Program-made: the position numbers and the translations under genes
The notes under the pieces: model-generated
Databases searched by the model: none
Told to the model about the DNA's origin: nothing
Seen by the model: the letters and a program-made list of their open reading frames with translations, nothing else
Shown: one piece after another, positions 1 through 64,000 of the stretch
How the letters are laid out: every line of letters begins with the position of its first letter
Position numbering within the stretch: the stretch's first letter is position 1
From: a virus
Lineage: Duplodnaviria; Caudoviricetes
Strand: one strand, 5' to 3'
Length of the DNA: 64,000 nt
IMG/VR virus record: IMGVR_UViG_3300027898_000001

Positions 1-8858: not shown

Positions 8859-9341
8859 TCAAACTTTGTTAAGAGCCTTTAGCTTTTTCTCTGTGATAAT
8901 GGTAGTTTCGTAGTTATCATTAGCAACGACAAAGCCCACACGCTTCTTAGAATAGCCAAGTAGTGTATACGAGTTTTTCTTTCCAACATATTCATCACCA
9001 GCAACGTATTTACTTGGAAGTGCTTTTACCCATTTGTTGATAGTATCTTCTGAAACAACTATTCGCTTTGACCACTTCTTAGCACTGAATTTATTTTTCG
9101 ACACTAGCGGTTGTATATCACTATCACCGTTTTGTTTATCTACGATGAATGCAGTAACGTCATCTGGAGAAACACCTTCTACCATTAGACCTATTTCTAG
9201 CAGAATACCATCCTTATTAAACTTACCTCCAATAGATACAGGCGAAACACCTAAATTAAGGCTTGCAACAAACGAAGCTATGTTTTTCTTGAAAGCGGTT
9301 TCCACAGAATCCGCGAGTGCTTGTGTGATAATTATACGCAT
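8859..9341 (-). CDS. hypothetical protein
   Basis: Start MRIIITQ with GGAG RBS. Confidence 0.7.
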   Translation of the reverse strand: MRIIITQALADSVETAFKKNIASFVASLNLGVSPVSIGGKFNKDGILLEIGLMVEGVSPDDVTAFIVDKQNGDSDIQPLVSKNKFSAKKWSKRIVVSEDTINKWVKALPSKYVAGDEYVGKKNSYTLLGYSKKRVGFVVANDNYETTIITEKKLKALNKV

Positions 9342-9349
9342 ACTGTCTC

Positions 9350-9856
9350 CTATGGAATAGGGCCCCAATCATAGCACTCTGTAACTTCAACACCAATTTG
9401 ATATTGACGTGATTCTAAGTCTTTTGTAACAAACACGCTGCCCATCGAGCTTGCTCCGGTAACACGATGACGAACACCTTTGATAGTACAAAAGCATTTC
9501 ATATCACGAAACATTGGTAAGTTATCATAAATCATCTTACGGTATGCTGGCATTGCTTTGTAATCTAGGAATGCAATTGCATGTGCCAATCCAGAATCTT
9601 GTTCAGCCACATATAGTTGACTGTCTAACCAATCGTAAACGTGAACAAAACCCTCTTTACGTTCTTTTATAGGCTTGCTGATTTCTTGTAACAATGTGCG
9701 AGCACGATTACCGTTCTCAATATATGATGTTCCTTGCAAAGTATAATCAGCTGGGTCCAATATAACATCTGCAGGTATTGAATCATGTGGCACTATGTGT
9801 TGCCCAGAATAGAACTCTAATACTTGGTTAACATCATATAAAATATTCTCGCTCAT
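9350..9856 (-). CDS. hypothetical protein
   Basis: Operon packing; start MSENIL. Confidence 0.7.
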   Translation of the reverse strand: MSENILYDVNQVLEFYSGQHIVPHDSIPADVILDPADYTLQGTSYIENGNRARTLLQEISKPIKERKEGFVHVYDWLDSQLYVAEQDSGLAHAIAFLDYKAMPAYRKMIYDNLPMFRDMKCFCTIKGVRHRVTGASSMGSVFVTKDLESRQYQIGVEVTECYDWGPIP

Positions 9857-9857
9857 A

Positions 9858-10175
9858 TCATTCTCCATTTTGTATAGGCATAAAAGAAAAGTCTAAGAAG
9901 CATTCGCCAAATGATACAATCAATGTGTATACTATGCGACCATGTTCTCTTATAGATGGTTTAGGTGCGCCGTTACGTGTGATAGCGAACCGGCTTGTTA
10001 TATCATCAACAACAGTTTCTGGGCTACTAGGCTCTTTAACCCAAGGTATACAAATTAGGTCAAAATCACGTGCCATACTACCATGAACAGCCAATGCGTA
10101 TCCATGCGATCTAGCAATTTCTGCTAATTCTGGATATAGACCAACATAGATAGGTGCAAAGTTAGCAGGCTTCAT
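9858..10175 (-). CDS. hypothetical protein, weak minimal nucleotidyltransferase-like motif
   Basis: HGSMARDFDL (GS..DxD-like). Confidence 0.5.
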   Translation of the reverse strand: MKPANFAPIYVGLYPELAEIARSHGYALAVHGSMARDFDLICIPWVKEPSSPETVVDDITSRFAITRNGAPKPSIREHGRIVYTLIVSFGECFLDFSFMPIQNGE

Positions 10176-11215
10176 TACAGATCACCTTCCTGTAAATTTA
10201 ATACAGGTATTAATTGTTGTATTGATTTAGCGCTGTATCTGTGTGCCGATTCTGCTTTATCTAAATAGTCATTCAATCGACGTTTATTAAAACACACAGA
10301 TAACAATTCACATTCATCGTAGAAGTTTATATCAGTTTCGTATTGTTTTCGAGAACTGCAAGGTTTCGCAGCAATAGCGTATGTGCGATCTTTGAGAGCG
10401 AAGGATCTTACACCGGCAACAAACTTTTTACGTTCATGTTTGATAGTATCACCACTACGCTTACTCCATACGGGTGTCCATTTTTCAGAATACTCGTAGA
10501 AGTTAAATGGATTGTCTCTCGATAAATAGAGAAGACTAAAACCGTCAATAACCATACCGTACTTCTTCGCAAGAACATAACAATAAGCAGGTAATTGAAT
10601 AAGATGTGCAGAGTGTGGTAACTTCTTCGACATTATCTTACGTGCGGTGGTAGTCTTATAATCTGCTACCCAGAAATGACCATTCGGTAATAATATGATA
10701 CAATCAATGTGACCTACCAAACCTTTATATTTAATCTCTTTCTCAACATATCCCATTGGATGTTTGCAGCATGGGCATATATTGTTAGTGGTATTCTTCG
10801 CCGTAATACTACCTTTTCTTGTGATAGCTCCCTTTTCATTATACAAATCGCGTGTGTCATAAAACTTTTGACAATAAGGTGTGATGCAATTCCAATCACC
10901 CCAAACTTTACCAGTAGTGCCTATATAGTATTGGATATTCTCGTGAGCAGCCGTACCTACAGAAGTGAAGTAACCGCCGGCGGCGCTCATTTCCTGCTCG
11001 AAGTAACCTAAACTAGCACCTTTCATTAACTTCAAATAAACGTGAATGCTACACATAGGTAAAGAGCTGGGACGAAAAGCAGGAGCGCGCCCAGTTCGTG
11101 TAGTAATACTCTTTTCCATAGCATCTGCGTATAGCTTACCGAAAAAGGAACTACTTTGACCCATAGTTCGTTTTCCATAAGCGTACGGTCGTTTTTTAGG
11201 TAACTTACTAAACAT
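10175..11215 (-). CDS. PD-(D/E)xK exonuclease (RecB/Cas4-like)
   Basis: GTAAHE, GHIDC...VADYKT, QLPAY, Cys clusters. Confidence 0.8.
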   Translation of the reverse strand: MFSKLPKKRPYAYGKRTMGQSSSFFGKLYADAMEKSITTRTGRAPAFRPSSLPMCSIHVYLKLMKGASLGYFEQEMSAAGGYFTSVGTAAHENIQYYIGTTGKVWGDWNCITPYCQKFYDTRDLYNEKGAITRKGSITAKNTTNNICPCCKHPMGYVEKEIKYKGLVGHIDCIILLPNGHFWVADYKTTTARKIMSKKLPHSAHLIQLPAYCYVLAKKYGMVIDGFSLLYLSRDNPFNFYEYSEKWTPVWSKRSGDTIKHERKKFVAGVRSFALKDRTYAIAAKPCSSRKQYETDINFYDECELLSVCFNKRRLNDYLDKAESAHRYSAKSIQQLIPVLNLQEGDL

Positions 11216-11233
11216 ATCGTAAACCTCTACCTA

Positions 11234-11281
11234 TATTTACAGTATCTTGATTCAAATTATAGGAAATTGTAACTGTAAATA
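11234..11281. promoter_or_regulatory. divergent pair of TGTAAATA boxes (exonuclease and primase)
   Basis: Minus-strand box 11234-11241 and plus-strand box 11274-11281, 19-21 nt before each start. Confidence 0.7.
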
Positions 11282-11301
11282 TGAGTTACGAGGTACTTAA
11301 T

Positions 11302-12336
11302 ATGTCAGAAGATGCGCGTCAAATAATAAGTGAGGAATTGAATAATTCTCCTGGTCCTAAAAAGATGGCAGGTAGTTCACTTCTCATACAATGTCCTTTC
11401 CATGATGAAAACACACCATCATGTGGTGTCAACTTAAATCAAGATAGTGGTATTCCACTTGGCTGGTTTCATTGCTTTGGTTGTGGTGCTAAAGGTCCGT
11501 GGAATCGCTTAGCAAAACAAATGGGATTGACCCAGTTTAAGAAGTGGCAATTAGATTTCAAAGGTAATGGTGCGACTAGAGAAGAAAAACGTAGAACACC
11601 AGAAGCTAGTATGAAAAGTACAAATCAACTTGAGCGTATGTATAAGACGTTGAAAACAAAGGAGTTGATTGAATGGCCTACTAGAATGGACTGGAGAGGT
11701 TATGATGGCACACTACTTAGAAAGCTAGGCGCATTAATGTTTAGTGAAGAAGTGTGGAATAAACAAGAACGTGCTAGAGAAGCAGAGGTAATGCTGTTCT
11801 TCCCAATTTATGTAAACGAAAAGTTTGTAGGTGGTGTTAAAGCATTCATGGAGAAACAAAAAGACGGTCTAAGTTACTTGAACACGCCAGGCAGTTGGGT
11901 AAGAACAAGTGGTTTACTGGGATATGATTATATTCGCAAAGTAATAGCTAATGTAAGAGAAAAGAAAAAGAGACAATACACATCATTAGTATTAGTTGAA
12001 GGCCCGCGTGACGTAGCACGACTTCTGTTAAACAGAGTGCCAGCAATGGCTATTTTGGGTATCGAGAACTTTAGTGAAAAGAAGTTAATGAAAATACTGG
12101 CGGTAAATAGCAATATAAAAAGATTGTATGTAATGTCGGATAATGACAAAGCTGGTAAGCGTATGTATAAGATTATCAAGGAGATGGCTGCGAATTACAT
12201 CCCTGTAAAACGATTGAAATTGCCTGAAGAGTATGACAAGAAAGGAAAGCTAATTAAAATGGATCCAGACGATGCACCGCAAGAACTAATTGATACTGTA
12301 AGAGAACTTATAGAGTCGGAGATGGTGAAAGTCTAG
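11302..12336 (+). CDS. DNA primase (zinc-binding domain + TOPRIM)
   Basis: CPFHDENTPSC/HCFGC zinc finger, LVEGPRD, SDNDKAG; start moved to ATG 11302 after GAGG RBS. Confidence 0.88.
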   Translation: MSEDARQIISEELNNSPGPKKMAGSSLLIQCPFHDENTPSCGVNLNQDSGIPLGWFHCFGCGAKGPWNRLAKQMGLTQFKKWQLDFKGNGATREEKRRTPEASMKSTNQLERMYKTLKTKELIEWPTRMDWRGYDGTLLRKLGALMFSEEVWNKQERAREAEVMLFFPIYVNEKFVGGVKAFMEKQKDGLSYLNTPGSWVRTSGLLGYDYIRKVIANVREKKKRQYTSLVLVEGPRDVARLLLNRVPAMAILGIENFSEKKLMKILAVNSNIKRLYVMSDNDKAGKRMYKIIKEMAANYIPVKRLKLPEEYDKKGKLIKMDPDDAPQELIDTVRELIESEMVKV

Positions 12337-13084
12337 CATTAGCGGATAAGTAACCATTCTGAAACAAAAGGTCAGTATCAAACACTCCAAACCCAGAAGA
12401 TTTAACATCTAGGAATAATATATTTGTTTTATCATCTACCTCATTCAAATACGCATCTGTATTATCTACTGCGTAGGTTAACATAGATATAACTTTCGGT
12501 AAATAACTCAAGCCTTTATATCCACTAACTGTAGGCGCACTACGTACTCTAATACCGTACGTAATCGCATTGGATGGTGGCATCACATTTACAGGTGTAG
12601 GGTTCAAGACACCACCATCTACTAGTAACTTGTTTAAATATTTTACAGGCGTATACAAAATTGGTATAGATAAAGAAGCACGTACAGCTAACCAAATAGG
12701 TGCATTTGGAGAAGTTTCTTTACTGAATACAAATGGTTCGCCTGATATAACGTCAGACGATGTTATATAAATAGGTATAGGAGAATCTGCAAACGTCTTA
12801 GTACCAAATGTTCGTTTCAATTCACCTTCAATGTGTGTTCCAAAGCAAAAACTACTTTGAAATATTGCAGTTGGATTAAATGAAATGGCTTTAGAAGGGT
12901 CGAGAGATTTAAGGATAAGAAGTGCTTTATCAATAGGATAGAATGCTAACAAAGCTGCAATAATAGCACCTCCAGATGTACCAGACACTGCGGTTAAAGT
13001 GCTACTATCTTTTTCTATGATACTTTGATAAGCACCTAAGTGCATAGCATACAATAAACCACTACCAGAAAATGCCACTCTCAT
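12308..13084 (-). CDS. patatin-like phospholipase
   Basis: GSG..HLG oxyanion region, GTSGG nucleophile, DGG motif. Confidence 0.85.
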   Translation of the reverse strand: MRVAFSGSGLLYAMHLGAYQSIIEKDSSTLTAVSGTSGGAIIAALLAFYPIDKALLILKSLDPSKAISFNPTAIFQSSFCFGTHIEGELKRTFGTKTFADSPIPIYITSSDVISGEPFVFSKETSPNAPIWLAVRASLSIPILYTPVKYLNKLLVDGGVLNPTPVNVMPPSNAITYGIRVRSAPTVSGYKGLSYLPKVISMLTYAVDNTDAYLNEVDDKTNILFLDVKSSGFGVFDTDLLFQNGYLSANARLSPSPTL

Positions 13085-13102
13085 AATGTCCTCACGTAGA
13101 CG

Positions 13103-13135
13103 AAAAAAAGGCCGAAGGATATTATCCCTCAGCCT
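13103..13135 (-). terminator. intrinsic terminator
   Basis: AGGCTGAGGGATAATATCCTTCGGCC-TTTTTTT on minus strand after 13165..13773. Confidence 0.75.
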
Positions 13136-13164
13136 AAGTTAATACTCACTTTCACTCTGTTAAA

Positions 13165-13773
13165 TTAGCGAGATGCTATAGCCGTTGCTCCCCACTCTTT
13201 AACATTAGCCGATACAGAGTTGGCAATCAAATACTGGATGTCTGCAACGCTCAACGTATGCTCTTTGCTATCTAATTCGTTGATCAGGTCTTCTTCTTGT
13301 TCATCAGAAGACAAACGTAATACCATGTTAGTAATGAATGGATTTATATCATCAGCACCTTTTGGAGGTTCAGCATTGATCTGTTGGTCAACTGGTGCAT
13401 TGAAATCTGCAATATCTGTTTGCTTACTGTTGATATCCAACAATTTGTTCAATTCTGTTTGTGCTCTTGAATTACCTGCAATCAACGCAGCAGCTTCGGC
13501 ACTGTCAATGATTTCCAAGAAGCCCTTTGCTACAACGCGACGGAAGTCTGGATTGCTAAGAACATCTTTCTTTGGACAGAACATACTAGCATCGAATGGA
13601 ATCCAAGTGACTGGAACTTGAAGACTAACTTTGCTGTTGTTTGAAGTAATAACCATATTAATGTTGCCAGATGGATTACTTTTATTCAACAAATACAATT
13701 CTGTGTCATCATTACGCAAACTAGTTTCTGCTTGCGCGATAGTAAGTTTTTTAAGTGATACTTTTGTGCTCAT
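13165..13773 (-). CDS. hypothetical protein
   Basis: 202-aa ORF with GGAG RBS, followed by terminator. Confidence 0.8.
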   Translation of the reverse strand: MSTKVSLKKLTIAQAETSLRNDDTELYLLNKSNPSGNINMVITSNNSKVSLQVPVTWIPFDASMFCPKKDVLSNPDFRRVVAKGFLEIIDSAEAAALIAGNSRAQTELNKLLDINSKQTDIADFNAPVDQQINAEPPKGADDINPFITNMVLRLSSDEQEEDLINELDSKEHTLSVADIQYLIANSVSANVKEWGATAIASR

Positions 13774-13787
13774 GTGAAAGTCTCCTA

Positions 13788-14333
13788 TTAGACTATTGTT
13801 TGAAATAATGTATCTCCCGAAGCCATGACACGAACATCTTTTGAAAACGCATCATATTCCCGTTGAGAAAGGTTTAACACTGATCTAAATGAAAATTGTG
13901 GTACAATGGTTGTGCAATACTTTTCATCTACGAGTTTTAATAGCATCCAAGGCATGAAATTAAAATCTTGTACATTTAAAGGTTTATCTGCTATAACACT
14001 ATCAACTAATTGCGATCTACCTGCTTGGTAAATAAACTGCTCAGGTTTCTCTGTGTTTAAAATGTGTGCTACTACATGGTGAAACATAATCCACGAGTTC
14101 ATTCTATCAGTAGCTTTAGAACGGATACGCTTAACGTCTTTAACTGTTATTTCTTTATCTGGGAATTTATACAACAACAATTCAGAATCAGATATTGGTG
14201 TATCACCTGCAGCAGCTTTAACGTCTAAGGCAAGACAACGATTAGCCGTTGTTGGAGTATAGTTCTTACACGAGGTTATTTTGCAACGTGAAGTAAAACA
14301 ATATGAGGCTACTAGAGGACATTGTTTTTTCAT
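13788..14333 (-). CDS. hypothetical Cys-rich protein
   Basis: N-terminal Cys cluster; operon packing. Confidence 0.75.
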   Translation of the reverse strand: MKKQCPLVASYCFTSRCKITSCKNYTPTTANRCLALDVKAAAGDTPISDSELLLYKFPDKEITVKDVKRIRSKATDRMNSWIMFHHVVAHILNTEKPEQFIYQAGRSQLVDSVIADKPLNVQDFNFMPWMLLKLVDEKYCTTIVPQFSFRSVLNLSQREYDAFSKDVRVMASGDTLFQTIV

Positions 14334-14334
14334 A

Positions 14335-14553
14335 TTAATCCAACACCGCCACAGACTGTATAGGTCTCACAGGTAATGATGCACGGACCAAACAATCTTT
14401 AGCTTCCAACAGTTTGCGCAAACCCGCTGACTTTTCTGGACCATCAGGCAACATGTCATCATACTGATGTGCAATATCACAAATTGGTTTACTCACTGAC
14501 TGTAATGCTGGAGGTAAATGTGCGTATTCAAAATATTGTAGAATTGGATTCAT
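14335..14553 (-). CDS. small helical-hairpin protein resembling Acb2/Tad1-domain proteins
   Basis: MNPILQYFEYAHLP...LPDGPEKSAGLRKLLEAKDCLVRA; PDxxEKSxxLxKLxEA pattern; start moved to ATG 14553. Confidence 0.5.
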   Translation of the reverse strand: MNPILQYFEYAHLPPALQSVSKPICDIAHQYDDMLPDGPEKSAGLRKLLEAKDCLVRASLPVRPIQSVAVLD

Positions 14554-14611
14554 ATAAATACCTATGCAATATAAACCATTATAATGTAGCAGTCTGCCTA
14601 TCATATCTTCG

Positions 14612-14723
14612 GTGCCTTGTACTTTGGCACATGCGCCCGATACTCAAGTTTTCCGTTTTATTGGCCGCGTATCCAATAAGTTACAGTTACAAACTGCTAG
14701 ACTATAATGGCTCTGTGGCACAT
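14612..14723 (-). ncRNA. candidate structured RNA / leader
   Basis: Closing stem ATGTGCC/GGCGCAT with internal hairpins CAGTT-TGT-AACTG and TTATTGG-N8-CCAATAA, then a GTGCC/GGCAC hairpin; begins 5 nt after a TGTAAATA box. Confidence 0.4.
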
Positions 14724-14727
14724 AAGC

Positions 14728-14735
14728 TATTTACA
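14728..14735 (-). promoter_or_regulatory. TGTAAATA box
   Basis: AACTGTAAATA just before the structured element at 14723. Confidence 0.65.
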
Positions 14736-15306
14736 GTTTAGCGGACTTGTCCAAGTGACGTAGGAACGATATTATCCTTGCTTCACCTTCTAGGTTTGCG
14801 AATGGTATAAGATCAAATTGTTTAGCTACATGGTACTGCGCCATTAGCGTACAATCTAGTTCATGTACTTGGTGACGTATTTTAGGAGATTTTGGTTTCG
14901 ACAATACTTTTAGCATATCGTAAGTATCATTTAAAGAACAATCCTTATTAACGCGGTTAAAAGCATTCTTCCAAGTACCTGCAGTGTAAAGTACTATATT
15001 AGGATAAATATCATGTAACTTACCAATCATCATATTGATTGATTCTATGGAAAGTCCCTTTAATCCCCTACTTTGAAAACGCTCCGCGCACACTAAATCA
15101 AACGGTCCATATAAATGCTCAAGATGGTATATGTTTGATACAAACGCTCTACCCTCAGTCTTGATAGACATAGGGTTCTTAATAGGGCGCTCAAGCATTT
15201 GCGTACCAAGAACTTTTACTTTTAATTCACCGTCTTTAACTATCATATCAGATATTGAAACACCGTAATTAGCAGTACCTGGATCCATTGATAATATGCG
15301 CATCAC
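14731..15306 (-). CDS. RuvC-like Holliday junction resolvase
   Basis: ILSMDPGTANYG (first RNase H Asp), CAERFQ, C-terminal ELDC. Confidence 0.75.
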   Translation of the reverse strand: MMRILSMDPGTANYGVSISDMIVKDGELKVKVLGTQMLERPIKNPMSIKTEGRAFVSNIYHLEHLYGPFDLVCAERFQSRGLKGLSIESINMMIGKLHDIYPNIVLYTAGTWKNAFNRVNKDCSLNDTYDMLKVLSKPKSPKIRHQVHELDCTLMAQYHVAKQFDLIPFANLEGEARIISFLRHLDKSAKL

Positions 15307-15392
15307 ATCTACCTTATAAGAGTTTCGAGAAAATTAGCATATCGTGGTTCGATAATTTTAATTATATTTCCAATGCTAAAGGTAGAAGTAGA

Positions 15393-16499
15393 ATGGCTAT
15401 ATATAGAGGACCACAAGATACAAACAGACGCGCCAAGAACTACACACACAAACAAGCTCAAGCACGTTTGGAAGAGACTATACCTACATTTAACGAGCAA
15501 GTAATCAACTCACTTGGTGTGGATAGTGTTTTCATAGATTACTTCCATGTACATGATAGAGTAGGTGAAGTGTGCAGTTGTAGAAAAACAAAGGTAGAGG
15601 ACACATTCGATCACGTGGAAGATGGTGTGAATACAGTAGTACCTACACGTAATGATGTTAAGTCGTCCATAATACTGCAAGATGATGATATATTCGGAGA
15701 TAGTCGGGCAGAACGTATCTACGAAGATCAGGGGATAGATGTAAGTGGAGACTTAGATTATGATCCTAGTATTCCAGACGTGTTGACTGCACAACTAGAT
15801 AAAGATGGTAATGTTGTATATCAAGATAGTGTGACAGAAGGTAATGTAGATTGTCCTATATGTTATCGCACAGGCATACTACCCGGCTACACAAGATTGA
15901 ATACAGTGCGCCATTTGTTGACAAGTTTGAACTATGTTAAACTTGATGGTTACAATATAGATAGGGCATTGACACCACACGAGTTGTGGAACGTAAGTAA
16001 AACAGGTAATGCGTATTATGAGATATTAGTGCCAAAATACTTCACAGTAGCTAATTACAGTGTTCGTTATGGTAAGTACATTCTAAAGGCCGAAAGTATC
16101 TATCTGAACGGTGTGCCTCTGTCAGATAAGTTATTACGCAGATACGCAGGCACAAAGATAATAGTGTCTACAAAGGCCGAAAAATTTACACACATTGTTA
16201 TAGAGTTTGAATTAGTGCAAGAAAAACTACGTGGTAACCTGAGCGCTGAATCGAAAGCCTTAGATTACAATTTACGTGATATGACAGCGGATTTCACAGT
16301 AATCTTACCACCAAGTTTACATGAAGTAAGAGTGAATGATGTTATTGTAATACGGGATAGAAGGTTAGTATTAAAGGTGAAAGACATGGAACGTAAAGTG
16401 ACGGCAGCAAAAAAGCAATTAGAATGGTCAGTTCAAACGAGGGTGGTTCAACCACAGGAACCAATCAAAAACATTTACAAATCATTTAAAATAGGTTAA
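15393..16499 (+). CDS. conserved hypothetical protein (possibly structural)
   Basis: Long ORF; start moved to MAIYRG; CSC and CPIC motifs. Confidence 0.8.
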   Translation: MAIYRGPQDTNRRAKNYTHKQAQARLEETIPTFNEQVINSLGVDSVFIDYFHVHDRVGEVCSCRKTKVEDTFDHVEDGVNTVVPTRNDVKSSIILQDDDIFGDSRAERIYEDQGIDVSGDLDYDPSIPDVLTAQLDKDGNVVYQDSVTEGNVDCPICYRTGILPGYTRLNTVRHLLTSLNYVKLDGYNIDRALTPHELWNVSKTGNAYYEILVPKYFTVANYSVRYGKYILKAESIYLNGVPLSDKLLRRYAGTKIIVSTKAEKFTHIVIEFELVQEKLRGNLSAESKALDYNLRDMTADFTVILPPSLHEVRVNDVIVIRDRRLVLKVKDMERKVTAAKKQLEWSVQTRVVQPQEPIKNIYKSFKIG

Positions 16500-16503
16500 T
16501 ACT

Positions 16504-17085
16504 ATGAAAGACAGTACGGAAATAGCAGTACAAAAGAACATGATGGCTCTTGCAAAGAAGCGCGGCAGTAGTGCTCGTAGTCGTATGCTTAGTATGATTA
16601 TGCCCCACCTGTCCCAAGAAAATGGTGAGAAATTAGCCTCAGCATTAGATTCCAAGAATTCTTCTAAGTTTAGAGAAGTTTGGGATAAGATTCGTAAGGA
16701 AATTGAAACTAAATTTGGGCACAAAGCCGAAGCTAGTAATAGCAATGACTTCTTGGAAGAGTTTGAATTGGAAGTATTAGCTTCCTATAACGATTCTGAT
16801 GATGGTATCTTGTTGAATGGTAGTGGTCCATTCAAAGATCAACTACGTAGCATAATTGCAAATGGTTATGCTGAAATATCTCCAGGTATTGTATATCGTT
16901 TAGTATCAATTGATTTAGGTGCAGCACATAACCGCGCATTACAATCAAACATTGCAAAGATAGATGCAGAATTACACAGAGTGGATGGTACGTTAATTAA
17001 GTCATTCCGTTTCAGCGGCAAGTTAGTAAGTGCAGTATTCGACAACTTATTACTGGCAAAGGCGTTTATCAAAGATGATAAGTAA
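16504..17085 (+). CDS. hypothetical protein
   Basis: 193-aa ORF 4 nt after upstream stop. Confidence 0.8.
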   Translation: MKDSTEIAVQKNMMALAKKRGSSARSRMLSMIMPHLSQENGEKLASALDSKNSSKFREVWDKIRKEIETKFGHKAEASNSNDFLEEFELEVLASYNDSDDGILLNGSGPFKDQLRSIIANGYAEISPGIVYRLVSIDLGAAHNRALQSNIAKIDAELHRVDGTLIKSFRFSGKLVSAVFDNLLLAKAFIKDDK

Positions 17086-17284
17086 ATGCACGAATACAAC
17101 ATGCCCTATGCGCAGCGAGTGCAGACGTTCTACAGATATGTGGAGAGAAGATGATCCTAAGTCTTGGTACACGTATACTGTAGGAATAAATGGTGCGGAA
17201 TGTTCAAACAAGATAGATAACTATAGACGGTTATCTATCTCAAACCGCACTACTCCTATTCGTAATTCTGTGGTTGTATTTTAA
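17075..17284 (+). CDS. small Cys-rich hypothetical protein
   Basis: MISKCTNTTCPMRSECRR; start overlaps upstream gene end. Confidence 0.55.
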   Translation: MISKCTNTTCPMRSECRRSTDMWREDDPKSWYTYTVGINGAECSNKIDNYRRLSISNRTTPIRNSVVVF

Positions 17285-17501
17285 GTATGTTGTAATCTAT
17301 ATGCGCGAGTACGACGGCTTCTAAGTTTTGTCTATCTAAACTACCGTCGTACCTGCATATCTTAACTCCTGCATTAGGTAATGTATCTACACACACAAAT
17401 AGATAACATTTACCATTCACATTTTCCCATCCAATAGGTAATTCATCTATAGCAATATAATGAGAAATACCGTCAACTTCTACTACACTAAACCATTCCA
17501 T
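17256..17501 (-). CDS. hypothetical protein
   Basis: GGAG RBS and TGTAAATA box 39 nt upstream. Confidence 0.6.
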   Translation of the reverse strand: MEWFSVVEVDGISHYIAIDELPIGWENVNGKCYLFVCVDTLPNAGVKICRYDGSLDRQNLEAVVLAHIDYNILKIQPQNYE

Positions 17502-17539
17502 ACTTTTCTCCTAAAACACGTTTTTGGCAGATTATCAAT

Positions 17540-17547
17540 TATTTACA
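17540..17547 (-). promoter_or_regulatory. TGTAAATA box
   Basis: 39 nt upstream of 17501. Confidence 0.55.
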
Positions 17548-18343
17548 ATTTCTGTTTTTGCAAAAAGGACGAAAATCGTTCATTTTCATGCGAAAAAGTC
17601 ACTCAATTTCTTCAAAAACACGCTCTTATAACTAAAAGTTATTAAAACGCGGTTCCAAGAAAATGCTATTCCACATGCTAGGAATGAAGCCTACGGTATG
17701 CCTAATGTACGTTCCACCCAAACCAGTGTTTTTACAGGTGATACCTTTTCATGTTTTCGTCAAAAATTAATAGCTGTTTTTATTGCAAAAATAATATGAA
17801 TTCCATCCTAATGCATGGTCCTATCAAGGTAGTACTATTAAAACACTATATAACCACGCTTTTTCAAGATTAGACAGGTAGCAATTCGTATATAACCAAA
17901 TAGTCTAAAAATTCAGAAATAAAAAGTGTCAATACATAGTATTGCGCGAGAGCGAATAGCCTCGAAACGAATTCCCCAGCCAGAATGAGTGATAGAGATT
18001 GACCGAATGAGAACGAAGCGAAAGTGAGGGTATTTATACCCGAACAGAATTAGGCGCATTTGCGAAAAACTTGAATAGACTAGCCAGATTAATAAGCCTA
18101 ATCGGACGAGCGGAGTGAAGTCCTAATAGCGAAGCGTCCTGTCCGATGCTGCGGAGCAGCGAGTACACCTTAGCGCAGCGAAAGGTGATTAAAGATACTC
18201 TAAAAGATATTTCCCTGGCTCCAAGAATACATCATCCTAATTGGTAGATGATGTTGATTAGGTCTTTGGTAAATTGGGCAAAGCCTGCTTTTCGGAAAGC
18301 CATTGTTCCCGTTTCTAATTAGCCTATCTTTATAACGATTTAA

Positions 18344-18392
18344 TTAGGATTAATTCTTTGCCTTTTTGCCTTTAAAGTTAGGATTAATTCTT
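18344..18392. repeat. 15-bp direct repeat TTAGGATTAATTCTT x2
   Basis: 18344-18358 and 18378-18392. Confidence 0.8.
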
Positions 18393-18659
18393 GTATGAGT
18401 TAATCGCCTACGGCTCATAACTCCACTCTGCTGCGCAGAGGTCTTTATCGTTACTTCGTAACTCTTATTCTTCGCTCCGCTCATCATCCGCTACACTACG
18501 TTCCGCTCCTATTTTTAACTAATCTGTTTTAATTCCTTTTTCTATGCGCTAACGCGCTTGATAATATTTTACGCCGCGCCGGTTCGAGGCTGCTTTCGTG
18601 CGCGTTTCGCGCTTTTCTGAGTAATTTTATATACTTTTTCACATAAACGAGTAAATGCT

Positions 18660-18965
18660 ATGATACCTATTACAATAGTTCTAGCTAGTGACAGATATAA
18701 TAGTTACGATGAATATACTGCTAATCAAACTGAACCTTCTGACGAAGAATTGGAAGAGCAACGTATAGAAGATGAACGTCAGGTTGCAGAAGATGCCAAG
18801 AAAGCTGATGAGGCTAAGAAAAAGCCAGCTGCTAAAGATGATACCGCTTCCGAAGATAGTAGTGAAGAAGGAGATGATTCTGACGAGGAATCCGACGATA
18901 CTGACGAAGACGAGGAATCTACTGATGATACCGATGATGAGGACGATACCAAGGCTGACAAATAG
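18660..18965 (+). CDS. small acidic low-complexity protein
   Basis: D/E-rich C-terminal half. Confidence 0.7.
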   Translation: MIPITIVLASDRYNSYDEYTANQTEPSDEELEEQRIEDERQVAEDAKKADEAKKKPAAKDDTASEDSSEEGDDSDEESDDTDEDEESTDDTDDEDDTKADK

Positions 18966-18975
18966 TGCAGCAGAA

Positions 18976-19206
18976 TTGGGCCGTATTAAAACGCACAGAG
19001 ACAAGCATATTAAAGCTCTATCTTATTATGATAGACGCAAAAACCTTTGTCGTTTAGATAACATTACACAGTTGGCATACATACGAGAATTAATGTTATT
19101 GCGTCTACGTATGGAACGTCCAGAACCTGTTAAAGACTACGATAGATTGTTGATGCGCTCTGCATTACAACACTTCAGATTTGGCCTACACCACCTTTGC
19201 AACTGA
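18976..19206 (+). CDS. hypothetical protein
   Basis: 3' part of track ORF 18772..19206; TTG start assumed. Confidence 0.4.
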   Translation: MGRIKTHRDKHIKALSYYDRRKNLCRLDNITQLAYIRELMLLRLRMERPEPVKDYDRLLMRSALQHFRFGLHHLCN

Positions 19207-19216
19207 GACATTTAAA

Positions 19217-19585
19217 ATGACCGAAATTCTTATTTCCACCAGTGCGTCCTCACCAAACAATGATTTAGACAGAGCCATTTATGAAGCTCTCAATACTTCA
19301 TTTGATCTTAAGGTAAACAAGAACGATCTGTACCGTTCCGTATTTAACGTAGTTAACGCTCCTGATGCTATTTTCAGATACAAAACTCTTTCCAAAGATC
19401 CGAGATACACTACACTGTGTCGCGCATTTGAAGACAGTATTTCCGAGCGGTATGATGAATTAATTGAGAAATATGATTCCGCAACCGATAGTGAATTATT
19501 GGATAAACTGCAGGATGCCTTGTCTAAAGATTTTGGTATCCAAGCACATATTAATCTAGGCCGTTTAATCGTATCTTTAGCATAG
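19217..19585 (+). CDS. hypothetical protein
   Basis: MTEILIS start. Confidence 0.65.
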   Translation: MTEILISTSASSPNNDLDRAIYEALNTSFDLKVNKNDLYRSVFNVVNAPDAIFRYKTLSKDPRYTTLCRAFEDSISERYDELIEKYDSATDSELLDKLQDALSKDFGIQAHINLGRLIVSLA

Positions 19586-19586
19586 T

Positions 19587-19707
19587 TTGAAACCGTCAGC
19601 AAAACATGATATAATGAGTTGTGAAAGAAATATCTATCCTGTCTGCACTTTGTAGGTATAGCTCATAGTTAATATTGAAATGTTTGTAAACTTTAGGAGT
19701 ATCAAAT
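19587..19707 (+). promoter_or_regulatory. repeat cassette copy 1: sigma70-type promoter + hairpin + RBS (no ORF follows)
   Basis: TTGAAA-N17-TATAAT(19610), TG extended -10, hairpin 19616-19664, TGTTTGTAAAC, AGGAG. Confidence 0.8.
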
Positions 19708-19829
19708 CTAGTGATGTAGATATTCAAGCTTACCAACTTTATTAAACCTTTTTCTGTTAGAGTGTTCTAATAAAACGAGTATTTATGATATCGGATAGAT
19801 TTAATTTAAAAGTGTAAACATTACAATAT

Positions 19830-19926
19830 GAAGTTGAGACTGAATGGTTACCGAACGGGGATGAAGCCTAGCGGGTCGACAGTTAAACATCCTGTTATGT
19901 ACTGGAGGTTACGCAGTCTCAGCTTC
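19830..19926 (+). ncRNA. candidate 97-nt small RNA
   Basis: 13-bp terminal stem GAAGTTGAGACTG/CAGTCTCAGCTTC with one G.U, inner helix AACGGGGATG/CATCCTGTT; TGTAAACA box ends 10 nt upstream. Confidence 0.55.
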
Positions 19927-20060
19927 CTCTGTTTCATCTAATCTAGTTGCGGCATTAAACTACCACGGCCTGCTCTTTTATTTAAGGTAATCATTATGTA
20001 TAACATGAATCCTGCACAACTATTACTCCTTCGATGTAGTACAATCATTGGAGAATTGTT

Positions 20061-20240
20061 ATGTCAAAGAAGTATTGTTTCAAATTCCTGCGAGTTGGTC
20101 CAGGCGGTATGAAATGTAACTGCTGCGCACCTGCTCCAGGGAAACGCAAAGAAATGTTCCGCAGTGCTAAGCGCCAGTTAGATCGTGCGTTGATGCGTGT
20201 GGAAAAGCAAGAACTCGAGGCTATTCGTAAAGAAAGCTAA
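20061..20240 (+). CDS. 59-aa Cys-containing small protein
   Basis: Below track cutoff; GGAG RBS; VGPGGMKCNCCAP. Confidence 0.65.
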   Translation: MSKKYCFKFLRVGPGGMKCNCCAPAPGKRKEMFRSAKRQLDRALMRVEKQELEAIRKES

Positions 20241-20243
20241 AAG

Positions 20244-20251
20244 TGTAAATA
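20244..20251 (+). promoter_or_regulatory. TGTAAATA box (tRNA)
   Basis: AAGTGTAAATA, 33 nt before the tRNA. Confidence 0.7.
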
Positions 20252-20283
20252 AGTGTTGACAGATAACTACTGTCCCTTACAAC

Positions 20284-20360
20284 GGGCCTATAGCTCAGTT
20301 GGTCAGAGCGTTCGGCTCATAACCGAAATGTCCGCAGTTCAAGTCTGCGTGGGCCCACCA
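20284..20360 (+). tRNA. tRNA with CAT anticodon, probably tRNA-Ile2 (lysidine type); Met not excluded
   Basis: Cloverleaf: GGGCCTA/TGGGCCC acceptor, TTCGG-CTCATAA-CCGAA anticodon arm, GTTCAA T loop, encoded CCA; C4:G69 and C5:G68 pairs. Confidence 0.92.
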
Positions 20361-20525
20361 ACATAACCCAACTAATGTTATTCGTAAGGAATCTTTTAAT
20401 CATGTTAATAAAAACAAGAACTGTGTTAAAAACGAATGGAAAAAACGTACAAGTCATTACAGTAAAACGTAAGACGATAGTTGCACCTACACAACACCTA
20501 GCTTTCGCTAAAGTCGCGTGATATA

Positions 20526-20558
20526 AAAATGCCTCCCTCGTGGAGGCATTTTGCTTTT
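20526..20558 (+). terminator. intrinsic terminator
   Basis: AAAATGCCTCC-CTCGT-GGAGGCATTTT followed by T-rich run. Confidence 0.75.
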
Positions 20559-20568
20559 GGAGACAAAA

Positions 20569-20946
20569 ATGTTTGTACCGATTTTTATATTTTTCAGTGA
20601 AGTCGTCGATTCACTTATCTACGTAGATACACTGGACACTGCACACCGTTGCGATTCAACTATGTTGCAACAAATATCGCATATTATGGACAACTACCTA
20701 AATGCAGTAGTATATCTACTGCCTGTGAAGGCACCACTCAAACCTGCTATCCAAGACATTCAAACACGCCACAAAGCATGGTCCGTTGAAGTGTTTGTAC
20801 ACAAATCACAATATAGCACAATAACTAAAAGCAGCCCGTTTTTACCTAATATGATCCAAGATTGTATTGATACTCGTGCTAGATTAAATCTTAGCTCTAT
20901 TCGCAATAGACTTGAAACTACTATGGAGACTGAAAATGAATATTGA
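20569..20946 (+). CDS. hypothetical protein
   Basis: GGAG RBS, ATG 20569. Confidence 0.65.
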   Translation: MFVPIFIFFSEVVDSLIYVDTLDTAHRCDSTMLQQISHIMDNYLNAVVYLLPVKAPLKPAIQDIQTRHKAWSVEVFVHKSQYSTITKSSPFLPNMIQDCIDTRARLNLSSIRNRLETTMETENEY

Positions 20947-21382
20947 TTTAACTATTACTGCAACAGCGCAAGAACCTGCCTATGTTATCAGTGGTTTTCC
21001 TGGTATAGGTAAATCACACTTTCAAAGCACTAGAGAGCGTGTATCTGATTCTGATAGTAGCAAATTCCCGAAAGACAATTTCCCTGCAAACTATATCGAA
21101 CATATCAAGGTCGCTATTAATGATAATGCGTTTGTTATGGTGTCTTCTCACGATGTTGTCCGTCAGGCTTTGGTTGATAACAATATTCCCTACATGTTAG
21201 TATATCCTGCGAAAGAATTAAAAGCAGAGTATATGCAACGATACACAGAGCGAGGTTCGCCGCAACCATTCTTAGACTTAATGGATAAAAACTGGGATTC
21301 GTTTGTTGATGGTTGTAAGTCACAAGATGGTTGTACGCACATTGAATTACAGGCTGGGCAATACCTGTCGGATGTGGTGTAA
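20936..21382 (+). CDS. small P-loop NTPase (nucleotide-kinase-like)
   Basis: VISGFPGIGKS Walker A; YxxRG lid-like motif. Confidence 0.7.
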   Translation: MNIDLTITATAQEPAYVISGFPGIGKSHFQSTRERVSDSDSSKFPKDNFPANYIEHIKVAINDNAFVMVSSHDVVRQALVDNNIPYMLVYPAKELKAEYMQRYTERGSPQPFLDLMDKNWDSFVDGCKSQDGCTHIELQAGQYLSDVV

Positions 21383-21386
21383 TGTT

Positions 21387-21710
21387 ATGACTGCAAAATA
21401 TAAAGCATTACATGACGTACTGTATTCAAGATTCCTTAATCTTCGTATGCACTTTGTTATACCCGGTTTTCGTGAAAAAATGTTGCGCGAGCATTCTTTA
21501 CCTGAGGCCTTACAGTTTATATTGTTTGATTGTTGTGTCTACGTGTTACCTGCAGAAAATTTAACAGGATATAATTCTGTTTATATAACGCAAGGTGATT
21601 TTATTGCCTGGTTATTTATAGATAAAAATCATTATATCCTAGATACTTATTCAGAATTACCTTTTAAAATATTAGCAAATATTCTAATTGAGTTGGATAC
21701 ACGTATATGA
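21387..21710 (+). CDS. hypothetical protein
   Basis: Start moved to MTAKYK. Confidence 0.65.
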   Translation: MTAKYKALHDVLYSRFLNLRMHFVIPGFREKMLREHSLPEALQFILFDCCVYVLPAENLTGYNSVYITQGDFIAWLFIDKNHYILDTYSELPFKILANILIELDTRI

Positions 21711-22181
21711 AAACTATTTATTTCAACAAGTTCTCCGAAAATAGATTATCCTAAAATCGAAAATGTCCAATTACATTTAGATGATCCTGATAAAAATACG
21801 GATGCTGCGCATGTGAAAGATGGTCGTATTGTATTTTTATGCAGAGCTGACATTGAAAATTCTATAGCAACACAAACTTTTGTTTGGTCTGATAAAAGTT
21901 TCGTGCGTGGGTATGCTAGAAAATTTATGCACTATGTATTGAAAGAAATTGGTATCATCCGCACATCTAAGACACAGCGTCCACTTGGCATTGAAATGTG
22001 GAAGAAGTTTATTGTTGAATGTTTGCATAGTTCTAATTATGTTTATTGGGGCAATGATTTTTCGTCTTTACACCAAATATCTAGGGTTACTGAATTGGAT
22101 AAACATTATTCTGATATTTGGGGCAATTCTTCCGAGCATGGAATGCAACATAAACATGTTTCAACCAAACCATTAATGTAA
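21711..22181 (+). CDS. hypothetical protein; 5' end frameshifted or reached by readthrough
   Basis: Frame open from 21711; nearest coupled ATG (21707) is one base out of frame. Confidence 0.55.
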   Translation, partial: KLFISTSSPKIDYPKIENVQLHLDDPDKNTDAAHVKDGRIVFLCRADIENSIATQTFVWSDKSFVRGYARKFMHYVLKEIGIIRTSKTQRPLGIEMWKKFIVECLHSSNYVYWGNDFSSLHQISRVTELDKHYSDIWGNSSEHGMQHKHVSTKPLM

Positions 22182-22184
22182 ATA
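22177..22184 (+). promoter_or_regulatory. TGTAAATA box (topoisomerase)
   Basis: 34 nt before the start. Confidence 0.65.
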
Positions 22185-22217
22185 TACAAAAACATTTCTC
22201 TATTAGGAAAGTTAAGT

Positions 22218-24221
22218 ATGAGTGAAAAGAAAAAGAAAAGTGCCAGCCAAGATGGTTTTCAGGTATTAGAAAATCTTGATGGTATAAAAGCCAACCCGTC
22301 TATGTACTTGGGTAATCTAGGCGAGGACATGGCCTACCGCTGCGTTAAGGAGCCTGTCGACAACGCTTACGATGAAGCCGTTGCAGGTAGAAACAAGCTA
22401 ATCGAAGTGTGTTTAAACTACGATACTGACTATATAACTGTAGCAGATGGTGCCGGAGGTGTGCCGACCGAATTAAAGACACTAAAATCCGGCGAGAAGA
22501 TTAGTATTCTAACGGCAGCGTTTACTCGTGTTCACGCTGGCGGTAAATTTAATGCTACATCGTACAAAACATCTGCAGGAACCCATGGCGTAGGTGTTGC
22601 TGCTGTAAATGCTGTGTCAGAAGAAATGCGAGTATGGTCAAACTATAGAAATAAGCTAGTACATCAGGCGTATCTAGGTGGAGACATATCAACAAAAGGT
22701 CCGCATCCAGTACAAGTTAAATCTGTGGATAAAGACGTTGCCGTAATGCTTCGAGATAAGCCTACAGATTACGGTACTATTGTCACAATAAAACTCAATC
22801 AGTCCATAGTATCAGAAAATGCCCGTCGTGGTAAAGCACTGCCTAAGAATTTCGTTAAAGCCGAACCAAATGCAAAACAAATTGCATCTTGGCTTAAGAA
22901 CATGGCTTACTTGAATCCAGGTTTAGAGATTCGATTCTCGTTTATCCGTAAAGGTAAGCGTAAAGACCTCACGTTTATCAATAAGAAAGATTTAGCGTGG
23001 ATACCAAAACAAATGTGCGAAGTCCATGAGCTATCTGCTATGGGCAAACCGCTTGTGTTTAAGAACGATAACATTAGTTGTGCTATTGTGTGGGCAGATC
23101 ATCCAGACACGGATAACTTCTTAACATTCGTAAACACATCACCAACTGTTGATGGTGGTTGGCACGTTACAGGCTTTATGACTGCACTTGGCCAGGCGAT
23201 CAAACCATTCTTACCTGTATCTAAGGGCAAGAAAAAGAAAGATGCAGGCTTTTCAAACAGTGACTTGTTAATTGGCCTTACTGGTATGTTTGACTGGCGT
23301 ATGCACGGTGCGGCGTACACGAGCCAAGTTAAAGATAAGCTAGCCAGTAAAGTTGACCGTGAAGTACATGAAATCATGCTGCCTGTATTTGAGAGCTATT
23401 TCAAAGCAAACAGTAAAGTCGCTAAAGCGATTATCAAACGCGCACAGACCATGACTAAAGGTCGTGAAGAATTAGCGGCAGTTGTTAAGAGTATGGCGGA
23501 TGTTAAGAAAAAGAAAAAAGGTAATACACTACCCTCTTGTTTAGCTGCTAGTCCAAAAGCTAAATCAAGTGAGCGTGAGCTTTACGTTGTTGAAGGTGAT
23601 TCTGCGGCTAAAACTGCTATTGATGCTCGTAATGGTATGTATCAAGAAGTATTAGGTGCAGGAGGTAAACCTCTTAACGCACTAAAAGCCACTTTAGCTA
23701 AGGTGTTAGCACATGAAGAAATTCAAAACATGCTTATCTGTTTGGGTGCTGATATTAAGACTCTTGATCCTAAAGCAGAAAACCCCACACTGTCTGTTGA
23801 TAAGTTACGTGCTGCACATCTGATATTCTTAGTTGATCCTGATCCTGATGGTTATCACATTGCAGTGTTGTTCCTAGCAGCTATTTACCGTTTGATGCCA
23901 GACTTACTGCGTCAAGGTCGCGTGTGGTGTGTTCGAGCTCCACTGTATGCAGTTGTTTATAAAGGTAAGTTGTATGGTGGTGAGACATTCCAAGAAGCTC
24001 GCGCAACTGCGCCTAAAGAAGTGAAAGACAAAGACATTATACGCATTAAAGGTTGGGGGGAGGTTGATGAGACTGTTCTCGAACCTATTGCATTCGATCC
24101 TAAGATTCGTAATCTAATTCGTATCAACCCTTTTGAAAGTGCTGAGCAAGCGAAATTCTTTAGAGGTGTGGTTGGTGAAGATGCTGTGTACCGTCGTCAG
24201 TTGTTAGGGTTGGAGAACTAA
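22218..24221 (+). CDS. type IIA DNA topoisomerase subunit B (GyrB/ParE-like)
   Basis: GHKL motifs EPVDNAYDE, DGAGG, HAGGKF, GTHGVG; TOPRIM EGDSA and DPDPDG; IKGWGE. Confidence 0.93.
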   Translation: MSEKKKKSASQDGFQVLENLDGIKANPSMYLGNLGEDMAYRCVKEPVDNAYDEAVAGRNKLIEVCLNYDTDYITVADGAGGVPTELKTLKSGEKISILTAAFTRVHAGGKFNATSYKTSAGTHGVGVAAVNAVSEEMRVWSNYRNKLVHQAYLGGDISTKGPHPVQVKSVDKDVAVMLRDKPTDYGTIVTIKLNQSIVSENARRGKALPKNFVKAEPNAKQIASWLKNMAYLNPGLEIRFSFIRKGKRKDLTFINKKDLAWIPKQMCEVHELSAMGKPLVFKNDNISCAIVWADHPDTDNFLTFVNTSPTVDGGWHVTGFMTALGQAIKPFLPVSKGKKKKDAGFSNSDLLIGLTGMFDWRMHGAAYTSQVKDKLASKVDREVHEIMLPVFESYFKANSKVAKAIIKRAQTMTKGREELAAVVKSMADVKKKKKGNTLPSCLAASPKAKSSERELYVVEGDSAAKTAIDARNGMYQEVLGAGGKPLNALKATLAKVLAHEEIQNMLICLGADIKTLDPKAENPTLSVDKLRAAHLIFLVDPDPDGYHIAVLFLAAIYRLMPDLLRQGRVWCVRAPLYAVVYKGKLYGGETFQEARATAPKEVKDKDIIRIKGWGEVDETVLEPIAFDPKIRNLIRINPFESAEQAKFFRGVVGEDAVYRRQLLGLEN

Positions 24222-24222
24222 G

Positions 24223-25845
24223 ATGAAGAAGTCTAAGAAAAACACTCGTGATATAAAGGGCGTTGATGTTAGTGGTACAAACGTGAGCAAAAAGACGATC
24301 GCACCAACTGCTGAATTGTTGGATGTAGATGCTCCAGTTAAGTTTCTGCCAATGTTGAATCAACCTGAATCTAATGTTATCAATATGGGTATGGCGGATT
24401 TTACTGAAGATGCACTACGTAGGTACGGTAGTTATGTTGTTGAAGAACGTGCTATTCCTGATTTTCGAGATGGTCTAAAACCGTCACATAGAGCTGTGTT
24501 GTGGTCATTGTGTGGTTTAGGTTTACGGCCAAGCAGCTCGTATAAGAAATCAGCACGTACAGTAGGTGATGCTATTGGTAAATATCATCCACACGGAGAT
24601 GCTGCTACTTATGGTGCTATGGTTACTATCGCTAACACGATGCCTCCAGTTGTTGACGGTCAAGGTAACTGGGGCACACCTATAAATATGGCAGCAGCTT
24701 ATAGATATACTGAAGCAAAGATAAGTAAGTTTGCACATTTGTTTATGGCAGACACTAAGTATCTTGAAGTAATACCAAAAGTACCAAACTTCTCTGGTGA
24801 TGATGTTATTCCTCTGTACATGCCTGCCCTGCTGCCTTACATACTGTTCATAGGTAACGTACCAGCACCAGCTTATGGTGTACGTGCTGGTAATCCTAGC
24901 TTCTCATTCAAGAGTGTTGCTAAAGTCGTTATTGAAATGTTGAAAGGTGTTGAGTATAATCATAAAAAGTTAGCCAAGCAATTAAAGATTCAACATGCGT
25001 TTGGTTGTGATGATGCTACCGATGATGATGCGTTCTTAGAAATGATTAGCACAGGTAAGGGTAATATTACCTACATGCCAAAAGCTGATTACGATTTTGA
25101 TAAGCGTGTTATTCGTATTCAATCGTTTACACCTGGATCATTATCTTCAGTTAAGAACATAGATAACACCCTTGCCAAGATAAGTAACATTGAAGGTGTT
25201 AGGGAAGCATACTCCGCACAAGGTAAAAAATCTGTTGGTAGCGGACCGTACGGTGCACTATTCAATATTGAATTGCAGAAATCTTTATCGGATGACCGCT
25301 TTGATTCTATTTGTGAGAAAGTTGACCACATTATTACATCATCGGTTAACTATCGTCTTGGTATCACAATTCGTAAGTCGGACGAAACTAACAAATTCAA
25401 GTATGTGAATTACTTGTCATTACTACAGGCGTGGATTAAATATCGTATTGCGCTTGAAGTGAAAATGATTAAGCACTTGAAAATGAAGGCTGAGCGCGAC
25501 CTGCATATCAATGAGGTGTACTTGTTTGCTATTGAAAACATGGACAAAATTCTCAAGATATTACCTAAGGTTCTTGTTGCCAAAGAGCCTGATGTTACAT
25601 TAGCAAGTGCGTTGAAGATGCCTGTAGAAGATGCGACAATTATATTGGATCGTAAAGTTCGACAGTTGGCTAAGTTGGAAGCAGGTGCTATCAAAGAAAA
25701 GGTCCGTGCGTTGAAAGCCGAGATTATGCAGCTATCTAAAGACCTGAAAGACCCTGGTGGTCGTGCCGCACGTGATACAGAAGAACGTGTTGCCACTTAT
25801 TTGAAATCACCCGATTCTCCACAGTCTGGTCTAAAATTCGAGTAA
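24223..25845 (+). CDS. type IIA DNA topoisomerase subunit A (GyrA/ParC-like, no C-terminal pinwheel)
   Basis: RAIPDFRDGLKP, KKSARTVGD, YHPHGD, DGQGNWG, catalytic AAYRYTE. Confidence 0.93.
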   Translation: MKKSKKNTRDIKGVDVSGTNVSKKTIAPTAELLDVDAPVKFLPMLNQPESNVINMGMADFTEDALRRYGSYVVEERAIPDFRDGLKPSHRAVLWSLCGLGLRPSSSYKKSARTVGDAIGKYHPHGDAATYGAMVTIANTMPPVVDGQGNWGTPINMAAAYRYTEAKISKFAHLFMADTKYLEVIPKVPNFSGDDVIPLYMPALLPYILFIGNVPAPAYGVRAGNPSFSFKSVAKVVIEMLKGVEYNHKKLAKQLKIQHAFGCDDATDDDAFLEMISTGKGNITYMPKADYDFDKRVIRIQSFTPGSLSSVKNIDNTLAKISNIEGVREAYSAQGKKSVGSGPYGALFNIELQKSLSDDRFDSICEKVDHIITSSVNYRLGITIRKSDETNKFKYVNYLSLLQAWIKYRIALEVKMIKHLKMKAERDLHINEVYLFAIENMDKILKILPKVLVAKEPDVTLASALKMPVEDATIILDRKVRQLAKLEAGAIKEKVRALKAEIMQLSKDLKDPGGRAARDTEERVATYLKSPDSPQSGLKFE

Positions 25846-25850
25846 ATATT

Positions 25851-26276
25851 ATGAAAGTATACATACCAGCAAACTCTGAACATTTCAATTACGATGTAAC
25901 ATCTTTAACTTGTAGTCTGAAGACAGAATCGGGATTCACTTTAAGTGGTAGTGCGTTAACCTATGCTCAGCAATGTATAGCCGATATAGCACCTGACACA
26001 TCTTGTGATTTTTCTATAACTTCTTTTCGTATTGTTGGTATGGATCAGAACTGCGAACGCGGGTTATATGTTGAGTACGACATTACTGTCACTACAGATG
26101 TTCAATTTGTAGCATACAAGACCTCGCACAGTCGCCAGAAACTTTATGTTATGGACTTAGAGCGAGAATTAATTACAACTGAACCTGAAAGTGCCATTAA
26201 ATATTCAATAGATGAAGCACTCGAATTGAAAGACCGCAATTATTATATAGAAGTCTTTGCTGGGTACCGTGTATGA
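25851..26276 (+). CDS. hypothetical protein
   Basis: Operon packing. Confidence 0.7.
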   Translation: MKVYIPANSEHFNYDVTSLTCSLKTESGFTLSGSALTYAQQCIADIAPDTSCDFSITSFRIVGMDQNCERGLYVEYDITVTTDVQFVAYKTSHSRQKLYVMDLERELITTEPESAIKYSIDEALELKDRNYYIEVFAGYRV

Positions 26277-26578
26277 AGCACATAAAAGCCTTTGCGGATA
26301 TTGTTGGTGATGAGGACGAAGTCAAACGGTTCATAGAAGACCATGACCTTGAAATATTCTTGATTAGCGTTATGAACAAAATATTGCGAGAGCCGACCGT
26401 TGTGTCATTGACGCTTGAACTATTTGAAATGGATGACAATTCCAATCGCCTATATTTACTAGGCGATTGTACTTTGGAAGATGCTTCTGATATTGTAGAT
26501 TTGGAAGAGCGTATCTTCCAAGAAGTGTTTGTAACAGACAGTAGCTATGATGGAAAGGTTGTATTCTCATTGGACTAA
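26273..26578 (+). CDS. hypothetical protein
   Basis: Start/stop overlap with upstream gene. Confidence 0.7.
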   Translation: MKHIKAFADIVGDEDEVKRFIEDHDLEIFLISVMNKILREPTVVSLTLELFEMDDNSNRLYLLGDCTLEDASDIVDLEERIFQEVFVTDSSYDGKVVFSLD

Positions 26579-26582
26579 TATC

Positions 26583-26912
26583 ATGCAAGAAAAATTGAAT
26601 GAGTTGATTGCTAAAATAAGTAGTTTGAATAATAAAGAATTTTACGAACAGTTTGTTCTTGAAACCTTTCGACAAGACCAATTCCGAAACAACCTCTCAC
26701 TGCTGGCAGTAGGTGATTACTGTGAAGACATTATCAAAGATTTCCAATGCTTCAATGCAGAAGAAAATGCTGGCGACTACTTGGGTGATATTTACGGGCA
26801 CCCAGTAGTACGTCTTCACAGTTATCCAAAGAACTGCTTTATGTTTGTAGCATACAATATCAACATGCGTATAATTAGTAGTTTAACATATTACGATACT
26901 ACAAAGGTGTAA
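26583..26912 (+). CDS. hypothetical protein
   Basis: Start MQEKLN. Confidence 0.65.
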   Translation: MQEKLNELIAKISSLNNKEFYEQFVLETFRQDQFRNNLSLLAVGDYCEDIIKDFQCFNAEENAGDYLGDIYGHPVVRLHSYPKNCFMFVAYNINMRIISSLTYYDTTKV

Positions 26913-26913
26913 C

Positions 26914-27273
26914 ATGATTCCTATAAGTTTAGCTGAATTGACCAGATTAAAAGGATTGATACCAGCTTTCGATCCATCTGCTGATGTAACATTCGATCTT
27001 AATACAATCGCCTATATACGCGCAAGTGTTATACGGTCAACACATGTAGAAGTAGCTATGATTATCGGTTCAAAAGATATTCTTACTGAGAAGATATTGT
27101 TACTATTCGATCCTATAAATAATATTGAACTTGTACAAGCAGGTCTCCTTGGATCCATTTTAGCCATGCACGTTATTGTAGATTCAACTTGGCATGCAAA
27201 TACAATGATGATTATGGCCTACAACAATCGTAGTTCGGACGTAATCGCTAAATCTGTTTATTTGGTTGAATAG
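26914..27273 (+). CDS. hypothetical protein
   Basis: Operon packing. Confidence 0.65.
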   Translation: MIPISLAELTRLKGLIPAFDPSADVTFDLNTIAYIRASVIRSTHVEVAMIIGSKDILTEKILLLFDPINNIELVQAGLLGSILAMHVIVDSTWHANTMMIMAYNNRSSDVIAKSVYLVE

Positions 27274-27282
27274 GGGCATTAT

Positions 27283-27804
27283 ATGATTTTTGTATTCAAC
27301 AATCCAAACAATATAATCTACAACGATTATATTTATGTGTTTCTCCGTAGCTGGTACATGCCCAGTGTTCCAGAGTTCACTATCACTGGCGATAAGTGGT
27401 TGAAGTTACCTGCGTTGCGTACAGATATGTCTGAGAATCGCCAACACTATACTTGCTGCAATGCAAATGCTGCCCTGTCTGCCCTGATAACAATAGCTGC
27501 TAATGGTAGTGTGTTACGTGTAGGTAGAGCAACACCTAATACAGTGTGTGATGAAACCGTGTTTGCATTAATTAAGGAGGACGCTATAAATGTGGAGTTG
27601 TGGGAACGCAATAACAATAAGCCTTGGCCGTATGACAACATGTTTGCTAAGACTCTCGTGAAGAAGCGGTATGAAGTGGTATACGGTACTAACACAACAC
27701 CGTTCAATGAAAATATCAATGACGCGGCTTACAATGCTATATCAAGTAAGTTAAAGCCGAAGCCTTGTAATTGCGGTAAAACAAAGGTGATTACAAAGAT
27801 ATGA
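27283..27804 (+). CDS. hypothetical protein
   Basis: AGGGG RBS; C-terminal KPCNCG. Confidence 0.7.
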   Translation: MIFVFNNPNNIIYNDYIYVFLRSWYMPSVPEFTITGDKWLKLPALRTDMSENRQHYTCCNANAALSALITIAANGSVLRVGRATPNTVCDETVFALIKEDAINVELWERNNNKPWPYDNMFAKTLVKKRYEVVYGTNTTPFNENINDAAYNAISSKLKPKPCNCGKTKVITKI

Positions 27805-28124
27805 CTAACGATATTAAACCTCGTTTTGCACCTAGAGACATTGTGAAAGAGTCTGCGGAGATTAGTTCGATACTATCTACTTTATATAAAGGTACTCGTG
27901 TAGAGCTATTTGAATATCTACCTAGACCAAATTGTCCTAGATGCCACGCACCTGTTACCAACTTCATCATAATAGTAGAAGATACAACATACAAGATGGA
28001 AGCAGAGTGTTTAGAAAAAGAAAAGAAGTATGCTTGCAGTTATGAATTCTATCGCGTCAATAGAGATGATTTTGATTTAACCAAAGTTGTTGGACTTGCA
28101 CCAGAATACGATCACTACAAATAA
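27801..28124 (+). CDS. hypothetical protein with CxxC
   Basis: ATGA overlap; CPRCH. Confidence 0.7.
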   Translation: MTNDIKPRFAPRDIVKESAEISSILSTLYKGTRVELFEYLPRPNCPRCHAPVTNFIIIVEDTTYKMEAECLEKEKKYACSYEFYRVNRDDFDLTKVVGLAPEYDHYK

Positions 28125-28126
28125 TA

Positions 28127-28149
28127 GGGAGCACTAGGCTCCCATTTTT
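28127..28149 (+). terminator. intrinsic terminator
   Basis: GGGAGC-ACTAG-GCTCCC-ATTTTT. Confidence 0.65.
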
Positions 28150-28182
28150 ACGTCTCCAATCTCGCAAAATTTAGATATATTT

Positions 28183-28300
28183 TTGTTTTAAAATATGATA
28201 TAATGACTTATATTTACAAAAGAACATCCTGTTCAAACTTTGTAGGTATACGTCATAATCCATATTCAAATGTTTGTAAACTTTAGGAGTATCAAATATG
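28183..28300 (+). promoter_or_regulatory. repeat cassette copy 2
   Basis: TG-A-TATAAT(28199), hairpin 28205-28254 with GAC/GTC base, AGGAG, ATG 28298; poor -35. Confidence 0.8.
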
Positions 28301-28921
28301 AAAGCTACATACGAATCTACAGTATCCTTGATTGAATCCCTGCTTCTTTGCGTTAAACATAAATCACACAAAGCATTAGTGTACACCAAATTCAGCATAG
28401 TTTCTCTGACTGAATATCGAGAGACAATTATAACCGTCCGCAGTATTTCACAATCTGTGGAAATAAAACAACACAGTCATATAGCTGAATTTGCAGACTC
28501 GAAAAAGGTTTTTAAATTTAAAAACACCAATCTAACAACTATACATGCTTATGTAGGGACCACAATTCGGGACTACCAGCCACACGGTAACTTTGTAGGT
28601 CATATTCGAGCCACAATGTGTGATTCACCGTACGTGAACAATACGCAGGATGTTATGGACAAATATGGCTATTATTCTGCAACTGAATTGTTGATGACTC
28701 TCGCTGTTCATGTGGACGCACACGCCATTAAACCATTCTATTTCAACGTACTTGTTTTAGAGAACGGTCACATTCAACTTCTACTGGGGTTTATGAATAC
28801 CAATTTTGAGGTAGTTGCTCGATTATTAGGTTACCCTACATTAGGTATTATGGCACGAACACTTCGCACTCTAGGTGGTAAGGTTGTCATTAAACATAAA
28901 AATATGAGCATCACATTTTAA
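28298..28921 (+). CDS. hypothetical protein (first gene after cassette 2)
   Basis: RBS supplied by the cassette. Confidence 0.75.
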   Translation: MKATYESTVSLIESLLLCVKHKSHKALVYTKFSIVSLTEYRETIITVRSISQSVEIKQHSHIAEFADSKKVFKFKNTNLTTIHAYVGTTIRDYQPHGNFVGHIRATMCDSPYVNNTQDVMDKYGYYSATELLMTLAVHVDAHAIKPFYFNVLVLENGHIQLLLGFMNTNFEVVARLLGYPTLGIMARTLRTLGGKVVIKHKNMSITF

Positions 28922-28946
28922 CCATCAAAAATACATAGGTATAAAC

Positions 28947-29306
28947 ATGTTAGAAGATATATCTGACTTTATAACTGTATGTATAAACCACGAAGTTAGA
29001 CCCTCACAATCAAAATGGTTTATGTTTGAAAAATTTGAAGTCTATCTACGTGCCGGTACTGTTTATGCAGGCAATGGTAAATATGTTAAAGGTGTTACTA
29101 TCTCAAACATTAATGTATTTCCAAACTATCAACGTACTGGTGTGTTCAAAGCATTTTTAACAGACTTAACATCACTCGCTAAGTCCAAATATTATGAATA
29201 CATTGTTGTAGAAAATGTTATCAATCCAGATTTGCGCACGTATTTATTCTCACTGAAATACGAACAGTGTCCAGGTAATCCAGTTTCCCTTCGTACTAAA
29301 CTTTAG
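28947..29306 (+). CDS. GNAT-fold acetyltransferase-like protein
   Basis: ISNINVFPNYQRTGVFK resembles GNAT motif A (QxxGxG/A-like). Confidence 0.55.
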   Translation: MLEDISDFITVCINHEVRPSQSKWFMFEKFEVYLRAGTVYAGNGKYVKGVTISNINVFPNYQRTGVFKAFLTDLTSLAKSKYYEYIVVENVINPDLRTYLFSLKYEQCPGNPVSLRTKL

Positions 29307-29315
29307 GAGTAATGT

Positions 29316-29750
29316 ATGAATCATTCTAACTTAGAATTAATGGTTCGCGTATTAGCAACACTCGATCCAGCTTTGCACTATGAACCATTACCGCAATCGG
29401 ATGTTAGTGGTAATAAACCTCTTTTGCCTGCACACAGCTTGGAAGAGTTACAGCATTGCTGCTATCGTGCTAGTTTTACTACGTTGTTTGCACTCACCGA
29501 TAAAGGTAAAGCTGCTGGGTGTAGTGTTGATATGAATGGTCGTATGATGTTCAATAAGTGTCACAGTATAGAAGCATTACTGCACTTTTTAGAAATAGAT
29601 TTCAATACAGCTCGGTTATTGGAGTGTGGTGATTTAATCCACAAAGGTACCACTATATTCTCAGACTTCTACAACAAACCGTATGCTGATGTTACACTTA
29701 CAGATACCATTTCCCGACTTCAAAATCTTATACATAAAACTCAGGAGTAA
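29316..29750 (+). CDS. hypothetical protein
   Basis: AGGAG RBS. Confidence 0.75.
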   Translation: MNHSNLELMVRVLATLDPALHYEPLPQSDVSGNKPLLPAHSLEELQHCCYRASFTTLFALTDKGKAAGCSVDMNGRMMFNKCHSIEALLHFLEIDFNTARLLECGDLIHKGTTIFSDFYNKPYADVTLTDTISRLQNLIHKTQE

Positions 29751-29754
29751 ATGT

Positions 29755-30207
29755 ATGAATATTTATAAACACTTACACTATCTATTGTCCGCAGCTATCC
29801 ACGATATGTGTAACTATAATGTTTCTATCACAGGTATAGATACTGCACTCGAAGGTATTTGGGATCGTGGAATATTTCATGTGCGAATTGACACGCCGAA
29901 AGGTTGTTATACGGATGTTCAGAACTGGTCCTACACTGTAGGGAAAGATAAACAGGCTATTGAATATTTACCTCAAATTTTACTTCAGGATGAAGGTAAT
30001 GCGGGTAGTGATTTTCCTCATTTACCTAACCCTACACTTGAACGCTTCTACACTGAGCTGATGCGTAAGTTTACTATAAAACTTATCCGGTGTAATGGTT
30101 CTAATGATAAGCCTACAGTTGGTTTATTATTCTACGATCCTCAAATAATGGGTGATGGTTTAATGGTCCGCTACTGTTCACGCAATAACATAGGTATTCA
30201 AGAATGA
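29755..30207 (+). CDS. hypothetical protein
   Basis: AGGAG RBS, MNIYKH. Confidence 0.7.
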   Translation: MNIYKHLHYLLSAAIHDMCNYNVSITGIDTALEGIWDRGIFHVRIDTPKGCYTDVQNWSYTVGKDKQAIEYLPQILLQDEGNAGSDFPHLPNPTLERFYTELMRKFTIKLIRCNGSNDKPTVGLLFYDPQIMGDGLMVRYCSRNNIGIQE

Positions 30208-30707
30208 ATAAACTACAACGTGCATTTTATGAGAAAGAATTGGACCATGCTAACAAATGGAATCGCTTGTCTGCTTACAATGCGATAGGCTTTACCAAAA
30301 AAGCATTTGATGATCCATTTCCAATGATTCGTCTTAAAGCGTATGAGGCTCTCGGCTTCACACCCGAATCTCGTCACGATATTGACGAAGCTATTAGAAT
30401 GGCAGCTTGTCGTAAAATCGGCTTTATTCCAGGCATGTGTTTGGATGAGGACGTGCGTGTTCGATTAGAAGCACTGCGTTACTTTAAATTCCCTGTGGAG
30501 GCGTTTAAAGACAAAAGCAATGTTGTTCGTGAAGCAGCGTATGACTTTCACGGTTACACTTCGGAAGCCTTTTTCGATGAGCACTATGTAATACGTTTAA
30601 AAGCATACAGACAATTAGGTTTTACTCCTGATGCTTTGAAAGATCCAAACAAACATATCGTGCAAGAAGCCAAACGTGTTCTTGCCTTTATTTCTGAAAA
30701 CAGTTGA
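30204..30707 (+). CDS. HEAT-like repeat protein
   Basis: Recurring DxxxxIRLxAYxxLGF units. Confidence 0.65.
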   Translation: MNKLQRAFYEKELDHANKWNRLSAYNAIGFTKKAFDDPFPMIRLKAYEALGFTPESRHDIDEAIRMAACRKIGFIPGMCLDEDVRVRLEALRYFKFPVEAFKDKSNVVREAAYDFHGYTSEAFFDEHYVIRLKAYRQLGFTPDALKDPNKHIVQEAKRVLAFISENS

Positions 30708-30714
30708 GGTTATT

Positions 30715-31110
30715 ATGAATATTTCTCTTTTAAACGATATTGGTTTATTTTTTGCCGGCGCTGCATTTTGCGCACTCACATTCTCCACAATAGTTATACC
30801 ACATATACTGTACCGTGCAGAGCGTAGACACATAAATGAAGTTAAGGCACATGTTCTCCTTAATATGGAGACCACTCTAATGTTGTTACAGAAAAGTGCG
30901 GCAGAGGTTTTGGAAACGTATGATTGGAATGAAATCTCCAAAGAAATCATTTTGATGTACAAGGCCGATGTTACTACAAACATTGAGAATATGCGTATTC
31001 GTTTGGACTTGGAAGAGACAAAGAGCTTTTGCATATTGCGCGATTCTGTTATGCGAGAAGTAGACGCACAACTAGACCTCGCACAATCTCTAAAAGCGAG
31101 AGGTGAATAA
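30715..31110 (+). CDS. hypothetical protein with N-terminal TM segment
   Basis: GAGG RBS; hydrophobic N-terminus. Confidence 0.7.
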   Translation: MNISLLNDIGLFFAGAAFCALTFSTIVIPHILYRAERRHINEVKAHVLLNMETTLMLLQKSAAEVLETYDWNEISKEIILMYKADVTTNIENMRIRLDLEETKSFCILRDSVMREVDAQLDLAQSLKARGE

Positions 31111-31111
31111 A

Positions 31112-31489
31112 ATGAAAATTGCCTTACAATCTACTACAGCCGTAATGGTTCCAGTCACGCGCCAGCAAAAGGTCAACTTATCTTTATTTGCTAAAATGTT
31201 GCAGTATGATTCTAATGAAGATTTGGAAATGGTCATACAGAGTATGCCTTTTCATGTTGTTTGTGAACCACCCCGTGATAGCAGATTACACACATACTGT
31301 TTGCGCTTTTGTTATGATATGACAGAACATTTTGGGGATGTTATTCCCAAATATCTTGGATTCGCAGGCTTCACCCAAATGTGTGATGTTATACACAGGT
31401 TGCAGTACAAAAATAAACGCATGACAGTTATAAGCCGCAAAGTTGATGCGCATACTATTATGATAGCTTTACGCATATACTCAGTTTGA
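31112..31489 (+). CDS. hypothetical protein
   Basis: GAGGTG RBS. Confidence 0.7.
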   Translation: MKIALQSTTAVMVPVTRQQKVNLSLFAKMLQYDSNEDLEMVIQSMPFHVVCEPPRDSRLHTYCLRFCYDMTEHFGDVIPKYLGFAGFTQMCDVIHRLQYKNKRMTVISRKVDAHTIMIALRIYSV

Positions 31490-31496
31490 GGTTACT

Positions 31497-32231
31497 ATGA
31501 AACAATTAAGTACAAAACAATTCACAGGTGATGTTGCTTTCAAAAAGCTAAACACTGGTTGTTATTGGGAATCTAACGTATTTGGACAATGGCGTGAATG
31601 TCTGCTAAAAGATGAAAGCGGTCTGCCATTCCCAGTAATAACTGCGAAACCTGAAGGTTACAATCGCAAAGCGTTCTTGCGTAAGTTAGATGATGTTTCA
31701 AAGAAAGCCAAAGCAGTAAAGACTAAAAAGCCTAATGTTCATCGGTGGGAAGAATCTGATGACGTTATTGGTGGAGCATTGTTGTACAAAGGTTGTACGT
31801 GGCCGAATGATTATCGTCAGTATATTGCTGATGGTGTTATTCCAAGTCGAGAGTTTTATAACCTCGTTACAGGTAAAGATTTAGATACATTGCCCAGTTA
31901 TGTGCAACACGATAGCAAGAAAGCTAATAGCAAGAAAACTGTTGCTGTTGCTCAATCTAAATCTACTCCTGCAAAGAAAGAAAAAGATTCAGGCAAGAAA
32001 TCGTTTACGCCTGATGTTGTTGAACTAGGAACTATACCTGTATCTGATGCCACGCAAATCAGTGTGCGTATAAATACAGTGGATGGTGCTAAGAAATTGG
32101 ATATCCGCGCATGGTACAAAACAAAGCAGATGACTGAATTTGCACCGAGCCCAAAAGGCGTATCCATAGATACTAAGCACTTAAAGAAATTGCGTAAGAT
32201 GCTTAGTGCTGCCATTGAATTAGAGGAGTAG
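31497..32231 (+). CDS. two-domain protein with C-terminal PC4-like ssDNA-binding domain
   Basis: ISVRINTVDGAKKLDIRAWY...PSPKGVSI matches PC4/YdbC pattern. Confidence 0.7.
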   Translation: MKQLSTKQFTGDVAFKKLNTGCYWESNVFGQWRECLLKDESGLPFPVITAKPEGYNRKAFLRKLDDVSKKAKAVKTKKPNVHRWEESDDVIGGALLYKGCTWPNDYRQYIADGVIPSREFYNLVTGKDLDTLPSYVQHDSKKANSKKTVAVAQSKSTPAKKEKDSGKKSFTPDVVELGTIPVSDATQISVRINTVDGAKKLDIRAWYKTKQMTEFAPSPKGVSIDTKHLKKLRKMLSAAIELEE

Positions 32232-32233
32232 TT

Positions 32234-32545
32234 ATGCGAACACTGTCCCTTATGATGTTTTTGATTGTAGCATTCCTACTATTCAAAATATACACCACAG
32301 TACATGGGAACGATCAACTAGTTACAAATGAGCAACAACAGGCACATCCAACTGCACCTCCTGCACAGCATGTACCAATAACGCATAACGATATTAGGCA
32401 TTATGAATTGGATGACAAGGAAGTATCTGCCACAGAGTTCGTGTATAACAATCACACTATACATGAAATAACATTGCCAACTGGTTTTACTTGCCACTAC
32501 GTTGATAGTGATATGAATAAATCCTTATCGTGCGTTAAAAATTAA
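32234..32545 (+). CDS. membrane-anchored hypothetical protein
   Basis: GGAG RBS; N-terminal hydrophobic helix. Confidence 0.7.
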   Translation: MRTLSLMMFLIVAFLLFKIYTTVHGNDQLVTNEQQQAHPTAPPAQHVPITHNDIRHYELDDKEVSATEFVYNNHTIHEITLPTGFTCHYVDSDMNKSLSCVKN

Positions 32546-32548
32546 ACT

Positions 32549-32670
32549 TTGTTTTGTTTTCAAAATGTGATATAATGAGCTATACCTGCGAAACATCCTG
32601 TTCATAAATTTTGCAGGTATAGCTTTTAATACATATTAAAATGTTTGTAAACTTCAGGAGTTCAATCATG
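32549..32670 (+). promoter_or_regulatory. repeat cassette copy 3
   Basis: TG-A-TATAAT(32571), hairpin AGCTATACCTGCGAAA/TTTTGCAGGTATAGCT, AGGAG, ATG 32668. Confidence 0.8.
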
Positions 32671-33063
32671 TGTAAATTTGTAAAGTTGCGTATTAATAAA
32701 CCAGATGGTGAACACGTACACTTTGACGTAAAACTGGACGCGAATGATTTGTGCCAGTTCATTGAATACGCATTACCGCATGTTCGCAATTATTTGAACG
32801 TGCGCCGTTTAGCCTTATTCCACTCTCCGAATACGGAGCATCTAGGCGGTGTATTCAAAGAAAGTTTGAACAGCACGAAAGCGCGTGAACTGTTCTATGA
32901 TATATCTCCTGTAGTCGCACAACTGCTTCTGGAATCTATTCCGGGTAAGCGTCACACTATCATGCGCCCAAATACTAAAGTAGTTATTGGCACTGCCATT
33001 CAATCCGTATTATCAACCGCTATAACGCACAATACTGGCGTTATATTCTCAGAAATAAAATAA
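32668..33063 (+). CDS. hypothetical protein (first gene after cassette 3)
   Basis: RBS supplied by the cassette. Confidence 0.7.
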   Translation: MCKFVKLRINKPDGEHVHFDVKLDANDLCQFIEYALPHVRNYLNVRRLALFHSPNTEHLGGVFKESLNSTKARELFYDISPVVAQLLLESIPGKRHTIMRPNTKVVIGTAIQSVLSTAITHNTGVIFSEIK

Positions 33064-33075
33064 GGAGAAACTACC

Positions 33076-33462
33076 ATGACCGACGATTGTAATTGCCCCG
33101 CATGCCAATTGCTACGCGCTATAGAAAGAGACAGTATATCTTCTATACGCACATTTGCTGCGCCTTCTCCTGCCGACTTTGAGGAAAATACTGATGATGA
33201 ATTGGTGTTAGGTATTGTAGAACAAAATATGTTACCAGAAGCTGCCGTAGAATTTGTTACTACTATACGTGCTGCATTGGTAGATGCTCCTGATGACGTG
33301 TCTGTTGACAGTGATTGGTTTGAAAACGTGTATGCTCCAGCCGTTATTAAAATGTTGAAAGCGACTTCTGGTAATAAAGCTGTTGCAATTAAGAACGTGC
33401 GCGAGGAACCAACACGATTCAAAAATAAATCGTTTGTAGATTCCAGTACAACAATTCACTAA
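33076..33462 (+). CDS. hypothetical protein
   Basis: AAGGAG RBS. Confidence 0.75.
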   Translation: MTDDCNCPACQLLRAIERDSISSIRTFAAPSPADFEENTDDELVLGIVEQNMLPEAAVEFVTTIRAALVDAPDDVSVDSDWFENVYAPAVIKMLKATSGNKAVAIKNVREEPTRFKNKSFVDSSTTIH

Positions 33463-33496
33463 CAATAAAGTCTTTTCATAGTACAAAGATTTTATA

Positions 33497-33694
33497 ATGG
33501 CTGATATAACTGTTCATTTAGATTTACGCACTGCGCATGTTGCAGTGTATTCTGAAAGCGTTAAAGTTTGTGATTATACCGTACGAGAAGTTTTGATACA
33601 AAAAGGTTTCCATATTGCAGATGATTATAATGCCATAGAATCTGCGGCTAAGGAATTGTATTGTGAATCGTTAAAAGGAAATAAAAATGCCTAA
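33497..33694 (+). CDS. hypothetical protein
   Basis: Operon packing. Confidence 0.6.
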   Translation: MADITVHLDLRTAHVAVYSESVKVCDYTVREVLIQKGFHIADDYNAIESAAKELYCESLKGNKNA

Positions 33695-34004
33695 CGAAAT
33701 TGATAGTATACCAATGTGGGTCCACGGTTCTGGAATACCGCAAGATGAATTAGAAGCTATTTTAGCTAATTCTTCACCGACCTCAGATAAAAAGAAACTC
33801 CATTTGATTGTTTATATAAAGTTTCTTTCAGTCTGTGTATTTACGGCACTTAATGCTTTGCTTTTGTTTTATTTCTTTGGCCTGTTTGCAGACTACTTTA
33901 ACAAAGACTTGCTGTGTCCGTACATCATAACATCCTCGGTGCTTAACCCCACATTTATGATGTGGTTAGCCTTCCGTAAATTCAAAATCATCTTAATAGA
34001 GTGA
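33687..34004 (+). CDS. membrane protein (2 TM)
   Basis: AAGGA RBS; hydrophobic segments. Confidence 0.65.
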   Translation: MPNEIDSIPMWVHGSGIPQDELEAILANSSPTSDKKKLHLIVYIKFLSVCVFTALNALLLFYFFGLFADYFNKDLLCPYIITSSVLNPTFMMWLAFRKFKIILIE

Positions 34005-34007
34005 CCC

Positions 34008-34412
34008 ATGAAAATATTAATTGCATTCAATGGCATGAATACTGAAAAGGAACATGATACAATAGTGCCGAACTTTGTTATCATTTCCAAGCTAACCTTA
34101 AACATTAAGATAAAGTTGAGCGATACTCAAGGTAGTTTGTTTGAGCGCCTTAAAAAGCATGTTACAAAATACCTACCGAACACTTTGCCTAATTGCGACC
34201 CTGCTGCTGTCAACAGAATCCTAAATTTTGTTTACTGTGAGATAGATAGCGTGTTTACTTCCATTACTAACGGCAAGGATTACACTTTACGCTCACGACA
34301 CAGTGATGGTATTTTCTCTAACGGTAAACCATTTGCATCATTCACTGTATTAATCTTAGCACCTACTGATATTAAAGTAGAGTACCAAGATTTTTATACC
34401 TTCTATAGTTGA
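34008..34412 (+). CDS. hypothetical protein
   Basis: Operon packing. Confidence 0.65.
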   Translation: MKILIAFNGMNTEKEHDTIVPNFVIISKLTLNIKIKLSDTQGSLFERLKKHVTKYLPNTLPNCDPAAVNRILNFVYCEIDSVFTSITNGKDYTLRSRHSDGIFSNGKPFASFTVLILAPTDIKVEYQDFYTFYS

Positions 34413-34420
34413 GGTGTGTT

Positions 34421-34879
34421 ATGCGTATTACAATTTCAACACGTCCTAAGAAAAACTTTGTTTCTACAAGCATGAGTTTTTCCCTTAGCAAATTAGAACA
34501 TGATTGTACGGAATACTCTCCTGAAATGTTACGCCATGCCATTAAAATGGTTGCTCTGCCAAATGCACAAGAGTTCCATCATTGGTGTGTTGAGTATTCT
34601 GCTTTTCTATCGCGCTTTGTTTACAAAACTAAAGCTAAGGCTAAAGAGCGACGTGTTTATGATTGGATGTGGATGAAAAATATACCTCAGTGGTATGATG
34701 CAGTCACTACTGACGATTTGGTGGAAGAAACACCACCGTACGAGGACGTTAAAGCACAACTGCATACATTCCTAGTTTTGACGGCTAGGTATATAACGAA
34801 CAACGTCAATAGCAAAGTGCCAGATAAACCTACTATTGCTATTGTTCAATCCATGTTTAACGGTATTTATCCCAAATAG
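34421..34879 (+). CDS. hypothetical protein
   Basis: GAGGTG RBS. Confidence 0.7.
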   Translation: MRITISTRPKKNFVSTSMSFSLSKLEHDCTEYSPEMLRHAIKMVALPNAQEFHHWCVEYSAFLSRFVYKTKAKAKERRVYDWMWMKNIPQWYDAVTTDDLVEETPPYEDVKAQLHTFLVLTARYITNNVNSKVPDKPTIAIVQSMFNGIYPK

Positions 34880-34889
34880 AAGGTACATC

Positions 34890-35360
34890 ATGCGACAATA
34901 TACAAACTTGTACGGTGTGTTATCTGTTACATGCCAAAACACTTCTTATGAAGTTGTTGTATCACCAAAAACAGAACAAGTGTTATTCCCAATATCTCCG
35001 CGTATGTCTGAACAAGATATTCTCCGTATCTTGTTGAATCATCGTGTGTTTGATGATAAGCGCAATCGTGATAGATTGGCAGTTATCGGTAGAACCTTGC
35101 ACACAATGCGCGAGAAAGTATTTGCAGAACTAAAGAAACATTCTGTGGTACTATCGGCAGACTTCTTCGATTTGCCTGATGAACTGCAGGCAACGCGCAT
35201 CGGCAATGAAACCACGTTTGATAACTGCGATATTATGTTACCGAACACTTCACCAGTTACCTGTGTGGCTAACGTATATCCAACACCGTTTAAAGAAACA
35301 GTTGCAGATATGTATGCTATCTCAGACTACCTTGCAGAGGTATCTGACCATGTGGATTGA
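34890..35360 (+). CDS. hypothetical protein
   Basis: AAGGT RBS, MRQYTN. Confidence 0.7.
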   Translation: MRQYTNLYGVLSVTCQNTSYEVVVSPKTEQVLFPISPRMSEQDILRILLNHRVFDDKRNRDRLAVIGRTLHTMREKVFAELKKHSVVLSADFFDLPDELQATRIGNETTFDNCDIMLPNTSPVTCVANVYPTPFKETVADMYAISDYLAEVSDHVD

Positions 35361-35640
35361 TTATAAAATAGTCGTACTATTTGGTTTCGCCGTAATTCTT
35401 TTGCTCGTTTTGGTTGTTCTGTTGACTAGGACAATTACTTTGAACTCAATATCTAACGGCTACATTAGCCGAGAGGCTGCAGAGGGTTATGTTATTTGTT
35501 TGTATAACTTGGTTGAAAAGGATATTATACCTAATACTATCAAGCAATATCCTAATGTCGTCAAGTTGTGTGAAGAACACAAAACAAAACTCCGAATAAC
35601 AAGAGACAGTATCTTAAAAGGTATATGGAGAGTAAGATGA
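35350..35640 (+). CDS. membrane-anchored hypothetical protein
   Basis: GAGGT RBS, MWIDY, TM helix. Confidence 0.65.
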   Translation: MWIDYKIVVLFGFAVILLLVLVVLLTRTITLNSISNGYISREAAEGYVICLYNLVEKDIIPNTIKQYPNVVKLCEEHKTKLRITRDSILKGIWRVR

Positions 35641-35819
35641 ATACTTCTGCTGCTGCTGCTGCTGCTGCAACTGTTGAACTAGATACCCTAGTATCTAGTA
35701 TCCATGCGCTACGCACAATAAAGCCGATATTGTGGAAAATGGCATTAGATAAACACGCCAGCCAAATCGCAGATTATAAAAACAAATTTGGTTTAACGCC
35801 TACTCCTACGAGGTCATAA
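35637..35819 (+). CDS. small hypothetical protein with poly-Ala tract
   Basis: GGAG RBS; (GCT)6 at 35649-35666. Confidence 0.55.
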   Translation: MNTSAAAAAAATVELDTLVSSIHALRTIKPILWKMALDKHASQIADYKNKFGLTPTPTRS

Positions 35820-35820
35820 T

Positions 35821-36159
35821 ATGGTACATCTAATGAATGACGTTCACGTTTCTATGTTGCGTAAAGAAACGGTTGTACGGCTAGTTAGTGCTAAACGTAA
35901 ACGCAAGTTACAAAAGAAAGGCATCATTTGCTACTGGTCAGTAGTACATGATTCGTGGGTGTGGGATATGCCGGCAAAATCAAAAAGTCATGCTAACATT
36001 AGTGATTGGATGAGTTTATTGGAGCCGCTTGTAAATAATGTTGTAGATCAAATGAGTAAGCAAGCCCAACGCGACCGCGCTAACGATCCAGATATTATCA
36101 ACGGTGATTTTGTACATGTTGCTATTCGTGAATTACCTACCTCTAAAGGAGAACAATAA
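35821..36159 (+). CDS. hypothetical protein
   Basis: GAGG RBS. Confidence 0.65.
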   Translation: MVHLMNDVHVSMLRKETVVRLVSAKRKRKLQKKGIICYWSVVHDSWVWDMPAKSKSHANISDWMSLLEPLVNNVVDQMSKQAQRDRANDPDIINGDFVHVAIRELPTSKGEQ

Positions 36160-36485
36160 TGGAACAACCTATAGAAACACCTTCATCAAGATGGCATGCT
36201 AATGGTGAAAAAGATCCACATGCAGGGCACTATGATAAAGAACGCGCCGCTCTGTGTCTTGGACAATACACTGATGATGAAATAGCAAATGGTGCGTATC
36301 TAAACTACGATCAACCACTCAATATGCGCAAGCTGTTGGCCGATGAAGAAGGTTATCACACACCTATTGTTTGGATGCAAGCCGTAAAAGATCGCATCCG
36401 TTGGTTATCCCGCGCTTTGCAAAAATCCGAGGCTGAATGTTTAGAATTGCGTAAGCGTTTAGCACAATACGAAAATAAGGAATAA
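36159..36485 (+). CDS. hypothetical phage protein
   Basis: GGAG RBS, TAATG overlap. Confidence 0.75.
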   Translation: MEQPIETPSSRWHANGEKDPHAGHYDKERAALCLGQYTDDEIANGAYLNYDQPLNMRKLLADEEGYHTPIVWMQAVKDRIRWLSRALQKSEAECLELRKRLAQYENKE

Positions 36486-36488
36486 AAT

Positions 36489-37235
36489 ATGACGGCACAT
36501 AAAGAAATACCTGAGCGTTTACTAGAGTACATTTGCCACGTTATGGAAGAGTATAAACGCCGTGTACCCGACACTGTTTATGCTCACCATAAACGCGATA
36601 TTGGGTATGTTGTTATCGAAGCCCAACCACCCGGTGAAAACGATTTTAGTTATCTATACGACAACGATCTGGATGTAATCATTGAAACGATAGTTGATGG
36701 GCATTATCAAGTTTACGATAAATACTTTGTGTCAAATACACATACACAAATTGTCGATTACTACAGACCTCTTCTGGCCGCAGGTACTCACTATATAATG
36801 CAATCTAACAATGGTTTGATGTTTGTGTTTATGCGAACAGATTGCAGCGAAAGTTTGAAGCAACACACCGTAAATAAGTTGGGTTTGAAAATGATTCGCA
36901 AGGAATCCAAACAGACAGAATTGCGCCGTTCGATTAAAGCCTCTCTTATATCTGCTGGCCTTGTTGCAGAAAATTCCGAACCTACCGAACAGGCATATCT
37001 TGCGATAGAGCAAGTGCTTAGAAAACATGATGACTCTTTACCTCATGTGTGGTGCAATATACAAGATGGGAATTTCAGTAATTCGTGGGTACCTTCTCAA
37101 CAACATTGGAATACACCTATCGAAGAACTTATTTCACACACAGAAGAACCAGATATGCGTGTGTGGAAGTTATTGCGTTATGAGTGTGTGTCCGATACCG
37201 ATTTTCAATTCAACAAACTTATGAGATTACGATAA
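36489..37235 (+). CDS. hypothetical protein
   Basis: 248-aa ORF, AAGGA RBS. Confidence 0.75.
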   Translation: MTAHKEIPERLLEYICHVMEEYKRRVPDTVYAHHKRDIGYVVIEAQPPGENDFSYLYDNDLDVIIETIVDGHYQVYDKYFVSNTHTQIVDYYRPLLAAGTHYIMQSNNGLMFVFMRTDCSESLKQHTVNKLGLKMIRKESKQTELRRSIKASLISAGLVAENSEPTEQAYLAIEQVLRKHDDSLPHVWCNIQDGNFSNSWVPSQQHWNTPIEELISHTEEPDMRVWKLLRYECVSDTDFQFNKLMRLR

Positions 37236-37858
37236 TGGAAGATAAAGATTTAAAACGTATAAGTGCTCGTTTGAAAGGGTTGGAAGATAGACAAACCGAG
37301 ATTACGGATGGGTTAACTTCTTTGCAGAATACTTGTGCCGAATTATTACATATAGTTTCTGGTGATGCAGAGCGAGAAGGTTCAGTTAAACCACCACGTA
37401 AATCTAAATCAAAGAGTCGTGTTACCGAAGCCATGGCAGAATCATTTGTTCAAGTTATGAATGAACTTTTTGACATCATTTATAAAAACGATGTTCAAAC
37501 TATTTTCTACGAACATATTGGCGTTCTTATTGTTACTACCCAAGTTAGTGGCAGAGGTCCATTTGCGCAATTGATGGCGCTGTATGGCAACTTTAACGAT
37601 GTGCTAAAGGACTACGCTGAAATACTAGTAGCCTTTATAGATGATAGGGATGAGGACTCGGAGGAAGAATTACCTGATACCGAAGTCTTATCTGACCGTA
37701 TTGAAGGATTGTTAGAATCCGGTGCTCGTATCCGCCTGTATTATAGCTCTGGTAATGTTGCTTTTGGTTTGTACAATGTTTTATTTCCAGAAGCAGGATT
37801 ACAAGCATTTTGTGAGAGTAATTTGGTATTCTCTGCACTACCAAAAATAAACATTTAA
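37235..37858 (+). CDS. hypothetical protein
   Basis: TAATG overlap, MEDKDL. Confidence 0.75.
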   Translation: MEDKDLKRISARLKGLEDRQTEITDGLTSLQNTCAELLHIVSGDAEREGSVKPPRKSKSKSRVTEAMAESFVQVMNELFDIIYKNDVQTIFYEHIGVLIVTTQVSGRGPFAQLMALYGNFNDVLKDYAEILVAFIDDRDEDSEEELPDTEVLSDRIEGLLESGARIRLYYSSGNVAFGLYNVLFPEAGLQAFCESNLVFSALPKINI

Positions 37859-37861
37859 TTG

Positions 37862-37985
37862 TTGCATCCTGTTTTAAAATATGATATAATGAGTTGTCAG
37901 AGAAATATCTATCCTGTCTACACTTTGTAGGTATAGCTCATAATCCATATTCAAATGTTTGTAAACTTCAGGAGTATCAAATATG
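37862..37985 (+). promoter_or_regulatory. repeat cassette copy 4
   Basis: TTGCAT-N17-TATAAT(37885), hairpin 37891-37939, AGGAG, ATG 37983. Confidence 0.85.
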
Positions 37986-39194
37986 CTTAAATCTGTAAAA
38001 GAATTGCGTATCCCACAAAATGCAACACCTGCGTTGCGTACTTCAATTTCCAATGCTGCTCTTATAAAGCAAAACATTGCCACATTGGAGGACGACTGTG
38101 TTGTAGAGCGTACGCCTGCGGAAGTATTGCGTACACGTATCGAAAACATTATTGTCACGTTGCCTGCTATGTTTAATTTGCAAGGCCACCAATCTGATTT
38201 GGAATTAGAAATCGCTCAAGCATTTAAAGATTGGGGATTGTTGTCGGATGTGGAAGCAGAAGCGTTTATGTCAGGTAAAAATGTTCCAAAATCTGTACCC
38301 GTAACCGAGAGTCAGACGTTTGTGAAACCATTTACTTTCCGCACCTACGCTGATCGCCTCAGTATTTGTGGTATACCAAGTAGTATTTCACAAATATTGT
38401 ATAATCACATAGATGATCGTGGTGTCGTGCCAATATCTGGCTCACAATCACAGTGCCGTAACTATTTGTTTGATACGGGCCTTCGTATTATTGCTATGTC
38501 AATTGATGAACGCAAGATAATGTTGGAAGCATTTCGTGATTCTCTCGTCGGTATTATCAATAGCACTTTATCTGCTGGTGATGCAGGCTACGCACTGCTG
38601 AATAGATTCCAACTACCTGCATTATCGGAAACTATGTTGTGCTTAGCTAAAGAAGTTGATTATGCTGATGTCTTGCGTAGATCATTGAACACAGCGTTTG
38701 GTAAAGATTTAGCACCAGCATACAAGAAGTTGATTCTCGACCTTATGGAAATCGACCAAAATGTTTATAATTGGACTTACGATGCAAAAGAGATTTACGA
38801 TAAGTATGAATTACATTCTAGTAAAAGTCCTTCTACAGAAGTGCTATTGCATCACGTAAAACAATTCCGCGATACTTTGATCGAGTGTTTAAAGTTTGCT
38901 AATGTTTCTGCTGATGCTTCGTATGAGGAAAAATCCACTCAATGTTTGGCACTCAGTGTTTTGCGATTAATCAAAGAAGACTTTGCTTCAATCCGAATGT
39001 TCACCACAATACACGGTGAAAAGTTTCCAGCAGACTTTAATTCTAGCCTAGCTAGACTTGCTGCTGTGGAAGAAGTTGTAGCTGAACACAACACTGCCCG
39101 TGCTATCGCTGAAAATATGAGTTTGAAAGAATTGTATCAAATCATAAGCGATAGCATTAAAAAACAAAGTATGGAGGTATCTGGTGTTGATTAG
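37983..39194 (+). CDS. hypothetical protein (first gene after cassette 4)
   Basis: 403-aa ORF. Confidence 0.8.
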   Translation: MLKSVKELRIPQNATPALRTSISNAALIKQNIATLEDDCVVERTPAEVLRTRIENIIVTLPAMFNLQGHQSDLELEIAQAFKDWGLLSDVEAEAFMSGKNVPKSVPVTESQTFVKPFTFRTYADRLSICGIPSSISQILYNHIDDRGVVPISGSQSQCRNYLFDTGLRIIAMSIDERKIMLEAFRDSLVGIINSTLSAGDAGYALLNRFQLPALSETMLCLAKEVDYADVLRRSLNTAFGKDLAPAYKKLILDLMEIDQNVYNWTYDAKEIYDKYELHSSKSPSTEVLLHHVKQFRDTLIECLKFANVSADASYEEKSTQCLALSVLRLIKEDFASIRMFTTIHGEKFPADFNSSLARLAAVEEVVAEHNTARAIAENMSLKELYQIISDSIKKQSMEVSGVD

Positions 39195-39227
39195 CATTAA
39201 AATCGTTCGGCCTTGAAATTGTAATCT

Positions 39228-39256
39228 TTCAGACTAGAATATACACCTAGTCTGAA
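39228..39256. other. 10-bp inverted repeat hairpin (terminator or processing site)
   Basis: TTCAGACTAG-N9-CTAGTCTGAA. Confidence 0.5.
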
Positions 39257-39314
39257 TTAGTTTCTTTTGTTGTAAACATTAACCGCTGTTCTTTAATTAC
39301 TCTTGGAGTTACTT

Positions 39315-40649
39315 ATGTCTACTGTAAAACTTTTGAAAAAATACATCGGCTACAAAGTAGTATTGGCTGATAAAACTCGCACCGCTGTTTCACAAGTTCT
39401 TGCTACTACGTTCAAACTTGAAAATGGCTCACGTATTAAGCCAGAGTCTTTGACTTTATCTGGTACTACGTTGAAAGAAGTGGTTGCAGCTAAAGCAGTG
39501 CAAAAGAAAGCAGCGCCTGTTGCACGTGGTACTGCGCGTAACACTAAGCCTGCTGCTTCTGCTAAATCATCTAAGGCCAAAGATTGGTCAACCGCTCCAC
39601 GCCGCGAATGTGTTGATGAATTGTTGGCACGTGAAGTGTTTACTAAGCGTATCGACCAACAAGGTTTGAGTATTGATGAATTGCGTGAAATGTGTGCTAG
39701 TGGTAAAGTCGGTAAGAAAAAGCCAGCTGCCTCAACTAAACCTGCACGTGGAACTACTAAAGTAACAGCTTCTGCTAAACCAACGCGCGGCGCTAAAGTA
39801 AATGCTAAGCCCACTCGCGCACCGAAAGAAGAATCTCAGAAGCGTTTGCGTAGTATTTCAGCGTTCAACGATAAGAATGTTACCTCGATTGAAACTTTGT
39901 TGAATACTTCTGCACTGTCTGATTTTATCAAGCAACAAACTGGCTTCGATGTAGAAGTAGCCGCATTTAATACGTTGCACCTTGATCGCCGTTGTACGTT
40001 GCAGATCGGTTTGGTACCTGCCGATGCAGATGAAGATGAACGTGCAGCATACATGGTCGAGCTTGATGAAGATGCCGAAGAGGCAGCGGAAGAAGACGAC
40101 GAATTGGATGCAGATGATGACTTGGAAGAGTCTGCCGATTCTGATGACGACCTCGGCGACCTAGACGAAGAGGAAGAGGAAGATGAAGAGGAAGATGAAG
40201 ATGAAGAATCGGACGATGAAGAAGAGGAAGAAGATGACCTCGATGAAGAAGACGAATCTGATGATGACGAGGAAGAGGAAGATGACGAGGAAGAAGAATC
40301 TGATGACGACGAAGAAACCTCGGATTTAGATGCCTTGAAAGAACTTACAGGTTTAAGCGAATCTAAACTACAACCTCTTATTGCTGCTTGGTATGAAAAT
40401 GAAGAAGTTGAAGAAAAACTGGGCCGTGACGAATTACCGTTAGGCACTAAGTTGATTAGCGCTAAATCTGGTAACACCTTGATCGTTATCGGCTTTGACG
40501 ATACTAAGGATAAAGTAGCCTTGTTTGATACCGCAGCATCTTCTGTAACCTGTGCAAACATTGTTACCGTTGCCAAAATGGAAGAAGCGGATTCCGATGA
40601 AGAAGACTTGGAAGAAGCGGATGATGAAGATGAAGATTTAGAAGATTAA
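39315..40649 (+). CDS. protein with K/A-rich N-terminal region and long D/E tract
   Basis: GGAG RBS, MSTVKLL; acidic run of about 90 residues. Confidence 0.85.
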   Translation: MSTVKLLKKYIGYKVVLADKTRTAVSQVLATTFKLENGSRIKPESLTLSGTTLKEVVAAKAVQKKAAPVARGTARNTKPAASAKSSKAKDWSTAPRRECVDELLAREVFTKRIDQQGLSIDELREMCASGKVGKKKPAASTKPARGTTKVTASAKPTRGAKVNAKPTRAPKEESQKRLRSISAFNDKNVTSIETLLNTSALSDFIKQQTGFDVEVAAFNTLHLDRRCTLQIGLVPADADEDERAAYMVELDEDAEEAAEEDDELDADDDLEESADSDDDLGDLDEEEEEDEEEDEDEESDDEEEEEDDLDEEDESDDDEEEEDDEEEESDDDEETSDLDALKELTGLSESKLQPLIAAWYENEEVEEKLGRDELPLGTKLISAKSGNTLIVIGFDDTKDKVALFDTAASSVTCANIVTVAKMEEADSDEEDLEEADDEDEDLED

Positions 40650-40668
40650 TAGTAAATCGTAATTTGTC

Positions 40669-40709
40669 GCTCTACCTACACAAGTGTAAATAAAGTGTGT
40701 AGGTAGAGC
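40669..40709 (+). promoter_or_regulatory. 14-bp perfect hairpin with TGTAAATA box in its loop
   Basis: GCTCTACCTACACA-AGTGTAAATAAAG-TGTGTAGGTAGAGC. Confidence 0.65.
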
Positions 40710-40753
40710 ACACTATCCTTCATCCTTATCCTCTTTATATGAGATTACTGAAA

Positions 40754-41305
40754 ATGGCAGAAAAGAAGAAAGTTAAAAAGTCGGTGAAACCAGCTACGTC
40801 TGCAATCCCGGCTAAGAAAAAGAAAGCTGTATCTAAGCAGGAAGAAGTTGTCTTGAAAAAGAAAAAGTCTTCTTCAAAAGAAGAAGCCCCTGCTAAGAAA
40901 GTTAAGTCTGGTAAAGCTAAACCAGTACGTGTTAAGAAAGTTAAAGAAGTACCTGTGTACACACCTGTAAAAGAAAAACTCAATCGTACTCAATTGATTG
41001 AACACTTGGCAGAAGAAACTGAATTAGATAAGAAACAAATCAAGTCAGTATTGGATGCTATTGAACAAGTTATTTTCGGCAGTGTTACACATAAGGGTGT
41101 TGGTGAATTCCAAATTCCTGGTCTTTTGAAAATCAAAACAGTACACAAACCTGCAACTAAAGGTGGTGAGAAGAAAAAGAACCCCTTCAAACCTGGTGAA
41201 ATGATGATTACTAAAGCCAAACCTGCAACGGTTAAAGTTAAGATTCTGCCCCTTAAGAAACTCAAAGACGCAGCAATCCCTCCAGCAAAAGTTAGTAAAA
41301 AGTAA
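40754..41305 (+). CDS. HU/IHF-family DNA-binding protein with Lys-rich N-terminal extension
   Basis: LNRTQLIEHLAEETELDKKQIKSVLDAI...FQIPGL...KNPF...KPATVKVKILPLKKLKDA. Confidence 0.85.
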   Translation: MAEKKKVKKSVKPATSAIPAKKKKAVSKQEEVVLKKKKSSSKEEAPAKKVKSGKAKPVRVKKVKEVPVYTPVKEKLNRTQLIEHLAEETELDKKQIKSVLDAIEQVIFGSVTHKGVGEFQIPGLLKIKTVHKPATKGGEKKKNPFKPGEMMITKAKPATVKVKILPLKKLKDAAIPPAKVSKK

Positions 41306-41357
41306 TCACAGTGTGAACATAAAAAGAGGCTTTTGCCCCTTTTGTGCAAAGGATACT

Positions 41358-41612
41358 ATGAAAACAAAAATATCAATACGTCAATCCAAAGAACGCGCAC
41401 AGCGTATCAAACAATTAATAGTCATAAAGCTATTAAATCATATAGAGTCCGACGAAGTTTCTATTCGTCAAATTGCCTTGCTAACAAAAATAAGCCAAGA
41501 ACGTATAGGACTCCTATTAAACCCAACTATCCTATCTTTAGATTTAATTGTGTTGAGTTCTGTGTGCCATGTGCTTGGATTGCGCATTGTTGTCAATCGC
41601 ACTAAGATTTAA
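41358..41612 (+). CDS. XRE-like helix-turn-helix protein
   Basis: VSIRQIALLTKISQERIGLLLN...LSSVCHVLG. Confidence 0.55.
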   Translation: MKTKISIRQSKERAQRIKQLIVIKLLNHIESDEVSIRQIALLTKISQERIGLLLNPTILSLDLIVLSSVCHVLGLRIVVNRTKI

Positions 41613-41622
41613 GGAATTAATT

Positions 41623-42060
41623 ATGTTTAATCGTGTTCGCAGTGACGCTAATGAGTTTCGTCCTGGATTGTTTGTTAATCGTGCCTTGTTGTCTATCGGT
41701 ATATCAGATACAACCGATAACGGTAATCTGATGCCTGGTTTATTTCCTTATACGTTTGCTTGTTACGATCCACGTTCCGTGAATCTTGACCAGTTGCATG
41801 TGCGAGTTTCCAAACTGTCTGATGAATTGAAAGCATTTTACACTCAGGTATCTCAATCGTTTAAATCACAGACACTCCAATGGTTTGCATTCCCCGTGAA
41901 CGTGAATGGTAGTTATGAAATCTGTGTTATGAATACACAAACATATATTGAATTCCGAAAAGGCAATATTGAAGATTTGCAAATTGATGGTTGTATTTCT
42001 TTAATTGGGGAATCTGACCTACCCTTTGTTGATGAACTCTCAGGATATTACTCATGTTAG
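41623..42060 (+). CDS. hypothetical protein
   Basis: AAGGA RBS. Confidence 0.7.
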   Translation: MFNRVRSDANEFRPGLFVNRALLSIGISDTTDNGNLMPGLFPYTFACYDPRSVNLDQLHVRVSKLSDELKAFYTQVSQSFKSQTLQWFAFPVNVNGSYEICVMNTQTYIEFRKGNIEDLQIDGCISLIGESDLPFVDELSGYYSC

Positions 42061-43472
42061 CAAAATCAATAAAATCACGCCAGTTATTAGAATTGTTTAA
42101 TACACTAGCAACAACTCATACTTCTAGTGTTTGTAATACACCTGAGCACTTACAGGGTTCCAGTATTGATATGTTACTAGGGGATAGGCGTATCATGCAA
42201 CGACTTCCAAGAAAGACCGTTGTGTCTATATGTAAATCCGCGCGTGGAGGTGATTTAAAATCAATGCTTACATTATCTATGATGTATTCAGTTGGTTTAG
42301 GTGTACCTAAAGATGCGCACCTAAGTATTTGCTGGGCTAGCATGTCTATCTTAGAAGCCCCTCCAACTCCATTGAAAGAAATATATGATGCTTTACGTAG
42401 TCACGTATTGTGCATGACGGATGATTTTGTTTATCCAACTAGTCTTACCGCAATTCACAACTATTTTAGACCACCAAAAGCAGTATCGCACGACCAGATT
42501 AAAAAGCTCAATGGTCGTTATCGTGTATCTCCTGTATACAGCGGCATGCCTATAAATCTTGTTTATCGTTTCGCAGGTGGAGATTGTTTTCTCTATGATG
42601 TATTCTTTGATAAAGAGAAGGTTCTTTTAGATAAAGTTCATCGCTTAGATATTCCAAAACAATTTGGTGTTATTCGTAGTAAATCCACAATTGATGATTA
42701 CCGTACACGCGCTAAGAAACTCGCAGAAGACGATACACTCGACCTTATTGTGATATCTGGTACATTGGTCGTGCCTCGTTCTTTGCGGTCTTACGTTCGT
42801 AATAACTATCCAAAGTGTAGTTCAGTTTACGAGTTGTTTAACGCATTCCTAGAAGATAATAGAGAACGTAAAAACTTTGTAGACCCCAATGATATTGAAG
42901 GTATGCAGAAAGATTTGGAATCTACACGCAAACTTCTTGGCACTATTAAAGACGGTACTCTGGAATCTAAGATGCGCAGCGAGTACAACAGAAAACGCAA
43001 GAACTACAAAGCGACAAAAGATCTTTCTTTGAAAGATGACTGCTTGCGTTTGAAAGCAGAACATCAAAAACTGAAATCCGGTGCTTTATTACAGGAGTGT
43101 AAAGATACAATACGTAGATTGAAAGCGAGTATTGAAACATGCGAATCCTCCCAAGAGCAGGATAAGCTGAACCACAAGTACAGCTACCTTGAAAACGTAT
43201 TCCAGTTTGTTGCAACCACAGCCTATTACTACAATGAGGCTAAAAAGCGCATAATGTTGCCAATAACTTCAAACTTTAAATCACACATGAGTAGTTTGGG
43301 TTTCGATGTTAGCGGTATACTGGAGTCTGTGCATATAGTTACAGACAAGTTTGATACCAAAACCGTGTTATCTAAATTGCGTGATCCAGAATACGTTGTT
43401 CGTGGGCTTGTATTTCAACCCATTGACGTAAGTGTAAATAGTAAAGCATTATCAATCAACATAGAAAGGTAG
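42054..43472 (+). CDS. Sel1-like repeat + degenerate NAD-dependent DNA ligase-like adenylation domain
   Basis: LSMMYSVGLGVPKD..W (Sel1-like); YRVSPVYSGMPINLVY, ISGTLV, YVVRGLVF resemble ligase motifs I, III, IV without catalytic residues. Confidence 0.45.
   Translation: MLAKSIKSRQLLELFNTLATTHTSSVCNTPEHLQGSSIDMLLGDRRIMQRLPRKTVVSICKSARGGDLKSMLTLSMMYSVGLGVPKDAHLSICWASMSILEAPPTPLKEIYDALRSHVLCMTDDFVYPTSLTAIHNYFRPPKAVSHDQIKKLNGRYRVSPVYSGMPINLVYRFAGGDCFLYDVFFDKEKVLLDKVHRLDIPKQFGVIRSKSTIDDYRTRAKKLAEDDTLDLIVISGTLVVPRSLRSYVRNNYPKCSSVYELFNAFLEDNRERKNFVDPNDIEGMQKDLESTRKLLGTIKDGTLESKMRSEYNRKRKNYKATKDLSLKDDCLRLKAEHQKLKSGALLQECKDTIRRLKASIETCESSQEQDKLNHKYSYLENVFQFVATTAYYYNEAKKRIMLPITSNFKSHMSSLGFDVSGILESVHIVTDKFDTKTVLSKLRDPEYVVRGLVFQPIDVSVNSKALSINIER
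43433..43440 (+). promoter_or_regulatory. TGTAAATA box
   Basis: AAGTGTAAATA, 43 nt before 43483. Confidence 0.65.
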
Positions 43473-43482
43473 GGTACTCACT

Positions 43483-44637
43483 ATGAGTCAAGATCAAAAT
43501 GAAAACGCACCTAATTCACTATCTGCGCAGCAAGCTCAGCAGATTGCATCTTCACAACCATCACCAGAAGGGGTCATTATGTCGCAGCAGCCACAAGTCG
43601 CTACCGAAGAAACTGCAATTAATACGCAGTTGGTAGAATCTAACGTAGAGGTAGTACGTACACCCACAATCGCCGATTTATTGGGTGCAGATTCTACTTC
43701 AGTATTTAAAATCCAGCCGCGTTTTTTGCTTACGTTCACACCACGTGCGTATGATACATTACCAGATAAAGTTGTTATCCACGGTAACTACTACAACTTA
43801 CGCAGCCCACTTGCAACTGGTGAAGGTTCTGCCGCTAAGCCATTTGGTATTGTTCGTGAAGGGTTTGCGAATGCTGTTAAGTATTTGAGCGAATTGTCTG
43901 CTTCTACTAATTTGTCATACTTCGGTAAAGCTGCGGATGCTGATTTTGCAGTACAGTCATTGTCTGAACAAATTGCAAATACAGTGCAGTCAATCTTTTT
44001 AGAATTTAATAACGGTTCTGATACATTCGACATTCCAGAAAATGGCTTGAAAGATTACGTACACGCTGTAAGTGAAGACGGTTCACTTGATGTTAATTCG
44101 GAAGTTGAATACGTTGAAATTGATGTATCAAACATTTTCAACGTAGTTGTTTCTCCAACATTGAGTGTTCTTGAAACTGGTACTGTAATCAATATAAACG
44201 TGAATGTTAATGTTGTTATTCCACGCCTAGTTGATTCCGATACACCTGTTAAAGATATTCGTATCATGCACCGCATTGGTGAAAACTATGCTCGTTCATT
44301 TGGTATCGGTACTGAAAACTTCCGTAGTGCATTAGTGTTAGATAGTTCAAACTTGTTAAACGCAGATACTCAAAAGCTTATTGCCTCGTACAGCGAAGAA
44401 GGTGTTGTTGCTGATGTTGTTAATTACGGGTATTTTGAACAAGCGACTGCTAACAATGAGGACCGCCTTGAAATTCTGCCTATTGGTACAACTGCTCCTG
44501 ACGCATTTAACTCCGTATTCGCGTTCGGTGGTGATTTACTCATTATTGCAGCCTCGTTTCCAAAAGAAGCTGTTCCAGTTGCACAACCTACACCTGTCTT
44601 GAAAAAGAAAAAGAAATTGTTAAAACGCAGCCGTTAA
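43483..44637 (+). CDS. hypothetical protein
   Basis: 384-aa ORF after a TGTAAATA box; basic C-terminus. Confidence 0.85.
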   Translation: MSQDQNENAPNSLSAQQAQQIASSQPSPEGVIMSQQPQVATEETAINTQLVESNVEVVRTPTIADLLGADSTSVFKIQPRFLLTFTPRAYDTLPDKVVIHGNYYNLRSPLATGEGSAAKPFGIVREGFANAVKYLSELSASTNLSYFGKAADADFAVQSLSEQIANTVQSIFLEFNNGSDTFDIPENGLKDYVHAVSEDGSLDVNSEVEYVEIDVSNIFNVVVSPTLSVLETGTVININVNVNVVIPRLVDSDTPVKDIRIMHRIGENYARSFGIGTENFRSALVLDSSNLLNADTQKLIASYSEEGVVADVVNYGYFEQATANNEDRLEILPIGTTAPDAFNSVFAFGGDLLIIAASFPKEAVPVAQPTPVLKKKKKLLKRSR

Positions 44638-44646
44638 TCGTAAAAC

Positions 44647-44654
44647 TGTAAATA
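44647..44654 (+). promoter_or_regulatory. TGTAAATA box
   Basis: AACTGTAAATA, 40 nt before 44694. Confidence 0.7.
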
Positions 44655-44693
44655 AGTAATACGATAAACAAACTTCTACAAAAGGAGAATAAC

Positions 44694-45287
44694 ATGGCTG
44701 CAGGCTCTCGCCGTCTAGCTCGTTCTGATCGGGTATCAAAACGCTTACGCGGCATTAAAAAAGGTACAGGTATCAAATTGAAAGGTGCTATACATGTATT
44801 AAATGTGTATGCCTTGGTACCTGTTCAAGTGAATGGTTTTCTTGTTTCAATGAACAAGAATTTCATTGTCTTCCGTCACAAGAAAACTAACGCAAGTAAA
44901 AAGACCCGCGTTAGTACATTTCCAAGAAATTCTGTGATTGAAGTGTTTGGTCAAGTCGGTGAACCTTCGCAAGTTACAATGTGGCGCCGAAACTTGATTA
45001 GTTCTGTTCGCGGTCGTGTCACGTTGAACAATAAACAAGGCTCTGTAACTGTTATTGACTTAACTAGTGAAGAACCAACGACTATCTTCCTAAACGATTC
45101 TATTGAAATCGAGTTGTTTGCGGATGAAGAAGAAAAGGCGCAACGTGCACCTAAGAAACGTAAATCTCGACCTGTAGTGGAAGAGGAAGACGAATCTGAC
45201 GAGGATGATGAAGATGACTCCGATGAGGAAGACTTTGAAGAATCCGATGATGAGGAAGAAGACGAAGACGAAGAAGACCTCGACTAG
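44694..45287 (+). CDS. hypothetical protein, basic beta-rich core and acidic tail
   Basis: AAGGAG RBS; TGTAAATA box. Confidence 0.85.
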   Translation: MAAGSRRLARSDRVSKRLRGIKKGTGIKLKGAIHVLNVYALVPVQVNGFLVSMNKNFIVFRHKKTNASKKTRVSTFPRNSVIEVFGQVGEPSQVTMWRRNLISSVRGRVTLNNKQGSVTVIDLTSEEPTTIFLNDSIEIELFADEEEKAQRAPKKRKSRPVVEEEDESDEDDEDDSDEEDFEESDDEEEDEDEEDLD

Positions 45288-45294
45288 TCAAAAG

Positions 45295-45302
45295 TGTAAA
45301 TA
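45295..45302 (+). promoter_or_regulatory. TGTAAATA box
   Basis: AAGTGTAAATA, 52 nt before 45354. Confidence 0.7.
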
Positions 45303-45353
45303 AGTTTTGTAGTACCACATTCACAGTAACCCTAGATATAGGAAAATCGAAAA

Positions 45354-45785
45354 ATGGCTAAAAAGAAAGCAGCTCCAGTTTTAAACATTAGCGAATTGTT
45401 GGCAAACGCTTACCTGAATCTTTTGATGGAAGCTAAAGAAGCCGGTCTTGAAACTATCGAAGAACTGATTGCCCAGATCGAACCTCTTGCCGGCGATTCA
45501 GACTATGAGTCTGACGAAGACGAAGACGATGAGTCTGACGAAGACGATGACGATGATTCGGATGACGATGAAGACGATGATTCGGATGACGAAGACGATG
45601 ATTCGGATGACGAAGACGAAGATGATTCGGATGACGAAGACGAAGATGATTCGGATGACGAAGACGAAGATGATTCGGATGACGAAGACGAAGATGATTC
45701 GGATGAAGATGAAGACGAAGATGAAGACGAAGATGAAGACGAAGACGAAGATGAAGACGAAGACGATGAAGATTTTGATGACTAG
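45354..45785 (+). CDS. polyacidic protein (D/E tail of about 95 aa)
   Basis: AGGA RBS; TGTAAATA box; terminator downstream. Confidence 0.85.
   Translation: MAKKKAAPVLNISELLANAYLNLLMEAKEAGLETIEELIAQIEPLAGDSDYESDEDEDDESDEDDDDDSDDDEDDDSDDEDDDSDDEDEDDSDDEDEDDSDDEDEDDSDDEDEDDSDEDEDEDEDEDEDEDEDEDEDDEDFDD
45555..45720 (+). repeat. coding tandem repeat, 24-nt unit GATTCGGATGACGAAGACGAAGAT (DSDDEDED)
   Basis: Four perfect units at 45600-45695 with flanking variants. Confidence 0.9.
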
Positions 45786-45830
45786 TCTTAGTCCGTTACC
45801 TATTTAGTTTCAATTCGTTGCCAGATTTAC

Positions 45831-45857
45831 AGTGAGGTTAATTTGACCTCACTTTTT
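45831..45857 (+). terminator. intrinsic terminator
   Basis: AGTGAGGT..ACCTCACT-TTTT. Confidence 0.75.
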
Positions 45858-45916
45858 AAAACAAATTTAGTTTATTCGACTAGATACAAACCTTTAATAT
45901 TTTGGAGAAATGAATT

Positions 45917-46378
45917 ATGGCTAAGACCATAGAAGTGCCAGCAGGTGAATTCAACCGTGCTTTGAGAAAACAACAACGCGCTGCCGCAAACACCGTTAAG
46001 TCTATCGAACGCGCTCTTGAAGCTGCACAAGCCGTTGCTGCTGGTGTTGAAGAACAACTCGCCCTAGTTAGTGGTGAAGCGCCTGCTAAAAAAGGCAAGA
46101 AAGTAAAAGCTGAAAAATCAGAAAAGAAATCTGGTAAGAAAGCTAAAGTTGCCAAGTCTGAAAAGGAAGAAAAACCTTCCAAGAAAGACAAGAAAGCCGG
46201 CAAGAAAGTAAAAGCTGAAAAGGAAGAAAAACCTTCCAAGAAAGACAAGAAAGCTAAAGCTACCAAGTCTGAAAAGTCAGGTAAGTCTGAAAAGAAATCC
46301 GGTAAGAAAGACAAAGTGAAAGTTAAAAAATCTGCAAAGCAAGCTGATGATGACTTCGGCGATTTTGACGACGAATAA
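45917..46378 (+). CDS. Lys-rich histone H1-like basic protein
   Basis: GGAG RBS; K/A/E/S low complexity; internal 40-bp direct repeat at 46158-46197 and 46215-46254. Confidence 0.75.
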   Translation: MAKTIEVPAGEFNRALRKQQRAAANTVKSIERALEAAQAVAAGVEEQLALVSGEAPAKKGKKVKAEKSEKKSGKKAKVAKSEKEEKPSKKDKKAGKKVKAEKEEKPSKKDKKAKATKSEKSGKSEKKSGKKDKVKVKKSAKQADDDFGDFDDE

Positions 46379-46417
46379 TAAGCATTAGTGGTTTAATGAA
46401 GAAGTTGTGTTAATAAA

Positions 46418-46445
46418 AATAGCGGCTATTTAGCCGCTATTTTTC
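46418..46445 (+). terminator. intrinsic terminator
   Basis: AATAGCGGCT-ATTT-AGCCGCTATT-TTTT. Confidence 0.8.
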
Positions 46446-46453
46446 TATCTGAG

Positions 46454-47179
46454 GTGTCGGTTATAATGCACTGGAAACATTCGCGTTATCAAATTTTAAA
46501 TACTATTGTTGCAAACTGCCACACGTATGATGAAGCGTACCGTGTATTGCGCGAGTTGGAAGAAGACCGCAGCTTGTCTATTGATCTTGCCTTGGCAGAA
46601 AGTAACAGGGCAAAAGCCAAAGTCTTATCTTCTAAGACTATATTGAATGATGATGAGGAGCAGCAGTATAACAAGTTAAGATCGCAAGCCGATTTAGATG
46701 AAACAAGAGCAAGACGCGATGTTGCACAAGCCTGTTTAGATGAAGCTAGACGCGAATTAGAATTTATACGTGAGTTGATTGTACTCATTGACCCTCATAG
46801 AACGTATAAAGATTTACCAGATTATGAAGCTCACCAACGCATACAATTCTTAGAGTGGAAACTTGACCTAGTCTGGAAATCCTACAGTATGATATGTGCA
46901 GTTGGTAATATCTCATACGATCATTTCATTAGTATAAAGATGCATCCACACGCAGATAAGATAATGCCTGTGATAAACGAATTCTTGTCCATGTCTCGTA
47001 CTGGCGAACACGATAAGTTATTATCATTTACAAAGAATGATGTGTTCTCTAAGGTTTGTTCTGAACAAGAAATTTATATAGCCTCACCTATATCCCACAC
47101 GTTGGAGCTACATTATGAACTTCCAGGAACTACAGTCGCAACTGCAGGACTTGAATTCAAAGATTCAGGAACTGAGTAG
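46454..47179 (+). CDS. hypothetical coiled-coil protein
   Basis: 241-aa ORF; start may be ATG 46466. Confidence 0.8.
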   Translation: MSVIMHWKHSRYQILNTIVANCHTYDEAYRVLRELEEDRSLSIDLALAESNRAKAKVLSSKTILNDDEEQQYNKLRSQADLDETRARRDVAQACLDEARRELEFIRELIVLIDPHRTYKDLPDYEAHQRIQFLEWKLDLVWKSYSMICAVGNISYDHFISIKMHPHADKIMPVINEFLSMSRTGEHDKLLSFTKNDVFSKVCSEQEIYIASPISHTLELHYELPGTTVATAGLEFKDSGTE

Positions 47180-47465
47180 TCAGGTATATAGATTATTATC
47201 TATTGATGATGCTTATACTTTTGTGTGTTACTACGATTTAACTGAAATGCGTATGGATTATACTCTGCTATGTAACGGCATAGAAGTTAAAACATTGCAA
47301 GGTATTCCAATTCCTGTATTTTTGTCGTATTCGCGTTTGCTCAAATCTGTTGAGCATTGGCAAGACGGTACTGTTACTGAATTCCCTATTGCTGTTGTAC
47401 TACATGAAGAAGTATGTGACGATAAGGAAAACGAGTTTAGTTTGGACGAAGCTGAATTGAGGTAA
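47115..47465 (+). CDS. hypothetical protein
   Basis: GGAG RBS; overlaps upstream gene. Confidence 0.7.
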   Translation: MNFQELQSQLQDLNSKIQELSSQVYRLLSIDDAYTFVCYYDLTEMRMDYTLLCNGIEVKTLQGIPIPVFLSYSRLLKSVEHWQDGTVTEFPIAVVLHEEVCDDKENEFSLDEAELR

Positions 47466-47469
47466 CACT

Positions 47470-48144
47470 ATGTTTAGTGTTTATGCGTGTGGTTGTGTAA
47501 AGAAGAATGTATCTTGTGTATCTAGGTGCGAAGAACATGAGCGCCACGTTGTATCTACGTTCAATCTACATATACCTACCGACCACAATAAAAAGACTTA
47601 CCGCACGGATAACACAACTATTGTGTATGACGATATTCTCACATCTTTAAATAACATGCGTGATAAAAGTGTATCTCTGATTTGCACGTATCCTAATCAA
47701 ACAGAGTTTTGGGCTAGGGAAGAGTGTGGCACTGTTCGCTATCAAGATAAACTGTTTAAGCATTACTACAGATTATTAAATGATAATGGTTATGTTGTAC
47801 TCTTGGTAGAGTCGAACTTAATAATGCCTGCAACGTATGCCGCGCATGAATATAATTTTATAGTCCACTCTATAACTTCTATTAACACACCAGAATTGAT
47901 TAATGTTGATTGTTATGTTTCTGATTCCTCGAAATTTGCTATAGTATTATCTAAATCAGAAACGCCACCAACTGTGCCTAAATCTCTATTTAGTTTATTG
48001 CGTAACGTCAAAGGCACTGTACTTGACACCTCGTGTTTCATTACAGATATTGTACTCCAATCGAGTTTAACTAATCGCACGATAGGTTTGTGTTGTAATA
48101 TACACCACTACAATACTATCGTAAGTGCTTTAAGGAAACGATGA
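47470..48144 (+). CDS. degenerate N4/N6 DNA methyltransferase-like protein
   Basis: IVYDDILTSLNNMRDKSVSLICTYP (DPPY position), YRLLNDNG, GTVLD follow the beta-class MTase layout. Confidence 0.45.
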   Translation: MFSVYACGCVKKNVSCVSRCEEHERHVVSTFNLHIPTDHNKKTYRTDNTTIVYDDILTSLNNMRDKSVSLICTYPNQTEFWAREECGTVRYQDKLFKHYYRLLNDNGYVVLLVESNLIMPATYAAHEYNFIVHSITSINTPELINVDCYVSDSSKFAIVLSKSETPPTVPKSLFSLLRNVKGTVLDTSCFITDIVLQSSLTNRTIGLCCNIHHYNTIVSALRKR

Positions 48145-48145
48145 T

Positions 48146-49822
48146 ATGCCAAAGAAAAAGAAATATGTTCCTATAGCAAAATCTAAATCGAATACTAGTG
48201 GTAAGCCAAGTGCTGCTAAGAAAGAGGCTATGGATCGTGCAAAAGGGAAAAAGATGAAACCTAAACCACCTAAGAAACAAAACGACTATAACGTAAAACT
48301 CAGTTCCCTAAATCCAAAAACTCCTAAGCAGTTGCCCGAGACATACCACACGTTAAAAGGTATGACACTTAGGCAACTGCTTCGTGGCACTCCAAAGTTA
48401 TTTATCAATAACGCTGCTGATGTTATCGTCACAAAGGTTGCTAAGACGAAAACAAAATCAGGTATGCCTGCAATGAGCTGCATAGCTTATACTTCTGATC
48501 CTTATCGTCCACACAAATTGCGTAGAGACCATAAGCTGCATATTATTGGCCTCGATAAAACTAAAACTAATACGCCAGATTTAATAACCCCTGTAAACAA
48601 ACATAAGAAGGTCCTAGTAAGTTGCGATTGTATTGTAGGAGAGACCAGAGTTCTAACGTCAGATGGCTTAAAGACGGTATTCGCTATAGTAGAAGAGCCA
48701 AAACCTTATCATTTTCCTATACAATATGATATAAATGGCACATTGCATAGCGGTACTGCACCCTACTATAAGGGTGAAGCAAAGGTATGGAAAATTACAT
48801 TAAGTAATGGATTAAGTATAACTGCAACAAAAGCACACAGATTTTTACAGCATGTGAATCTAGGTAATTGTAAGTTATTGGAGCAGTGGACAAGATTAAA
48901 AGACCTAAATGTTGGAGATAAACTTTTAACACACGAAAATAAGCAATCAAAAGTTACACGGGACACCGAATTTTGGGAATGTTTCTTTTTGGGTGTTATA
49001 GAAGGATATGGAACACGTCAGCGTTTAGGTACACCTACATTAAAACTGTATGGGCATAAAAAATCTATATTGAAGCCGCTTACAGCATTAGGCGTTGTAA
49101 GTAATATTACAGATACCTCGTGTGGAAAAGGAATCAACGTATTCTTTAATCACAGAGCACTTGAGATTTGCTATAAGCACGATTTTAAACATCATTCTGG
49201 AATACGATTCGGCTCTTTAAAATCTACTATTGGATATCTTTCTGGATTAATAGCTACTGACGGAACAACGTATAAAGAGGGTGATTTTCTGCTTCGTGGC
49301 AATAAAGATACTCTATCTAATCTAAATGAAGCATTGCTATCTTTCGGCTATACTAGAACTACCATTTATATGGAACGTGCATCGGGTATTTCTGAAAACA
49401 AGATAAATGGCATCCAATTAACATCAACTAAGGAATTATGGGCAATTAGATTTAGTAGACAATCCGGTTTGTTGGAGCAAATTGTTCTGTCTAAATACCA
49501 CAAGGATCGAATTGATTTTGATAAGCCTATGCAGCCGCGAAAACCATTTGTTACAATTGTTTCAATTCAGTACGCAGGCAAGCAAAAGGTATACGATATA
49601 ACTGTACCGGGAGTAGAACGATTTGTTGCTAATAGTCTAATCGTACACAATTGCGAGGCATTCGTATTTGGAGGTGCTGAGTATGCTAACGCTACACGCG
49701 GTGCTAGTCGTATTGTTTATGGTAATGGTAATCCACCTGTGATAACAAATCCTGGTCTCCACCCATTTGCTTGTAAGCACCTCGTGGCGTTTGCTTACAA
49801 AATAATTAAGAGCGATATGTAA
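48146..49822 (+). CDS. intein-containing protein; exteins form a SWIM-like CxC...CxH zinc finger (217 aa spliced)
   Basis: VSCD|CIVGET...LIVHN|CEAF...ACKHL. Confidence 0.8.
   Translation: MPKKKKYVPIAKSKSNTSGKPSAAKKEAMDRAKGKKMKPKPPKKQNDYNVKLSSLNPKTPKQLPETYHTLKGMTLRQLLRGTPKLFINNAADVIVTKVAKTKTKSGMPAMSCIAYTSDPYRPHKLRRDHKLHIIGLDKTKTNTPDLITPVNKHKKVLVSCDCIVGETRVLTSDGLKTVFAIVEEPKPYHFPIQYDINGTLHSGTAPYYKGEAKVWKITLSNGLSITATKAHRFLQHVNLGNCKLLEQWTRLKDLNVGDKLLTHENKQSKVTRDTEFWECFFLGVIEGYGTRQRLGTPTLKLYGHKKSILKPLTALGVVSNITDTSCGKGINVFFNHRALEICYKHDFKHHSGIRFGSLKSTIGYLSGLIATDGTTYKEGDFLLRGNKDTLSNLNEALLSFGYTRTTIYMERASGISENKINGIQLTSTKELWAIRFSRQSGLLEQIVLSKYHKDRIDFDKPMQPRKPFVTIVSIQYAGKQKVYDITVPGVERFVANSLIVHNCEAFVFGGAEYANATRGASRIVYGNGNPPVITNPGLHPFACKHLVAFAYKIIKSDM
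48629..49651 (+). mobile_element. intein (341 aa) with LAGLIDADG homing endonuclease domain
   Basis: Cys1 CIVGETRV, C-terminal HN, +1 Cys; FFLGVIEGYG and YLSGLIATDG motifs. Confidence 0.9.
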
Positions 49823-49825
49823 AAC

Positions 49826-49842
49826 TGTAAATACTGTAAATA
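49826..49842 (+). promoter_or_regulatory. tandem TGTAAATA boxes
   Basis: 49826-49833 and 49835-49842, ahead of 49882 and the divergent sigma. Confidence 0.7.
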
Positions 49843-49881
49843 CTGTATGTAACCACTCAACTTTTTAGGAGTAATCTTTAA

Positions 49882-50472
49882 ATGACAGAACAACTCGAAC
49901 ACAATACCGAAGAATCAGAAGTAGAACATAAATTGCGTTATGATTTGCAAATGGCTCAACAAGAAATTCGAGAATATGCGCAGCAATTGCAAAGCGCACG
50001 TAATCAAGTACAAACAGCATCGGTGCGTATTGCTGTGTTGGAAGAACAACGCGATAGTCTTACAAAACAATTGACCGAAGCAAACTTCAATGCGCGTATC
50101 GCACAACAAAACACATTGAATGACTATAACAGTGTACTGCAACGTGAACGTGAGTCCTTTGCTATTGAACGTGCCGGTCATCACCAAGAGCTTACCGAAG
50201 TCCGTGCTGAATTGGCAGAAGTATTTGAAAAGTTCGGACTTATTAAACACAAGCAAAAACTTTCAGAATCTGAATATTCCCAAATCTTTGACGCGGCCAC
50301 ATGGTTGTTGAATGTTGCTAGTAAATTCAACGGTAACATTGAAAAGACCTTAGGAACAGAATTGGATATCGCTTCGGTTATTGAAGCATCGCGTAAATAT
50401 CCTCTGCTTCGCACCAGCCACGAAAAGATTACCAATTCTAAACTGAAGGAAATCTTCAACTTTATTGACTAA
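49882..50472 (+). CDS. coiled-coil hypothetical protein
   Basis: AGGAG RBS; tandem TGTAAATA boxes upstream. Confidence 0.85.
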   Translation: MTEQLEHNTEESEVEHKLRYDLQMAQQEIREYAQQLQSARNQVQTASVRIAVLEEQRDSLTKQLTEANFNARIAQQNTLNDYNSVLQRERESFAIERAGHHQELTEVRAELAEVFEKFGLIKHKQKLSESEYSQIFDAATWLLNVASKFNGNIEKTLGTELDIASVIEASRKYPLLRTSHEKITNSKLKEIFNFID

Positions 50473-50486
50473 CACTCGGTGCGTAT

Positions 50487-51506
50487 ATGTCGTCTGATAA
50501 GAATTTAACTGGCGAACAGATACAGCAAGTGTTAGACTTAAATCTGTATAAAGCGTTAGAGCCAATAATTCTTTATACAGATTTATTTGACCAACAGGTA
50601 GCTTACATCCTGTCTGTTGTGTCAACTAATAGTAAGAGAAAGCCGAGTTCATTGCCTCGTACTCGTACAGTAGAGCTACTTTGTCAGTATCTTTTCACCA
50701 AGGATCGTGCGGAGAAGTTTTCTATTCTGCGTGAGGCAAGAATTGAGCGCTCTTTTTTGCACGTTTTCGCCAATCGCTTTCTACAACGTATCTCAAACTA
50801 TTTGACCAAGTACAACACGTTCTTAATGTGTGATACAGATAATCGAATTTTGCTAAAAGGTGAATTGGATACAATTGCACTACAAGCGGGTTGCAGTCAC
50901 AGGCAACACTTGTACGTTATAGCCACAGTTTCTTATAGTTACTTGGAGCACTTCTATAAATATCGTGCTCAAGTGTTAGAGAAATATATTAAACATGCTA
51001 GTAGCCAAGCAAAACGATTCACTACATCTAATGGTCCTAATTTTGATTTCAACGATGTTCGTCAAACCATTTTAAAAAGTATGCTACTCGCAATTGATAA
51101 ATATGACAGTAATAAAGGTGCGTTCACCAGTTATATAAATCAATGGGTTCTAAATGCACAAACCTGTAATACGTCAGAGCATGAATATGGTATAGCGTAC
51201 ACAGTGCCACAATCGCAGAGAAAGAAAATCGCAGAACATACCACAGGCTTTTTGAATCACAGTGTTAGCTTAGATGAATTAACCGATGATGATGGTCAAA
51301 CAAAAAGTTTACATAGTGTTATTGGTTCAGACGAGGCGTACCACGATGATGTTATCGCACAGAATCAGCGGGATATGTTTGTTCAGAAAATTGCTAAATT
51401 GGCTGATGTTCGCGGCTGTGTTAGATTGTTCTTTGATATTGGTGAATACTTCTCGCAAGAGGAAATTTCTAAAATGCGTAAACACACTGCCGAAGAGTGT
51501 AAATAA
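50487..51506 (+). CDS. divergent sigma-70-like factor (region 2 and 3, truncated region 4)
   Basis: DVRQTILKSMLLAIDKYDSNKGAFTSYINQWV (region 2.2-2.4), VSLDELTDDDG (region 3.2-like). Confidence 0.65.
   Translation: MSSDKNLTGEQIQQVLDLNLYKALEPIILYTDLFDQQVAYILSVVSTNSKRKPSSLPRTRTVELLCQYLFTKDRAEKFSILREARIERSFLHVFANRFLQRISNYLTKYNTFLMCDTDNRILLKGELDTIALQAGCSHRQHLYVIATVSYSYLEHFYKYRAQVLEKYIKHASSQAKRFTTSNGPNFDFNDVRQTILKSMLLAIDKYDSNKGAFTSYINQWVLNAQTCNTSEHEYGIAYTVPQSQRKKIAEHTTGFLNHSVSLDELTDDDGQTKSLHSVIGSDEAYHDDVIAQNQRDMFVQKIAKLADVRGCVRLFFDIGEYFSQEEISKMRKHTAEECK
51498..51505 (+). promoter_or_regulatory. TGTAAATA box (SSB)
   Basis: GAGTGTAAATA, 28 nt before 51533. Confidence 0.7.
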
Positions 51507-51532
51507 AAGTTTTATCACTAGGAGTTACTTGT

Positions 51533-52756
51533 ATGGCACAAAAAGGTATAGGCTCTGCTAAGCCTAGAAAAGGCAATAACGATAGCGCTAAGCTGGAAGA
51601 AGTTATCGACATTTACAAATTCCAAGATCACCCCGATGAGTGGGTTCGTATTCGTTTATTAGAAAAGGGTTTGATTGCAGTTCGCCGTCACTGGTGTAAA
51701 ATCGCAGCAGGTAAAACTAAGAAGTTAGTAACTGTTCCACGTTTCTGTATTTCATTTGACCCTGAGAATGAATCTGAGCCAAAAGCTGGTGTTGTTTGTC
51801 CATACTGTGAAGCTGACACTGGTGATCGGGATACAAGCCCCGTAACCTCAGAGTTCTTTTATCTAACTAACGCAATTATTCGTGATTTGCAAGAAGATGA
51901 ACCTGCACGTAAAGCAGAACCAACTTCAAAAGAAAAGAAAACAGGCATCAAAGACATTAAATCAAAATCTTGGACTCCTGTTCGTGTTGTACGTTTGACC
52001 AACGGCGTTGTATCACGCATTCAAGAGCTTGGTGAAACAAATATCGTTAAAGATAAAAAGAGTGGTAAGAAGAAATCATTCGATTTGTCTCACGTTAAAT
52101 ACGGCGTTGACATTAATGTGAAGTTTAAGCCTAAAGCCTCGGGTTCTGAAAAGTATTCTGTCGATAAAGCTGATGATGGTCGTTGTGCTATTACCGAAGA
52201 AGAAAACGAGTACCTAGTATTTGAATTGTCTGAAGGTTTGCTTGATCTTTGTGGTCGCATGGATCCAAAACAAGCGAAAGAAGACTTCAAACGTATGGAG
52301 CTTGTTGGTGGTGAAGAAGTAGATGACGAAGAAGATGAGGATGATGAAGTCCCATTGAAGAAGAAGAAAAAGAAATCCAAGTTTGACGATGACGAAGATG
52401 AGGACGATGTTCCTAAGAAGAAGAAAAAGTCTAAGTTTGACGATGATGAAGACGAAAAGTCTTCTAAGAAAAAGTCCAAGTCAGGTAAAAAGAAAAAGTC
52501 TAAGTTTGACGATGATGACGATGATGAAAAGCCTTCTAAGAAAAAGTCCAAGAAGTCTAAGTCAGACGATGACGAAGATGAGGACGATGTTCCTAAGAAG
52601 AAAAAGAAATCTTCAAAGTTTGACGATGATGAAGACGAAAAGTCTTCTAAGAAATCTAAGTCTTCGGATAAAAAGAAATCTAAGTCTGATGACAAGAAAT
52701 CAAAATCAGGCAAAAAGAAATCATCCAAGTTCGATGAAGATGATGACAACTGGTAA
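51533..52756 (+). CDS. gp32-like single-stranded DNA-binding protein with charged repeat tail
   Basis: IRLL..VRRHW, FC...CPYC zinc-like motif, adjacent to the recombinase; K-rich/D-rich tail. Confidence 0.6.
   Translation: MAQKGIGSAKPRKGNNDSAKLEEVIDIYKFQDHPDEWVRIRLLEKGLIAVRRHWCKIAAGKTKKLVTVPRFCISFDPENESEPKAGVVCPYCEADTGDRDTSPVTSEFFYLTNAIIRDLQEDEPARKAEPTSKEKKTGIKDIKSKSWTPVRVVRLTNGVVSRIQELGETNIVKDKKSGKKKSFDLSHVKYGVDINVKFKPKASGSEKYSVDKADDGRCAITEEENEYLVFELSEGLLDLCGRMDPKQAKEDFKRMELVGGEEVDDEEDEDDEVPLKKKKKKSKFDDDEDEDDVPKKKKKSKFDDDEDEKSSKKKSKSGKKKKSKFDDDDDDEKPSKKKSKKSKSDDDEDEDDVPKKKKKSSKFDDDEDEKSSKKSKSSDKKKSKSDDKKSKSGKKKSSKFDEDDDNW
52385..52654 (+). repeat. coding direct repeats in the SSB tail
   Basis: GACGATGACGAAGATGAGGACGATGTTCCTAAGAAGAA at 52385 and 52565; second block at about 52433 and 52616. 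Confidence 0.8.
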
Positions 52757-52780
52757 CAGTAGAAGTTTGCAGTTGGGTTA

Positions 52781-52804
52781 AGGGGGCTTCGGCCCCTATT
52801 TTTT
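52781..52804 (+). terminator. intrinsic terminator with UUCG loop
   Basis: GGGGC-TTCG-GCCCC-TATTTTTT. Confidence 0.85.
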
Positions 52805-52830
52805 CGCTCAAACCTTATGGGGATTAATAA

Positions 52831-55749
52831 GTGGCTAAACTAGCAAAATCTGCCAAACTTAAAAATGCTGATGCGTCTGAATTAGCTGCGTTTGATCCAT
52901 ACGCGCATTTAGACAAATCAATCGACTCGATGGAAAAACAGTTTGAACTGAGTGCTATGTCGTTTGATAAGAACGAACCTAGATTCAGTACAGGCTTACT
53001 ATCACTAAACATTATGCTGGCCAATGGCCTTCTTGGTGGTGGTTGGTATACCTGCTTCGGTGGTGAACAGTCGTGTAAGTGCCTTGTTGGTGATAGCTTA
53101 GTTGTAACAGATAGTGGTTTGTTGCGACTAGATGAAATATATTTGGAATCATCTAAATCTACGTTAGAAGGTTTCAACGATATTACACCTATTACTGTCG
53201 AATCTCATAAAGGTAAACGACAAGCTACTAAAGTTTACATAGGTAAAGGTTCTACATATCGTATCAAGACAAAACTAGGTGATGTTGTAGAAGGTTTGCC
53301 GGATCACAAGTTATGGAGTCTTGTTGACGGTAAATTTACGTGGACACGTTTAGATAAGCTAAAACAAGGTGCTTATGTTCCAAAGAAAATAGGTACTAAT
53401 ATATATGCCAAAGAGTCTGCAAAGTTTAATTTTAAACCAGATCTTGACTATATGTTTAAAATGACTGATAGTTTACGCGGTCTTGGTGATGTACATTATC
53501 CTAGTGAGATTTCAGAAAATCTCGCTGAAATTTTTGGCTGGTTAGTGTCAGAAGGTTCTCCGGATAACAGATTTCATAACAAGAATCCTTATGCACTTAA
53601 TCGCTTTAATAAACTCGTAAAACGTGTGTTTGGACAACCTTGCAAAACGCTTACAGATAATTATGCAATAGCACATGGCTTAGTATTAAGATTTTTTAGT
53701 GAGTATCTTGGTAATGTAACATCTGCTGAGCGATTTACTCCTGTAAGTGTACGCTGTTCTCCTAAGAATATACAAACAGCTTACCTGCGTTCGTTATTTG
53801 AAGGTGATGGTGCCGCTATTAATTCAAAGAACGGTACAGTTACTCTTACAACGCTTAGTAGAAAACTTGCGGAAGAAACTAAGTACATGCTAGAAAACAT
53901 GGGCATGCTTTGTTATATTAGAGAACGCACGACGTGGGCTACTAATGGTAGTGAATCTCAGATTGAAAAAGAAGCCTATGTTTTATCTGTACATCCAGAT
54001 TTCGCACATGTGTTTGAATCTGAAGTTGGTTTTTTATCCAATAGAAAGAATGAAATATTACGAACACTTATTGAACGCAGCTTAAATAGTAAATCTGTAA
54101 ACTCTCGTGTTGGTCCTACGAACACGTTACCGGGCGCGGAGCTTGCGGTACATTTAATAAATATTGTGAATCGTATAAGTCCAAATCTTGGAATATCCTG
54201 CAGCAGTAGTGGTCAGAGTTCTGTATTCTCCAATATTTCAACAAAAGACTTGCGTAGTGGTAAATCAGGATTAACAAGATGTACACTATCTCGTATTTTA
54301 AATTGTATTGTCGAATATAAGTTAGAAGATTCTCTACCAGACGAAGGTAAAGAATTAATTAAAACTTTGAAACACTACACAAACTATTATTGGACAACTG
54401 TAGACTACTCTAAACGTACTAGACTTAAAAAACTTGTGTACGATCTAAATGTAGAAGATACGCACTCCTATCATGTTAATGGTATGATTAGCCACAACTC
54501 CACCCTGGCAATGACCATTCTAAGTAGTATCATGTTGCAGAAAGATTTTCGTGGCAAGGCTGCGTATTTCGACTACGAAGGTAGTTCGCAGGCAGAGTAC
54601 ATTGAAAACATCATGCGTAGTATGGGCATCAAAGACAACATTGAAAGTGTGTTTGGTGTACAAGATGAAGAAACAGGTGATTGGATTGTTAAACCACGTG
54701 TACGTTATTACACTCCAGATACTGGTGAGAAGTTCTTCCACTACTTAGCCAAGTTAGAAAAACTATTACCGGATAAAGTCAAGAAAGGCGGACAGTGGTA
54801 TTTCGTGTATGAAAATAACCGCGACAATCAGAAAGCCCTTAAAGGCCGTTATGATAAAGCGTTATTTAGTAAGTACAACCAATTCTACATTCCTGCTCCT
54901 GACGGCACCATTCAAGCCATCATACTGACAGACTCTTATCCAGCAATGTTACCCGATAGTGCAGATAAGAAAGAAGAAGGTGATAAAGGCTTGGCTTTGC
55001 AAGCGCGTATGTTTGCTGATGGTTTGAAACGTGTTAAGAGTGCTATGCGTAGAAAGCGTATTGTAGTTCTAGGCGTTAACCAACTACGTAAAGTACCGAT
55101 GGCAATGTATGGACCTTCTGAGACTGAGCCATGCGGCGATGCTTTGAAGTACTTCAGCGATGTTCGTTTCCGCAATAGTTCTGTTTCTATTCCACACGGC
55201 AAAGGCATGTTGGAAGAAGAAGATAGTGTTATTGGTGACGGTGTTGATACGTACCGCTATATCAAAATTCGTACACACAAAAACAAACTCGGTGGTGTGC
55301 CAAACCAAGAAGTTACTTTACGTATTGTAGTAGAGAACGCTAATGGTACGGCTACTGGTTTCTGTCGTGTTTGGGATGCGTACACCTATTTGAAGCTAAC
55401 GGGTCAGATTGGTGGTCAGCGCAACAAGATTAAATTCTTGGAAGGCTTTAATGTCGTCAAGAAAGATCCAAAGACACAGATCAGCAAAGAAGTTTACGTG
55501 GACTTTAAAAATCCATTTGCTGGAACAGTTGTTAATTGGTTAGATTTTAAAACTCTGATTGAAGGACACAAGGATGATATTAAAGCACTATGTAAAAAAC
55601 TGAAAATGTCTAAGCCTGTCATGTTGCGCAGTTTCTTGGAAAATCAATGCTCTGATGGTTTGGGCTTCACTTACATGAAAGATGCAAAACGTGCCAAATC
55701 TGCGGAGAAAAGATCGGCAGATAAGTCTGATGCAGATGATGAAGAATAG
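52831..55749 (+). CDS. recA: RecA/UvsX-like recombinase with intein (499 aa spliced)
   Basis: FSTGLLSLNIMLANG, split P-loop GGEQSCK|ST, YFDYEGS, TDSYPAM, VNQLR, GDALKYFSDVR, KNKLG. Confidence 0.85.
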   Translation: MAKLAKSAKLKNADASELAAFDPYAHLDKSIDSMEKQFELSAMSFDKNEPRFSTGLLSLNIMLANGLLGGGWYTCFGGEQSCKCLVGDSLVVTDSGLLRLDEIYLESSKSTLEGFNDITPITVESHKGKRQATKVYIGKGSTYRIKTKLGDVVEGLPDHKLWSLVDGKFTWTRLDKLKQGAYVPKKIGTNIYAKESAKFNFKPDLDYMFKMTDSLRGLGDVHYPSEISENLAEIFGWLVSEGSPDNRFHNKNPYALNRFNKLVKRVFGQPCKTLTDNYAIAHGLVLRFFSEYLGNVTSAERFTPVSVRCSPKNIQTAYLRSLFEGDGAAINSKNGTVTLTTLSRKLAEETKYMLENMGMLCYIRERTTWATNGSESQIEKEAYVLSVHPDFAHVFESEVGFLSNRKNEILRTLIERSLNSKSVNSRVGPTNTLPGAELAVHLINIVNRISPNLGISCSSSGQSSVFSNISTKDLRSGKSGLTRCTLSRILNCIVEYKLEDSLPDEGKELIKTLKHYTNYYWTTVDYSKRTRLKKLVYDLNVEDTHSYHVNGMISHNSTLAMTILSSIMLQKDFRGKAAYFDYEGSSQAEYIENIMRSMGIKDNIESVFGVQDEETGDWIVKPRVRYYTPDTGEKFFHYLAKLEKLLPDKVKKGGQWYFVYENNRDNQKALKGRYDKALFSKYNQFYIPAPDGTIQAIILTDSYPAMLPDSADKKEEGDKGLALQARMFADGLKRVKSAMRRKRIVVLGVNQLRKVPMAMYGPSETEPCGDALKYFSDVRFRNSSVSIPHGKGMLEEEDSVIGDGVDTYRYIKIRTHKNKLGGVPNQEVTLRIVVENANGTATGFCRVWDAYTYLKLTGQIGGQRNKIKFLEGFNVVKKDPKTQISKEVYVDFKNPFAGTVVNWLDFKTLIEGHKDDIKALCKKLKMSKPVMLRSFLENQCSDGLGFTYMKDAKRAKSAEKRSADKSDADDEE
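53080..54498 (+). mobile_element. intein (473 aa) with LAGLIDADG homing endonuclease, in the P-loop
   Basis: Cys1 CLVGDSLV, C-terminal ISHN, +1 Ser; IFGWLVSEG and YLRSLFEGDG motifs. Confidence 0.92.
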
Positions 55750-55756
55750 TACGTTT

Positions 55757-55786
55757 AACGCTCCTTTTTAGGGGCGTTTTTTTTTT
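55757..55786 (+). terminator. intrinsic terminator
   Basis: AACGCTCCT-TTTT-AGGGGCGTT followed by a long T run. Confidence 0.85.
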
Positions 55787-55788
55787 AT

Positions 55789-55924
55789 TTGCACTTGTTT
55801 TGAAAATGTGATATAATGAGTTGTGAAAGAAATATCTATCCTGTCTGCACTTTGTAGGTATATCACATAGGCAAGATTGAAATGTTTGTAAATTCCACTA
55901 AATATCACTTTCGAGGTTTATATG
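55789..55924 (+). promoter_or_regulatory. repeat cassette copy 5
   Basis: TTGCAC-N17-TATAAT(55812); 54 bp identical to copy 1; GAGG RBS, ATG 55922. Confidence 0.85.
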
Positions 55925-56323
55925 TATTCACATTATTCTGATAACCCTACTCGCACAAATCGTGCAGTTCAAATCTATATTATTTTAATGGGTTATGCAA
56001 CACGTGCCGAAACGCTGACGTACAAAGACCTAGCTGGTCATATAGGTTATGATGGCGCAGGTGTGTTTGCACAAACACTTGATATGATTCAAAACTGGTG
56101 CCAACATCACCAATTGCCTTTACTAACCGCAATTGTTGTGAACTCTGCTACAGGTGAGCCTGGTGATGGTTTACTCGCAGAAGATTTCTCAGAAGAACAA
56201 AACAAAGTGTTTGTATATAACTGGTATGGCATTACAGTACCAACTGCTCAAAACTTTGAAGATTTTTGGCGCATCGAGCAACAACGCCGTGCAAACAATG
56301 TAGTAGAACCAGAAGTAGCTTAA
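55922..56323 (+). CDS. winged-helix-like hypothetical protein
   Basis: LTYKDLAGHIG...LPLLTAIVVN..TGEPGDG. Confidence 0.7.
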   Translation: MYSHYSDNPTRTNRAVQIYIILMGYATRAETLTYKDLAGHIGYDGAGVFAQTLDMIQNWCQHHQLPLLTAIVVNSATGEPGDGLLAEDFSEEQNKVFVYNWYGITVPTAQNFEDFWRIEQQRRANNVVEPEVA

Positions 56324-56336
56324 CAGTAAATAAATA

Positions 56337-56356
56337 GGAGTAGCAATTGCTACTCC
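56337..56356. other. perfect 20-bp palindrome (terminator-like or operator)
   Basis: GGAGTAGCAATTGCTACTCC. Confidence 0.6.
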
Positions 56357-56405
56357 AACTAAATGTCATTAAATGTTCCACTAAATTTCACTAAAGGTAA
56401 ATATC

Positions 56406-58199
56406 ATGCAACAATTAGCTATCACTGCACCACAATACCCATTATCACACACTGTATTCCAAGCCCTGCACTACTCTGATGTTTATACAAGCGCAGATAT
56501 GTTATTAGATTATCTCCTTGCGCATAACATTGATACTATGTTCGGTGTTCCAGGTGGTGCTATCGAACCTCTGTTGAATGCTGTATCTCGCAATCAAAAA
56601 GCATTTGGTCCTATCCGTTCCGTTATTGCTCGCCACGAAACTGGTGCAGCATTCATGGCAGATGGTTACTATCGTGAAACCCGCAAACTCGCAGTTGTGT
56701 TCAGCACTACTGGTCCAGGTACTACCAATTTAATTACTGGTGTTGCAAGCGCGTATTCTGATAATATTCCAATGCTTATCATCACTGCACAAACCCCATT
56801 ACCAAAATTCGGCCGTCGTGCTTTACAAGAAAGTAGTTGTACTTCTGTAGACACTGTGGCAATGTTCCAAAGTATTACACATTACAACACTTTGGTTTCA
56901 CATGCAGACCAACTTGAACACAAACTACGTGCGGCATTGTTAGCTGCTTATCAAAATAAAGGTCCAGTACACTTGAGTATTCCAAGTGATGTGCTTCGCC
57001 AAGATACCTGCAAACACGCTATCAAACGTGTCACGAACAATCACGACCATTTTGTTGATACGGATGCACTAAAAGAATTGTTAAATATCTTAGAGCAAGA
57101 TAGCTCTATTGCTGTGATTGTAGGTGAAGGTTGCCACGAAGCTAGTCAAGAGATTATGGAGTTTTTGAATTTAACAGATTTACCTTTTATGTCTACACCA
57201 ATAGGTAAATCGTTTGTTGATGAAACACATAAGAATTATTTAGGTGTTTACGGATTTGCTGGACACGCTTCTGCTAAACAATTACTCCAATCTACTCGCG
57301 TTGTTACAGTTATCGCAATTGGTTGCACTTTAGATGAGTTGAGTACGTCTGGTTGGAGTCCTGATTTGTTGAACTACAAATTGGTCCACATTGATAGTTG
57401 TGCAGAACATTTCACACGCTCTGGTATGGCTAAGTTGCAAGTGTACGGCAATATCAAGTACGTGTTTGAGTGTATGAATACTGAGGTTGAAAATCTTATC
57501 GGTGCGGAATTAGCGTGGAGCAATGTTTCAGATAAGACTCAATTAAATGCTTGCGGTGGTTATGCTGAATTGAAAAACTCCAAAGCCTGCACATTACCAA
57601 GTAGCACTATAAAGCCGCAGTATCTTATGCACCGCCTCAGTCACAATCTAGTAGACGATGCTCGTATATTTGTAGATGCTGGTAATAGTTGGGCATGGGC
57701 CACGCACTATCTAACACGCAAGAACAGTGATGGTAAGTATCACATTGCAATGGGCTTCGGCAGTATGGCATGGTCAGTTGGTGCTGCTATAGGTAGCGCG
57801 TTCGCTACAAATGAACCTACTGTTTGTATAGTTGGTGATGGTTCATTCTTAATGTCCTCGCATGAGATAACTGTAGCTGTCCAGCATAATCTTCCCATTG
57901 TGTTTTTAGTTCTGAATGACAGTGCTATGGGTATGGTGATGCACGGACAAAAGCTTGGAGGACAAGAAAGCATCGGCTGGGAATTGAATGTTGTCGATTT
58001 CGCTGCAATAGCAAAAGCAAGTGGGGCGTACGGTACAATTGTACGAACAACAAAAGAATTAGATGCTATCGACCTTAATGTTTTGTTTCTGCGCAACGGT
58101 CCTACATTGATTGATGTGCGCATTGATCGCAATGAAGTACCACCAATGGGTGATCGTATTAAAGGTTTGGCACAACAATCAGCAACTCCAGGAGGTTAA
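56406..58199 (+). CDS. thiamine diphosphate-dependent enzyme, acetolactate synthase large subunit-like
   Basis: FGVPGG, RHETGAAFMADGY (catalytic Glu), TTGPGTTN, ThDP motif GDGSF...LND. Confidence 0.9.
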   Translation: MQQLAITAPQYPLSHTVFQALHYSDVYTSADMLLDYLLAHNIDTMFGVPGGAIEPLLNAVSRNQKAFGPIRSVIARHETGAAFMADGYYRETRKLAVVFSTTGPGTTNLITGVASAYSDNIPMLIITAQTPLPKFGRRALQESSCTSVDTVAMFQSITHYNTLVSHADQLEHKLRAALLAAYQNKGPVHLSIPSDVLRQDTCKHAIKRVTNNHDHFVDTDALKELLNILEQDSSIAVIVGEGCHEASQEIMEFLNLTDLPFMSTPIGKSFVDETHKNYLGVYGFAGHASAKQLLQSTRVVTVIAIGCTLDELSTSGWSPDLLNYKLVHIDSCAEHFTRSGMAKLQVYGNIKYVFECMNTEVENLIGAELAWSNVSDKTQLNACGGYAELKNSKACTLPSSTIKPQYLMHRLSHNLVDDARIFVDAGNSWAWATHYLTRKNSDGKYHIAMGFGSMAWSVGAAIGSAFATNEPTVCIVGDGSFLMSSHEITVAVQHNLPIVFLVLNDSAMGMVMHGQKLGGQESIGWELNVVDFAAIAKASGAYGTIVRTTKELDAIDLNVLFLRNGPTLIDVRIDRNEVPPMGDRIKGLAQQSATPGG

Positions 58200-58201
58200 T
58201 T

Positions 58202-58648
58202 GTGGACGATTTAATCTATTTCAATACAACGGTAGCAGATAAGCCTACTCTTAGTATAAACTTTACGCTGTTCCATTCAATTGCCTCTTGCATTAAGAAC
58301 ATTGAACCTGTCTCTAGTATACCGCGTTTGTTATTGTGGTTAGATAAGCCTGCAATGTTTCGTATTGAGAAAAATTTGTATCGTTCTGAGGCTTTTACTT
58401 TGCCTGCGTCCGAGGTTATTATTATTTACAAGGCACTTCTCGAATTGCTTAACACGCACAAAGAAGGTATTAATGTGAAGGAAGAGTTGGCTACTCTTTT
58501 CGTTGTAGAGATTATGAATATAGCCTCTCTACTGCTGTTCTTTTCTGGTGTCGTTCTTGCAAAATCTCCAATTACTATCGTTCGCCATAGTACGCGAGAA
58601 TCATTAAAATATGACAAAGCATTGTCTAATGTAGTATCATTAAAATAA
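58202..58648 (+). CDS. hypothetical protein
   Basis: GGAGG RBS, GTG start. Confidence 0.65.
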   Translation: MDDLIYFNTTVADKPTLSINFTLFHSIASCIKNIEPVSSIPRLLLWLDKPAMFRIEKNLYRSEAFTLPASEVIIIYKALLELLNTHKEGINVKEELATLFVVEIMNIASLLLFFSGVVLAKSPITIVRHSTRESLKYDKALSNVVSLK

Positions 58649-58661
58649 AAGGAGAAGTGTT

Positions 58662-58946
58662 ATGCAAATTGAAGATTTAACTTATGGTCATGTATTGCGT
58701 GTAATGTTTGATAGTGGTCCTGCAAACATTCTATTTTTGTCGAAACGTAAAGATCGCCCCACTTCAAACTACTGGATTAGAGGTGTTCGTTTCGATACAA
58801 AAGAGTACGTACATTTCCATTCAACCCGTGTATCTGGTGTGTTTGAACTAACAGTGTTTGACTCGTGGAACTCACCGAACCCATTTATTCCTATTACTAA
58901 AGGTAACTCACATGAGAGCAACTGTTTTAAAATCGACTCGCAATGA
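58662..58946 (+). CDS. hypothetical protein
   Basis: AAGGAG RBS. Confidence 0.7.
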   Translation: MQIEDLTYGHVLRVMFDSGPANILFLSKRKDRPTSNYWIRGVRFDTKEYVHFHSTRVSGVFELTVFDSWNSPNPFIPITKGNSHESNCFKIDSQ

Positions 58947-59535
58947 TTCACTGTATGCGCAGTTACCAAACTGCGTTTCATTCTTCAACAAAGATATTCT
59001 CGCTACCTTGGAAGTAGGTCGAGAGTATGAGTTTATGATTGTTGGTTACAGCAAGTCTACTAAACCTGCTGATGGTTTGCCTTCCGCAGTATTCTTAGAT
59101 TTGGTAACAGAACAAGATGTATTGGTAGAAGCTCCTATTCTTTCTACCAGCGGTTCGATGTGTGTCACTTCTACTTTCCACAAAAAGTTTGGTGATATTT
59201 ACCCGGGTATGCACTCACCTGTGCCTGTTGTAGATAATACTAACAATACGTTCTACGATATGCCTACATTTCCACAACCTATCATTCCGATATGGATTAG
59301 AAAAACACCTAATAATTATCGAGCTATAGGTGTAGAATCGTATGAGCATATTCAACCAGTGTTTGCATTACGCCCTGATATTCAACGTGTGCAAAATGCT
59401 TTAGATGATCGGCACAATACATGGTCCGATTATATAAAGAATCCTGAAGGTAAGAACCTTCAACAACTCTATGATGATGTTCGTACACGTCATGGTATCG
59501 TAAAACAAAACGCGAATTTTGTGTTCGCCAACTAA
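58912..59535 (+). CDS. hypothetical protein
   Basis: Start moved to MRATVLK. Confidence 0.7.
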   Translation: MRATVLKSTRNDSLYAQLPNCVSFFNKDILATLEVGREYEFMIVGYSKSTKPADGLPSAVFLDLVTEQDVLVEAPILSTSGSMCVTSTFHKKFGDIYPGMHSPVPVVDNTNNTFYDMPTFPQPIIPIWIRKTPNNYRAIGVESYEHIQPVFALRPDIQRVQNALDDRHNTWSDYIKNPEGKNLQQLYDDVRTRHGIVKQNANFVFAN

Positions 59536-59554
59536 ACTTTATAGGTACAAATAT

Positions 59555-59911
59555 ATGTCAACTAAAATTTCAATAAAAACTACCAGCGTGACCGTAATTC
59601 TAGCATTAAAAGAATTACAAACCTGTCTTGCTCGGTTACATACAACACCAGCAGTGTGTTCTAATCTAGCGCTGTCTGGTTTATTTAATCTGTCTGATGA
59701 TGCTGATATTTATCGTGCAGATTTACGTTTGGATGATGCTCACACATTATATCCAATTTTTGCTAATACTATGCGTGACGTGTTATCTGTATCTTATAAT
59801 AAGTTAGTCTCGGTTGAAACTACTTTGCAGATTGAAGTTTATTCTGGTATGCTTGCACTTCTTGCAAACAGTATTAAGACTTGTTCTGATATTCAAATAG
59901 ACTTGATTTAA
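59555..59911 (+). CDS. hypothetical protein
   Basis: Start MSTKIS. Confidence 0.65.
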   Translation: MSTKISIKTTSVTVILALKELQTCLARLHTTPAVCSNLALSGLFNLSDDADIYRADLRLDDAHTLYPIFANTMRDVLSVSYNKLVSVETTLQIEVYSGMLALLANSIKTCSDIQIDLI

Positions 59912-59923
59912 AGGAAATATAAA

Positions 59924-60253
59924 ATGAAACCAGAGTCCGGTAAAATTTACACGTTACATCAAATTCTAACTCAACTCACTTTGAAAGATAAGCCTTGCTT
60001 AACATTTTTCCATTGTGGTGCATCGTGTGTTATACAAGATAACCACGCCACTGATTTATTAGCGTTACCAAAGTGGTCTGAATCCACATGGCGTTTTATT
60101 CGCACTACACACGAATCAGTACCCGTATTCCAATTCTGGTTAACTCCTGAACTACCTATAACAGATTTGGTCGATATAGAAGATGATAAATATTATCACG
60201 ATTCTTATTGGGTAACACCTAAAGGTATGCCTTGCGAACAAACCAACAGTTAA
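59924..60253 (+). CDS. hypothetical protein
   Basis: AAGGA RBS. Confidence 0.7.
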   Translation: MKPESGKIYTLHQILTQLTLKDKPCLTFFHCGASCVIQDNHATDLLALPKWSESTWRFIRTTHESVPVFQFWLTPELPITDLVDIEDDKYYHDSYWVTPKGMPCEQTNS

Positions 60254-60282
60254 TTGTTTAGAAAAGGGTTAGCTATGTCCGC

Positions 60283-60654
60283 TTGTGTGCGTTTTATATG
60301 TGGTCCCGCAGTGCTCTCCTCCGTAACTATAGGTGGTCTCCACACGTTATTGAGCACTGTGTTCAAAGATACAGTATATTCTCTATTGCACATGATTTTG
60401 CAGAAAATCTAGTACGCCATACAGATTGTGTATTGCATACTTCTACTGTGCGTTTGCTGTATGATTCTATTATAGATTTTATACATGGACTCATATTAAG
60501 TGTTTTGCAATACGCGACTCCGTCCAGTATATTACCTGTATTGGAACAAATAACGAAACTTCCTGCACCAACAGAATTGTTTTATTTTGTTGAAGCCTTG
60601 GAATTATGTGTTGAAATGAACATTCCATTAATTTTATCATCTGGAAGTATATAA
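60283..60654 (+). CDS. hypothetical protein
   Basis: Start uncertain. Confidence 0.5.
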   Translation: MCAFYMWSRSALLRNYRWSPHVIEHCVQRYSIFSIAHDFAENLVRHTDCVLHTSTVRLLYDSIIDFIHGLILSVLQYATPSSILPVLEQITKLPAPTELFYFVEALELCVEMNIPLILSSGSI

Positions 60655-61305
60655 ATGAAACAGAAGTTTTTAAATTGGTTTTTAAAGCACGTCATTGCTT
60701 ATGTTAAACCTAAATACACCGATATTATGCTAGACATTGAAACTATAGGTACTCGTCCTGGTGATTCAGTGCTTGCAATAGGTGCAGTTGGTTTCGCACG
60801 ACCTCCACAAAAATTTGCAAAGCGAATGTGGGTACGTTTAGTAGATTGGTTGAAACTACCTTATCCGCATTTAACTAAACCATTCTATGTTACTATCAAT
60901 CGTAGTAGTAACGTCTTCCACGGACTAAATGAGGACGAGGAAACTATAACGTGGTGGACAACTAAACCAGAAGAAGCTCGCGTTATATTTGATTTTGCCG
61001 AACGTGATGGTACTACTTTGCCTTTAGCGCTAATAGCGTTTAGAGATTACTTCAATGAGTTCCCAAAAGGTTCTAAACTATGGGGATGTGGTTCTGAGTT
61101 TGATGTGCCTATATTGCGACACGCTTATTATCATTGTAGTATGGAAGAACCGTGGAAGTTCTTTAACCTAGCTTGTTACCGCACATTGAAAGGTTTCTAT
61201 CCTTCTCGTAAAATAATTCGTGAAGGCATTTACCACAACGCTCTTGATGATGCAAAGAATCAAGCAGTTCACGCTATTTGGCTTCTAAACAAATTGGGGT
61301 TATAG
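60655..61305 (+). CDS. DEDDh 3'-5' exonuclease (Rv2179c-like)
   Basis: MLDIETIG, WGCGSEFD, HNALDDA. Confidence 0.85.
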   Translation: MKQKFLNWFLKHVIAYVKPKYTDIMLDIETIGTRPGDSVLAIGAVGFARPPQKFAKRMWVRLVDWLKLPYPHLTKPFYVTINRSSNVFHGLNEDEETITWWTTKPEEARVIFDFAERDGTTLPLALIAFRDYFNEFPKGSKLWGCGSEFDVPILRHAYYHCSMEEPWKFFNLACYRTLKGFYPSRKIIREGIYHNALDDAKNQAVHAIWLLNKLGL

Positions 61306-61308
61306 ATT

Positions 61309-61980
61309 ATGTCTGCTCTTATAGCATACACACCGTCTACTGGACCCGCAATCATAACTTTAGTTTCAGACGAGGATCTAAGAAGGTTGATAGAGTACAA
61401 ACTTCCATTTGTTTCTAAGTGGCCTAAAACTTTAAACATGTTTTTAGGTAGCAATGGGAATGAACTTGGAATGTCAAATCGTATGATTGCCGAGTTCCAT
61501 TATTTCCTATTGCATCTAATGAGTATACTGTCAAGTGAACTGCACAAAGTGCCGCAGATTCATCCAACCGATGAAGTGTATTTGTTGAACACTGTAACCA
61601 TATTATTTCACATTGTAACAACTGCGCATTTAAGTGGCGACAAAATAAGTATTGTAGGTGTGGAAGATATTGTCATATCAGATTCATTAGATATGAAAGG
61701 TGATTATGTTGGTCGCGCCTTTGTGTCGGATGTATTTACGAAATCTGGTGATACACCTATCTATATGTCTGGATGCAAGATGACGTACGGTGTAGGTCAT
61801 TTTCTTGATACTGTCGAAGTCATGCGCAATAATGAATGTGTGTATCAGGGACCAATACTTAAATTGGTACGATTTAAAGATGATATAACTGAGGTAAAAG
61901 CGAGTATGGAATTCGGTATTAATATTGATTTTCCTACAGAAGAAGGTGATGTAATATTTTTTAAAACGCAAGAAATTTAA
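61309..61980 (+). CDS. hypothetical protein
   Basis: Operon packing. Confidence 0.7.
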   Translation: MSALIAYTPSTGPAIITLVSDEDLRRLIEYKLPFVSKWPKTLNMFLGSNGNELGMSNRMIAEFHYFLLHLMSILSSELHKVPQIHPTDEVYLLNTVTILFHIVTTAHLSGDKISIVGVEDIVISDSLDMKGDYVGRAFVSDVFTKSGDTPIYMSGCKMTYGVGHFLDTVEVMRNNECVYQGPILKLVRFKDDITEVKASMEFGINIDFPTEEGDVIFFKTQEI

Positions 61981-62017
61981 TTCCTGATTTTTCACATAAA
62001 GTTCAATAGGTAATGGT

Positions 62018-62107
62018 ATGGCGGATAATGAAGAAGATTTTGAAGATTCTAATGAGATAGATTCGGAAGATTACGATGACGAAGATATTGATGAGGAGCA
62101 ATTATAA
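62018..62107 (+). CDS. 29-aa highly acidic peptide
   Basis: MADNEEDFEDSNEIDSEDYDDEDIDEEQL; TAATG overlap with next gene. Confidence 0.5.
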   Translation: MADNEEDFEDSNEIDSEDYDDEDIDEEQL

Positions 62108-62916
62108 TGCAACTCACTTCTGATAACGTAGTTAGTGTATTTGAAGAATGTCTTACGCAAATGGACGGCGTTGCATACATTGATGCCAAAGCCCTTCGTT
62201 TAGACGTAAAGTTTAATTCATTAAAGTTAGAGCTGCACCGTAAAGATATTATTACAATGCTTGCAGAATTACCGCAAGATTTCTGTAGTACCTCTAAAAC
62301 ACAAGGTGCCTCATTTTTAAATATGTGTATGCGCGACGATGACGTCCAATGGACAGGCACACATGCTATAATGGATATGCTTACCGCGCTTGGTCTCGCT
62401 GCAGGTTATGTTAGTTTTATTTTGCCGAGAGAAATGTGGAAGGTACTACCTGGTGGTATGCCTTACATTAGAATTGATTGTCCTACACTTAACTTAGAGA
62501 AAATTGCTATGCCAAAAGATACTGCTATAACTTTTGAAGACGAACATCCTAATCAGTTTGAGGGTCAGGATATGGAAATAGATACGGACGATGTTGCCGA
62601 AGCTGTAGAGAGTGCTATGCGCGATCAATTTCCTGATGAACCTCTCGATGATGACGAAGATGATTATGGTTACGAGGATGAAGATAATGAAAGTGACTTA
62701 AATCCAAAGCAACCACCTGCATTCATTACAGTCGATGGTGTAACGTACGGCGATACTACCGCACTCGCGGACCATACATTTGATAAAGATGTATTGGCAC
62801 TTGCAATAGCGTCGGCACCACGTTACGTATCAAACGAAACTGGTGAGCTTGTTCCTGAAAAAGAAGGTGAGTCGGATAACGGTGCACCTGATACGGAATT
62901 TAGCTTGCCTGCATAG
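62107..62916 (+). CDS. conserved phage hypothetical protein with acidic C-terminal region
   Basis: GASFLNMC..WTG..LPGGMPY block. Confidence 0.8.
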   Translation: MQLTSDNVVSVFEECLTQMDGVAYIDAKALRLDVKFNSLKLELHRKDIITMLAELPQDFCSTSKTQGASFLNMCMRDDDVQWTGTHAIMDMLTALGLAAGYVSFILPREMWKVLPGGMPYIRIDCPTLNLEKIAMPKDTAITFEDEHPNQFEGQDMEIDTDDVAEAVESAMRDQFPDEPLDDDEDDYGYEDEDNESDLNPKQPPAFITVDGVTYGDTTALADHTFDKDVLALAIASAPRYVSNETGELVPEKEGESDNGAPDTEFSLPA

Positions 62917-62917
62917 T

Positions 62918-63034
62918 TTGCATCCTGTTTTAAAATATGATATAATGAGCTATACCTATAAAGAATATCCTGTCTGCACTTTATAGGTATAGCTCATAAT
63001 CAATATTGAAATGTTTGTAAACTTTTGGAGGAGG
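62918..63034 (+). promoter_or_regulatory. repeat cassette copy 6
   Basis: TTGCAT-N17-TATAAT(62941); perfect 17-bp stem 62947-62963/62979-62995; GGAGGAGG. Confidence 0.85.
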
Positions 63035-63055
63035 TACGTTTTTGACGTAACTACT

Positions 63056-63178
63056 ATGAAAAACAAGCGTAAGAATTTCTTACGAAAACGTCACCGCAAA
63101 ATAGTTAAGAGTGTTAGAAAGATTGTTACTAATCGCGACCTCTTTCTATTTATGCTTTCCATAGCCTTGTTAGTGTAG
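63056..63178 (+). CDS. 40-aa basic-then-hydrophobic peptide
   Basis: MKNKRKNFLRKRHRKIVKSVRKIVTNRDLFLFMLSIALLV; RBS spacing long. Confidence 0.35.
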   Translation: MKNKRKNFLRKRHRKIVKSVRKIVTNRDLFLFMLSIALLV

Positions 63179-63187
63179 GTAATTATT

Positions 63188-63394
63188 ATGCTACGTGTAG
63201 TAGATGATGTTTACGATGGTACTGGTAATGTACGTTACGAATTCAATGATGGTAGTTCTGTAACGTGTAAAGAAATCCATTCAACACGTCCACCTAGTTT
63301 GGATCGTGTGAGTGGTGAATTCACCAAAGCTCAATGTGAGGCAGTCGTTGCGTACGGTCGCCTTAAAATAAACAACAATGAGGTTTCGCAATGA
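63188..63394 (+). CDS. hypothetical protein
   Basis: AGGT RBS. Confidence 0.65.
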   Translation: MLRVVDDVYDGTGNVRYEFNDGSSVTCKEIHSTRPPSLDRVSGEFTKAQCEAVVAYGRLKINNNEVSQ

Positions 63395-63654
63395 AAACTA
63401 AATACACTTGTAAAGGTTGTAGCAAGAAGATTGACCCGAAAACTTTACCTCTGAAAATGAGAGCGTACACGCCTGTTAATGCTTGTGCGTTCTCTGTGGC
63501 AGAAATCGAATGTTCTCACAAAGGTTGTGAACACCGCGAATCTGTTTTGATACCAGCTGGTACATTGTTTTCTGACGTACCTAAAATGTTGGAACGGGCT
63601 CTTGTTAATGCTCCTGTTTCACCCTCATTCACACTAGTGGTAAATGTAGCATGA
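63391..63654 (+). CDS. hypothetical protein with Cys motifs
   Basis: ATGA overlap; CKGC and CSHKGC. Confidence 0.7.
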   Translation: MKTKYTCKGCSKKIDPKTLPLKMRAYTPVNACAFSVAEIECSHKGCEHRESVLIPAGTLFSDVPKMLERALVNAPVSPSFTLVVNVA

Positions 63655-64000
63655 GTAAAACAACTGTAGGCTTAAAGAACGCTTTAGAGCATACGCAGAC
63701 GGCAGCGCGAGCTGCCTTGGCAGAGCAACATAACGCCAATTCACGCAAGACAGCAATTGAATTACTGTGTGAGAAATCGGACTCTGTGGTAGCATTAGAT
63801 TCTATCTTTGCACACCTTAGTCCTAAGTTGTCTTACTTTGAAGTTGTAGAAACGCCATTAGCTAAAGAGGTTTCTCTAACGGATTTGAAAACTGTTCTTA
63901 CAGTGTCTCTAGGACAGCACAATAATCTTATTGCGCAGTTTGGCATCTTGCAGAAAATTTCGTGTTTTGAAGTTATGTGTGAGGTGTACGAACAAGACGG
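63651..64000 (+). CDS. hypothetical protein, partial (runs off window)
   Basis: ATGA overlap; open to the window end (MSKTTVGLKN...). Confidence 0.65.
   Translation, partial: MSKTTVGLKNALEHTQTAARAALAEQHNANSRKTAIELLCEKSDSVVALDSIFAHLSPKLSYFEVVETPLAKEVSLTDLKTVLTVSLGQHNNLIAQFGILQKISCFEVMCEVYEQD

Follow-up and report, generated by a model that had tools for sequence, protein, structure and literature searches.

The replication origins of ColE1, T4 and herpesviruses need a transcript. In ColE1 RNA II and at T4 oriF and oriG the promoter lies several hundred bases upstream and a long structured non-coding transcript hybridises and opens the origin, while the displaced strand carries single-strand signals; those of T4 are far smaller than the element described here. 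DNA mini-hairpins occur at the G4 oric, at RSF1010 ssiA and ssiB and in N4 promoters (PMC13037366). The stable ones follow a rule of free N, C.G closure and perfect stems, and their stability is reportedly much lower as RNA (PMC13037366, PMC3201870). At RSF1010 oriV, leading-strand synthesis is primed at hairpins that contain C-GAA-G and that occupy both strands of the same origin (PMC13037366); there is one 40-nt signal per strand beside iterons, with the RepB' primase, the RepC initiator and no transcript. Mini-hairpins of the GCGNAGC or GCGNNAGC type are found at the oric of G4, St-1 and alpha3 and at primosome assembly sites of the phiX174 type; at these sites primase starts on ssDNA and SSB is bound poorly (PMC13037366). 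The phages in question have ssDNA genomes, and just one strand bears the signal.

Here we describe an element from a 64-kb stretch of phage DNA (the window) whose source, an uncultured jumbo phage, is related to the Pseudomonas phages PaBG and Lu11. Like RSF1010 oriV it carries C-GNA-G hairpins on opposite strands of one locus, but with 3-5 units per arm, a core of about 230 bp, a read-through promoter and a DnaG-type primase, and its origin role is putative. It shares the mini-hairpins of the G4-type systems; as the genome here is large and double-stranded, however, the signal would have to be exposed before use. For its replication PaBG relies on a Pol I-type polymerase together with a 5'-3' exonuclease (PMC7412058). 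This is a trait in common with the ColE1 RNA II and T4 type of system, yet the element has no sequence similarity to the ColE1 or T4 origins, no antisense RNA I was seen and an RNA:DNA hybrid is only proposed. A size of 0.5-0.8 kb, the location in a phage, tRNA genes a few kb away at most and an abundance of hairpins are shared with GOLLD, ROOL and other large phage RNAs. The motif content is different, however, folding shows no strand bias, and a search of Rfam (4227 models, E up to 1) with window positions 16500-19500 and with three relatives (L048, L050 and L001) found nothing relevant.

At an ORF cut-off of at least 70 aa, the gap at 17502-18659 (1158 bp) is the largest in the window, in agreement with the original prediction of 1.15 kb without genes, and after 17873 its plus strand has no ORF of 40 aa or more. 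The hairpins that had been predicted were all recovered, by direct reading and by script, together with an 8-bp inverted repeat and a 15-bp direct repeat (Table 1). The compositional bias is present as well, with 56-66% purine over 17900-18200 and 26-42% over 18300-18650 (per 50 nt). The strand-asymmetric field of GNA triloops is real, on the plus strand at 18129-18187 and on the minus strand at 18406-18506, and it is conserved across a wide phage clade. In the window, the order of the right-arm units and their spacing of about 22 nt mirror the left arm.

Table 1. Features of the ORF-free gap, in window coordinates.
Feature	Position	Strand	Remark
Upstream control region	17502-17920	.	minus-strand promoter-like boxes and one hairpin
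Promoter-like box TGTAAATA	~17540-17547	-	points to small minus-strand ORF 17256-17501
Hairpin ATAACT-AAA-AGTTAT	17629-17643		in upstream control region
Promoter-like box CTGTAAAAA	~17729-17737	-	points to small minus-strand ORF 17256-17501
Promoter variant AAAAAGTGTCAATA	17921-17934	+	the phage's own promoter class
Hairpin CAATAC-ATA-GTATTG	17930-17944	+	overlaps promoter box
Purine-rich left arm	17944-18190	+	C-GNA-G units
Left-arm unit GACGAGCGGAGTGAAG	18105-18120	+	
Left-arm unit GC-GAA-GC	18129-18135	+	
Left-arm unit GCTGC-GGA-GCAGC	18148-18160	+	
Left-arm unit GC-GCA-GC	18173-18179	+	inside CACCTT/AAGGTG; full CACCTTA-GC-GCA-GC-GAAAGGTG at 18166-18187
A+T-rich core	18190-18400	.	25-33% G+C in lowest twelfths
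8-bp inverted repeat	18229-18236/18247-18254		in core
Central motif with hairpin GGGCAAAGCCTGCTTTTCGGAAAGCC	18276-18301		approximate centre of palindrome
15-bp direct repeat TTAGGATTAATTCTT	18344-18358 and 18378-18392		in core
Right arm, pyrimidine-rich on plus strand	18400-18510	-	C-GNA-G units
Right-arm unit GCC-GTA-GGC	18406-18414	-	
Right-arm unit CTCTGC-GCA-GCAGAG	18426-18440	-	
Right-arm unit GTTAC-GAA-GTAAC	18450-18462	-	
Right-arm unit GATGAGCGGAGCGAAG	18470-18485	-	with GC-GGA-GC at 18474-18480
Right-arm unit GC-GGA-AC	~18498-18506	-	weaker
G+C-rich distal block	18571-18620	+	predicted pairing with 17944-17966
Terminator-like hairpin GTGCGCG-TTT-CGCGC + TTTTCT	18598-18618	+	in distal block

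The heptamer GCGNAGC is concentrated in the gap, where 5 of the window's 22 copies fall within 18129-18480; the densest 400 bp of the window holds 5 copies, and 200 Markov shuffles gave no more than 3. Three of the window's four C-GNA-G hairpins with a stem of at least 5 bp lie in the gap, outside which 1 of 67 perfect triloop hairpins belongs to this class. Across the family (16 elements) we observed 69 copies of GCGNAGC against 10.9 +/- 3.2 expected, related heptamers reaching merely 2-22 occurrences each in the same elements, and the central N was A in 26, T in 17, G in 14 and C in 12. The polarity is opposed, plus-strand copies occupying the first half of the element and minus-strand copies the second (median relative positions 0.31 and 0.82, Mann-Whitney P = 1.7e-10, 16 elements). 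Among perfect triloop hairpins of the family with a stem of at least 5 bp, 26/47 (55%) are C-GNA-G on one strand, compared with 11/322 perfect triloop hairpins in the rest of PaBG. The stems of this class differ among relatives and are perfectly Watson-Crick with closure always by C.G, so that the family matches the rule for stable DNA mini-hairpins; G.T wobble (G.U as RNA) was not seen in the family's triloop stems. The N of the left arm is unrelated to that of the right arm (13/28 matches, 13.3 expected by permutation). Right-arm motifs are therefore not simply pairing partners of left-arm motifs, and the motifs behave as independent local units and not as partners of one long helix. Many units in the family have stems of only 2 bp, or loops with central C or T. 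Standard nearest-neighbour DNA folding placed the 2-bp mini-hairpins at 0 kcal/mol and did not predict them, a result that is uninformative because the model has no special GNA term. PaBG has another C-GNA-G cluster, at 63.7-64.3 kb within an ORF of 560 aa; we attributed this cluster to chance.

The same design is present in at least 15 related phages. Absence of the hairpin field from related phages had been named as a finding that would count against the original prediction; the field is present in 15 syntenic gaps of relatives, each with a promoter box and then 500-750 ORF-free bases. These relatives were gathered via topoisomerase II loci, a protein database and exact-protein contig look-ups. 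The element is lineage-restricted: a sister clade of the Erwinia/Dickeya type, from one complete genome with the same neighbour genes, has neither the cluster nor the GTGTCAAT box. A nucleotide search with the gap against 50,697 phage records gave no match, peptide-pattern scans of viral and metagenome contigs for the neighbouring protein found none, and the DNA pattern AAAAGTGTCAATAN{3,9}TATTG returned about 150 loci from metagenomes and IMG/VR, nearly all of them chance, with L212 as the sole member. Sequence profiles of the PaBG type and of the Lu11 type detected neither each other's subtype nor the window, so that the link between subtypes rests on synteny, promoter box, motif statistics and architecture and not on alignable sequence. 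In the complete genome of PaBG the element, at 116.2-117.6 kb, is single-copy: the strongest clustering of the heptamer and the longest gap without ORFs coincide there. The ORFs annotated inside the element in Lu11 (gp130 and gp131) are probably spurious.

Most family members are imperfect palindromes, the inverted-repeat halves reaching z = 3.4 in the window and 5.9, 3.6 and 16 in relatives L078, L081 and L212; Lu11-type members show no significant palindromic symmetry and few minus-strand motifs. When the left arm was compared with the reverse-complemented right arm, strict local alignment was not significant but milder scoring with locally shuffled controls was. An A+T-rich core runs through the family, and nearly all members are G+C-rich towards the 3' end, with a mean of 61-63% over the final two twelfths. 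By eye, most relatives were seen to have a related central motif (AAGTCTGCTT, AGGTCTGTCC or CTCTGTCTT), with a hairpin after each version. The minus-strand 15-mer ATGAGCGNAGCGAAK of the right arm recurs in L082 and L050, and right-arm ACGAGCGTAGCGAGT recurs in L212 and L078. The unit spacing of about 22 bp is not maintained in the relatives, the distal hairpin with T-run is not conserved, and among the conserved hairpins there are several with bulges, internal loops or loops other than GNA. Upstream, gaps of the PaBG type contain ACTACTGATTGCAG in 3-4 copies. The GTGTCAAT box followed by an opposed GCGNAGC/GCTNCGC field marks the element and offers a simple signature for metagenome searches.

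With 7 copies in the window, the canonical promoter ACTGTAAATA far exceeds the expected 0.4; no copy lies inside the 55 ORFs of at least 150 aa, and 6/7 precede such an ORF by 10-133 nt, on its own strand. A G variant, AAAAGTGT[AC]AA, lies ahead of the tRNA-Met (20239), a candidate sRNA (19808) and a single protein-coding gene (45290); that tRNA-Met, at 20284, is the only one found by ARAGORN. The box AAAAAGTGTCAAT (window 17921-17934) heads the element in all 15 relatives, its orientation relative to the motif asymmetry is the same in every member, and the Lu11 annotation calls it a 'putative middle/late promoter'. Judged by its motif, a conventional phage promoter is predicted to read one way through the whole hairpin field, and any mechanism must include it. 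Convergent paralogous RNA genes were rejected, as a leftward promoter box is absent from the right border of every member.

The element sits in a replication and recombination module with genes for a Cas4-like nuclease (10175-11215), a DnaG-type primase (11281-12336), whose PaBG counterpart is gp153, and topoisomerase II (22218-25845); in PaBG and Lu11 the annotation has a Holliday-junction resolvase at the corresponding syntenic position. The field had been placed at a gene-orientation switch. A local switch exists there, consisting of one 81-aa minus-strand ORF (17256-17501), whereas the main gene divergence, with divergent ACTGTAAATA promoters, lies at about 11.2 kb. The proposed check by cumulative skew, made on the window and on PaBG, gave no support for an origin at the field: the window's GC-skew minimum is also at about 11.2 kb. 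The very weak skew of PaBG has a broad extremum at 113-119 kb within which the element falls; this extremum is a maximum, however, which has a terminus-like sign under the bacterial rule. Coincidence with a compositional-skew switch, a hallmark of origins, was thus found in neither the window nor PaBG. The conserved upstream neighbour (15288-16499, phrog_21298) had no Pfam match and no PDB sequence match, and its AlphaFold model, a beta-sandwich of moderate confidence (pLDDT 67), had no convincing Foldseek match; these searches are uninformative and point to neither an initiator nor an RNA-binding partner.

Taken together, these data point to a conserved, single-copy, non-coding and cis-acting DNA element, putatively transcribed from its own promoter, which would most likely be a replication origin; we give this reading a rough probability of 0.4. 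A hairpin with a C-GNA-G or GCGNNAGC mini-hairpin on the template strand is a hallmark of single-strand initiation signals, and the element has such hairpins, enriched, C.G-closed, free in N and strand-polar; opposite-strand signals oriented for divergent synthesis are present in both the window and the family. Transcript-primed origins combine an upstream promoter with a non-coding stretch that unwinds or hybridises; here a conserved promoter motif precedes a purine-rich proximal stretch and an A+T-rich core, where a hybrid might form. Because the opposed-strand C-GNA-G units fit single-strand signals as in RSF1010 ssiA/ssiB, an origin stays the best single reading. Of the proposed origin with priming signals, the conserved strand-asymmetric field has thus held up and the placement at the main switch has not. 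In folding, whether of single sequences or of alignments, neither strand does better than the other, and symmetry at the DNA level would predict this. More tentatively, PaBG/Lu11-like jumbo phages from soil, fresh water and sea may start replication at an undescribed kind of origin, a promoter-opened palindrome of 0.5-0.75 kb with opposed C-GNA-G arrays as priming signals.

From the anatomy, statistics, conservation and promoter motif class, which are directly supported, we infer transcription, an R-loop, hairpin extrusion, priming and origin function as follows. Host RNA polymerase with a phage sigma factor would start at AAAAAGTGTCAATA and read rightwards, and the purine-rich first ~250 nt of the transcript could form a persistent RNA:DNA hybrid that opens the duplex in a manner like ColE1 RNA II or T4 oriF/oriG. 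The displaced plus strand of the left arm would then fold into C-GNA-G mini-hairpins, which may withstand single-strand-binding protein and so show the phage's DnaG-type primase where to act, similar to G4 oric and RSF1010 ssiA. Opening would spread via the A+T-rich core and expose the mirror-image minus-strand mini-hairpins of the right arm, so that each arm could prime outward synthesis, with the G+C-rich block closing the element.

No described origin was found for the PaBG/Lu11 clade, and the PaBG paper is silent on a replication origin, on intergenic or non-coding stretches and on hairpins. The element is a precise single-copy origin candidate, open to direct testing in three cultured relatives: PaBG, which grows on P. 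aeruginosa PAO1, Lu11, which grows on P. putida, and HRDY3. As an origin it would be the first defined for this jumbo-phage clade, and the first in vivo use of GCGNAGC mini-hairpin arrays in a large dsDNA virus; this mini-hairpin is so far known mainly from small ssDNA phages, one plasmid and N4 promoters. Points against an origin are the position and sign of the skew, the absence from the sister clade, the asymmetry of Lu11-type members and the lack of a leftward promoter on the right side; the conserved hairpins with non-GNA loops, bulges and internal loops also speak against it and look more RNA-like.

The main rival, in our judgement only somewhat less probable, is that the element is a self-contained gene whose product would be a structured non-coding RNA of a new kind, about 0.5-0.75 kb long, running in the window from the AAAAAGTGTCAAT promoter to about 18620 and acting in trans, perhaps as a scaffold or a sponge for proteins. 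Its purine-rich 5' half would fold back on the pyrimidine-rich 3' half, with a conserved central hairpin and GNA-capped hairpins. Such a gene would agree with the lack of ORFs, with a promoter subclass that also serves the tRNA-Met and the sRNA candidate, with the separate promoter of the following gene in several relatives and with lineage restriction, which is common for accessory RNAs; the terminator-like hairpin with its T-run would also suit it but is not conserved. MFE z-scores of -3 to -4 favour an RNA, yet neither folding energy nor alignment folding prefers a strand, plus and minus scoring alike. Compensatory changes are seen in the stems (CTAACGC/GCGTTAG vs TTCCGC/GCGGAA vs GTTCC/GGAAC; GGTGGC/GCCACC vs GGGAACC/GGTTCCC), with double changes in 34/87 and 10/43 predicted pairs, but G.U pairs are not enriched and are lacking from the triloop stems. 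The duplex energy of one half against the other beats controls made by local shuffling, both in several relatives and in the window itself (z = -3.5), and across the family it is mixed (z +0.8 to -3.5). Conserved bulged and non-GNA-loop hairpins and a conserved unpaired central motif are further RNA-like traits. Against them, the enriched motif is exactly the heptamer of the DNA mini-hairpins, for which a much lower stability as RNA has been reported (PMC13037366), the GCUNCGC motifs of the right arm have no RNA rationale given that the N values of the arms are unrelated, and motif counts are unbalanced between the arms. Rfam has no match even at E up to 1, and the sequence profile of one subtype misses the others. 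If the element acts as RNA, it would be a new large phage RNA class absent from Rfam.

We consider it improbable that the units are oriented near-dyad sites for a phage dsDNA-binding protein, an operator field or partition-type site that controls the divergent promoters of the gap, with hairpin potential as a by-product of dyad symmetry. The gap does hold divergent promoters, and the mirrored ~22-bp spacing in the window would suit such an array but is missing from the relatives. The 15-mer ATGAGCGNAGCGAAK is conserved across distant members and PaBG-type gaps have their 3-4 upstream ACTACTGATTGCAG copies, but the stems vary freely and only C-GNA-G is constant, which is the signature of a structure and not of a sequence-specific site. 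Moreover the central triplet is asymmetric and strand-polar, and no DNA-binding protein could be linked, the beta-sandwich model of the conserved neighbour being uninformative. Divergent hairpin promoters had also been suggested; such promoters of the N4 type, on the template strand of each arm and read by a phage single-subunit RNA polymerase, are very unlikely. N4 early promoters are template-strand hairpins of the GCGGAGC type in which a stem of 5-7 bp carries a triloop of GGA or GAA, and the N4 mini-vRNAP binds such hairpins (PMC13037366). Some units resemble them, with GGA or GAA capping a stem of 5-6 bp on what would be the template strand for outward transcription, and a 5-7 bp stem with a central purine fits GCTGC-GGA-GCAGC and GTTAC-GAA-GTAAC. 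Many others differ, however: any N occurs, central C or T is common and stems are often 2 bp, whereas N4 promoters are described with GGA or GAA loops (PMC13037366), and each arm has 4-5 units, not one per transcription unit. PaBG is described with sigma factors and no RNA polymerase of its own is reported (PMC7412058); no N4-like polymerase was found by us, PF00940 having no match in four complete relatives, a weak negative as the control genomes had no match either. The flanking genes are already served by ordinary phage promoters.

Some details of the left part of the gap are also shared. A minus-strand box near the left gap end is found in relatives L075, L076, L078 and L080, and the ATAACT/AGTTAT hairpin of the upstream region is common to the window and L076. 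The hairpin that overlaps the promoter is kept with a compensatory change as CAATAT-GTA-ATATTG in L075 and L078, and reads CAATAC-GCA-GTATTG in L076 and L212.

The window was assigned to a jumbo phage because it encodes topoisomerase II, a DnaG-type primase, a Cas4-like nuclease and an intein-bearing UvsX/RecA, and its nearest cultured relatives are the Pseudomonas phages PaBG and Lu11, with topoisomerase II large subunits 73% and 67% identical to the window's at the amino-acid level. The stretch at 17502-18659, originally predicted to be gene-free, is its largest ORF-free gap. The coordinates of the original prediction are correct for every hairpin, for the two repeats (8 bp inverted, 15 bp direct) and for the change from purine to pyrimidine bias. 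The strand asymmetry was likewise confirmed, with every + strand C-GNA-G unit (a triloop DNA mini-hairpin with the heptamer GCGNAGC) at 18129-18187 and every - strand unit at 18406-18506, mirrored in order with a spacing of ~22 nt around a conserved central motif (18276-18301). This field exceeds chance: 350 bp of the gap hold 5 of the window's 22 GCGNAGC heptamers, where no 400-bp stretch in 200 shuffles had more than 3, and the gap contains all but one of the window's four C-GNA-G hairpins whose stems reach at least 5 bp. Gene orientation does switch at the gap as claimed, but only locally; the main gene divergence is found at ~11.2 kb together with a back-to-back pair of canonical phage promoter boxes (ACTGTAAATA) and the window's cumulative GC-skew minimum. 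A nucleotide search of the gap DNA against 50,697 phage records gave no match. Its upstream half carries AAAACAC(G) repeats and a TTTTTGCAAAAA palindrome; PaBG-type gaps instead have an iteron-like 14-mer there, ACTACTGATTGCAG, in 2-4 copies (L001 13530-13680; L048 1810-2310).

The promoter before the hairpin field had been missed. The window has 7 copies of the box ACTGTAAATA, where 0.4 would be expected; all seven fall outside the 55 ORFs of at least 150 aa, and six are followed after 10-133 nt by a same-strand ORF of that size. In Lu11 this box is annotated as a 'putative middle/late promoter'. Its G variant, AAAAGTGT[AC]AA, has four + strand copies, one of them ahead of the field. With this promoter motif and a terminator-like hairpin, rightward transcription of the field as a single ORF-free unit of ~680 nt is very probable. 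The G variants AAAAGTGTAAAC and AAAAGTGTAAAT (19808-19926 and 20239-20360) precede an ORF-free sRNA-candidate stretch and tRNA-Met, respectively; the second largest ORF-free gap of the window spans 19603-20550.

Features in and around the hairpin field (window coordinates)
Feature	Position	Strand	Remark
phrog_21298 protein (PaBG gp157)	15288-16499		conserved upstream neighbour; gap lies downstream
G-variant box	17922	+	heads hairpin field
Terminator-like hairpin and T-run	18598-18618		
G-variant box	19808	+	precedes sRNA candidate
G-variant box	20239	+	34 nt before tRNA-Met
G-variant box	45290	+	precedes 143-aa ORF

The gap is syntenic among relatives: PaBG (116,152-117,630), Lu11, HRDY3 and IMG/VR contigs likewise lack genes at the corresponding position. 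The phrog_21298 protein is always upstream of it; CxC and CxxC motifs are conserved in this protein, which has a predicted disordered middle and a predicted C-terminal beta-sandwich, and comparison with solved structures revealed no recognisable relative. A protein identical to the window's version is recorded from a 260-kb contig. Six closer uncultured relatives reached via the protein database (L075, L076, L078, L080, L081 and L082, of which L081 is marine) share the gene order, their neighbour protein being 43-59% identical; L212 was reached via the DNA pattern. Every member has a GTGTCAA or CTGTAAA promoter box followed by 500-750 ORF-free bases, and several have a second box directly before the next gene. 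A sequence profile of one subtype did not detect the other subtypes, so that family membership rests on synteny, the promoter, motif content and architecture. The expectation that related phages carry the hairpin field was borne out across this family but not in the sister Erwinia/Dickeya-type clade, one complete genome of which lacks the element. Downstream of its homologue of the phrog_21298 protein, Dickeya phage JA13 has a 1.2-kb 'gap' (L054 8150-8950) that reads like an unannotated protein-coding gene rather than a mini-hairpin element. No relative has a counterpart of the small Lu11 ORFs gp130 and gp131 (L002 2915-3463), which lie within the conserved non-coding element downstream of the annotated promoter and are unlikely to be genes. 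A conserved C-rich tail, CCCCCTCCCCAGTTCCGC..GCCCCCTCCCCCGC (L051 9640-9690; L002 2950-3010, - strand; also L070 and L071), closes Lu11-type elements, and the strand opposite to it has four G-tracts with G-quadruplex potential.

Across 16 elements (~9.5 kb) there are 69 copies of GCGNAGC where 10.9 +/- 3.2 would be expected (control heptamers, 2-22 each), with N being A in 26, T in 17, G in 14 and C in 12. The median relative position is 0.31 for + copies and 0.82 for - copies (Mann-Whitney P = 1.7e-10). Among perfect triloop hairpins with stems of at least 5 bp, 26 of 47 in the family are C-GNA-G on one strand, compared with 1/67 elsewhere in the window and 11/322 elsewhere in PaBG; all have the C.G closure, none has a G.T pair, and their stems vary freely among relatives (CTAACGC/GCGTTAG, TTCCGC/GCGGAA, GTTCC/GGAAC). 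The core is A+T-rich and the distal end G+C-rich. Apart from the Lu11 type, where symmetry is weak, most members form an imperfect inverted repeat from their two halves (z = 3.4 for the window, 5.9 for L078 and 16 for L212).

We tentatively read the element as a transcription-opened replication origin (probability about 0.4). A purine-rich transcript from the promoter would form a hybrid with the template and open the left arm, and the displaced + strand would fold into mini-hairpins marking priming sites; opening via the A+T-rich core would then expose the mirror-image - strand units, and outward synthesis would be primed from each arm. Functional analogues of such an origin are ColE1 RNA II, T4 oriF/oriG and herpesvirus lytic origins. 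The proposed left-arm mini-hairpins can be likened to those marking priming sites in G4 oric and RSF1010 ssiA/ssiB (PMC13037366). As the closest known systems would work alike yet share no sequence with the element, we group it only by analogy with hairpin-bearing initiation elements. An origin fits the surrounding replication/recombination genes (primase, nuclease and topoisomerase in the window; in PaBG and Lu11 the syntenic position carries an annotated resolvase), the presence of just one copy in PaBG, and the Pol I-type replicase with 5'-3' exonuclease of that phage (PMC7412058). It is weakened by the sister-clade absence, the weak Lu11-type symmetry and the skew data, PaBG showing a very weak, broad maximum at 113-119 kb that spans the element and has a terminus-like sign under the bacterial rule. 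We found no description of an origin, non-coding RNA or the gap in the literature on PaBG-like phages.

A stand-alone RNA gene is the main alternative and only slightly less likely. It would account for the conserved promoter, the terminator-like hairpin of the window, compensatory changes (double changes in 34/87 and 10/43 predicted pairs), hairpins that are bulged or have non-GNA loops, the conserved unpaired central motif and the absence from the sister genome. The enriched unit is, on the other hand, exactly the DNA mini-hairpin, with N free and C.G closure obligatory, and this hairpin is 'extraordinarily stable' as DNA and reportedly far less so as RNA (PMC13037366, PMC3201870). Polarity flips at the centre, where in RNA the GNA loops would become chemically unrelated UNC loops. 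The values of N are unrelated between the arms (13/28 matches against 13.3 by permutation), so pairing with the left-arm motifs does not explain the right-arm ones; the arms differ in their number of motifs, stems lack wobble pairs, and both strands fold equally well, singly and in alignments. Rfam models (E up to 1; window 16500-19500, L048, L050 and L001) gave no relevant match. We consider an array of protein sites in duplex DNA improbable, and the N4-type hairpin promoters of the original prediction very improbable, since only sigma factors are reported for PaBG (PMC7412058) and four complete relatives had no PF00940 match (a weak negative; control genomes also gave no match).

Within the replication/recombination module a patatin-like phospholipase gene (window 12308-13084) adjoins the primase gene and is retained in L075, L078 and L080. 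The UvsX/RecA-type recombinase gene (window 52831-55749), assigned by PHROG 97 and Pfam RecA, Intein_splicing and LAGLIDADG_3, is split by an intein that bears a LAGLIDADG homing-endonuclease domain.

Follow-up and report, generated by a model that had tools for sequence, protein, structure and literature searches.

Six promoter-hairpin-leader units in a giant phage related to PaBG form a candidate PeSL-like cassette family

Why should a phage carry the same composite intergenic unit, a promoter joined to a hairpin and a ribosome site, at six dispersed places, and could such units move the genes that follow them? The question is raised by a window of 64,000 nucleotides (the whole stretch of DNA analysed) from an uncultured freshwater giant phage with a 260-kb genome, related to phage PaBG. 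Its nearest relatives are PaBG (Baikalvirus), Lu11, Motura and AD1, so it is not a T4-like myovirus, and the gene order of the window's backbone is that of PaBG. Its topoisomerase II protein stands at 68% at the amino acid level in the comparison with PaBG, the best topoisomerase II match reaches 69%, and no close relative was found in any collection searched. The phage encodes UvsX and RuvC-type recombination proteins. A preliminary description of the window had proposed a system analogous to the PeSL elements of T4-like phages.

The six units of about 120 bases, each comprising a host-type promoter, an RNA hairpin, a conserved leader and a ribosome site, are confirmed as a real repeat family. 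A search for TGATATAATGA-N55-65-AAATGTTTGTAAA gives six matches and no more, every one of them on the + strand and at the sites first reported (pattern starts 19607, 28196, 32568, 37882, 55809 and 62938), with no match in 100 shuffles; the spacing between the blocks is N60/61 in all six copies despite internal indels. A check for further copies with a covariance model, filters off, bore out the count: the six score 114-140 bits and the best + strand match after them scores 16 bits (E=3). The cassettes are the sole non-coding dispersed repeat family within the window, and an Rfam search returned no family matching the unit. The units are intergenic, running from stop codon to SD/ATG. An upstream stop codon lies 1-5 nt ahead of the -35 region in copies 1, 3, 4 and 6, and the SD is followed by ATG in copies 2-5. 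The copies, their terminators and two partial relatives are as follows.

19587..19707, + strand: copy 1 (class II); -35 TTGAAA 19587-19592, TG 19607-8, TATAAT 19610-19615; weak hairpin 19614-19666; block AAATGTTTGTAAA 19678-19690; AGGAG 19695-19699; "empty", the SD being followed by GTG ATG TAG and then about 350 nt free of ORFs
28127..28149, + strand: intrinsic terminator (stem 28127-28143), GGGAGC-ACTAG-GCTCCC plus a T run; ends the topoisomerase block just 5' of copy 2
28171..28300, + strand: copy 2 (class I); no clear -35; TATAAT 28199-28204; hairpin 28203-28256 with 17 pairs, two U.G, one mismatch and one bulge (-17.8 kcal/mol); block 28268-28280; AGGAG 28285-28289; ATG 28298; cargo 28298-32545, about 9-10 small genes
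29276..29311, + strand: possible tail-only cassette fragment, TAATCCA...TAAACTTTAGGAGTA, sharing a 15-mer with copies 1 and 2
32543..32670, + strand: copy 3 (class I), adjoining the stop codon (32543-32545) of the gene before it; TATAAT 32571-32576; hairpin 32577-32625 of 17 bp, two of them G.U (-24.7 kcal/mol); block 32639-32651; AGGAG 32656-32660; ATG 32668; cargo to 37858, about 13 small genes
37862..37985, + strand: copy 4 (class II); -35 TTGCAT 37862-37867; TATAAT 37885-37890; alternative hairpin 37900-37939; block 37953-37965; AGGAG 37970-37974; ATG 37983; cargo a 403-aa ORFan and a 448-aa acidic protein, weakly gp131-like
55757..55788, + strand: intrinsic terminator (stem part 55757-55778), 9-bp stem plus T10, between UvsX and copy 5
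55789..55924, + strand: copy 5 (class II), directly 3' of UvsX and its terminator; -35 TTGCAC 55789-55794; TATAAT 55812-55817; hairpin 55823-55866; block 55880-55892; divergent tail with TTCCACTAAATATCACT; SD GAGG; ATG 55922; cargo 11 genes, to 62916
56361..56405, + strand: second tail of the copy 5 type, AAATGT...TTCCACTAAATTTCAC...AGG, identical at 34 of 46 aligned positions; lies 5' of a ThDP enzyme gene
62918..63058, + strand: copy 6 (class I); -35 TTGCAT 62918-62923; TATAAT 62941-62946; perfect 19-bp hairpin 62945-62997 (-27.5 kcal/mol); block 63009-63021; GGAGGAGG 63026-63033; 2-codon mini-ORF TTG ACG TAA 63042-63050, 3' of the SD; ATG 63056

The fragment at 29276 overlaps the end of an ORF (28947-29306) ahead of an ATG at 29316, and its nhmmer match is weak (E=0.5).

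As had been described, the perfect extended -10 element TGnTATAAT is present in all six copies and a clear -35 (TTGnnn), at 17 nt, in four (TTGAAA in copy 1, TTGCAT in copies 4 and 6, TTGCAC in copy 5). The cassette promoters are accordingly of a near-consensus sigma70 type by prediction; sigma70-like sites in general show no enrichment (46 vs 66 and 44 vs 56 in shuffles). The 13-nt block AAATGTTTGTAAA, directly 5' of the SD, is identical in all six. Canonical terminators do stand ahead of copies 2 and 5. Of copies 2-6, said to head gene runs, copy 6 has the 2-codon mini-ORF next after its SD.

A hairpin had been attributed to every copy; strong stems of 17-19 bp occur only in copies 2, 3 and 6. 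Folding energies set against shuffles give z scores of -2.1, -4.2 and -3.7 for the former and +0.6 to +0.9 for the latter. Folding from the predicted +1 gives copies 2, 3 and 6 stems flush with the 5' end, at -9.7 to -13.4 kcal/mol (z about -3), and copies 1, 4 and 5 a rearranged 8-bp helix, AUAUCUAU/GUAGGUAU (z 0 to -1.9). The absence of the long stem from half of the copies implies that the hairpin is dispensable or replaceable. The stem of copy 6 is perfect, as first stated, at 19 bp instead of 17 bp, and takes in the last AT of the -10 element. Covariation of the stems stands: three pairs change on both sides, a number equalled in 7 of 500 shuffles, and the covariation score was equalled in 1 of 500. 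With the register of copy 2 corrected, compensatory changes occur at four stem positions among copies 2, 3 and 6, and G.U cells outnumber A.C cells by 14 to 3. The compensatory pairs, with this bias, point to + strand RNA as the acting form. The loop is of 15 nt, the hairpin lacks a U-run (copy 3 has UUUU), and a terminator scan called none of the copies; given also the separate terminators at two copies, a terminator role of the PeSL type is doubtful for the cassette hairpin. That the loop and the 13-nt block are conserved may be due to recent common descent in six related, recombining sequences, rather than to selection.

Parts are indeed shuffled among copies: copies 1 and 5 share 54 identical bp, and copies 4 and 6 share 32. 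The tail common to copies 2 and 4 has just the one mismatch reported, with 31 bp as its longest identical run. By a mosaic test, incompatibility affects 218 of 435 site pairs (PHI-like p=0.004; Rm at least 9). Such mosaic copies indicate exchange between copies, as would be expected of directly repeated units of about 100 bp in a phage encoding UvsX and RuvC-type proteins. Contigs of three metagenome runs contained no recombinant junctions, deletions or circles. No cargo paralogues exist; the units have therefore spread independently of the genes they head.

Copies 2-4 fall within one segment of 14 kb, copies 5 and 6 within another that follows UvsX; both are ORFan-rich and almost devoid of PaBG homologues. 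Among about 40 genes in the cassette blocks, three or four have PaBG homologues, all located elsewhere in PaBG, and the flanking backbone is syntenic. The cargo, to which a host-takeover or anti-defence role had been ascribed, gives no evidence of one: it is mostly of unknown function, with few Pfam matches, and includes a HEAT-repeat protein, a PC4-like protein, a ThDP enzyme and an exoribonuclease. Comparison with PaBG agrees with the earlier expectation that cargo is not fixed, for three cargo genes have their homologues in other cassette-headed blocks.

31497-32231 of the window: relocated cargo gene, similar to PaBG gp020 (E 3e-14)
36489-37235 of the window: relocated cargo gene, similar to PaBG gp016 (E 9e-10)
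59924-60253 of the window: relocated cargo gene, similar to PaBG gp036 (E 4e-20)

Exchange between cassette copies and relocation of cargo are both supported, and recombination at the cassettes may have caused the differences in cargo, although no cassette could be matched to a breakpoint. Recombination of the PeSL kind between copies has indirect support from the mosaic copies, the cargo relocated relative to PaBG and the tail-only fragments. Cargo and backbone are alike in GC and GC3, and so give no sign of recent import.

Two promoter classes divide the genes, the cassettes and the TGTAAATA sites. The latter box, annotated in Lu11 as a "putative middle/late promoter", lies 5' of conserved replication genes, and one of its ten + strand sites falls inside a cassette block. 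Two features belong here.

40669..40709, + strand: 14-bp hairpin (-25.4 kcal/mol) with cassette-stem-like arms CTACCTACA / TGTAGGTAG and TGTAAATA in its loop
50487..51506, + strand: phage sigma factor, 48% identical to PaBG gp118

The hairpin at 40669 marks the end of the copy 4 block. PaBG gp118 is annotated as a sigma-70 family factor (PMC7412058), and its counterpart here likely reads the TGTAAATA promoters that serve cassette-free blocks.

Nine cassettes of analogous build are found in PaBG (NC_022096), and others in the metagenomic relatives L034 and L033. Their parts are an extended -10, a short variable hairpin and a conserved leader ending in an SD. The inner hairpins, of 5-12 bp, differ in sequence from copy to copy (mean z -1.1 over 12), and most units are enclosed by a 25-bp inverted repeat, with the SD in its right arm. 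One lies directly 3' of UvsX, as copy 5 does, but its cargo is unrelated; several lie in the region following topoisomerase II. The two sets thus share phage group, strand logic, backbone junctions and order of parts, and their leaders resemble each other (TGGTTACGGACTTAGTTGAGG compared with TGTTTGTAAACTTTAGGAG), whereas the window units have a long inner hairpin and no outer repeat and the PaBG units an outer repeat and a short hairpin. Covariance models detected no homology in either direction, a PaBG-type sequence model (R2) had no match in the window at E<=10, outer complementarity was not found in five of the six window copies, and the PaBG cassettes have neither the loop nor the 13-nt block of the window. 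The parallel could be convergence.

Among described systems, PeSLs come closest. A PeSL consists of an upstream stop codon, a sigma70-type promoter, a stem-loop at or after the -10, an SD and an ATG (Arbiol 2010, PMC2839356). PeSLs are known from the T4-like phages RB49/phi1, T4/PST and KVP40/nt-1; their stem-loops are sorted by position into five subclasses, among them one that overlaps the -10 and one just downstream of it, and act as terminators or attenuators of upstream transcription; the elements cluster in hyperplastic, ORFan-rich regions between core blocks, and recombination between copies yields indels between close relatives, and mini-circles (PMC2839356; Comeau 2014, PMC4122927). 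The window cassettes share with them the sigma70-type early promoter, a stem-loop at or past the -10 (strong in copies 2, 3 and 6) followed by an SD, direct copies in variable ORFan-rich regions, a lineage-specific consensus and degraded "half" copies nearby. Unlike PeSLs, they occur in the PaBG/Lu11 group and are sparse (six in 43 kb), heading operons of 2-13 genes. Their stem is long and AT-rich, with a 15-nt loop, lies in the transcribed leader and lacks a GGGG...CCCC core and a U-run, two copies having separate terminators ahead of them; the constant 13-nt leader block is an extra part. Indels and mini-circles from recombination between copies are described for PeSLs of T4-like phages and would be a prediction for the window cassettes. 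The proposed analogy with PeSLs holds for composite build, ORFan-rich setting, mosaic copies and non-fixed cargo, and falters on the stem, which is long in three of six copies only.

Other likenesses are more partial. In the T7 gene 10 leader the 5' stem-loop is a stabiliser and UUAACUUUA a translational enhancer. The cassettes recall this phi10 leader, where a 5' hairpin is followed by TTTGTTTAACTTTAAGAAGGAG, in the order of their parts: a promoter, a 5'-flush mRNA hairpin, an AU-rich stretch (...TGTTTAACTTTAAGAAGGAG) and an SD. However, phi10 uses a promoter for T7's own polymerase, is single-copy and has no link to gene shuffling, and what sequence likeness there is covers few bases and could arise by chance where DNA is AT-rich. 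The putative mobile promoters of Nijveen et al. (2012, PMC3575422) and Neisseria Correia elements likewise bring a promoter to unrelated genes on a short repeat, and the terminal inverted repeats of about 25 bp in the PaBG form resemble those of Correia elements; the window copies, however, have neither terminal repeats nor target duplication, and their spread is more simply explained by homologous recombination within one phage genome.

We favour, with moderate confidence, a PeSL-like early expression cassette that exchanges parts and is probably a linker for early gene blocks. The units could instead be plain paralogous early promoters that share a 5' UTR and are kept similar and mosaic by gene conversion, with no gene-moving role and the hairpin as a tolerated passenger. 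Loss of the long stem from three copies, the small number of units, each heading a long multi-gene operon and not a single ORFan, the uniform composition and the lack of joints in contigs all fit this explanation. We nevertheless think it rather improbable: the stem shows three or four compensatory changes and a G.U bias, a promoter-proximal hairpin recurs, in unrelated sequences, in nine PaBG cassettes, the same backbone junctions hold cassettes with different cargo, and tail-only fragments stand at 29276 and 56361.

The invariant parts could alternatively mark a cis-acting RNA control element of all early operons. A factor from phage or host would recognise the loop core AUCCUGU and the 13-nt block, and could confer termination resistance (nut/put-like) or early translation shut-off (at a RegA-like operator beside the SD). 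ATCCTGT is kept in all six loops while the stems vary, AAATGTTTGTAAA is constant directly 5' of the SD, -10 and block are 60-61 nt apart in every copy despite indels, and the G.U bias fits RNA. This reading is unlikely all the same: no candidate binding protein was found, ATCCTGT is not enriched overall (11 vs 7.3 expected), the element has no Rfam match, its loop and block are absent from the PaBG cassettes, and the invariance may be recent ancestry. Less probable still, and very unlikely in our judgement, is an element acting as DNA, either an operator or cruciform through which a phage repressor would act on early transcription, or a MITE-like mobile promoter carrier. The inverted repeat does overlap the -10 and the start site, copies 4 and 6 have a second ATCCTGT in the -35 spacer, at 45 bp from the one in the loop, and the 25-bp terminal inverted repeats around PaBG promoters are Correia-like. 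Yet the arms covary and do not keep their sequence, with mismatches of the G.U type on the + strand only, which argues for RNA over a double-stranded operator; the window cassettes lack terminal inverted repeats, target duplications were not seen and no transposase is evident; and all copies have one orientation, exactly between stop and start codons.

Under the PeSL-like reading, each copy would drive early expression as a unit complete in itself. The host's RNA polymerase, with sigma70, would start at the near-consensus extended -10 promoter, and from the predicted start site the transcript would begin in, or at the foot of, the hairpin, giving mRNAs of copies 2, 3 and 6 a 5'-flush stem-loop of 10-12 bp; read-through RNA from the upstream block would form the full hairpin of 17-19 bp. 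The hairpin, most likely acting as + strand RNA, may be a 5' stabiliser, a processing or insulating signal between blocks, or both. The AU-rich conserved leader AAAUGUUUGUAAACUUUAGGAG would present a strong ribosome site to whichever gene comes next. The direct repeats of about 100 bp, with the UvsX and RuvC-type proteins, would let copies exchange parts, and by analogy with PeSLs the cassettes are probably linkers where early gene blocks are gained, lost and moved.

Such units would be a variant of the PeSL-like cassette that is new outside T4-like phages. A broader proposal, tentative and in our view doubtful, is that PaBG-group phages share an undescribed system in which early promoters read by the host are embedded in conserved hairpins or inverted repeats, the units also relocating gene blocks. 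If that were true, the PaBG repeat would enclose the promoter and hide the SD on read-through RNA, and in the window phage a long hairpin would occupy the mRNA 5' end. Transcripts begun at the promoter would then fold differently from read-through ones, and this difference would set the expression of each early block; the same units would be portable recombination linkers, relocating early gene blocks along a conserved backbone.

A composite cassette, made up of a promoter with an extended -10 element, a hairpin, a conserved leader with a 13-nt block and a Shine-Dalgarno sequence (SD), occurs six times on the + strand of the window, at 19587, 28183, 32549, 37862, 55789 and 62918 (copies 1 to 6). 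All six copies are real, at positions that agree with the preliminary description. The pattern TGATATAATGA-N60/61-AAATGTTTGTAAA has exactly six matches in the window, all on the + strand, and none in shuffled sequence. A covariance model run on the window with filters off returned the six copies alone at 114-140 bits, with the next + strand match at E=3. No other family of dispersed non-coding repeats occurs in the window; the remaining repeat families are acidic and coding. The promoter assignment holds, with TGnTATAAT perfect in 6 of 6 copies and a -35 element at 17 nt in 4 of 6, as do the reported shared runs (54 identical bases in copies 1 and 5, 32 in copies 4 and 6, near-identical tails in copies 2 and 4) and the canonical terminators preceding copies 2 and 5.

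Searches for the element outside the window found no match in the viral contig collection and nothing genuine in metagenome or genome contigs, where 20 and 8 single matches, respectively, were judged by inspection and the covariance model to be chance rather than further copies. Megablast of 6.6 kb of the window against phage records gave no match, no relatives were found via cargo proteins, Rfam matched tRNA-Met alone in the window, and the covariance model had no match in the whole genome of Pseudomonas phage PaBG (NC_022096).

The window derives from a 260,268-bp contig of freshwater metagenome DNA, has a GC content of 38.7% over 64 kb, and encodes topoisomerase II subunits, an intein-bearing UvsX/RecA, a sigma factor, SSB and numerous small unknown genes. 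The nearest described relatives are PaBG (68% amino acid identity in topoisomerase II), Lu11, Motura and AD1; no protein relative of topoisomerase II exceeded 69% identity. Gene order is that of PaBG over 10-27.8 kb and 42-55.7 kb. A 7-kb block at 10175-17085 (Cas4-like nuclease, primase, RuvC-like resolvase and others) is inverted versus PaBG relative to the topoisomerase genes. The intein of UvsX/RecA (52831-55749) has a LAGLIDADG domain, and a second intein splicing domain occurs at 48146-49822, in a protein homologous to PaBG gp120.

Covariation of the stems, claimed for the cassettes generally, stands for copies 2, 3 and 6, which show compensatory double changes at four stem positions, and falls for copies 1, 4 and 5, which have lost the long stem. 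The stem of copy 6 is a perfect 19 bp beginning in the last two -10 bases, that of copy 3 is 17 bp including two G.U, and that of copy 2 has 17 pairs including two U.G, plus one mismatch and one bulge; the folds of these three are much more stable than those of shuffled sequence. In copies 1, 4 and 5, five bases replace ten of the 5' arm and five are inserted in the loop, leaving length unchanged, so that the long stem is gone (z against shuffles, +0.6 to +0.9); these copies keep an 8-bp helix, AUAUCUAU/GUAGGUAU, built on the same invariant 3' arm. Across all six copies G.U cells exceed A.C cells by 14 to 3, which argues for the + strand acting as RNA. If transcription is assumed to start 6 nt after the -10, mRNAs from copies 2, 3 and 6 would carry a 5'-flush stem of 10-12 bp (-9.7 to -13.4 kcal/mol, z about -3). 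No cassette hairpin resembles an intrinsic terminator, the loop being 15 nt with no U-run. Other readings of the parts were discarded: a second tandem promoter (-35-like box in the loop plus CATAAT) keeps its key bases in just 4 of 6 copies, pairing of the loop AUCCU with the SD reaches 4-5 bp at most, and the 13-nt block, considered as a TGTAAATA-type phage promoter, reads TGTAAAC and lies too near the SD.

Smaller features surround individual copies. A mini-ORF follows the SD in copy 1 (GTG ATG TAG, 19712-19720) and copy 6 (TTG ACG TAA, 63042-63050), and in copies 2 and 4 an ATG within the invariant block (28270, 37955), with no preceding SD, opens short upstream frames overlapping the true starts. 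Copy 1 is adjoined by a strand switch and by 2 kb (17.5-19.6 kb) with few ORFs. Behind this empty copy, 19700-20060 is ORF-free, with aaaagTGTAAACA at 19813 and, at about 19830-19926, a closing stem of 13 bp (AAGUUGAGACUGA/GCAGUCUCAGCUU); a structured RNA here was rejected, the overall fold being no better than shuffles (z +0.3). A 59-aa ORF and then tRNA-Met (20284-20360) follow.

The mosaic character proposed in the preliminary description is borne out, as the grouping of copies changes from segment to segment:

-35 region: copies 4 and 6 group
5' arm: copies 1, 4, 5 versus 3, 6
Loop: copies 2 and 3 group
Tail: copies 2 and 4 group
SD: copies 1, 2 versus 3, 4

Incompatibility was found for 218 of 435 informative-site pairs (PHI-like permutation p=0.004), and the pattern requires a minimum of nine exchanges among copies. 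Exchange between copies is thus supported. Tail-only pieces at 29276-29311 and 56361-56405 (copy 5 type) are reminiscent of the "half PeSLs" known from T4-like phages (PMC4122927), PeSL being the promoter-early stem-loop cassette of those phages. No recombinant joints on 19000-38999 were seen in contigs of three freshwater metagenomes, one of them probably the source of the window; loose contig ends at 19607 and 37862 proved to be simply copies 5 and 6, and further loose ends, at 28398 and 32538, come from divergent variants of the genes found there rather than from cargo swaps.

The motif TGTAAATA is enriched in the window, with 17 sites against 6.5 expected, and its sites, oriented as the genes they precede, lie 25-60 nt before the start, mostly as aaaaCTGTAAATA. 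Examples, with the sigma factor gene, are:

11274, 20244, 22177, 40685, 43433, 44647, 45295, 49826/49835, 51498, + strand: aaaaCTGTAAATA upstream of conserved genes
8846, 11241, 14735, 17547, - strand: aaaaCTGTAAATA upstream of conserved genes
50487-51506: phage sigma factor

The Lu11 GenBank record labels the same motif "putative middle/late promoter", and PaBG spacers carry CTGTAAAC where the window has aaaaCTGTAAATA. This phage group encodes its own sigma factor (PMC7412058), and the one in the window probably reads the aaaaCTGTAAATA promoters. Among ten + strand TGTAAATA sites in 20-64 kb, a single one falls within a cassette-headed block, and that one inside an ORF (binomial p about 0.02, by our own arithmetic). 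Given this distribution, the cassettes are best read, from sequence, as early promoters served by host sigma70, and the genes that they head as an early regulon. The copy 4 block ends with a perfect 14-bp hairpin at 40669-40709 (-25 kcal/mol), whose loop holds a TGTAAATA box and whose arms are like the cassette stem, an arrangement that places a promoter within a hairpin.

An analogous family was recognised by reading the early-region spacers of PaBG and was then modelled. The sequence model matched nine copies in PaBG, three in L034, a relative from metagenome data, and a single truncated copy in a second such relative, L033, with no match in Lu11 or the window:

PaBG NC_022096 4372-4508, 12705-12841, 20543-20679, 81265-81360, 95653-95748, minus strand: PaBG-type cassettes
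PaBG NC_022096 98362-98500, 102065-102201, 108768-108901, 255057-255190, minus strand: PaBG-type cassettes
L034 6444-6577, 13403-13539, 17105-17243: PaBG-type cassettes

The unit is about 137 bp and unannotated, and every PaBG copy has an extended -10 promoter, a short hairpin and a leader, aTAGTGGTTACggaCTTAGtTGAGGT, running into ATG. The hairpins of different copies are unlike in sequence (mean z over 12, -1.1). In 7 of 9 PaBG copies a 25-bp inverted repeat, sought around the window cassettes and absent there, encloses the promoter and small hairpin; its left arm, ACCTgAGCTAaAAACATAACCaCTA, is complementary to the leader. The repeat shows duplex z of -1.7 to -7.6, three compensatory pairs and pairing in 95.6% of cells, a count that leans high since the paired columns were picked for pairing. 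The SD lies in the right arm, so that the ribosome site could be masked in read-through RNA but would stay free in RNA initiated at the promoter.

A PaBG cassette directly after UvsX holds the counterpart position of copy 5, another precedes gp131 (behind copy 4 come an ORFan and then a weak acidic gp131 counterpart), and further ones occupy the post-topoisomerase region, as do copies 2-4. Three window cargo genes have PaBG homologues (gp020, gp016 and gp036, E 9e-10 to 4e-20) in other cassette-headed blocks. From the matching positions and these displaced homologues, cassette junctions recur while cargo, compared as the preliminary description had suggested, is not fixed between lineages; cargo relocation is supported. 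Over about 17 kb L034 is collinear with PaBG at 93% identity, the sole difference being a gene replacement (L034 6887-7981 versus 17010-17838 of the PaBG record L021) that starts one gene downstream of a PaBG-type cassette.

Copies 2-6 head about 40 genes. Pfam recognised a HEAT-repeat protein and the domains of the three products below, and nothing else; PHROGs recognised 0 of 8 cargo proteins tested.

31497-32231: PC4-type ssDNA-binding domain protein, homologous to PaBG gp020
56406-58199: full-length ThDP-dependent enzyme, acetolactate synthase-like
60655-61305: Rv2179c-like 3'-5' exoribonuclease

No paralogues were found among the cargo genes, which rules out spread of the cassettes by gene duplication. 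Foreign origin finds no sign in composition, that of the cargo being that of the backbone. The sequence TTCCACTAAAT(A/T)TCACT precedes both a 133-aa gene (55893-55909) and the ThDP enzyme gene (56376-56392), with a perfect 20-bp palindrome, GGAGTAGCAATTGCTACTCC (56337-56356), between; a small autoregulated unit may have its operator and terminator in these elements.

The window units share the composite design and setting of PeSLs (PMC2839356), although the phage is not T4-like and the stem is of a different kind. The interpretation given in the preliminary description is supported in part, as regards exchange between copies and cargo relocation. The T7 phi10/gene 10 leader has the same order of parts. 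We read the units as early-expression cassettes, in which a strong host promoter would start the transcript of each block, a 5' stem-loop or processing hairpin would act in the RNA, and an AU-rich leader and SD would complete the unit; they likely also serve as homology patches for exchange.

To our knowledge, no regulatory units other than PeSL-type cassettes have been documented to drive modular gene shuffling in virulent phages as well, and the searchable literature describes these cassettes for T4-like phages alone. That an unrelated lineage of giant phages follows this logic with parts of its own suggests plugs of promoter, hairpin and leader to be a general answer to how accessory early genes get expressed and exchanged. 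The PaBG family offers a parallel that is experimentally accessible: PaBG grows on Pseudomonas aeruginosa PAO1, which makes transcription starts, RNA processing, the proposed read-through switch and cassette recombination testable at the bench. In the window, the cassettes would mark an early regulon, the usual place of host-takeover and counter-defence functions, of about 40 unknown genes.

Follow-up and report, generated by a model that had tools for sequence, protein, structure and literature searches.

Why a phage should carry a gene for a ThDP-dependent enzyme, and what that enzyme does there, is the question raised by an open reading frame at positions 56406..58199 (+ strand) of the window, the 64-kb stretch of a 260-kb contig of an uncultured jumbo phage that was analysed here. 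Its product, P0001, is a protein of 597 amino acids with three ThDP-enzyme domains, each above its Pfam cut-off: TPP_enzyme_N (PF02776; 133 bits), TPP_enzyme_M (PF00205; 83 bits) and TPP_enzyme_C (PF02775; 113 bits). The order of these domains, from an N-terminal PYR through a middle to a C-terminal PP domain, is that of the POX/AHAS-type ThDP decarboxylase/carboligase superfamily. The catalytic glutamate is E78, in an RHE motif that aligns with the RHE of E. coli IlvI; and the cofactor/Mg motif (G477-D478-G479...N504-D505) agrees with the pattern GDG-X(24–27)-N(N/D). These features bear out the initial annotation of the locus, made from the sequence, which had described a full-length ThDP enzyme with intact catalytic Glu and ThDP motifs.

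More than 100 bacterial proteins of a large proteobacterial family match P0001 along its full length, at 55–64% identity. Two further proteins, P0002 (8.3-kb contig) and P0072 (26-kb contig), group with P0001, and in the tree the branch of P0001 and P0002 is sister to the Cellvibrionaceae members taken together (SH-aLRT 99). A metagenome scan returned relatives with 52–65% identity (up to 60% full-length), many of them from contigs several hundred kb long. The catalytic Glu and the GDG...ND motif are invariant across the bacterial family, and a C-terminal tail that is strictly conserved in it (...PPMGDRIKGLA..SATPGG) is kept in P0001. Overall, P0001 retains 58 of the 59 positions that are invariant among 86 bacterial members and 135 of the 148 positions conserved to 90% or more; this lies inside the bacterial leave-one-out range (0.88–1.0). 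On this sequence evidence P0001 is a bona fide member of a module-associated ThDP family of Pseudomonadota; and is predicted to be a catalytically competent ThDP-dependent carboligase, most likely active on a 2-oxo acid. The source of the gene, as placed by the tree, is a lineage adjoining the Cellvibrionaceae, and this is probably also the lineage of the phage's host.

The module in question is seen at the bacterial loci, where a citrate-synthase-fold (CS-fold) gene and a TonB-dependent receptor lie within 10 kb of the family gene in 65 of 80 cases. Other neighbours at these 80 loci are SBP-like proteins (49), histidine kinases (40), GGDEF-EAL proteins (34) and SDRs (22), the last resembling butanediol dehydrogenase; the module often comes with a periplasmic binding protein/histidine kinase and a REC-PAS-GGDEF-EAL protein, and sometimes with the SDR. 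The citrate-synthase signature is absent from both CS-fold partners (65/65 and 49/49 sequences), so the ThDP enzyme is the sole module partner with a recognisable active site. A literature search found no paper describing this module. The main point about the locus, which the initial annotation missed, is the membership of P0001 in a well-delimited but uncharacterised bacterial family that goes with a receptor and c-di-GMP module. Where the bacteria have a ThDP enzyme together with two CS-fold proteins, a TonB receptor and sensors, the phage has the ThDP gene only: when all conserved bacterial neighbours were compared by tblastn with the 64-kb window, no homologue of any partner was found, and the phage neighbours of the ThDP gene gave no tblastn match to the bacterial loci. 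On the evidence of this window, the phage captured the ThDP gene alone.

The gene lies in a cassette whose predicted signals are as follows. An intrinsic terminator with a 9-bp stem followed by a T run (55757..55778, + strand) closes the UvsX-like gene and parts the cassette from the replication and recombination genes. Just after it, at 55788..55817 (+ strand), is a sigma-70-like sequence with an extended -10 (TTTGCA, 18 nt, TG-TATAAT; 10 of 12 consensus matches), a candidate host-RNA-polymerase (early) promoter of the cassette. Promoter-like sites in the cassette region are not more numerous than the shuffled expectation, and the early timing previously assigned to the cassette, which this promoter fits, is therefore plausible but not shown. 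A 17-nt leader repeat (TTCCACTAAATWTCACT) occurs twice on the + strand. The first copy (55893..55909) ends 12 nt 5' of the ATG of a 133-aa gene (55922..56323, + strand), whose product has no Pfam/PHROG match and is like small hypothetical proteins of Pseudomonadota; no homologue of it was found next to bacterial ThDP genes. The second (56376..56392) ends 13 nt 5' of the ATG of the ThDP gene. Between the two genes lies a perfect 8-bp hairpin (GGAGTAGC-AATT-GCTACTCC; 56337..56356, + strand), which lacks a T run on the + strand and is possibly an attenuator or processing site.

Given that the nearest relatives of P0001 are all bacterial, the gene might be thought to have entered the contig as an assembly chimera, with host DNA wrongly joined to phage sequence. 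Its distribution among viruses would fit: no homologue came up among the viruses of IMG/VR, whether P0001, P0002, P0072 or the family alignment served as query, and none is known from true GenBank phages; the GenBank phage collection matched P0001 at no more than 28% identity, many of the matching records being bacterial-named genomes or short unannotated fragments. However, the gene (GC 0.418) has a GC3 of 0.323, as against 0.28–0.35 for 15 other phage genes of the window and 0.48–0.78 for the Cellvibrionaceae homologues; its codon usage is phage-like; and the best bacterial identity is only about 60%. Phage genes flank it on the same strand: those for a sigma factor, SSB and an intein-bearing UvsX/RecA precede it and one for an exonuclease follows. 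The leader repeat is common to the ThDP gene and a neighbouring phage gene. The match in GC3 together with phage genes on both sides excludes host contamination; a chimera is scarcely credible, and for practical purposes this explanation is already refuted. The gene is as AT-rich as its neighbours, as had been noted initially, and has ameliorated to phage composition; P0001 is a long-resident phage copy of a bacterial-family enzyme. It is absent from five complete related jumbo phages and is therefore a lineage-specific accessory gene.

Homologues of P0001 are annotated at source as 'acetolactate synthase', and a plain biosynthetic acetohydroxyacid synthase (AHAS; IlvB/IlvI/IlvG) raising the supply of branched-chain amino acids had to be considered. 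P0001 has the three-domain fold, catalytic Glu, GDG...N(N/D) motif and length of an AHAS large subunit, and its generic similarity to TIGR00118 is real (E 9.5e-89); viral ALS genes are also mentioned for prasinoviruses (PMC5454428). Despite this, P0001 scored 298 bits on TIGR00118 against a cut-off of 538, fell far below the cut-offs of all AHAS equivalogs and reached that of no curated NCBIfam model. Identity to E. coli IlvI is 28%, and alignment with this protein showed the acceptor Trp of AHAS (QWQ) to be replaced by Gly in P0001 (G514, in MHGQ) and the Arg of FDDR by Leu (LDEL), in addition to a 5-residue insertion. The QWQ Trp is the acceptor-site residue (A. thaliana W574) and the FDDR Arg the substrate-carboxylate residue (A. 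thaliana R377); as predicted from these replacements, the acceptor pocket of P0001 differs from that of AHAS. Bacteria with the P0001 family also have separate true IlvI/IlvG proteins (690–870 bits), and in the tree the family is set apart, with support of 100, from the IlvI, IlvG, Gcl and IolD proteins encoded in those genomes.

The surroundings of the gene point the same way. Directly 3' of it is a 148-aa ORFan (58202..58648, + strand, GTG start) with no Pfam/PHROG match and no homologues, whose Shine-Dalgarno AGGAGG sits within the last codons of the ThDP gene (P-G-G); translational coupling of the two is therefore probable. A search for a small subunit found no ACT/ALS_ss_C or other Pfam/PHROG match in the flanking ORFs, and at the level of profile matches the ORFan is not a recognisable AHAS small subunit, although its AF2 single-sequence fold (pLDDT 47) was too poor to judge an ACT fold. 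The earlier statement that a small subunit is absent is consequently supported, not proven. That there are no other branched-chain genes holds for the 30 window ORFs scanned, and only the ThDP gene among the window ORFs is long enough for IlvD. We regard a plain AHAS as very improbable and this reading as already largely refuted; the view that the phage carries an unusual metabolic gene, with a ThDP-fold product other than a plain IlvB, stands.

Other members of the superfamily were compared in the same way. The initial annotation had speculated on a link to sulfonate or sulfite supply for SqdB, an enzyme that requires sulfite, and the presence of the P0001 gene and sqdB in one phage would suit an Xsc-like enzyme that frees sulfite for it. 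Xsc models (TIGR03457, NF005713), however, are not among the best 25 NCBIfam matches of P0001; bacterial family members score 179–191 bits on the Xsc model TIGR03457 (cut-off 676), which is lower than the 298–334 bits of the true AHAS of the same genomes; and the sqdB/TAGT cassette is about 48 kb from the ThDP gene, on the opposite strand and under different signals. An Xsc identity was rejected on these scores and the link to SqdB was not upheld; we consider it extremely improbable. Gcl (L091) and IolD (L130-132) were rejected likewise, since both lie in the outgroup of the tree, which is split from the P0001 family with support of 100. The best-scoring NCBIfam model for P0001 was ScyA-related (310 bits); yet its scores on NF035923 and NF035927 (272/1020 and 310/1000 bits respectively) are under a third of the cut-offs, and P0001 is for that reason not a ScyA or ScyA-related member. 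That this model ranks first nevertheless places P0001 towards the acyloin synthases within the superfamily. The phylogeny proposed in the initial annotation was in this way run against IlvI, IlvG, Gcl and IolD, from all of which the family stands apart, with ScyA and Xsc being compared by model score.

The nearest relatives of P0001 in the PDB are BbmA (274 bits) and CsmA (239 bits), with AHAS at about 180 bits. BbmA and CsmA (PDB 8x3x, 8xod and 8x3z) share about 28% identity with P0001 over the full length and are called 'ThDP-dependent HKA synthase' in the PDB titles, their substrates being known by title alone. Like P0001, BbmA has a Gly at the site of the AHAS Trp (P0001 G514 corresponds to BbmA G484, the site of a deposited G484F mutant) and a 5-residue insertion after the QE motif; and BbmA and CsmA have no small subunit, just as none was recognised for P0001. 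With identity as low as about 28%, P0001 is a possible rather than an established HKA synthase. The proteins also differ in context, as the setting of receptor, CS-fold pair and c-di-GMP sensor is peculiar to the P0001 family. The AF2 model of P0001 was of moderate quality (pLDDT 76, pTM 0.52), with a loose domain arrangement and low confidence in the active-site loops (residues 132–143 and 509–526). BbmA/CsmA ranked first when this model was searched with Foldseek, with TM-scores of only about 0.4; at such values, and with a pTM of 0.52, the search gives little beyond the sequence ranking.

We consider it rather probable (about 0.6) that P0001 is the phage's own long-resident copy of the carboligase core of the module, and infer its substrate class, product and physiological role as follows. 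By analogy with BbmA/CsmA and AHAS, P0001 would remove CO2 from a 2-oxo acid bound to ThDP, and the carbanion so formed would be linked to another carbonyl compound, the product being presumably an acyloin or an alpha-hydroxy-beta-keto acid. The gene would be transcribed together with the small upstream gene, probably early, and the product or a precursor of it would be made in the infected cell independently of host control. It could then feed or jam the receptor/c-di-GMP circuit of the host; alternatively, 2-oxo acids could be diverted. P0001 may in this way allow the phage to make or disturb a host small molecule, although a lone P0001 without the module partners may not necessarily give the same product as the module.

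Carbon flow could also be the whole of the matter. As a pyruvate sink, similar to catabolic acetolactate synthase, P0001 would condense pyruvate with itself or with an aldehyde, giving acetolactate- or acetoin-type products, and would shift carbon flow, redox balance or pH, with no signalling involved. AlsS and pyruvate-oxidase models score 261–263 bits with P0001, almost equal to the top models; no small subunit was recognised, catabolic ALS having none; and the SDR beside the bacterial gene at 22 of 80 loci is butanediol-dehydrogenase-like. The AlsS models are, however, far under their cut-offs (261 versus 510 and 228 versus 551), no alsD-like decarboxylase is present among the conserved bacterial neighbours, and the tight bacterial linkage to the TonB receptor, the CS-fold pair and sensors is unlike an acetoin pathway. 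We hold a pyruvate sink to be unlikely; if it were the only role, P0001 would extend the known set of phage metabolic genes only modestly.

A different kind of role is suggested by the CS-fold partners, which lack the synthase signature and are apparently non-catalytic, and which may therefore be regulatory proteins in a complex with the ThDP enzyme. P0001 might replace or titrate the host ThDP subunit in such a complex with the host CS-fold pair and so switch the module off or on, catalysis being secondary. Capture of the ThDP gene alone and retention of the conserved C-terminal tail would both be in keeping with this. However, the complex is putative, and P0001 still has its catalytic Glu and cofactor motif along with 58 of 59 invariant residues, which indicates selection on catalysis; a role by protein contact is doubtful and, in our judgement, quite improbable.

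The carboligase reading has one more far-reaching form, which we put forward tentatively, as possible if unlikely. The bacterial module may be a 'make, re-import and sense' system for a small molecule, with a TonB receptor, a periplasmic sensor and a c-di-GMP output, of which the phage has captured the synthase; it would then make the host's own signal during infection and reset c-di-GMP-controlled biofilm formation or motility in the infected cell or its neighbours. If so, the mimicry of host signals by phage genes would gain a new chemical class, and phages would be tapping a new kind of bacterial small-molecule circuit. In P0001 the phage has the one part with recognisable catalytic features of a widespread module linking a small molecule, an outer-membrane receptor and c-di-GMP sensing. 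Soluble, compact and encoded by one phage gene that is kept under selection, it offers a practical way to the product of that module.

Virus-borne ALS-like genes are usually classed as amino-acid auxiliary genes, and the P0001 gene is not one of these. Phages with quorum-sensing or signal genes are known, an example being the agr genes of Clostridioides phage phiCDHM1. The chemistry of P0001 and its sensing circuit are wholly different from those of agr, and the signal here is putative; if the signalling reading is right, the two cases would nevertheless be alike in that a phage carries the synthase of an extracellular-signal system of its host.

The ThDP enzyme gene at 56406–58199(+) is an open reading frame of 597 residues, with N-terminal, central and C-terminal ThDP-enzyme domains that all score above their Pfam cut-offs. 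Alignment with E. coli IlvI showed that the catalytic glutamate (E78, in an RHE motif) and the GDG...ND diphosphate/Mg motif (residues 477–505) are both kept, in agreement with the initial annotation of a full-length enzyme with intact catalytic Glu and ThDP motifs. The AT-rich composition also described there was borne out, as the GC3 of the gene is 0.32 compared with 0.28–0.35 in 15 other window genes and 0.48–0.78 in the Cellvibrionaceae homologues. On the same strand, the gene is preceded by a sigma factor, SSB and an intein-bearing UvsX/RecA and followed by an exonuclease; the protein index places the window in a phage contig of ~260 kb, the size of a jumbo phage. Since codon-position GC matches that of the window genes and phage genes flank the ThDP gene on both sides, contamination with host DNA, which the initial annotation had named as a refuting outcome, can be dismissed. 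The ThDP enzyme of this phage is therefore real, intact and phage-adapted. Its AF2 model was moderate (pLDDT 76, pTM 0.52) and a fold search with this model gave the same ranking as the sequence, with nothing beyond it.

The phage protein reached the cut-off of no curated NCBIfam equivalog. Its best score was with a ScyA-related model (310 bits; cut-off 1000); other leading scores were those with TIGR00118 for AHAS (298 bits; cut-off 538), ScyA (272 bits; cut-off 1020) and AlsS (261 bits; cut-off 510). By comparison with E. coli IlvI, the tryptophan of the AHAS pocket (QWQ) is replaced by G514 and the arginine (FDDR) by leucine, and five residues are inserted after the QE motif. Five bacterial genomes carrying a close relative of the phage enzyme also encode true IlvI and/or IlvG at 690–870 bits, against ~300–327 bits for the close relatives, indicating that the ThDP family is a paralogue and not AHAS. 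With every AHAS cut-off missed, the pocket residues replaced and true IlvI/IlvG separate, a plain IlvB/AHAS is very improbable, in agreement with the unusual auxiliary metabolic gene inferred in the initial annotation. An Xsc is more improbable still: family members score 179–191 bits on the Xsc model TIGR03457 (cut-off 676), below the 298–334 bits of AHAS from the same genomes, and no Xsc model was among the 25 best NCBIfam matches for the phage protein. An sqdB-like gene of the NAD-dependent epimerase/dehydratase type forms a cassette with two TAGT-family glycosyltransferases at 5151–8805(-), in the 5–9 kb part of the window and on the strand opposite to the ThDP gene. As no connection between this cassette and the ThDP gene was found in the window, the earlier proposal of an Xsc-type sulfite supply for SqdB is unsupported.

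A search of 5.8 billion proteins returned more than 100 full-length relatives with 55–64% identity, the named ones from Cellvibrio, Thalassocella, Exilibacterium and unclassified Gammaproteobacteria; scanning species-representative genomes gave 80 family loci across Gamma- and Betaproteobacteria. A phylogenetic comparison of the kind suggested in the initial annotation was carried out by maximum likelihood. With a support of 100, it set the family apart from the IlvI, IlvG, Gcl and IolD proteins encoded in the same genomes, the outgroup identities having been checked separately. Branching inside the family mostly parallels taxonomy. The phage protein pairs with database protein P0002 (64% identity), and together they are sister to all Cellvibrionaceae sequences (support 99); a second database protein, P0072, joins them in a larger tree. 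The phage protein retains 58 of 59 positions invariant in 86 bacterial members and 135 of 148 with a conservation of 90% or more, inside the leave-one-out range of the bacterial members. This retention, with fully phage-like codon usage, suggests that the gene was captured long ago from a lineage close to Cellvibrionaceae and has been under selection for function since. P0002 and P0072, on contigs of 8.3 and 26 kb, cluster with the phage enzyme and not with any named bacterial family, and P0002 is of AT-rich-type composition (Ile 9.3%, Lys 5.2%). Both proteins could be additional copies from phages. Hahella harbours, besides its module copy, a more distant paralogue (L129, G005:C73) with 37% identity to the phage protein, for which no NCBIfam model matched at a strict threshold (E <= 1e-100).

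In the bacteria, the gene belongs to a module. ORFs were called and clustered in the 80 loci, representatives were scanned, and neighbours were counted up to 10 kb from the ThDP gene. A ~280-amino-acid protein distantly similar to citryl-CoA lyase was present in 65 loci, as was a TonB-dependent receptor; a second citryl-CoA-lyase-like protein of ~280 amino acids and a PF04392 binding-protein-like gene were each found in 49, a histidine kinase in 40, a REC-PAS-GGDEF-EAL protein in 34 and an SDR in 22, with an additional YfiR-domain hybrid kinase in Cellvibrionaceae loci. One of the citrate-synthase-fold proteins matches Hydrogenobacter citryl-CoA lyase (6hxp); the other has no PDB match by sequence. 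The citrate-synthase signature is absent from both families (0/65 and 0/49 sequences; for example the pair at L002:15193-16918(-)), one of which has a conserved GY.RPI...DER where GxGH...DPR would be expected. In these partners the active site may therefore have been rebuilt, or the fold may have a non-catalytic function, leaving the ThDP enzyme as the only one with a recognisable active site. A literature search found no paper describing the module.

Among proteins of solved structure, BbmA and CsmA come closest (274 and 239 bits versus ~180 for AHAS), both titled 'ThDP-dependent HKA synthase' in the PDB. BbmA shares with the phage protein the insertion after QE and the glycine at the AHAS tryptophan position, and the site of the deposited BbmA G484F mutant is exactly G514 of the phage. 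Based on this likeness we expect a standard carboligase cycle, in which a 2-oxo acid would be decarboxylated on ThDP and then attack a second carbonyl compound, in an acceptor pocket wider than that of AHAS, to give a product of the acyloin or alpha-hydroxy-beta-keto-acid type. That the phage protein is an active carboligase of the module-linked family is, on these sequence comparisons, our favoured reading (probability roughly 0.6).

The conserved module neighbours have no homologue in the 64-kb window, nor do the phage neighbours in the bacterial loci; as judged within the window, the phage captured the ThDP gene only. Seven related IMG/VR jumbo phages (L135–L141, 221–295 kb) share the sigma-SSB-UvsX order and nothing downstream of UvsX, and the five that are at least 99% complete lack a ThDP homologue, so that the ThDP gene is an accessory gene specific to its lineage and lies in a variable region. 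By the same comparison, this region starts directly after the strong terminator (55757–55778) that closes the UvsX gene. The UvsX/RecA-like gene itself (52831–55749) contains an intein with a LAGLIDADG endonuclease domain, and the related phages match only its extein parts (residues ~17–100 and 551–946). The terminator is followed by a candidate promoter of sigma-70-like type whose -10 element is extended (55788–55817), a 133-amino-acid gene without assigned function, a perfect 8-bp hairpin (56337–56356) and then the ThDP gene. A 17-nt direct repeat, TTCCACTAAATWTCACT, occurs at 55893–55909 and 56376–56392, ending 12–13 nt before the ATG of the 133-amino-acid gene and of the ThDP gene, with no further copy in the window. 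The repeat could serve this cassette as a translational operator common to both genes or as a promoter-proximal element. The ThDP gene ends in strictly conserved P-G-G codons, which, within 58191–58204, provide the AGGAGG Shine-Dalgarno sequence for the GTG start of a 148-amino-acid ORFan (58202–58648), which has no homologue among the 5.8 billion proteins and gave an unusable fold model.

An active carboligase could make the module product free of host control and thereby act on the host receptor/c-di-GMP circuit, although we regard such specific manipulation of host signalling as unlikely. That the enzyme only diverts 2-oxo acids, as a simple pyruvate sink, is somewhat more doubtful, and a complex-forming decoy is improbable. 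The enzyme offers a way to approach a probable small-molecule system of bacteria for which no published description was found. It had no close viral relatives in IMG/VR or GenBank phages, but ALS-like proteins do exist in phage records (PHROG 11199, without assigned function). Virus-borne ALS-like metabolic genes are known as a kind; the phage enzyme, a probable ThDP carboligase which belongs to an uncharacterised, module-linked family and is neither IlvB nor Xsc, is a new variant among them.
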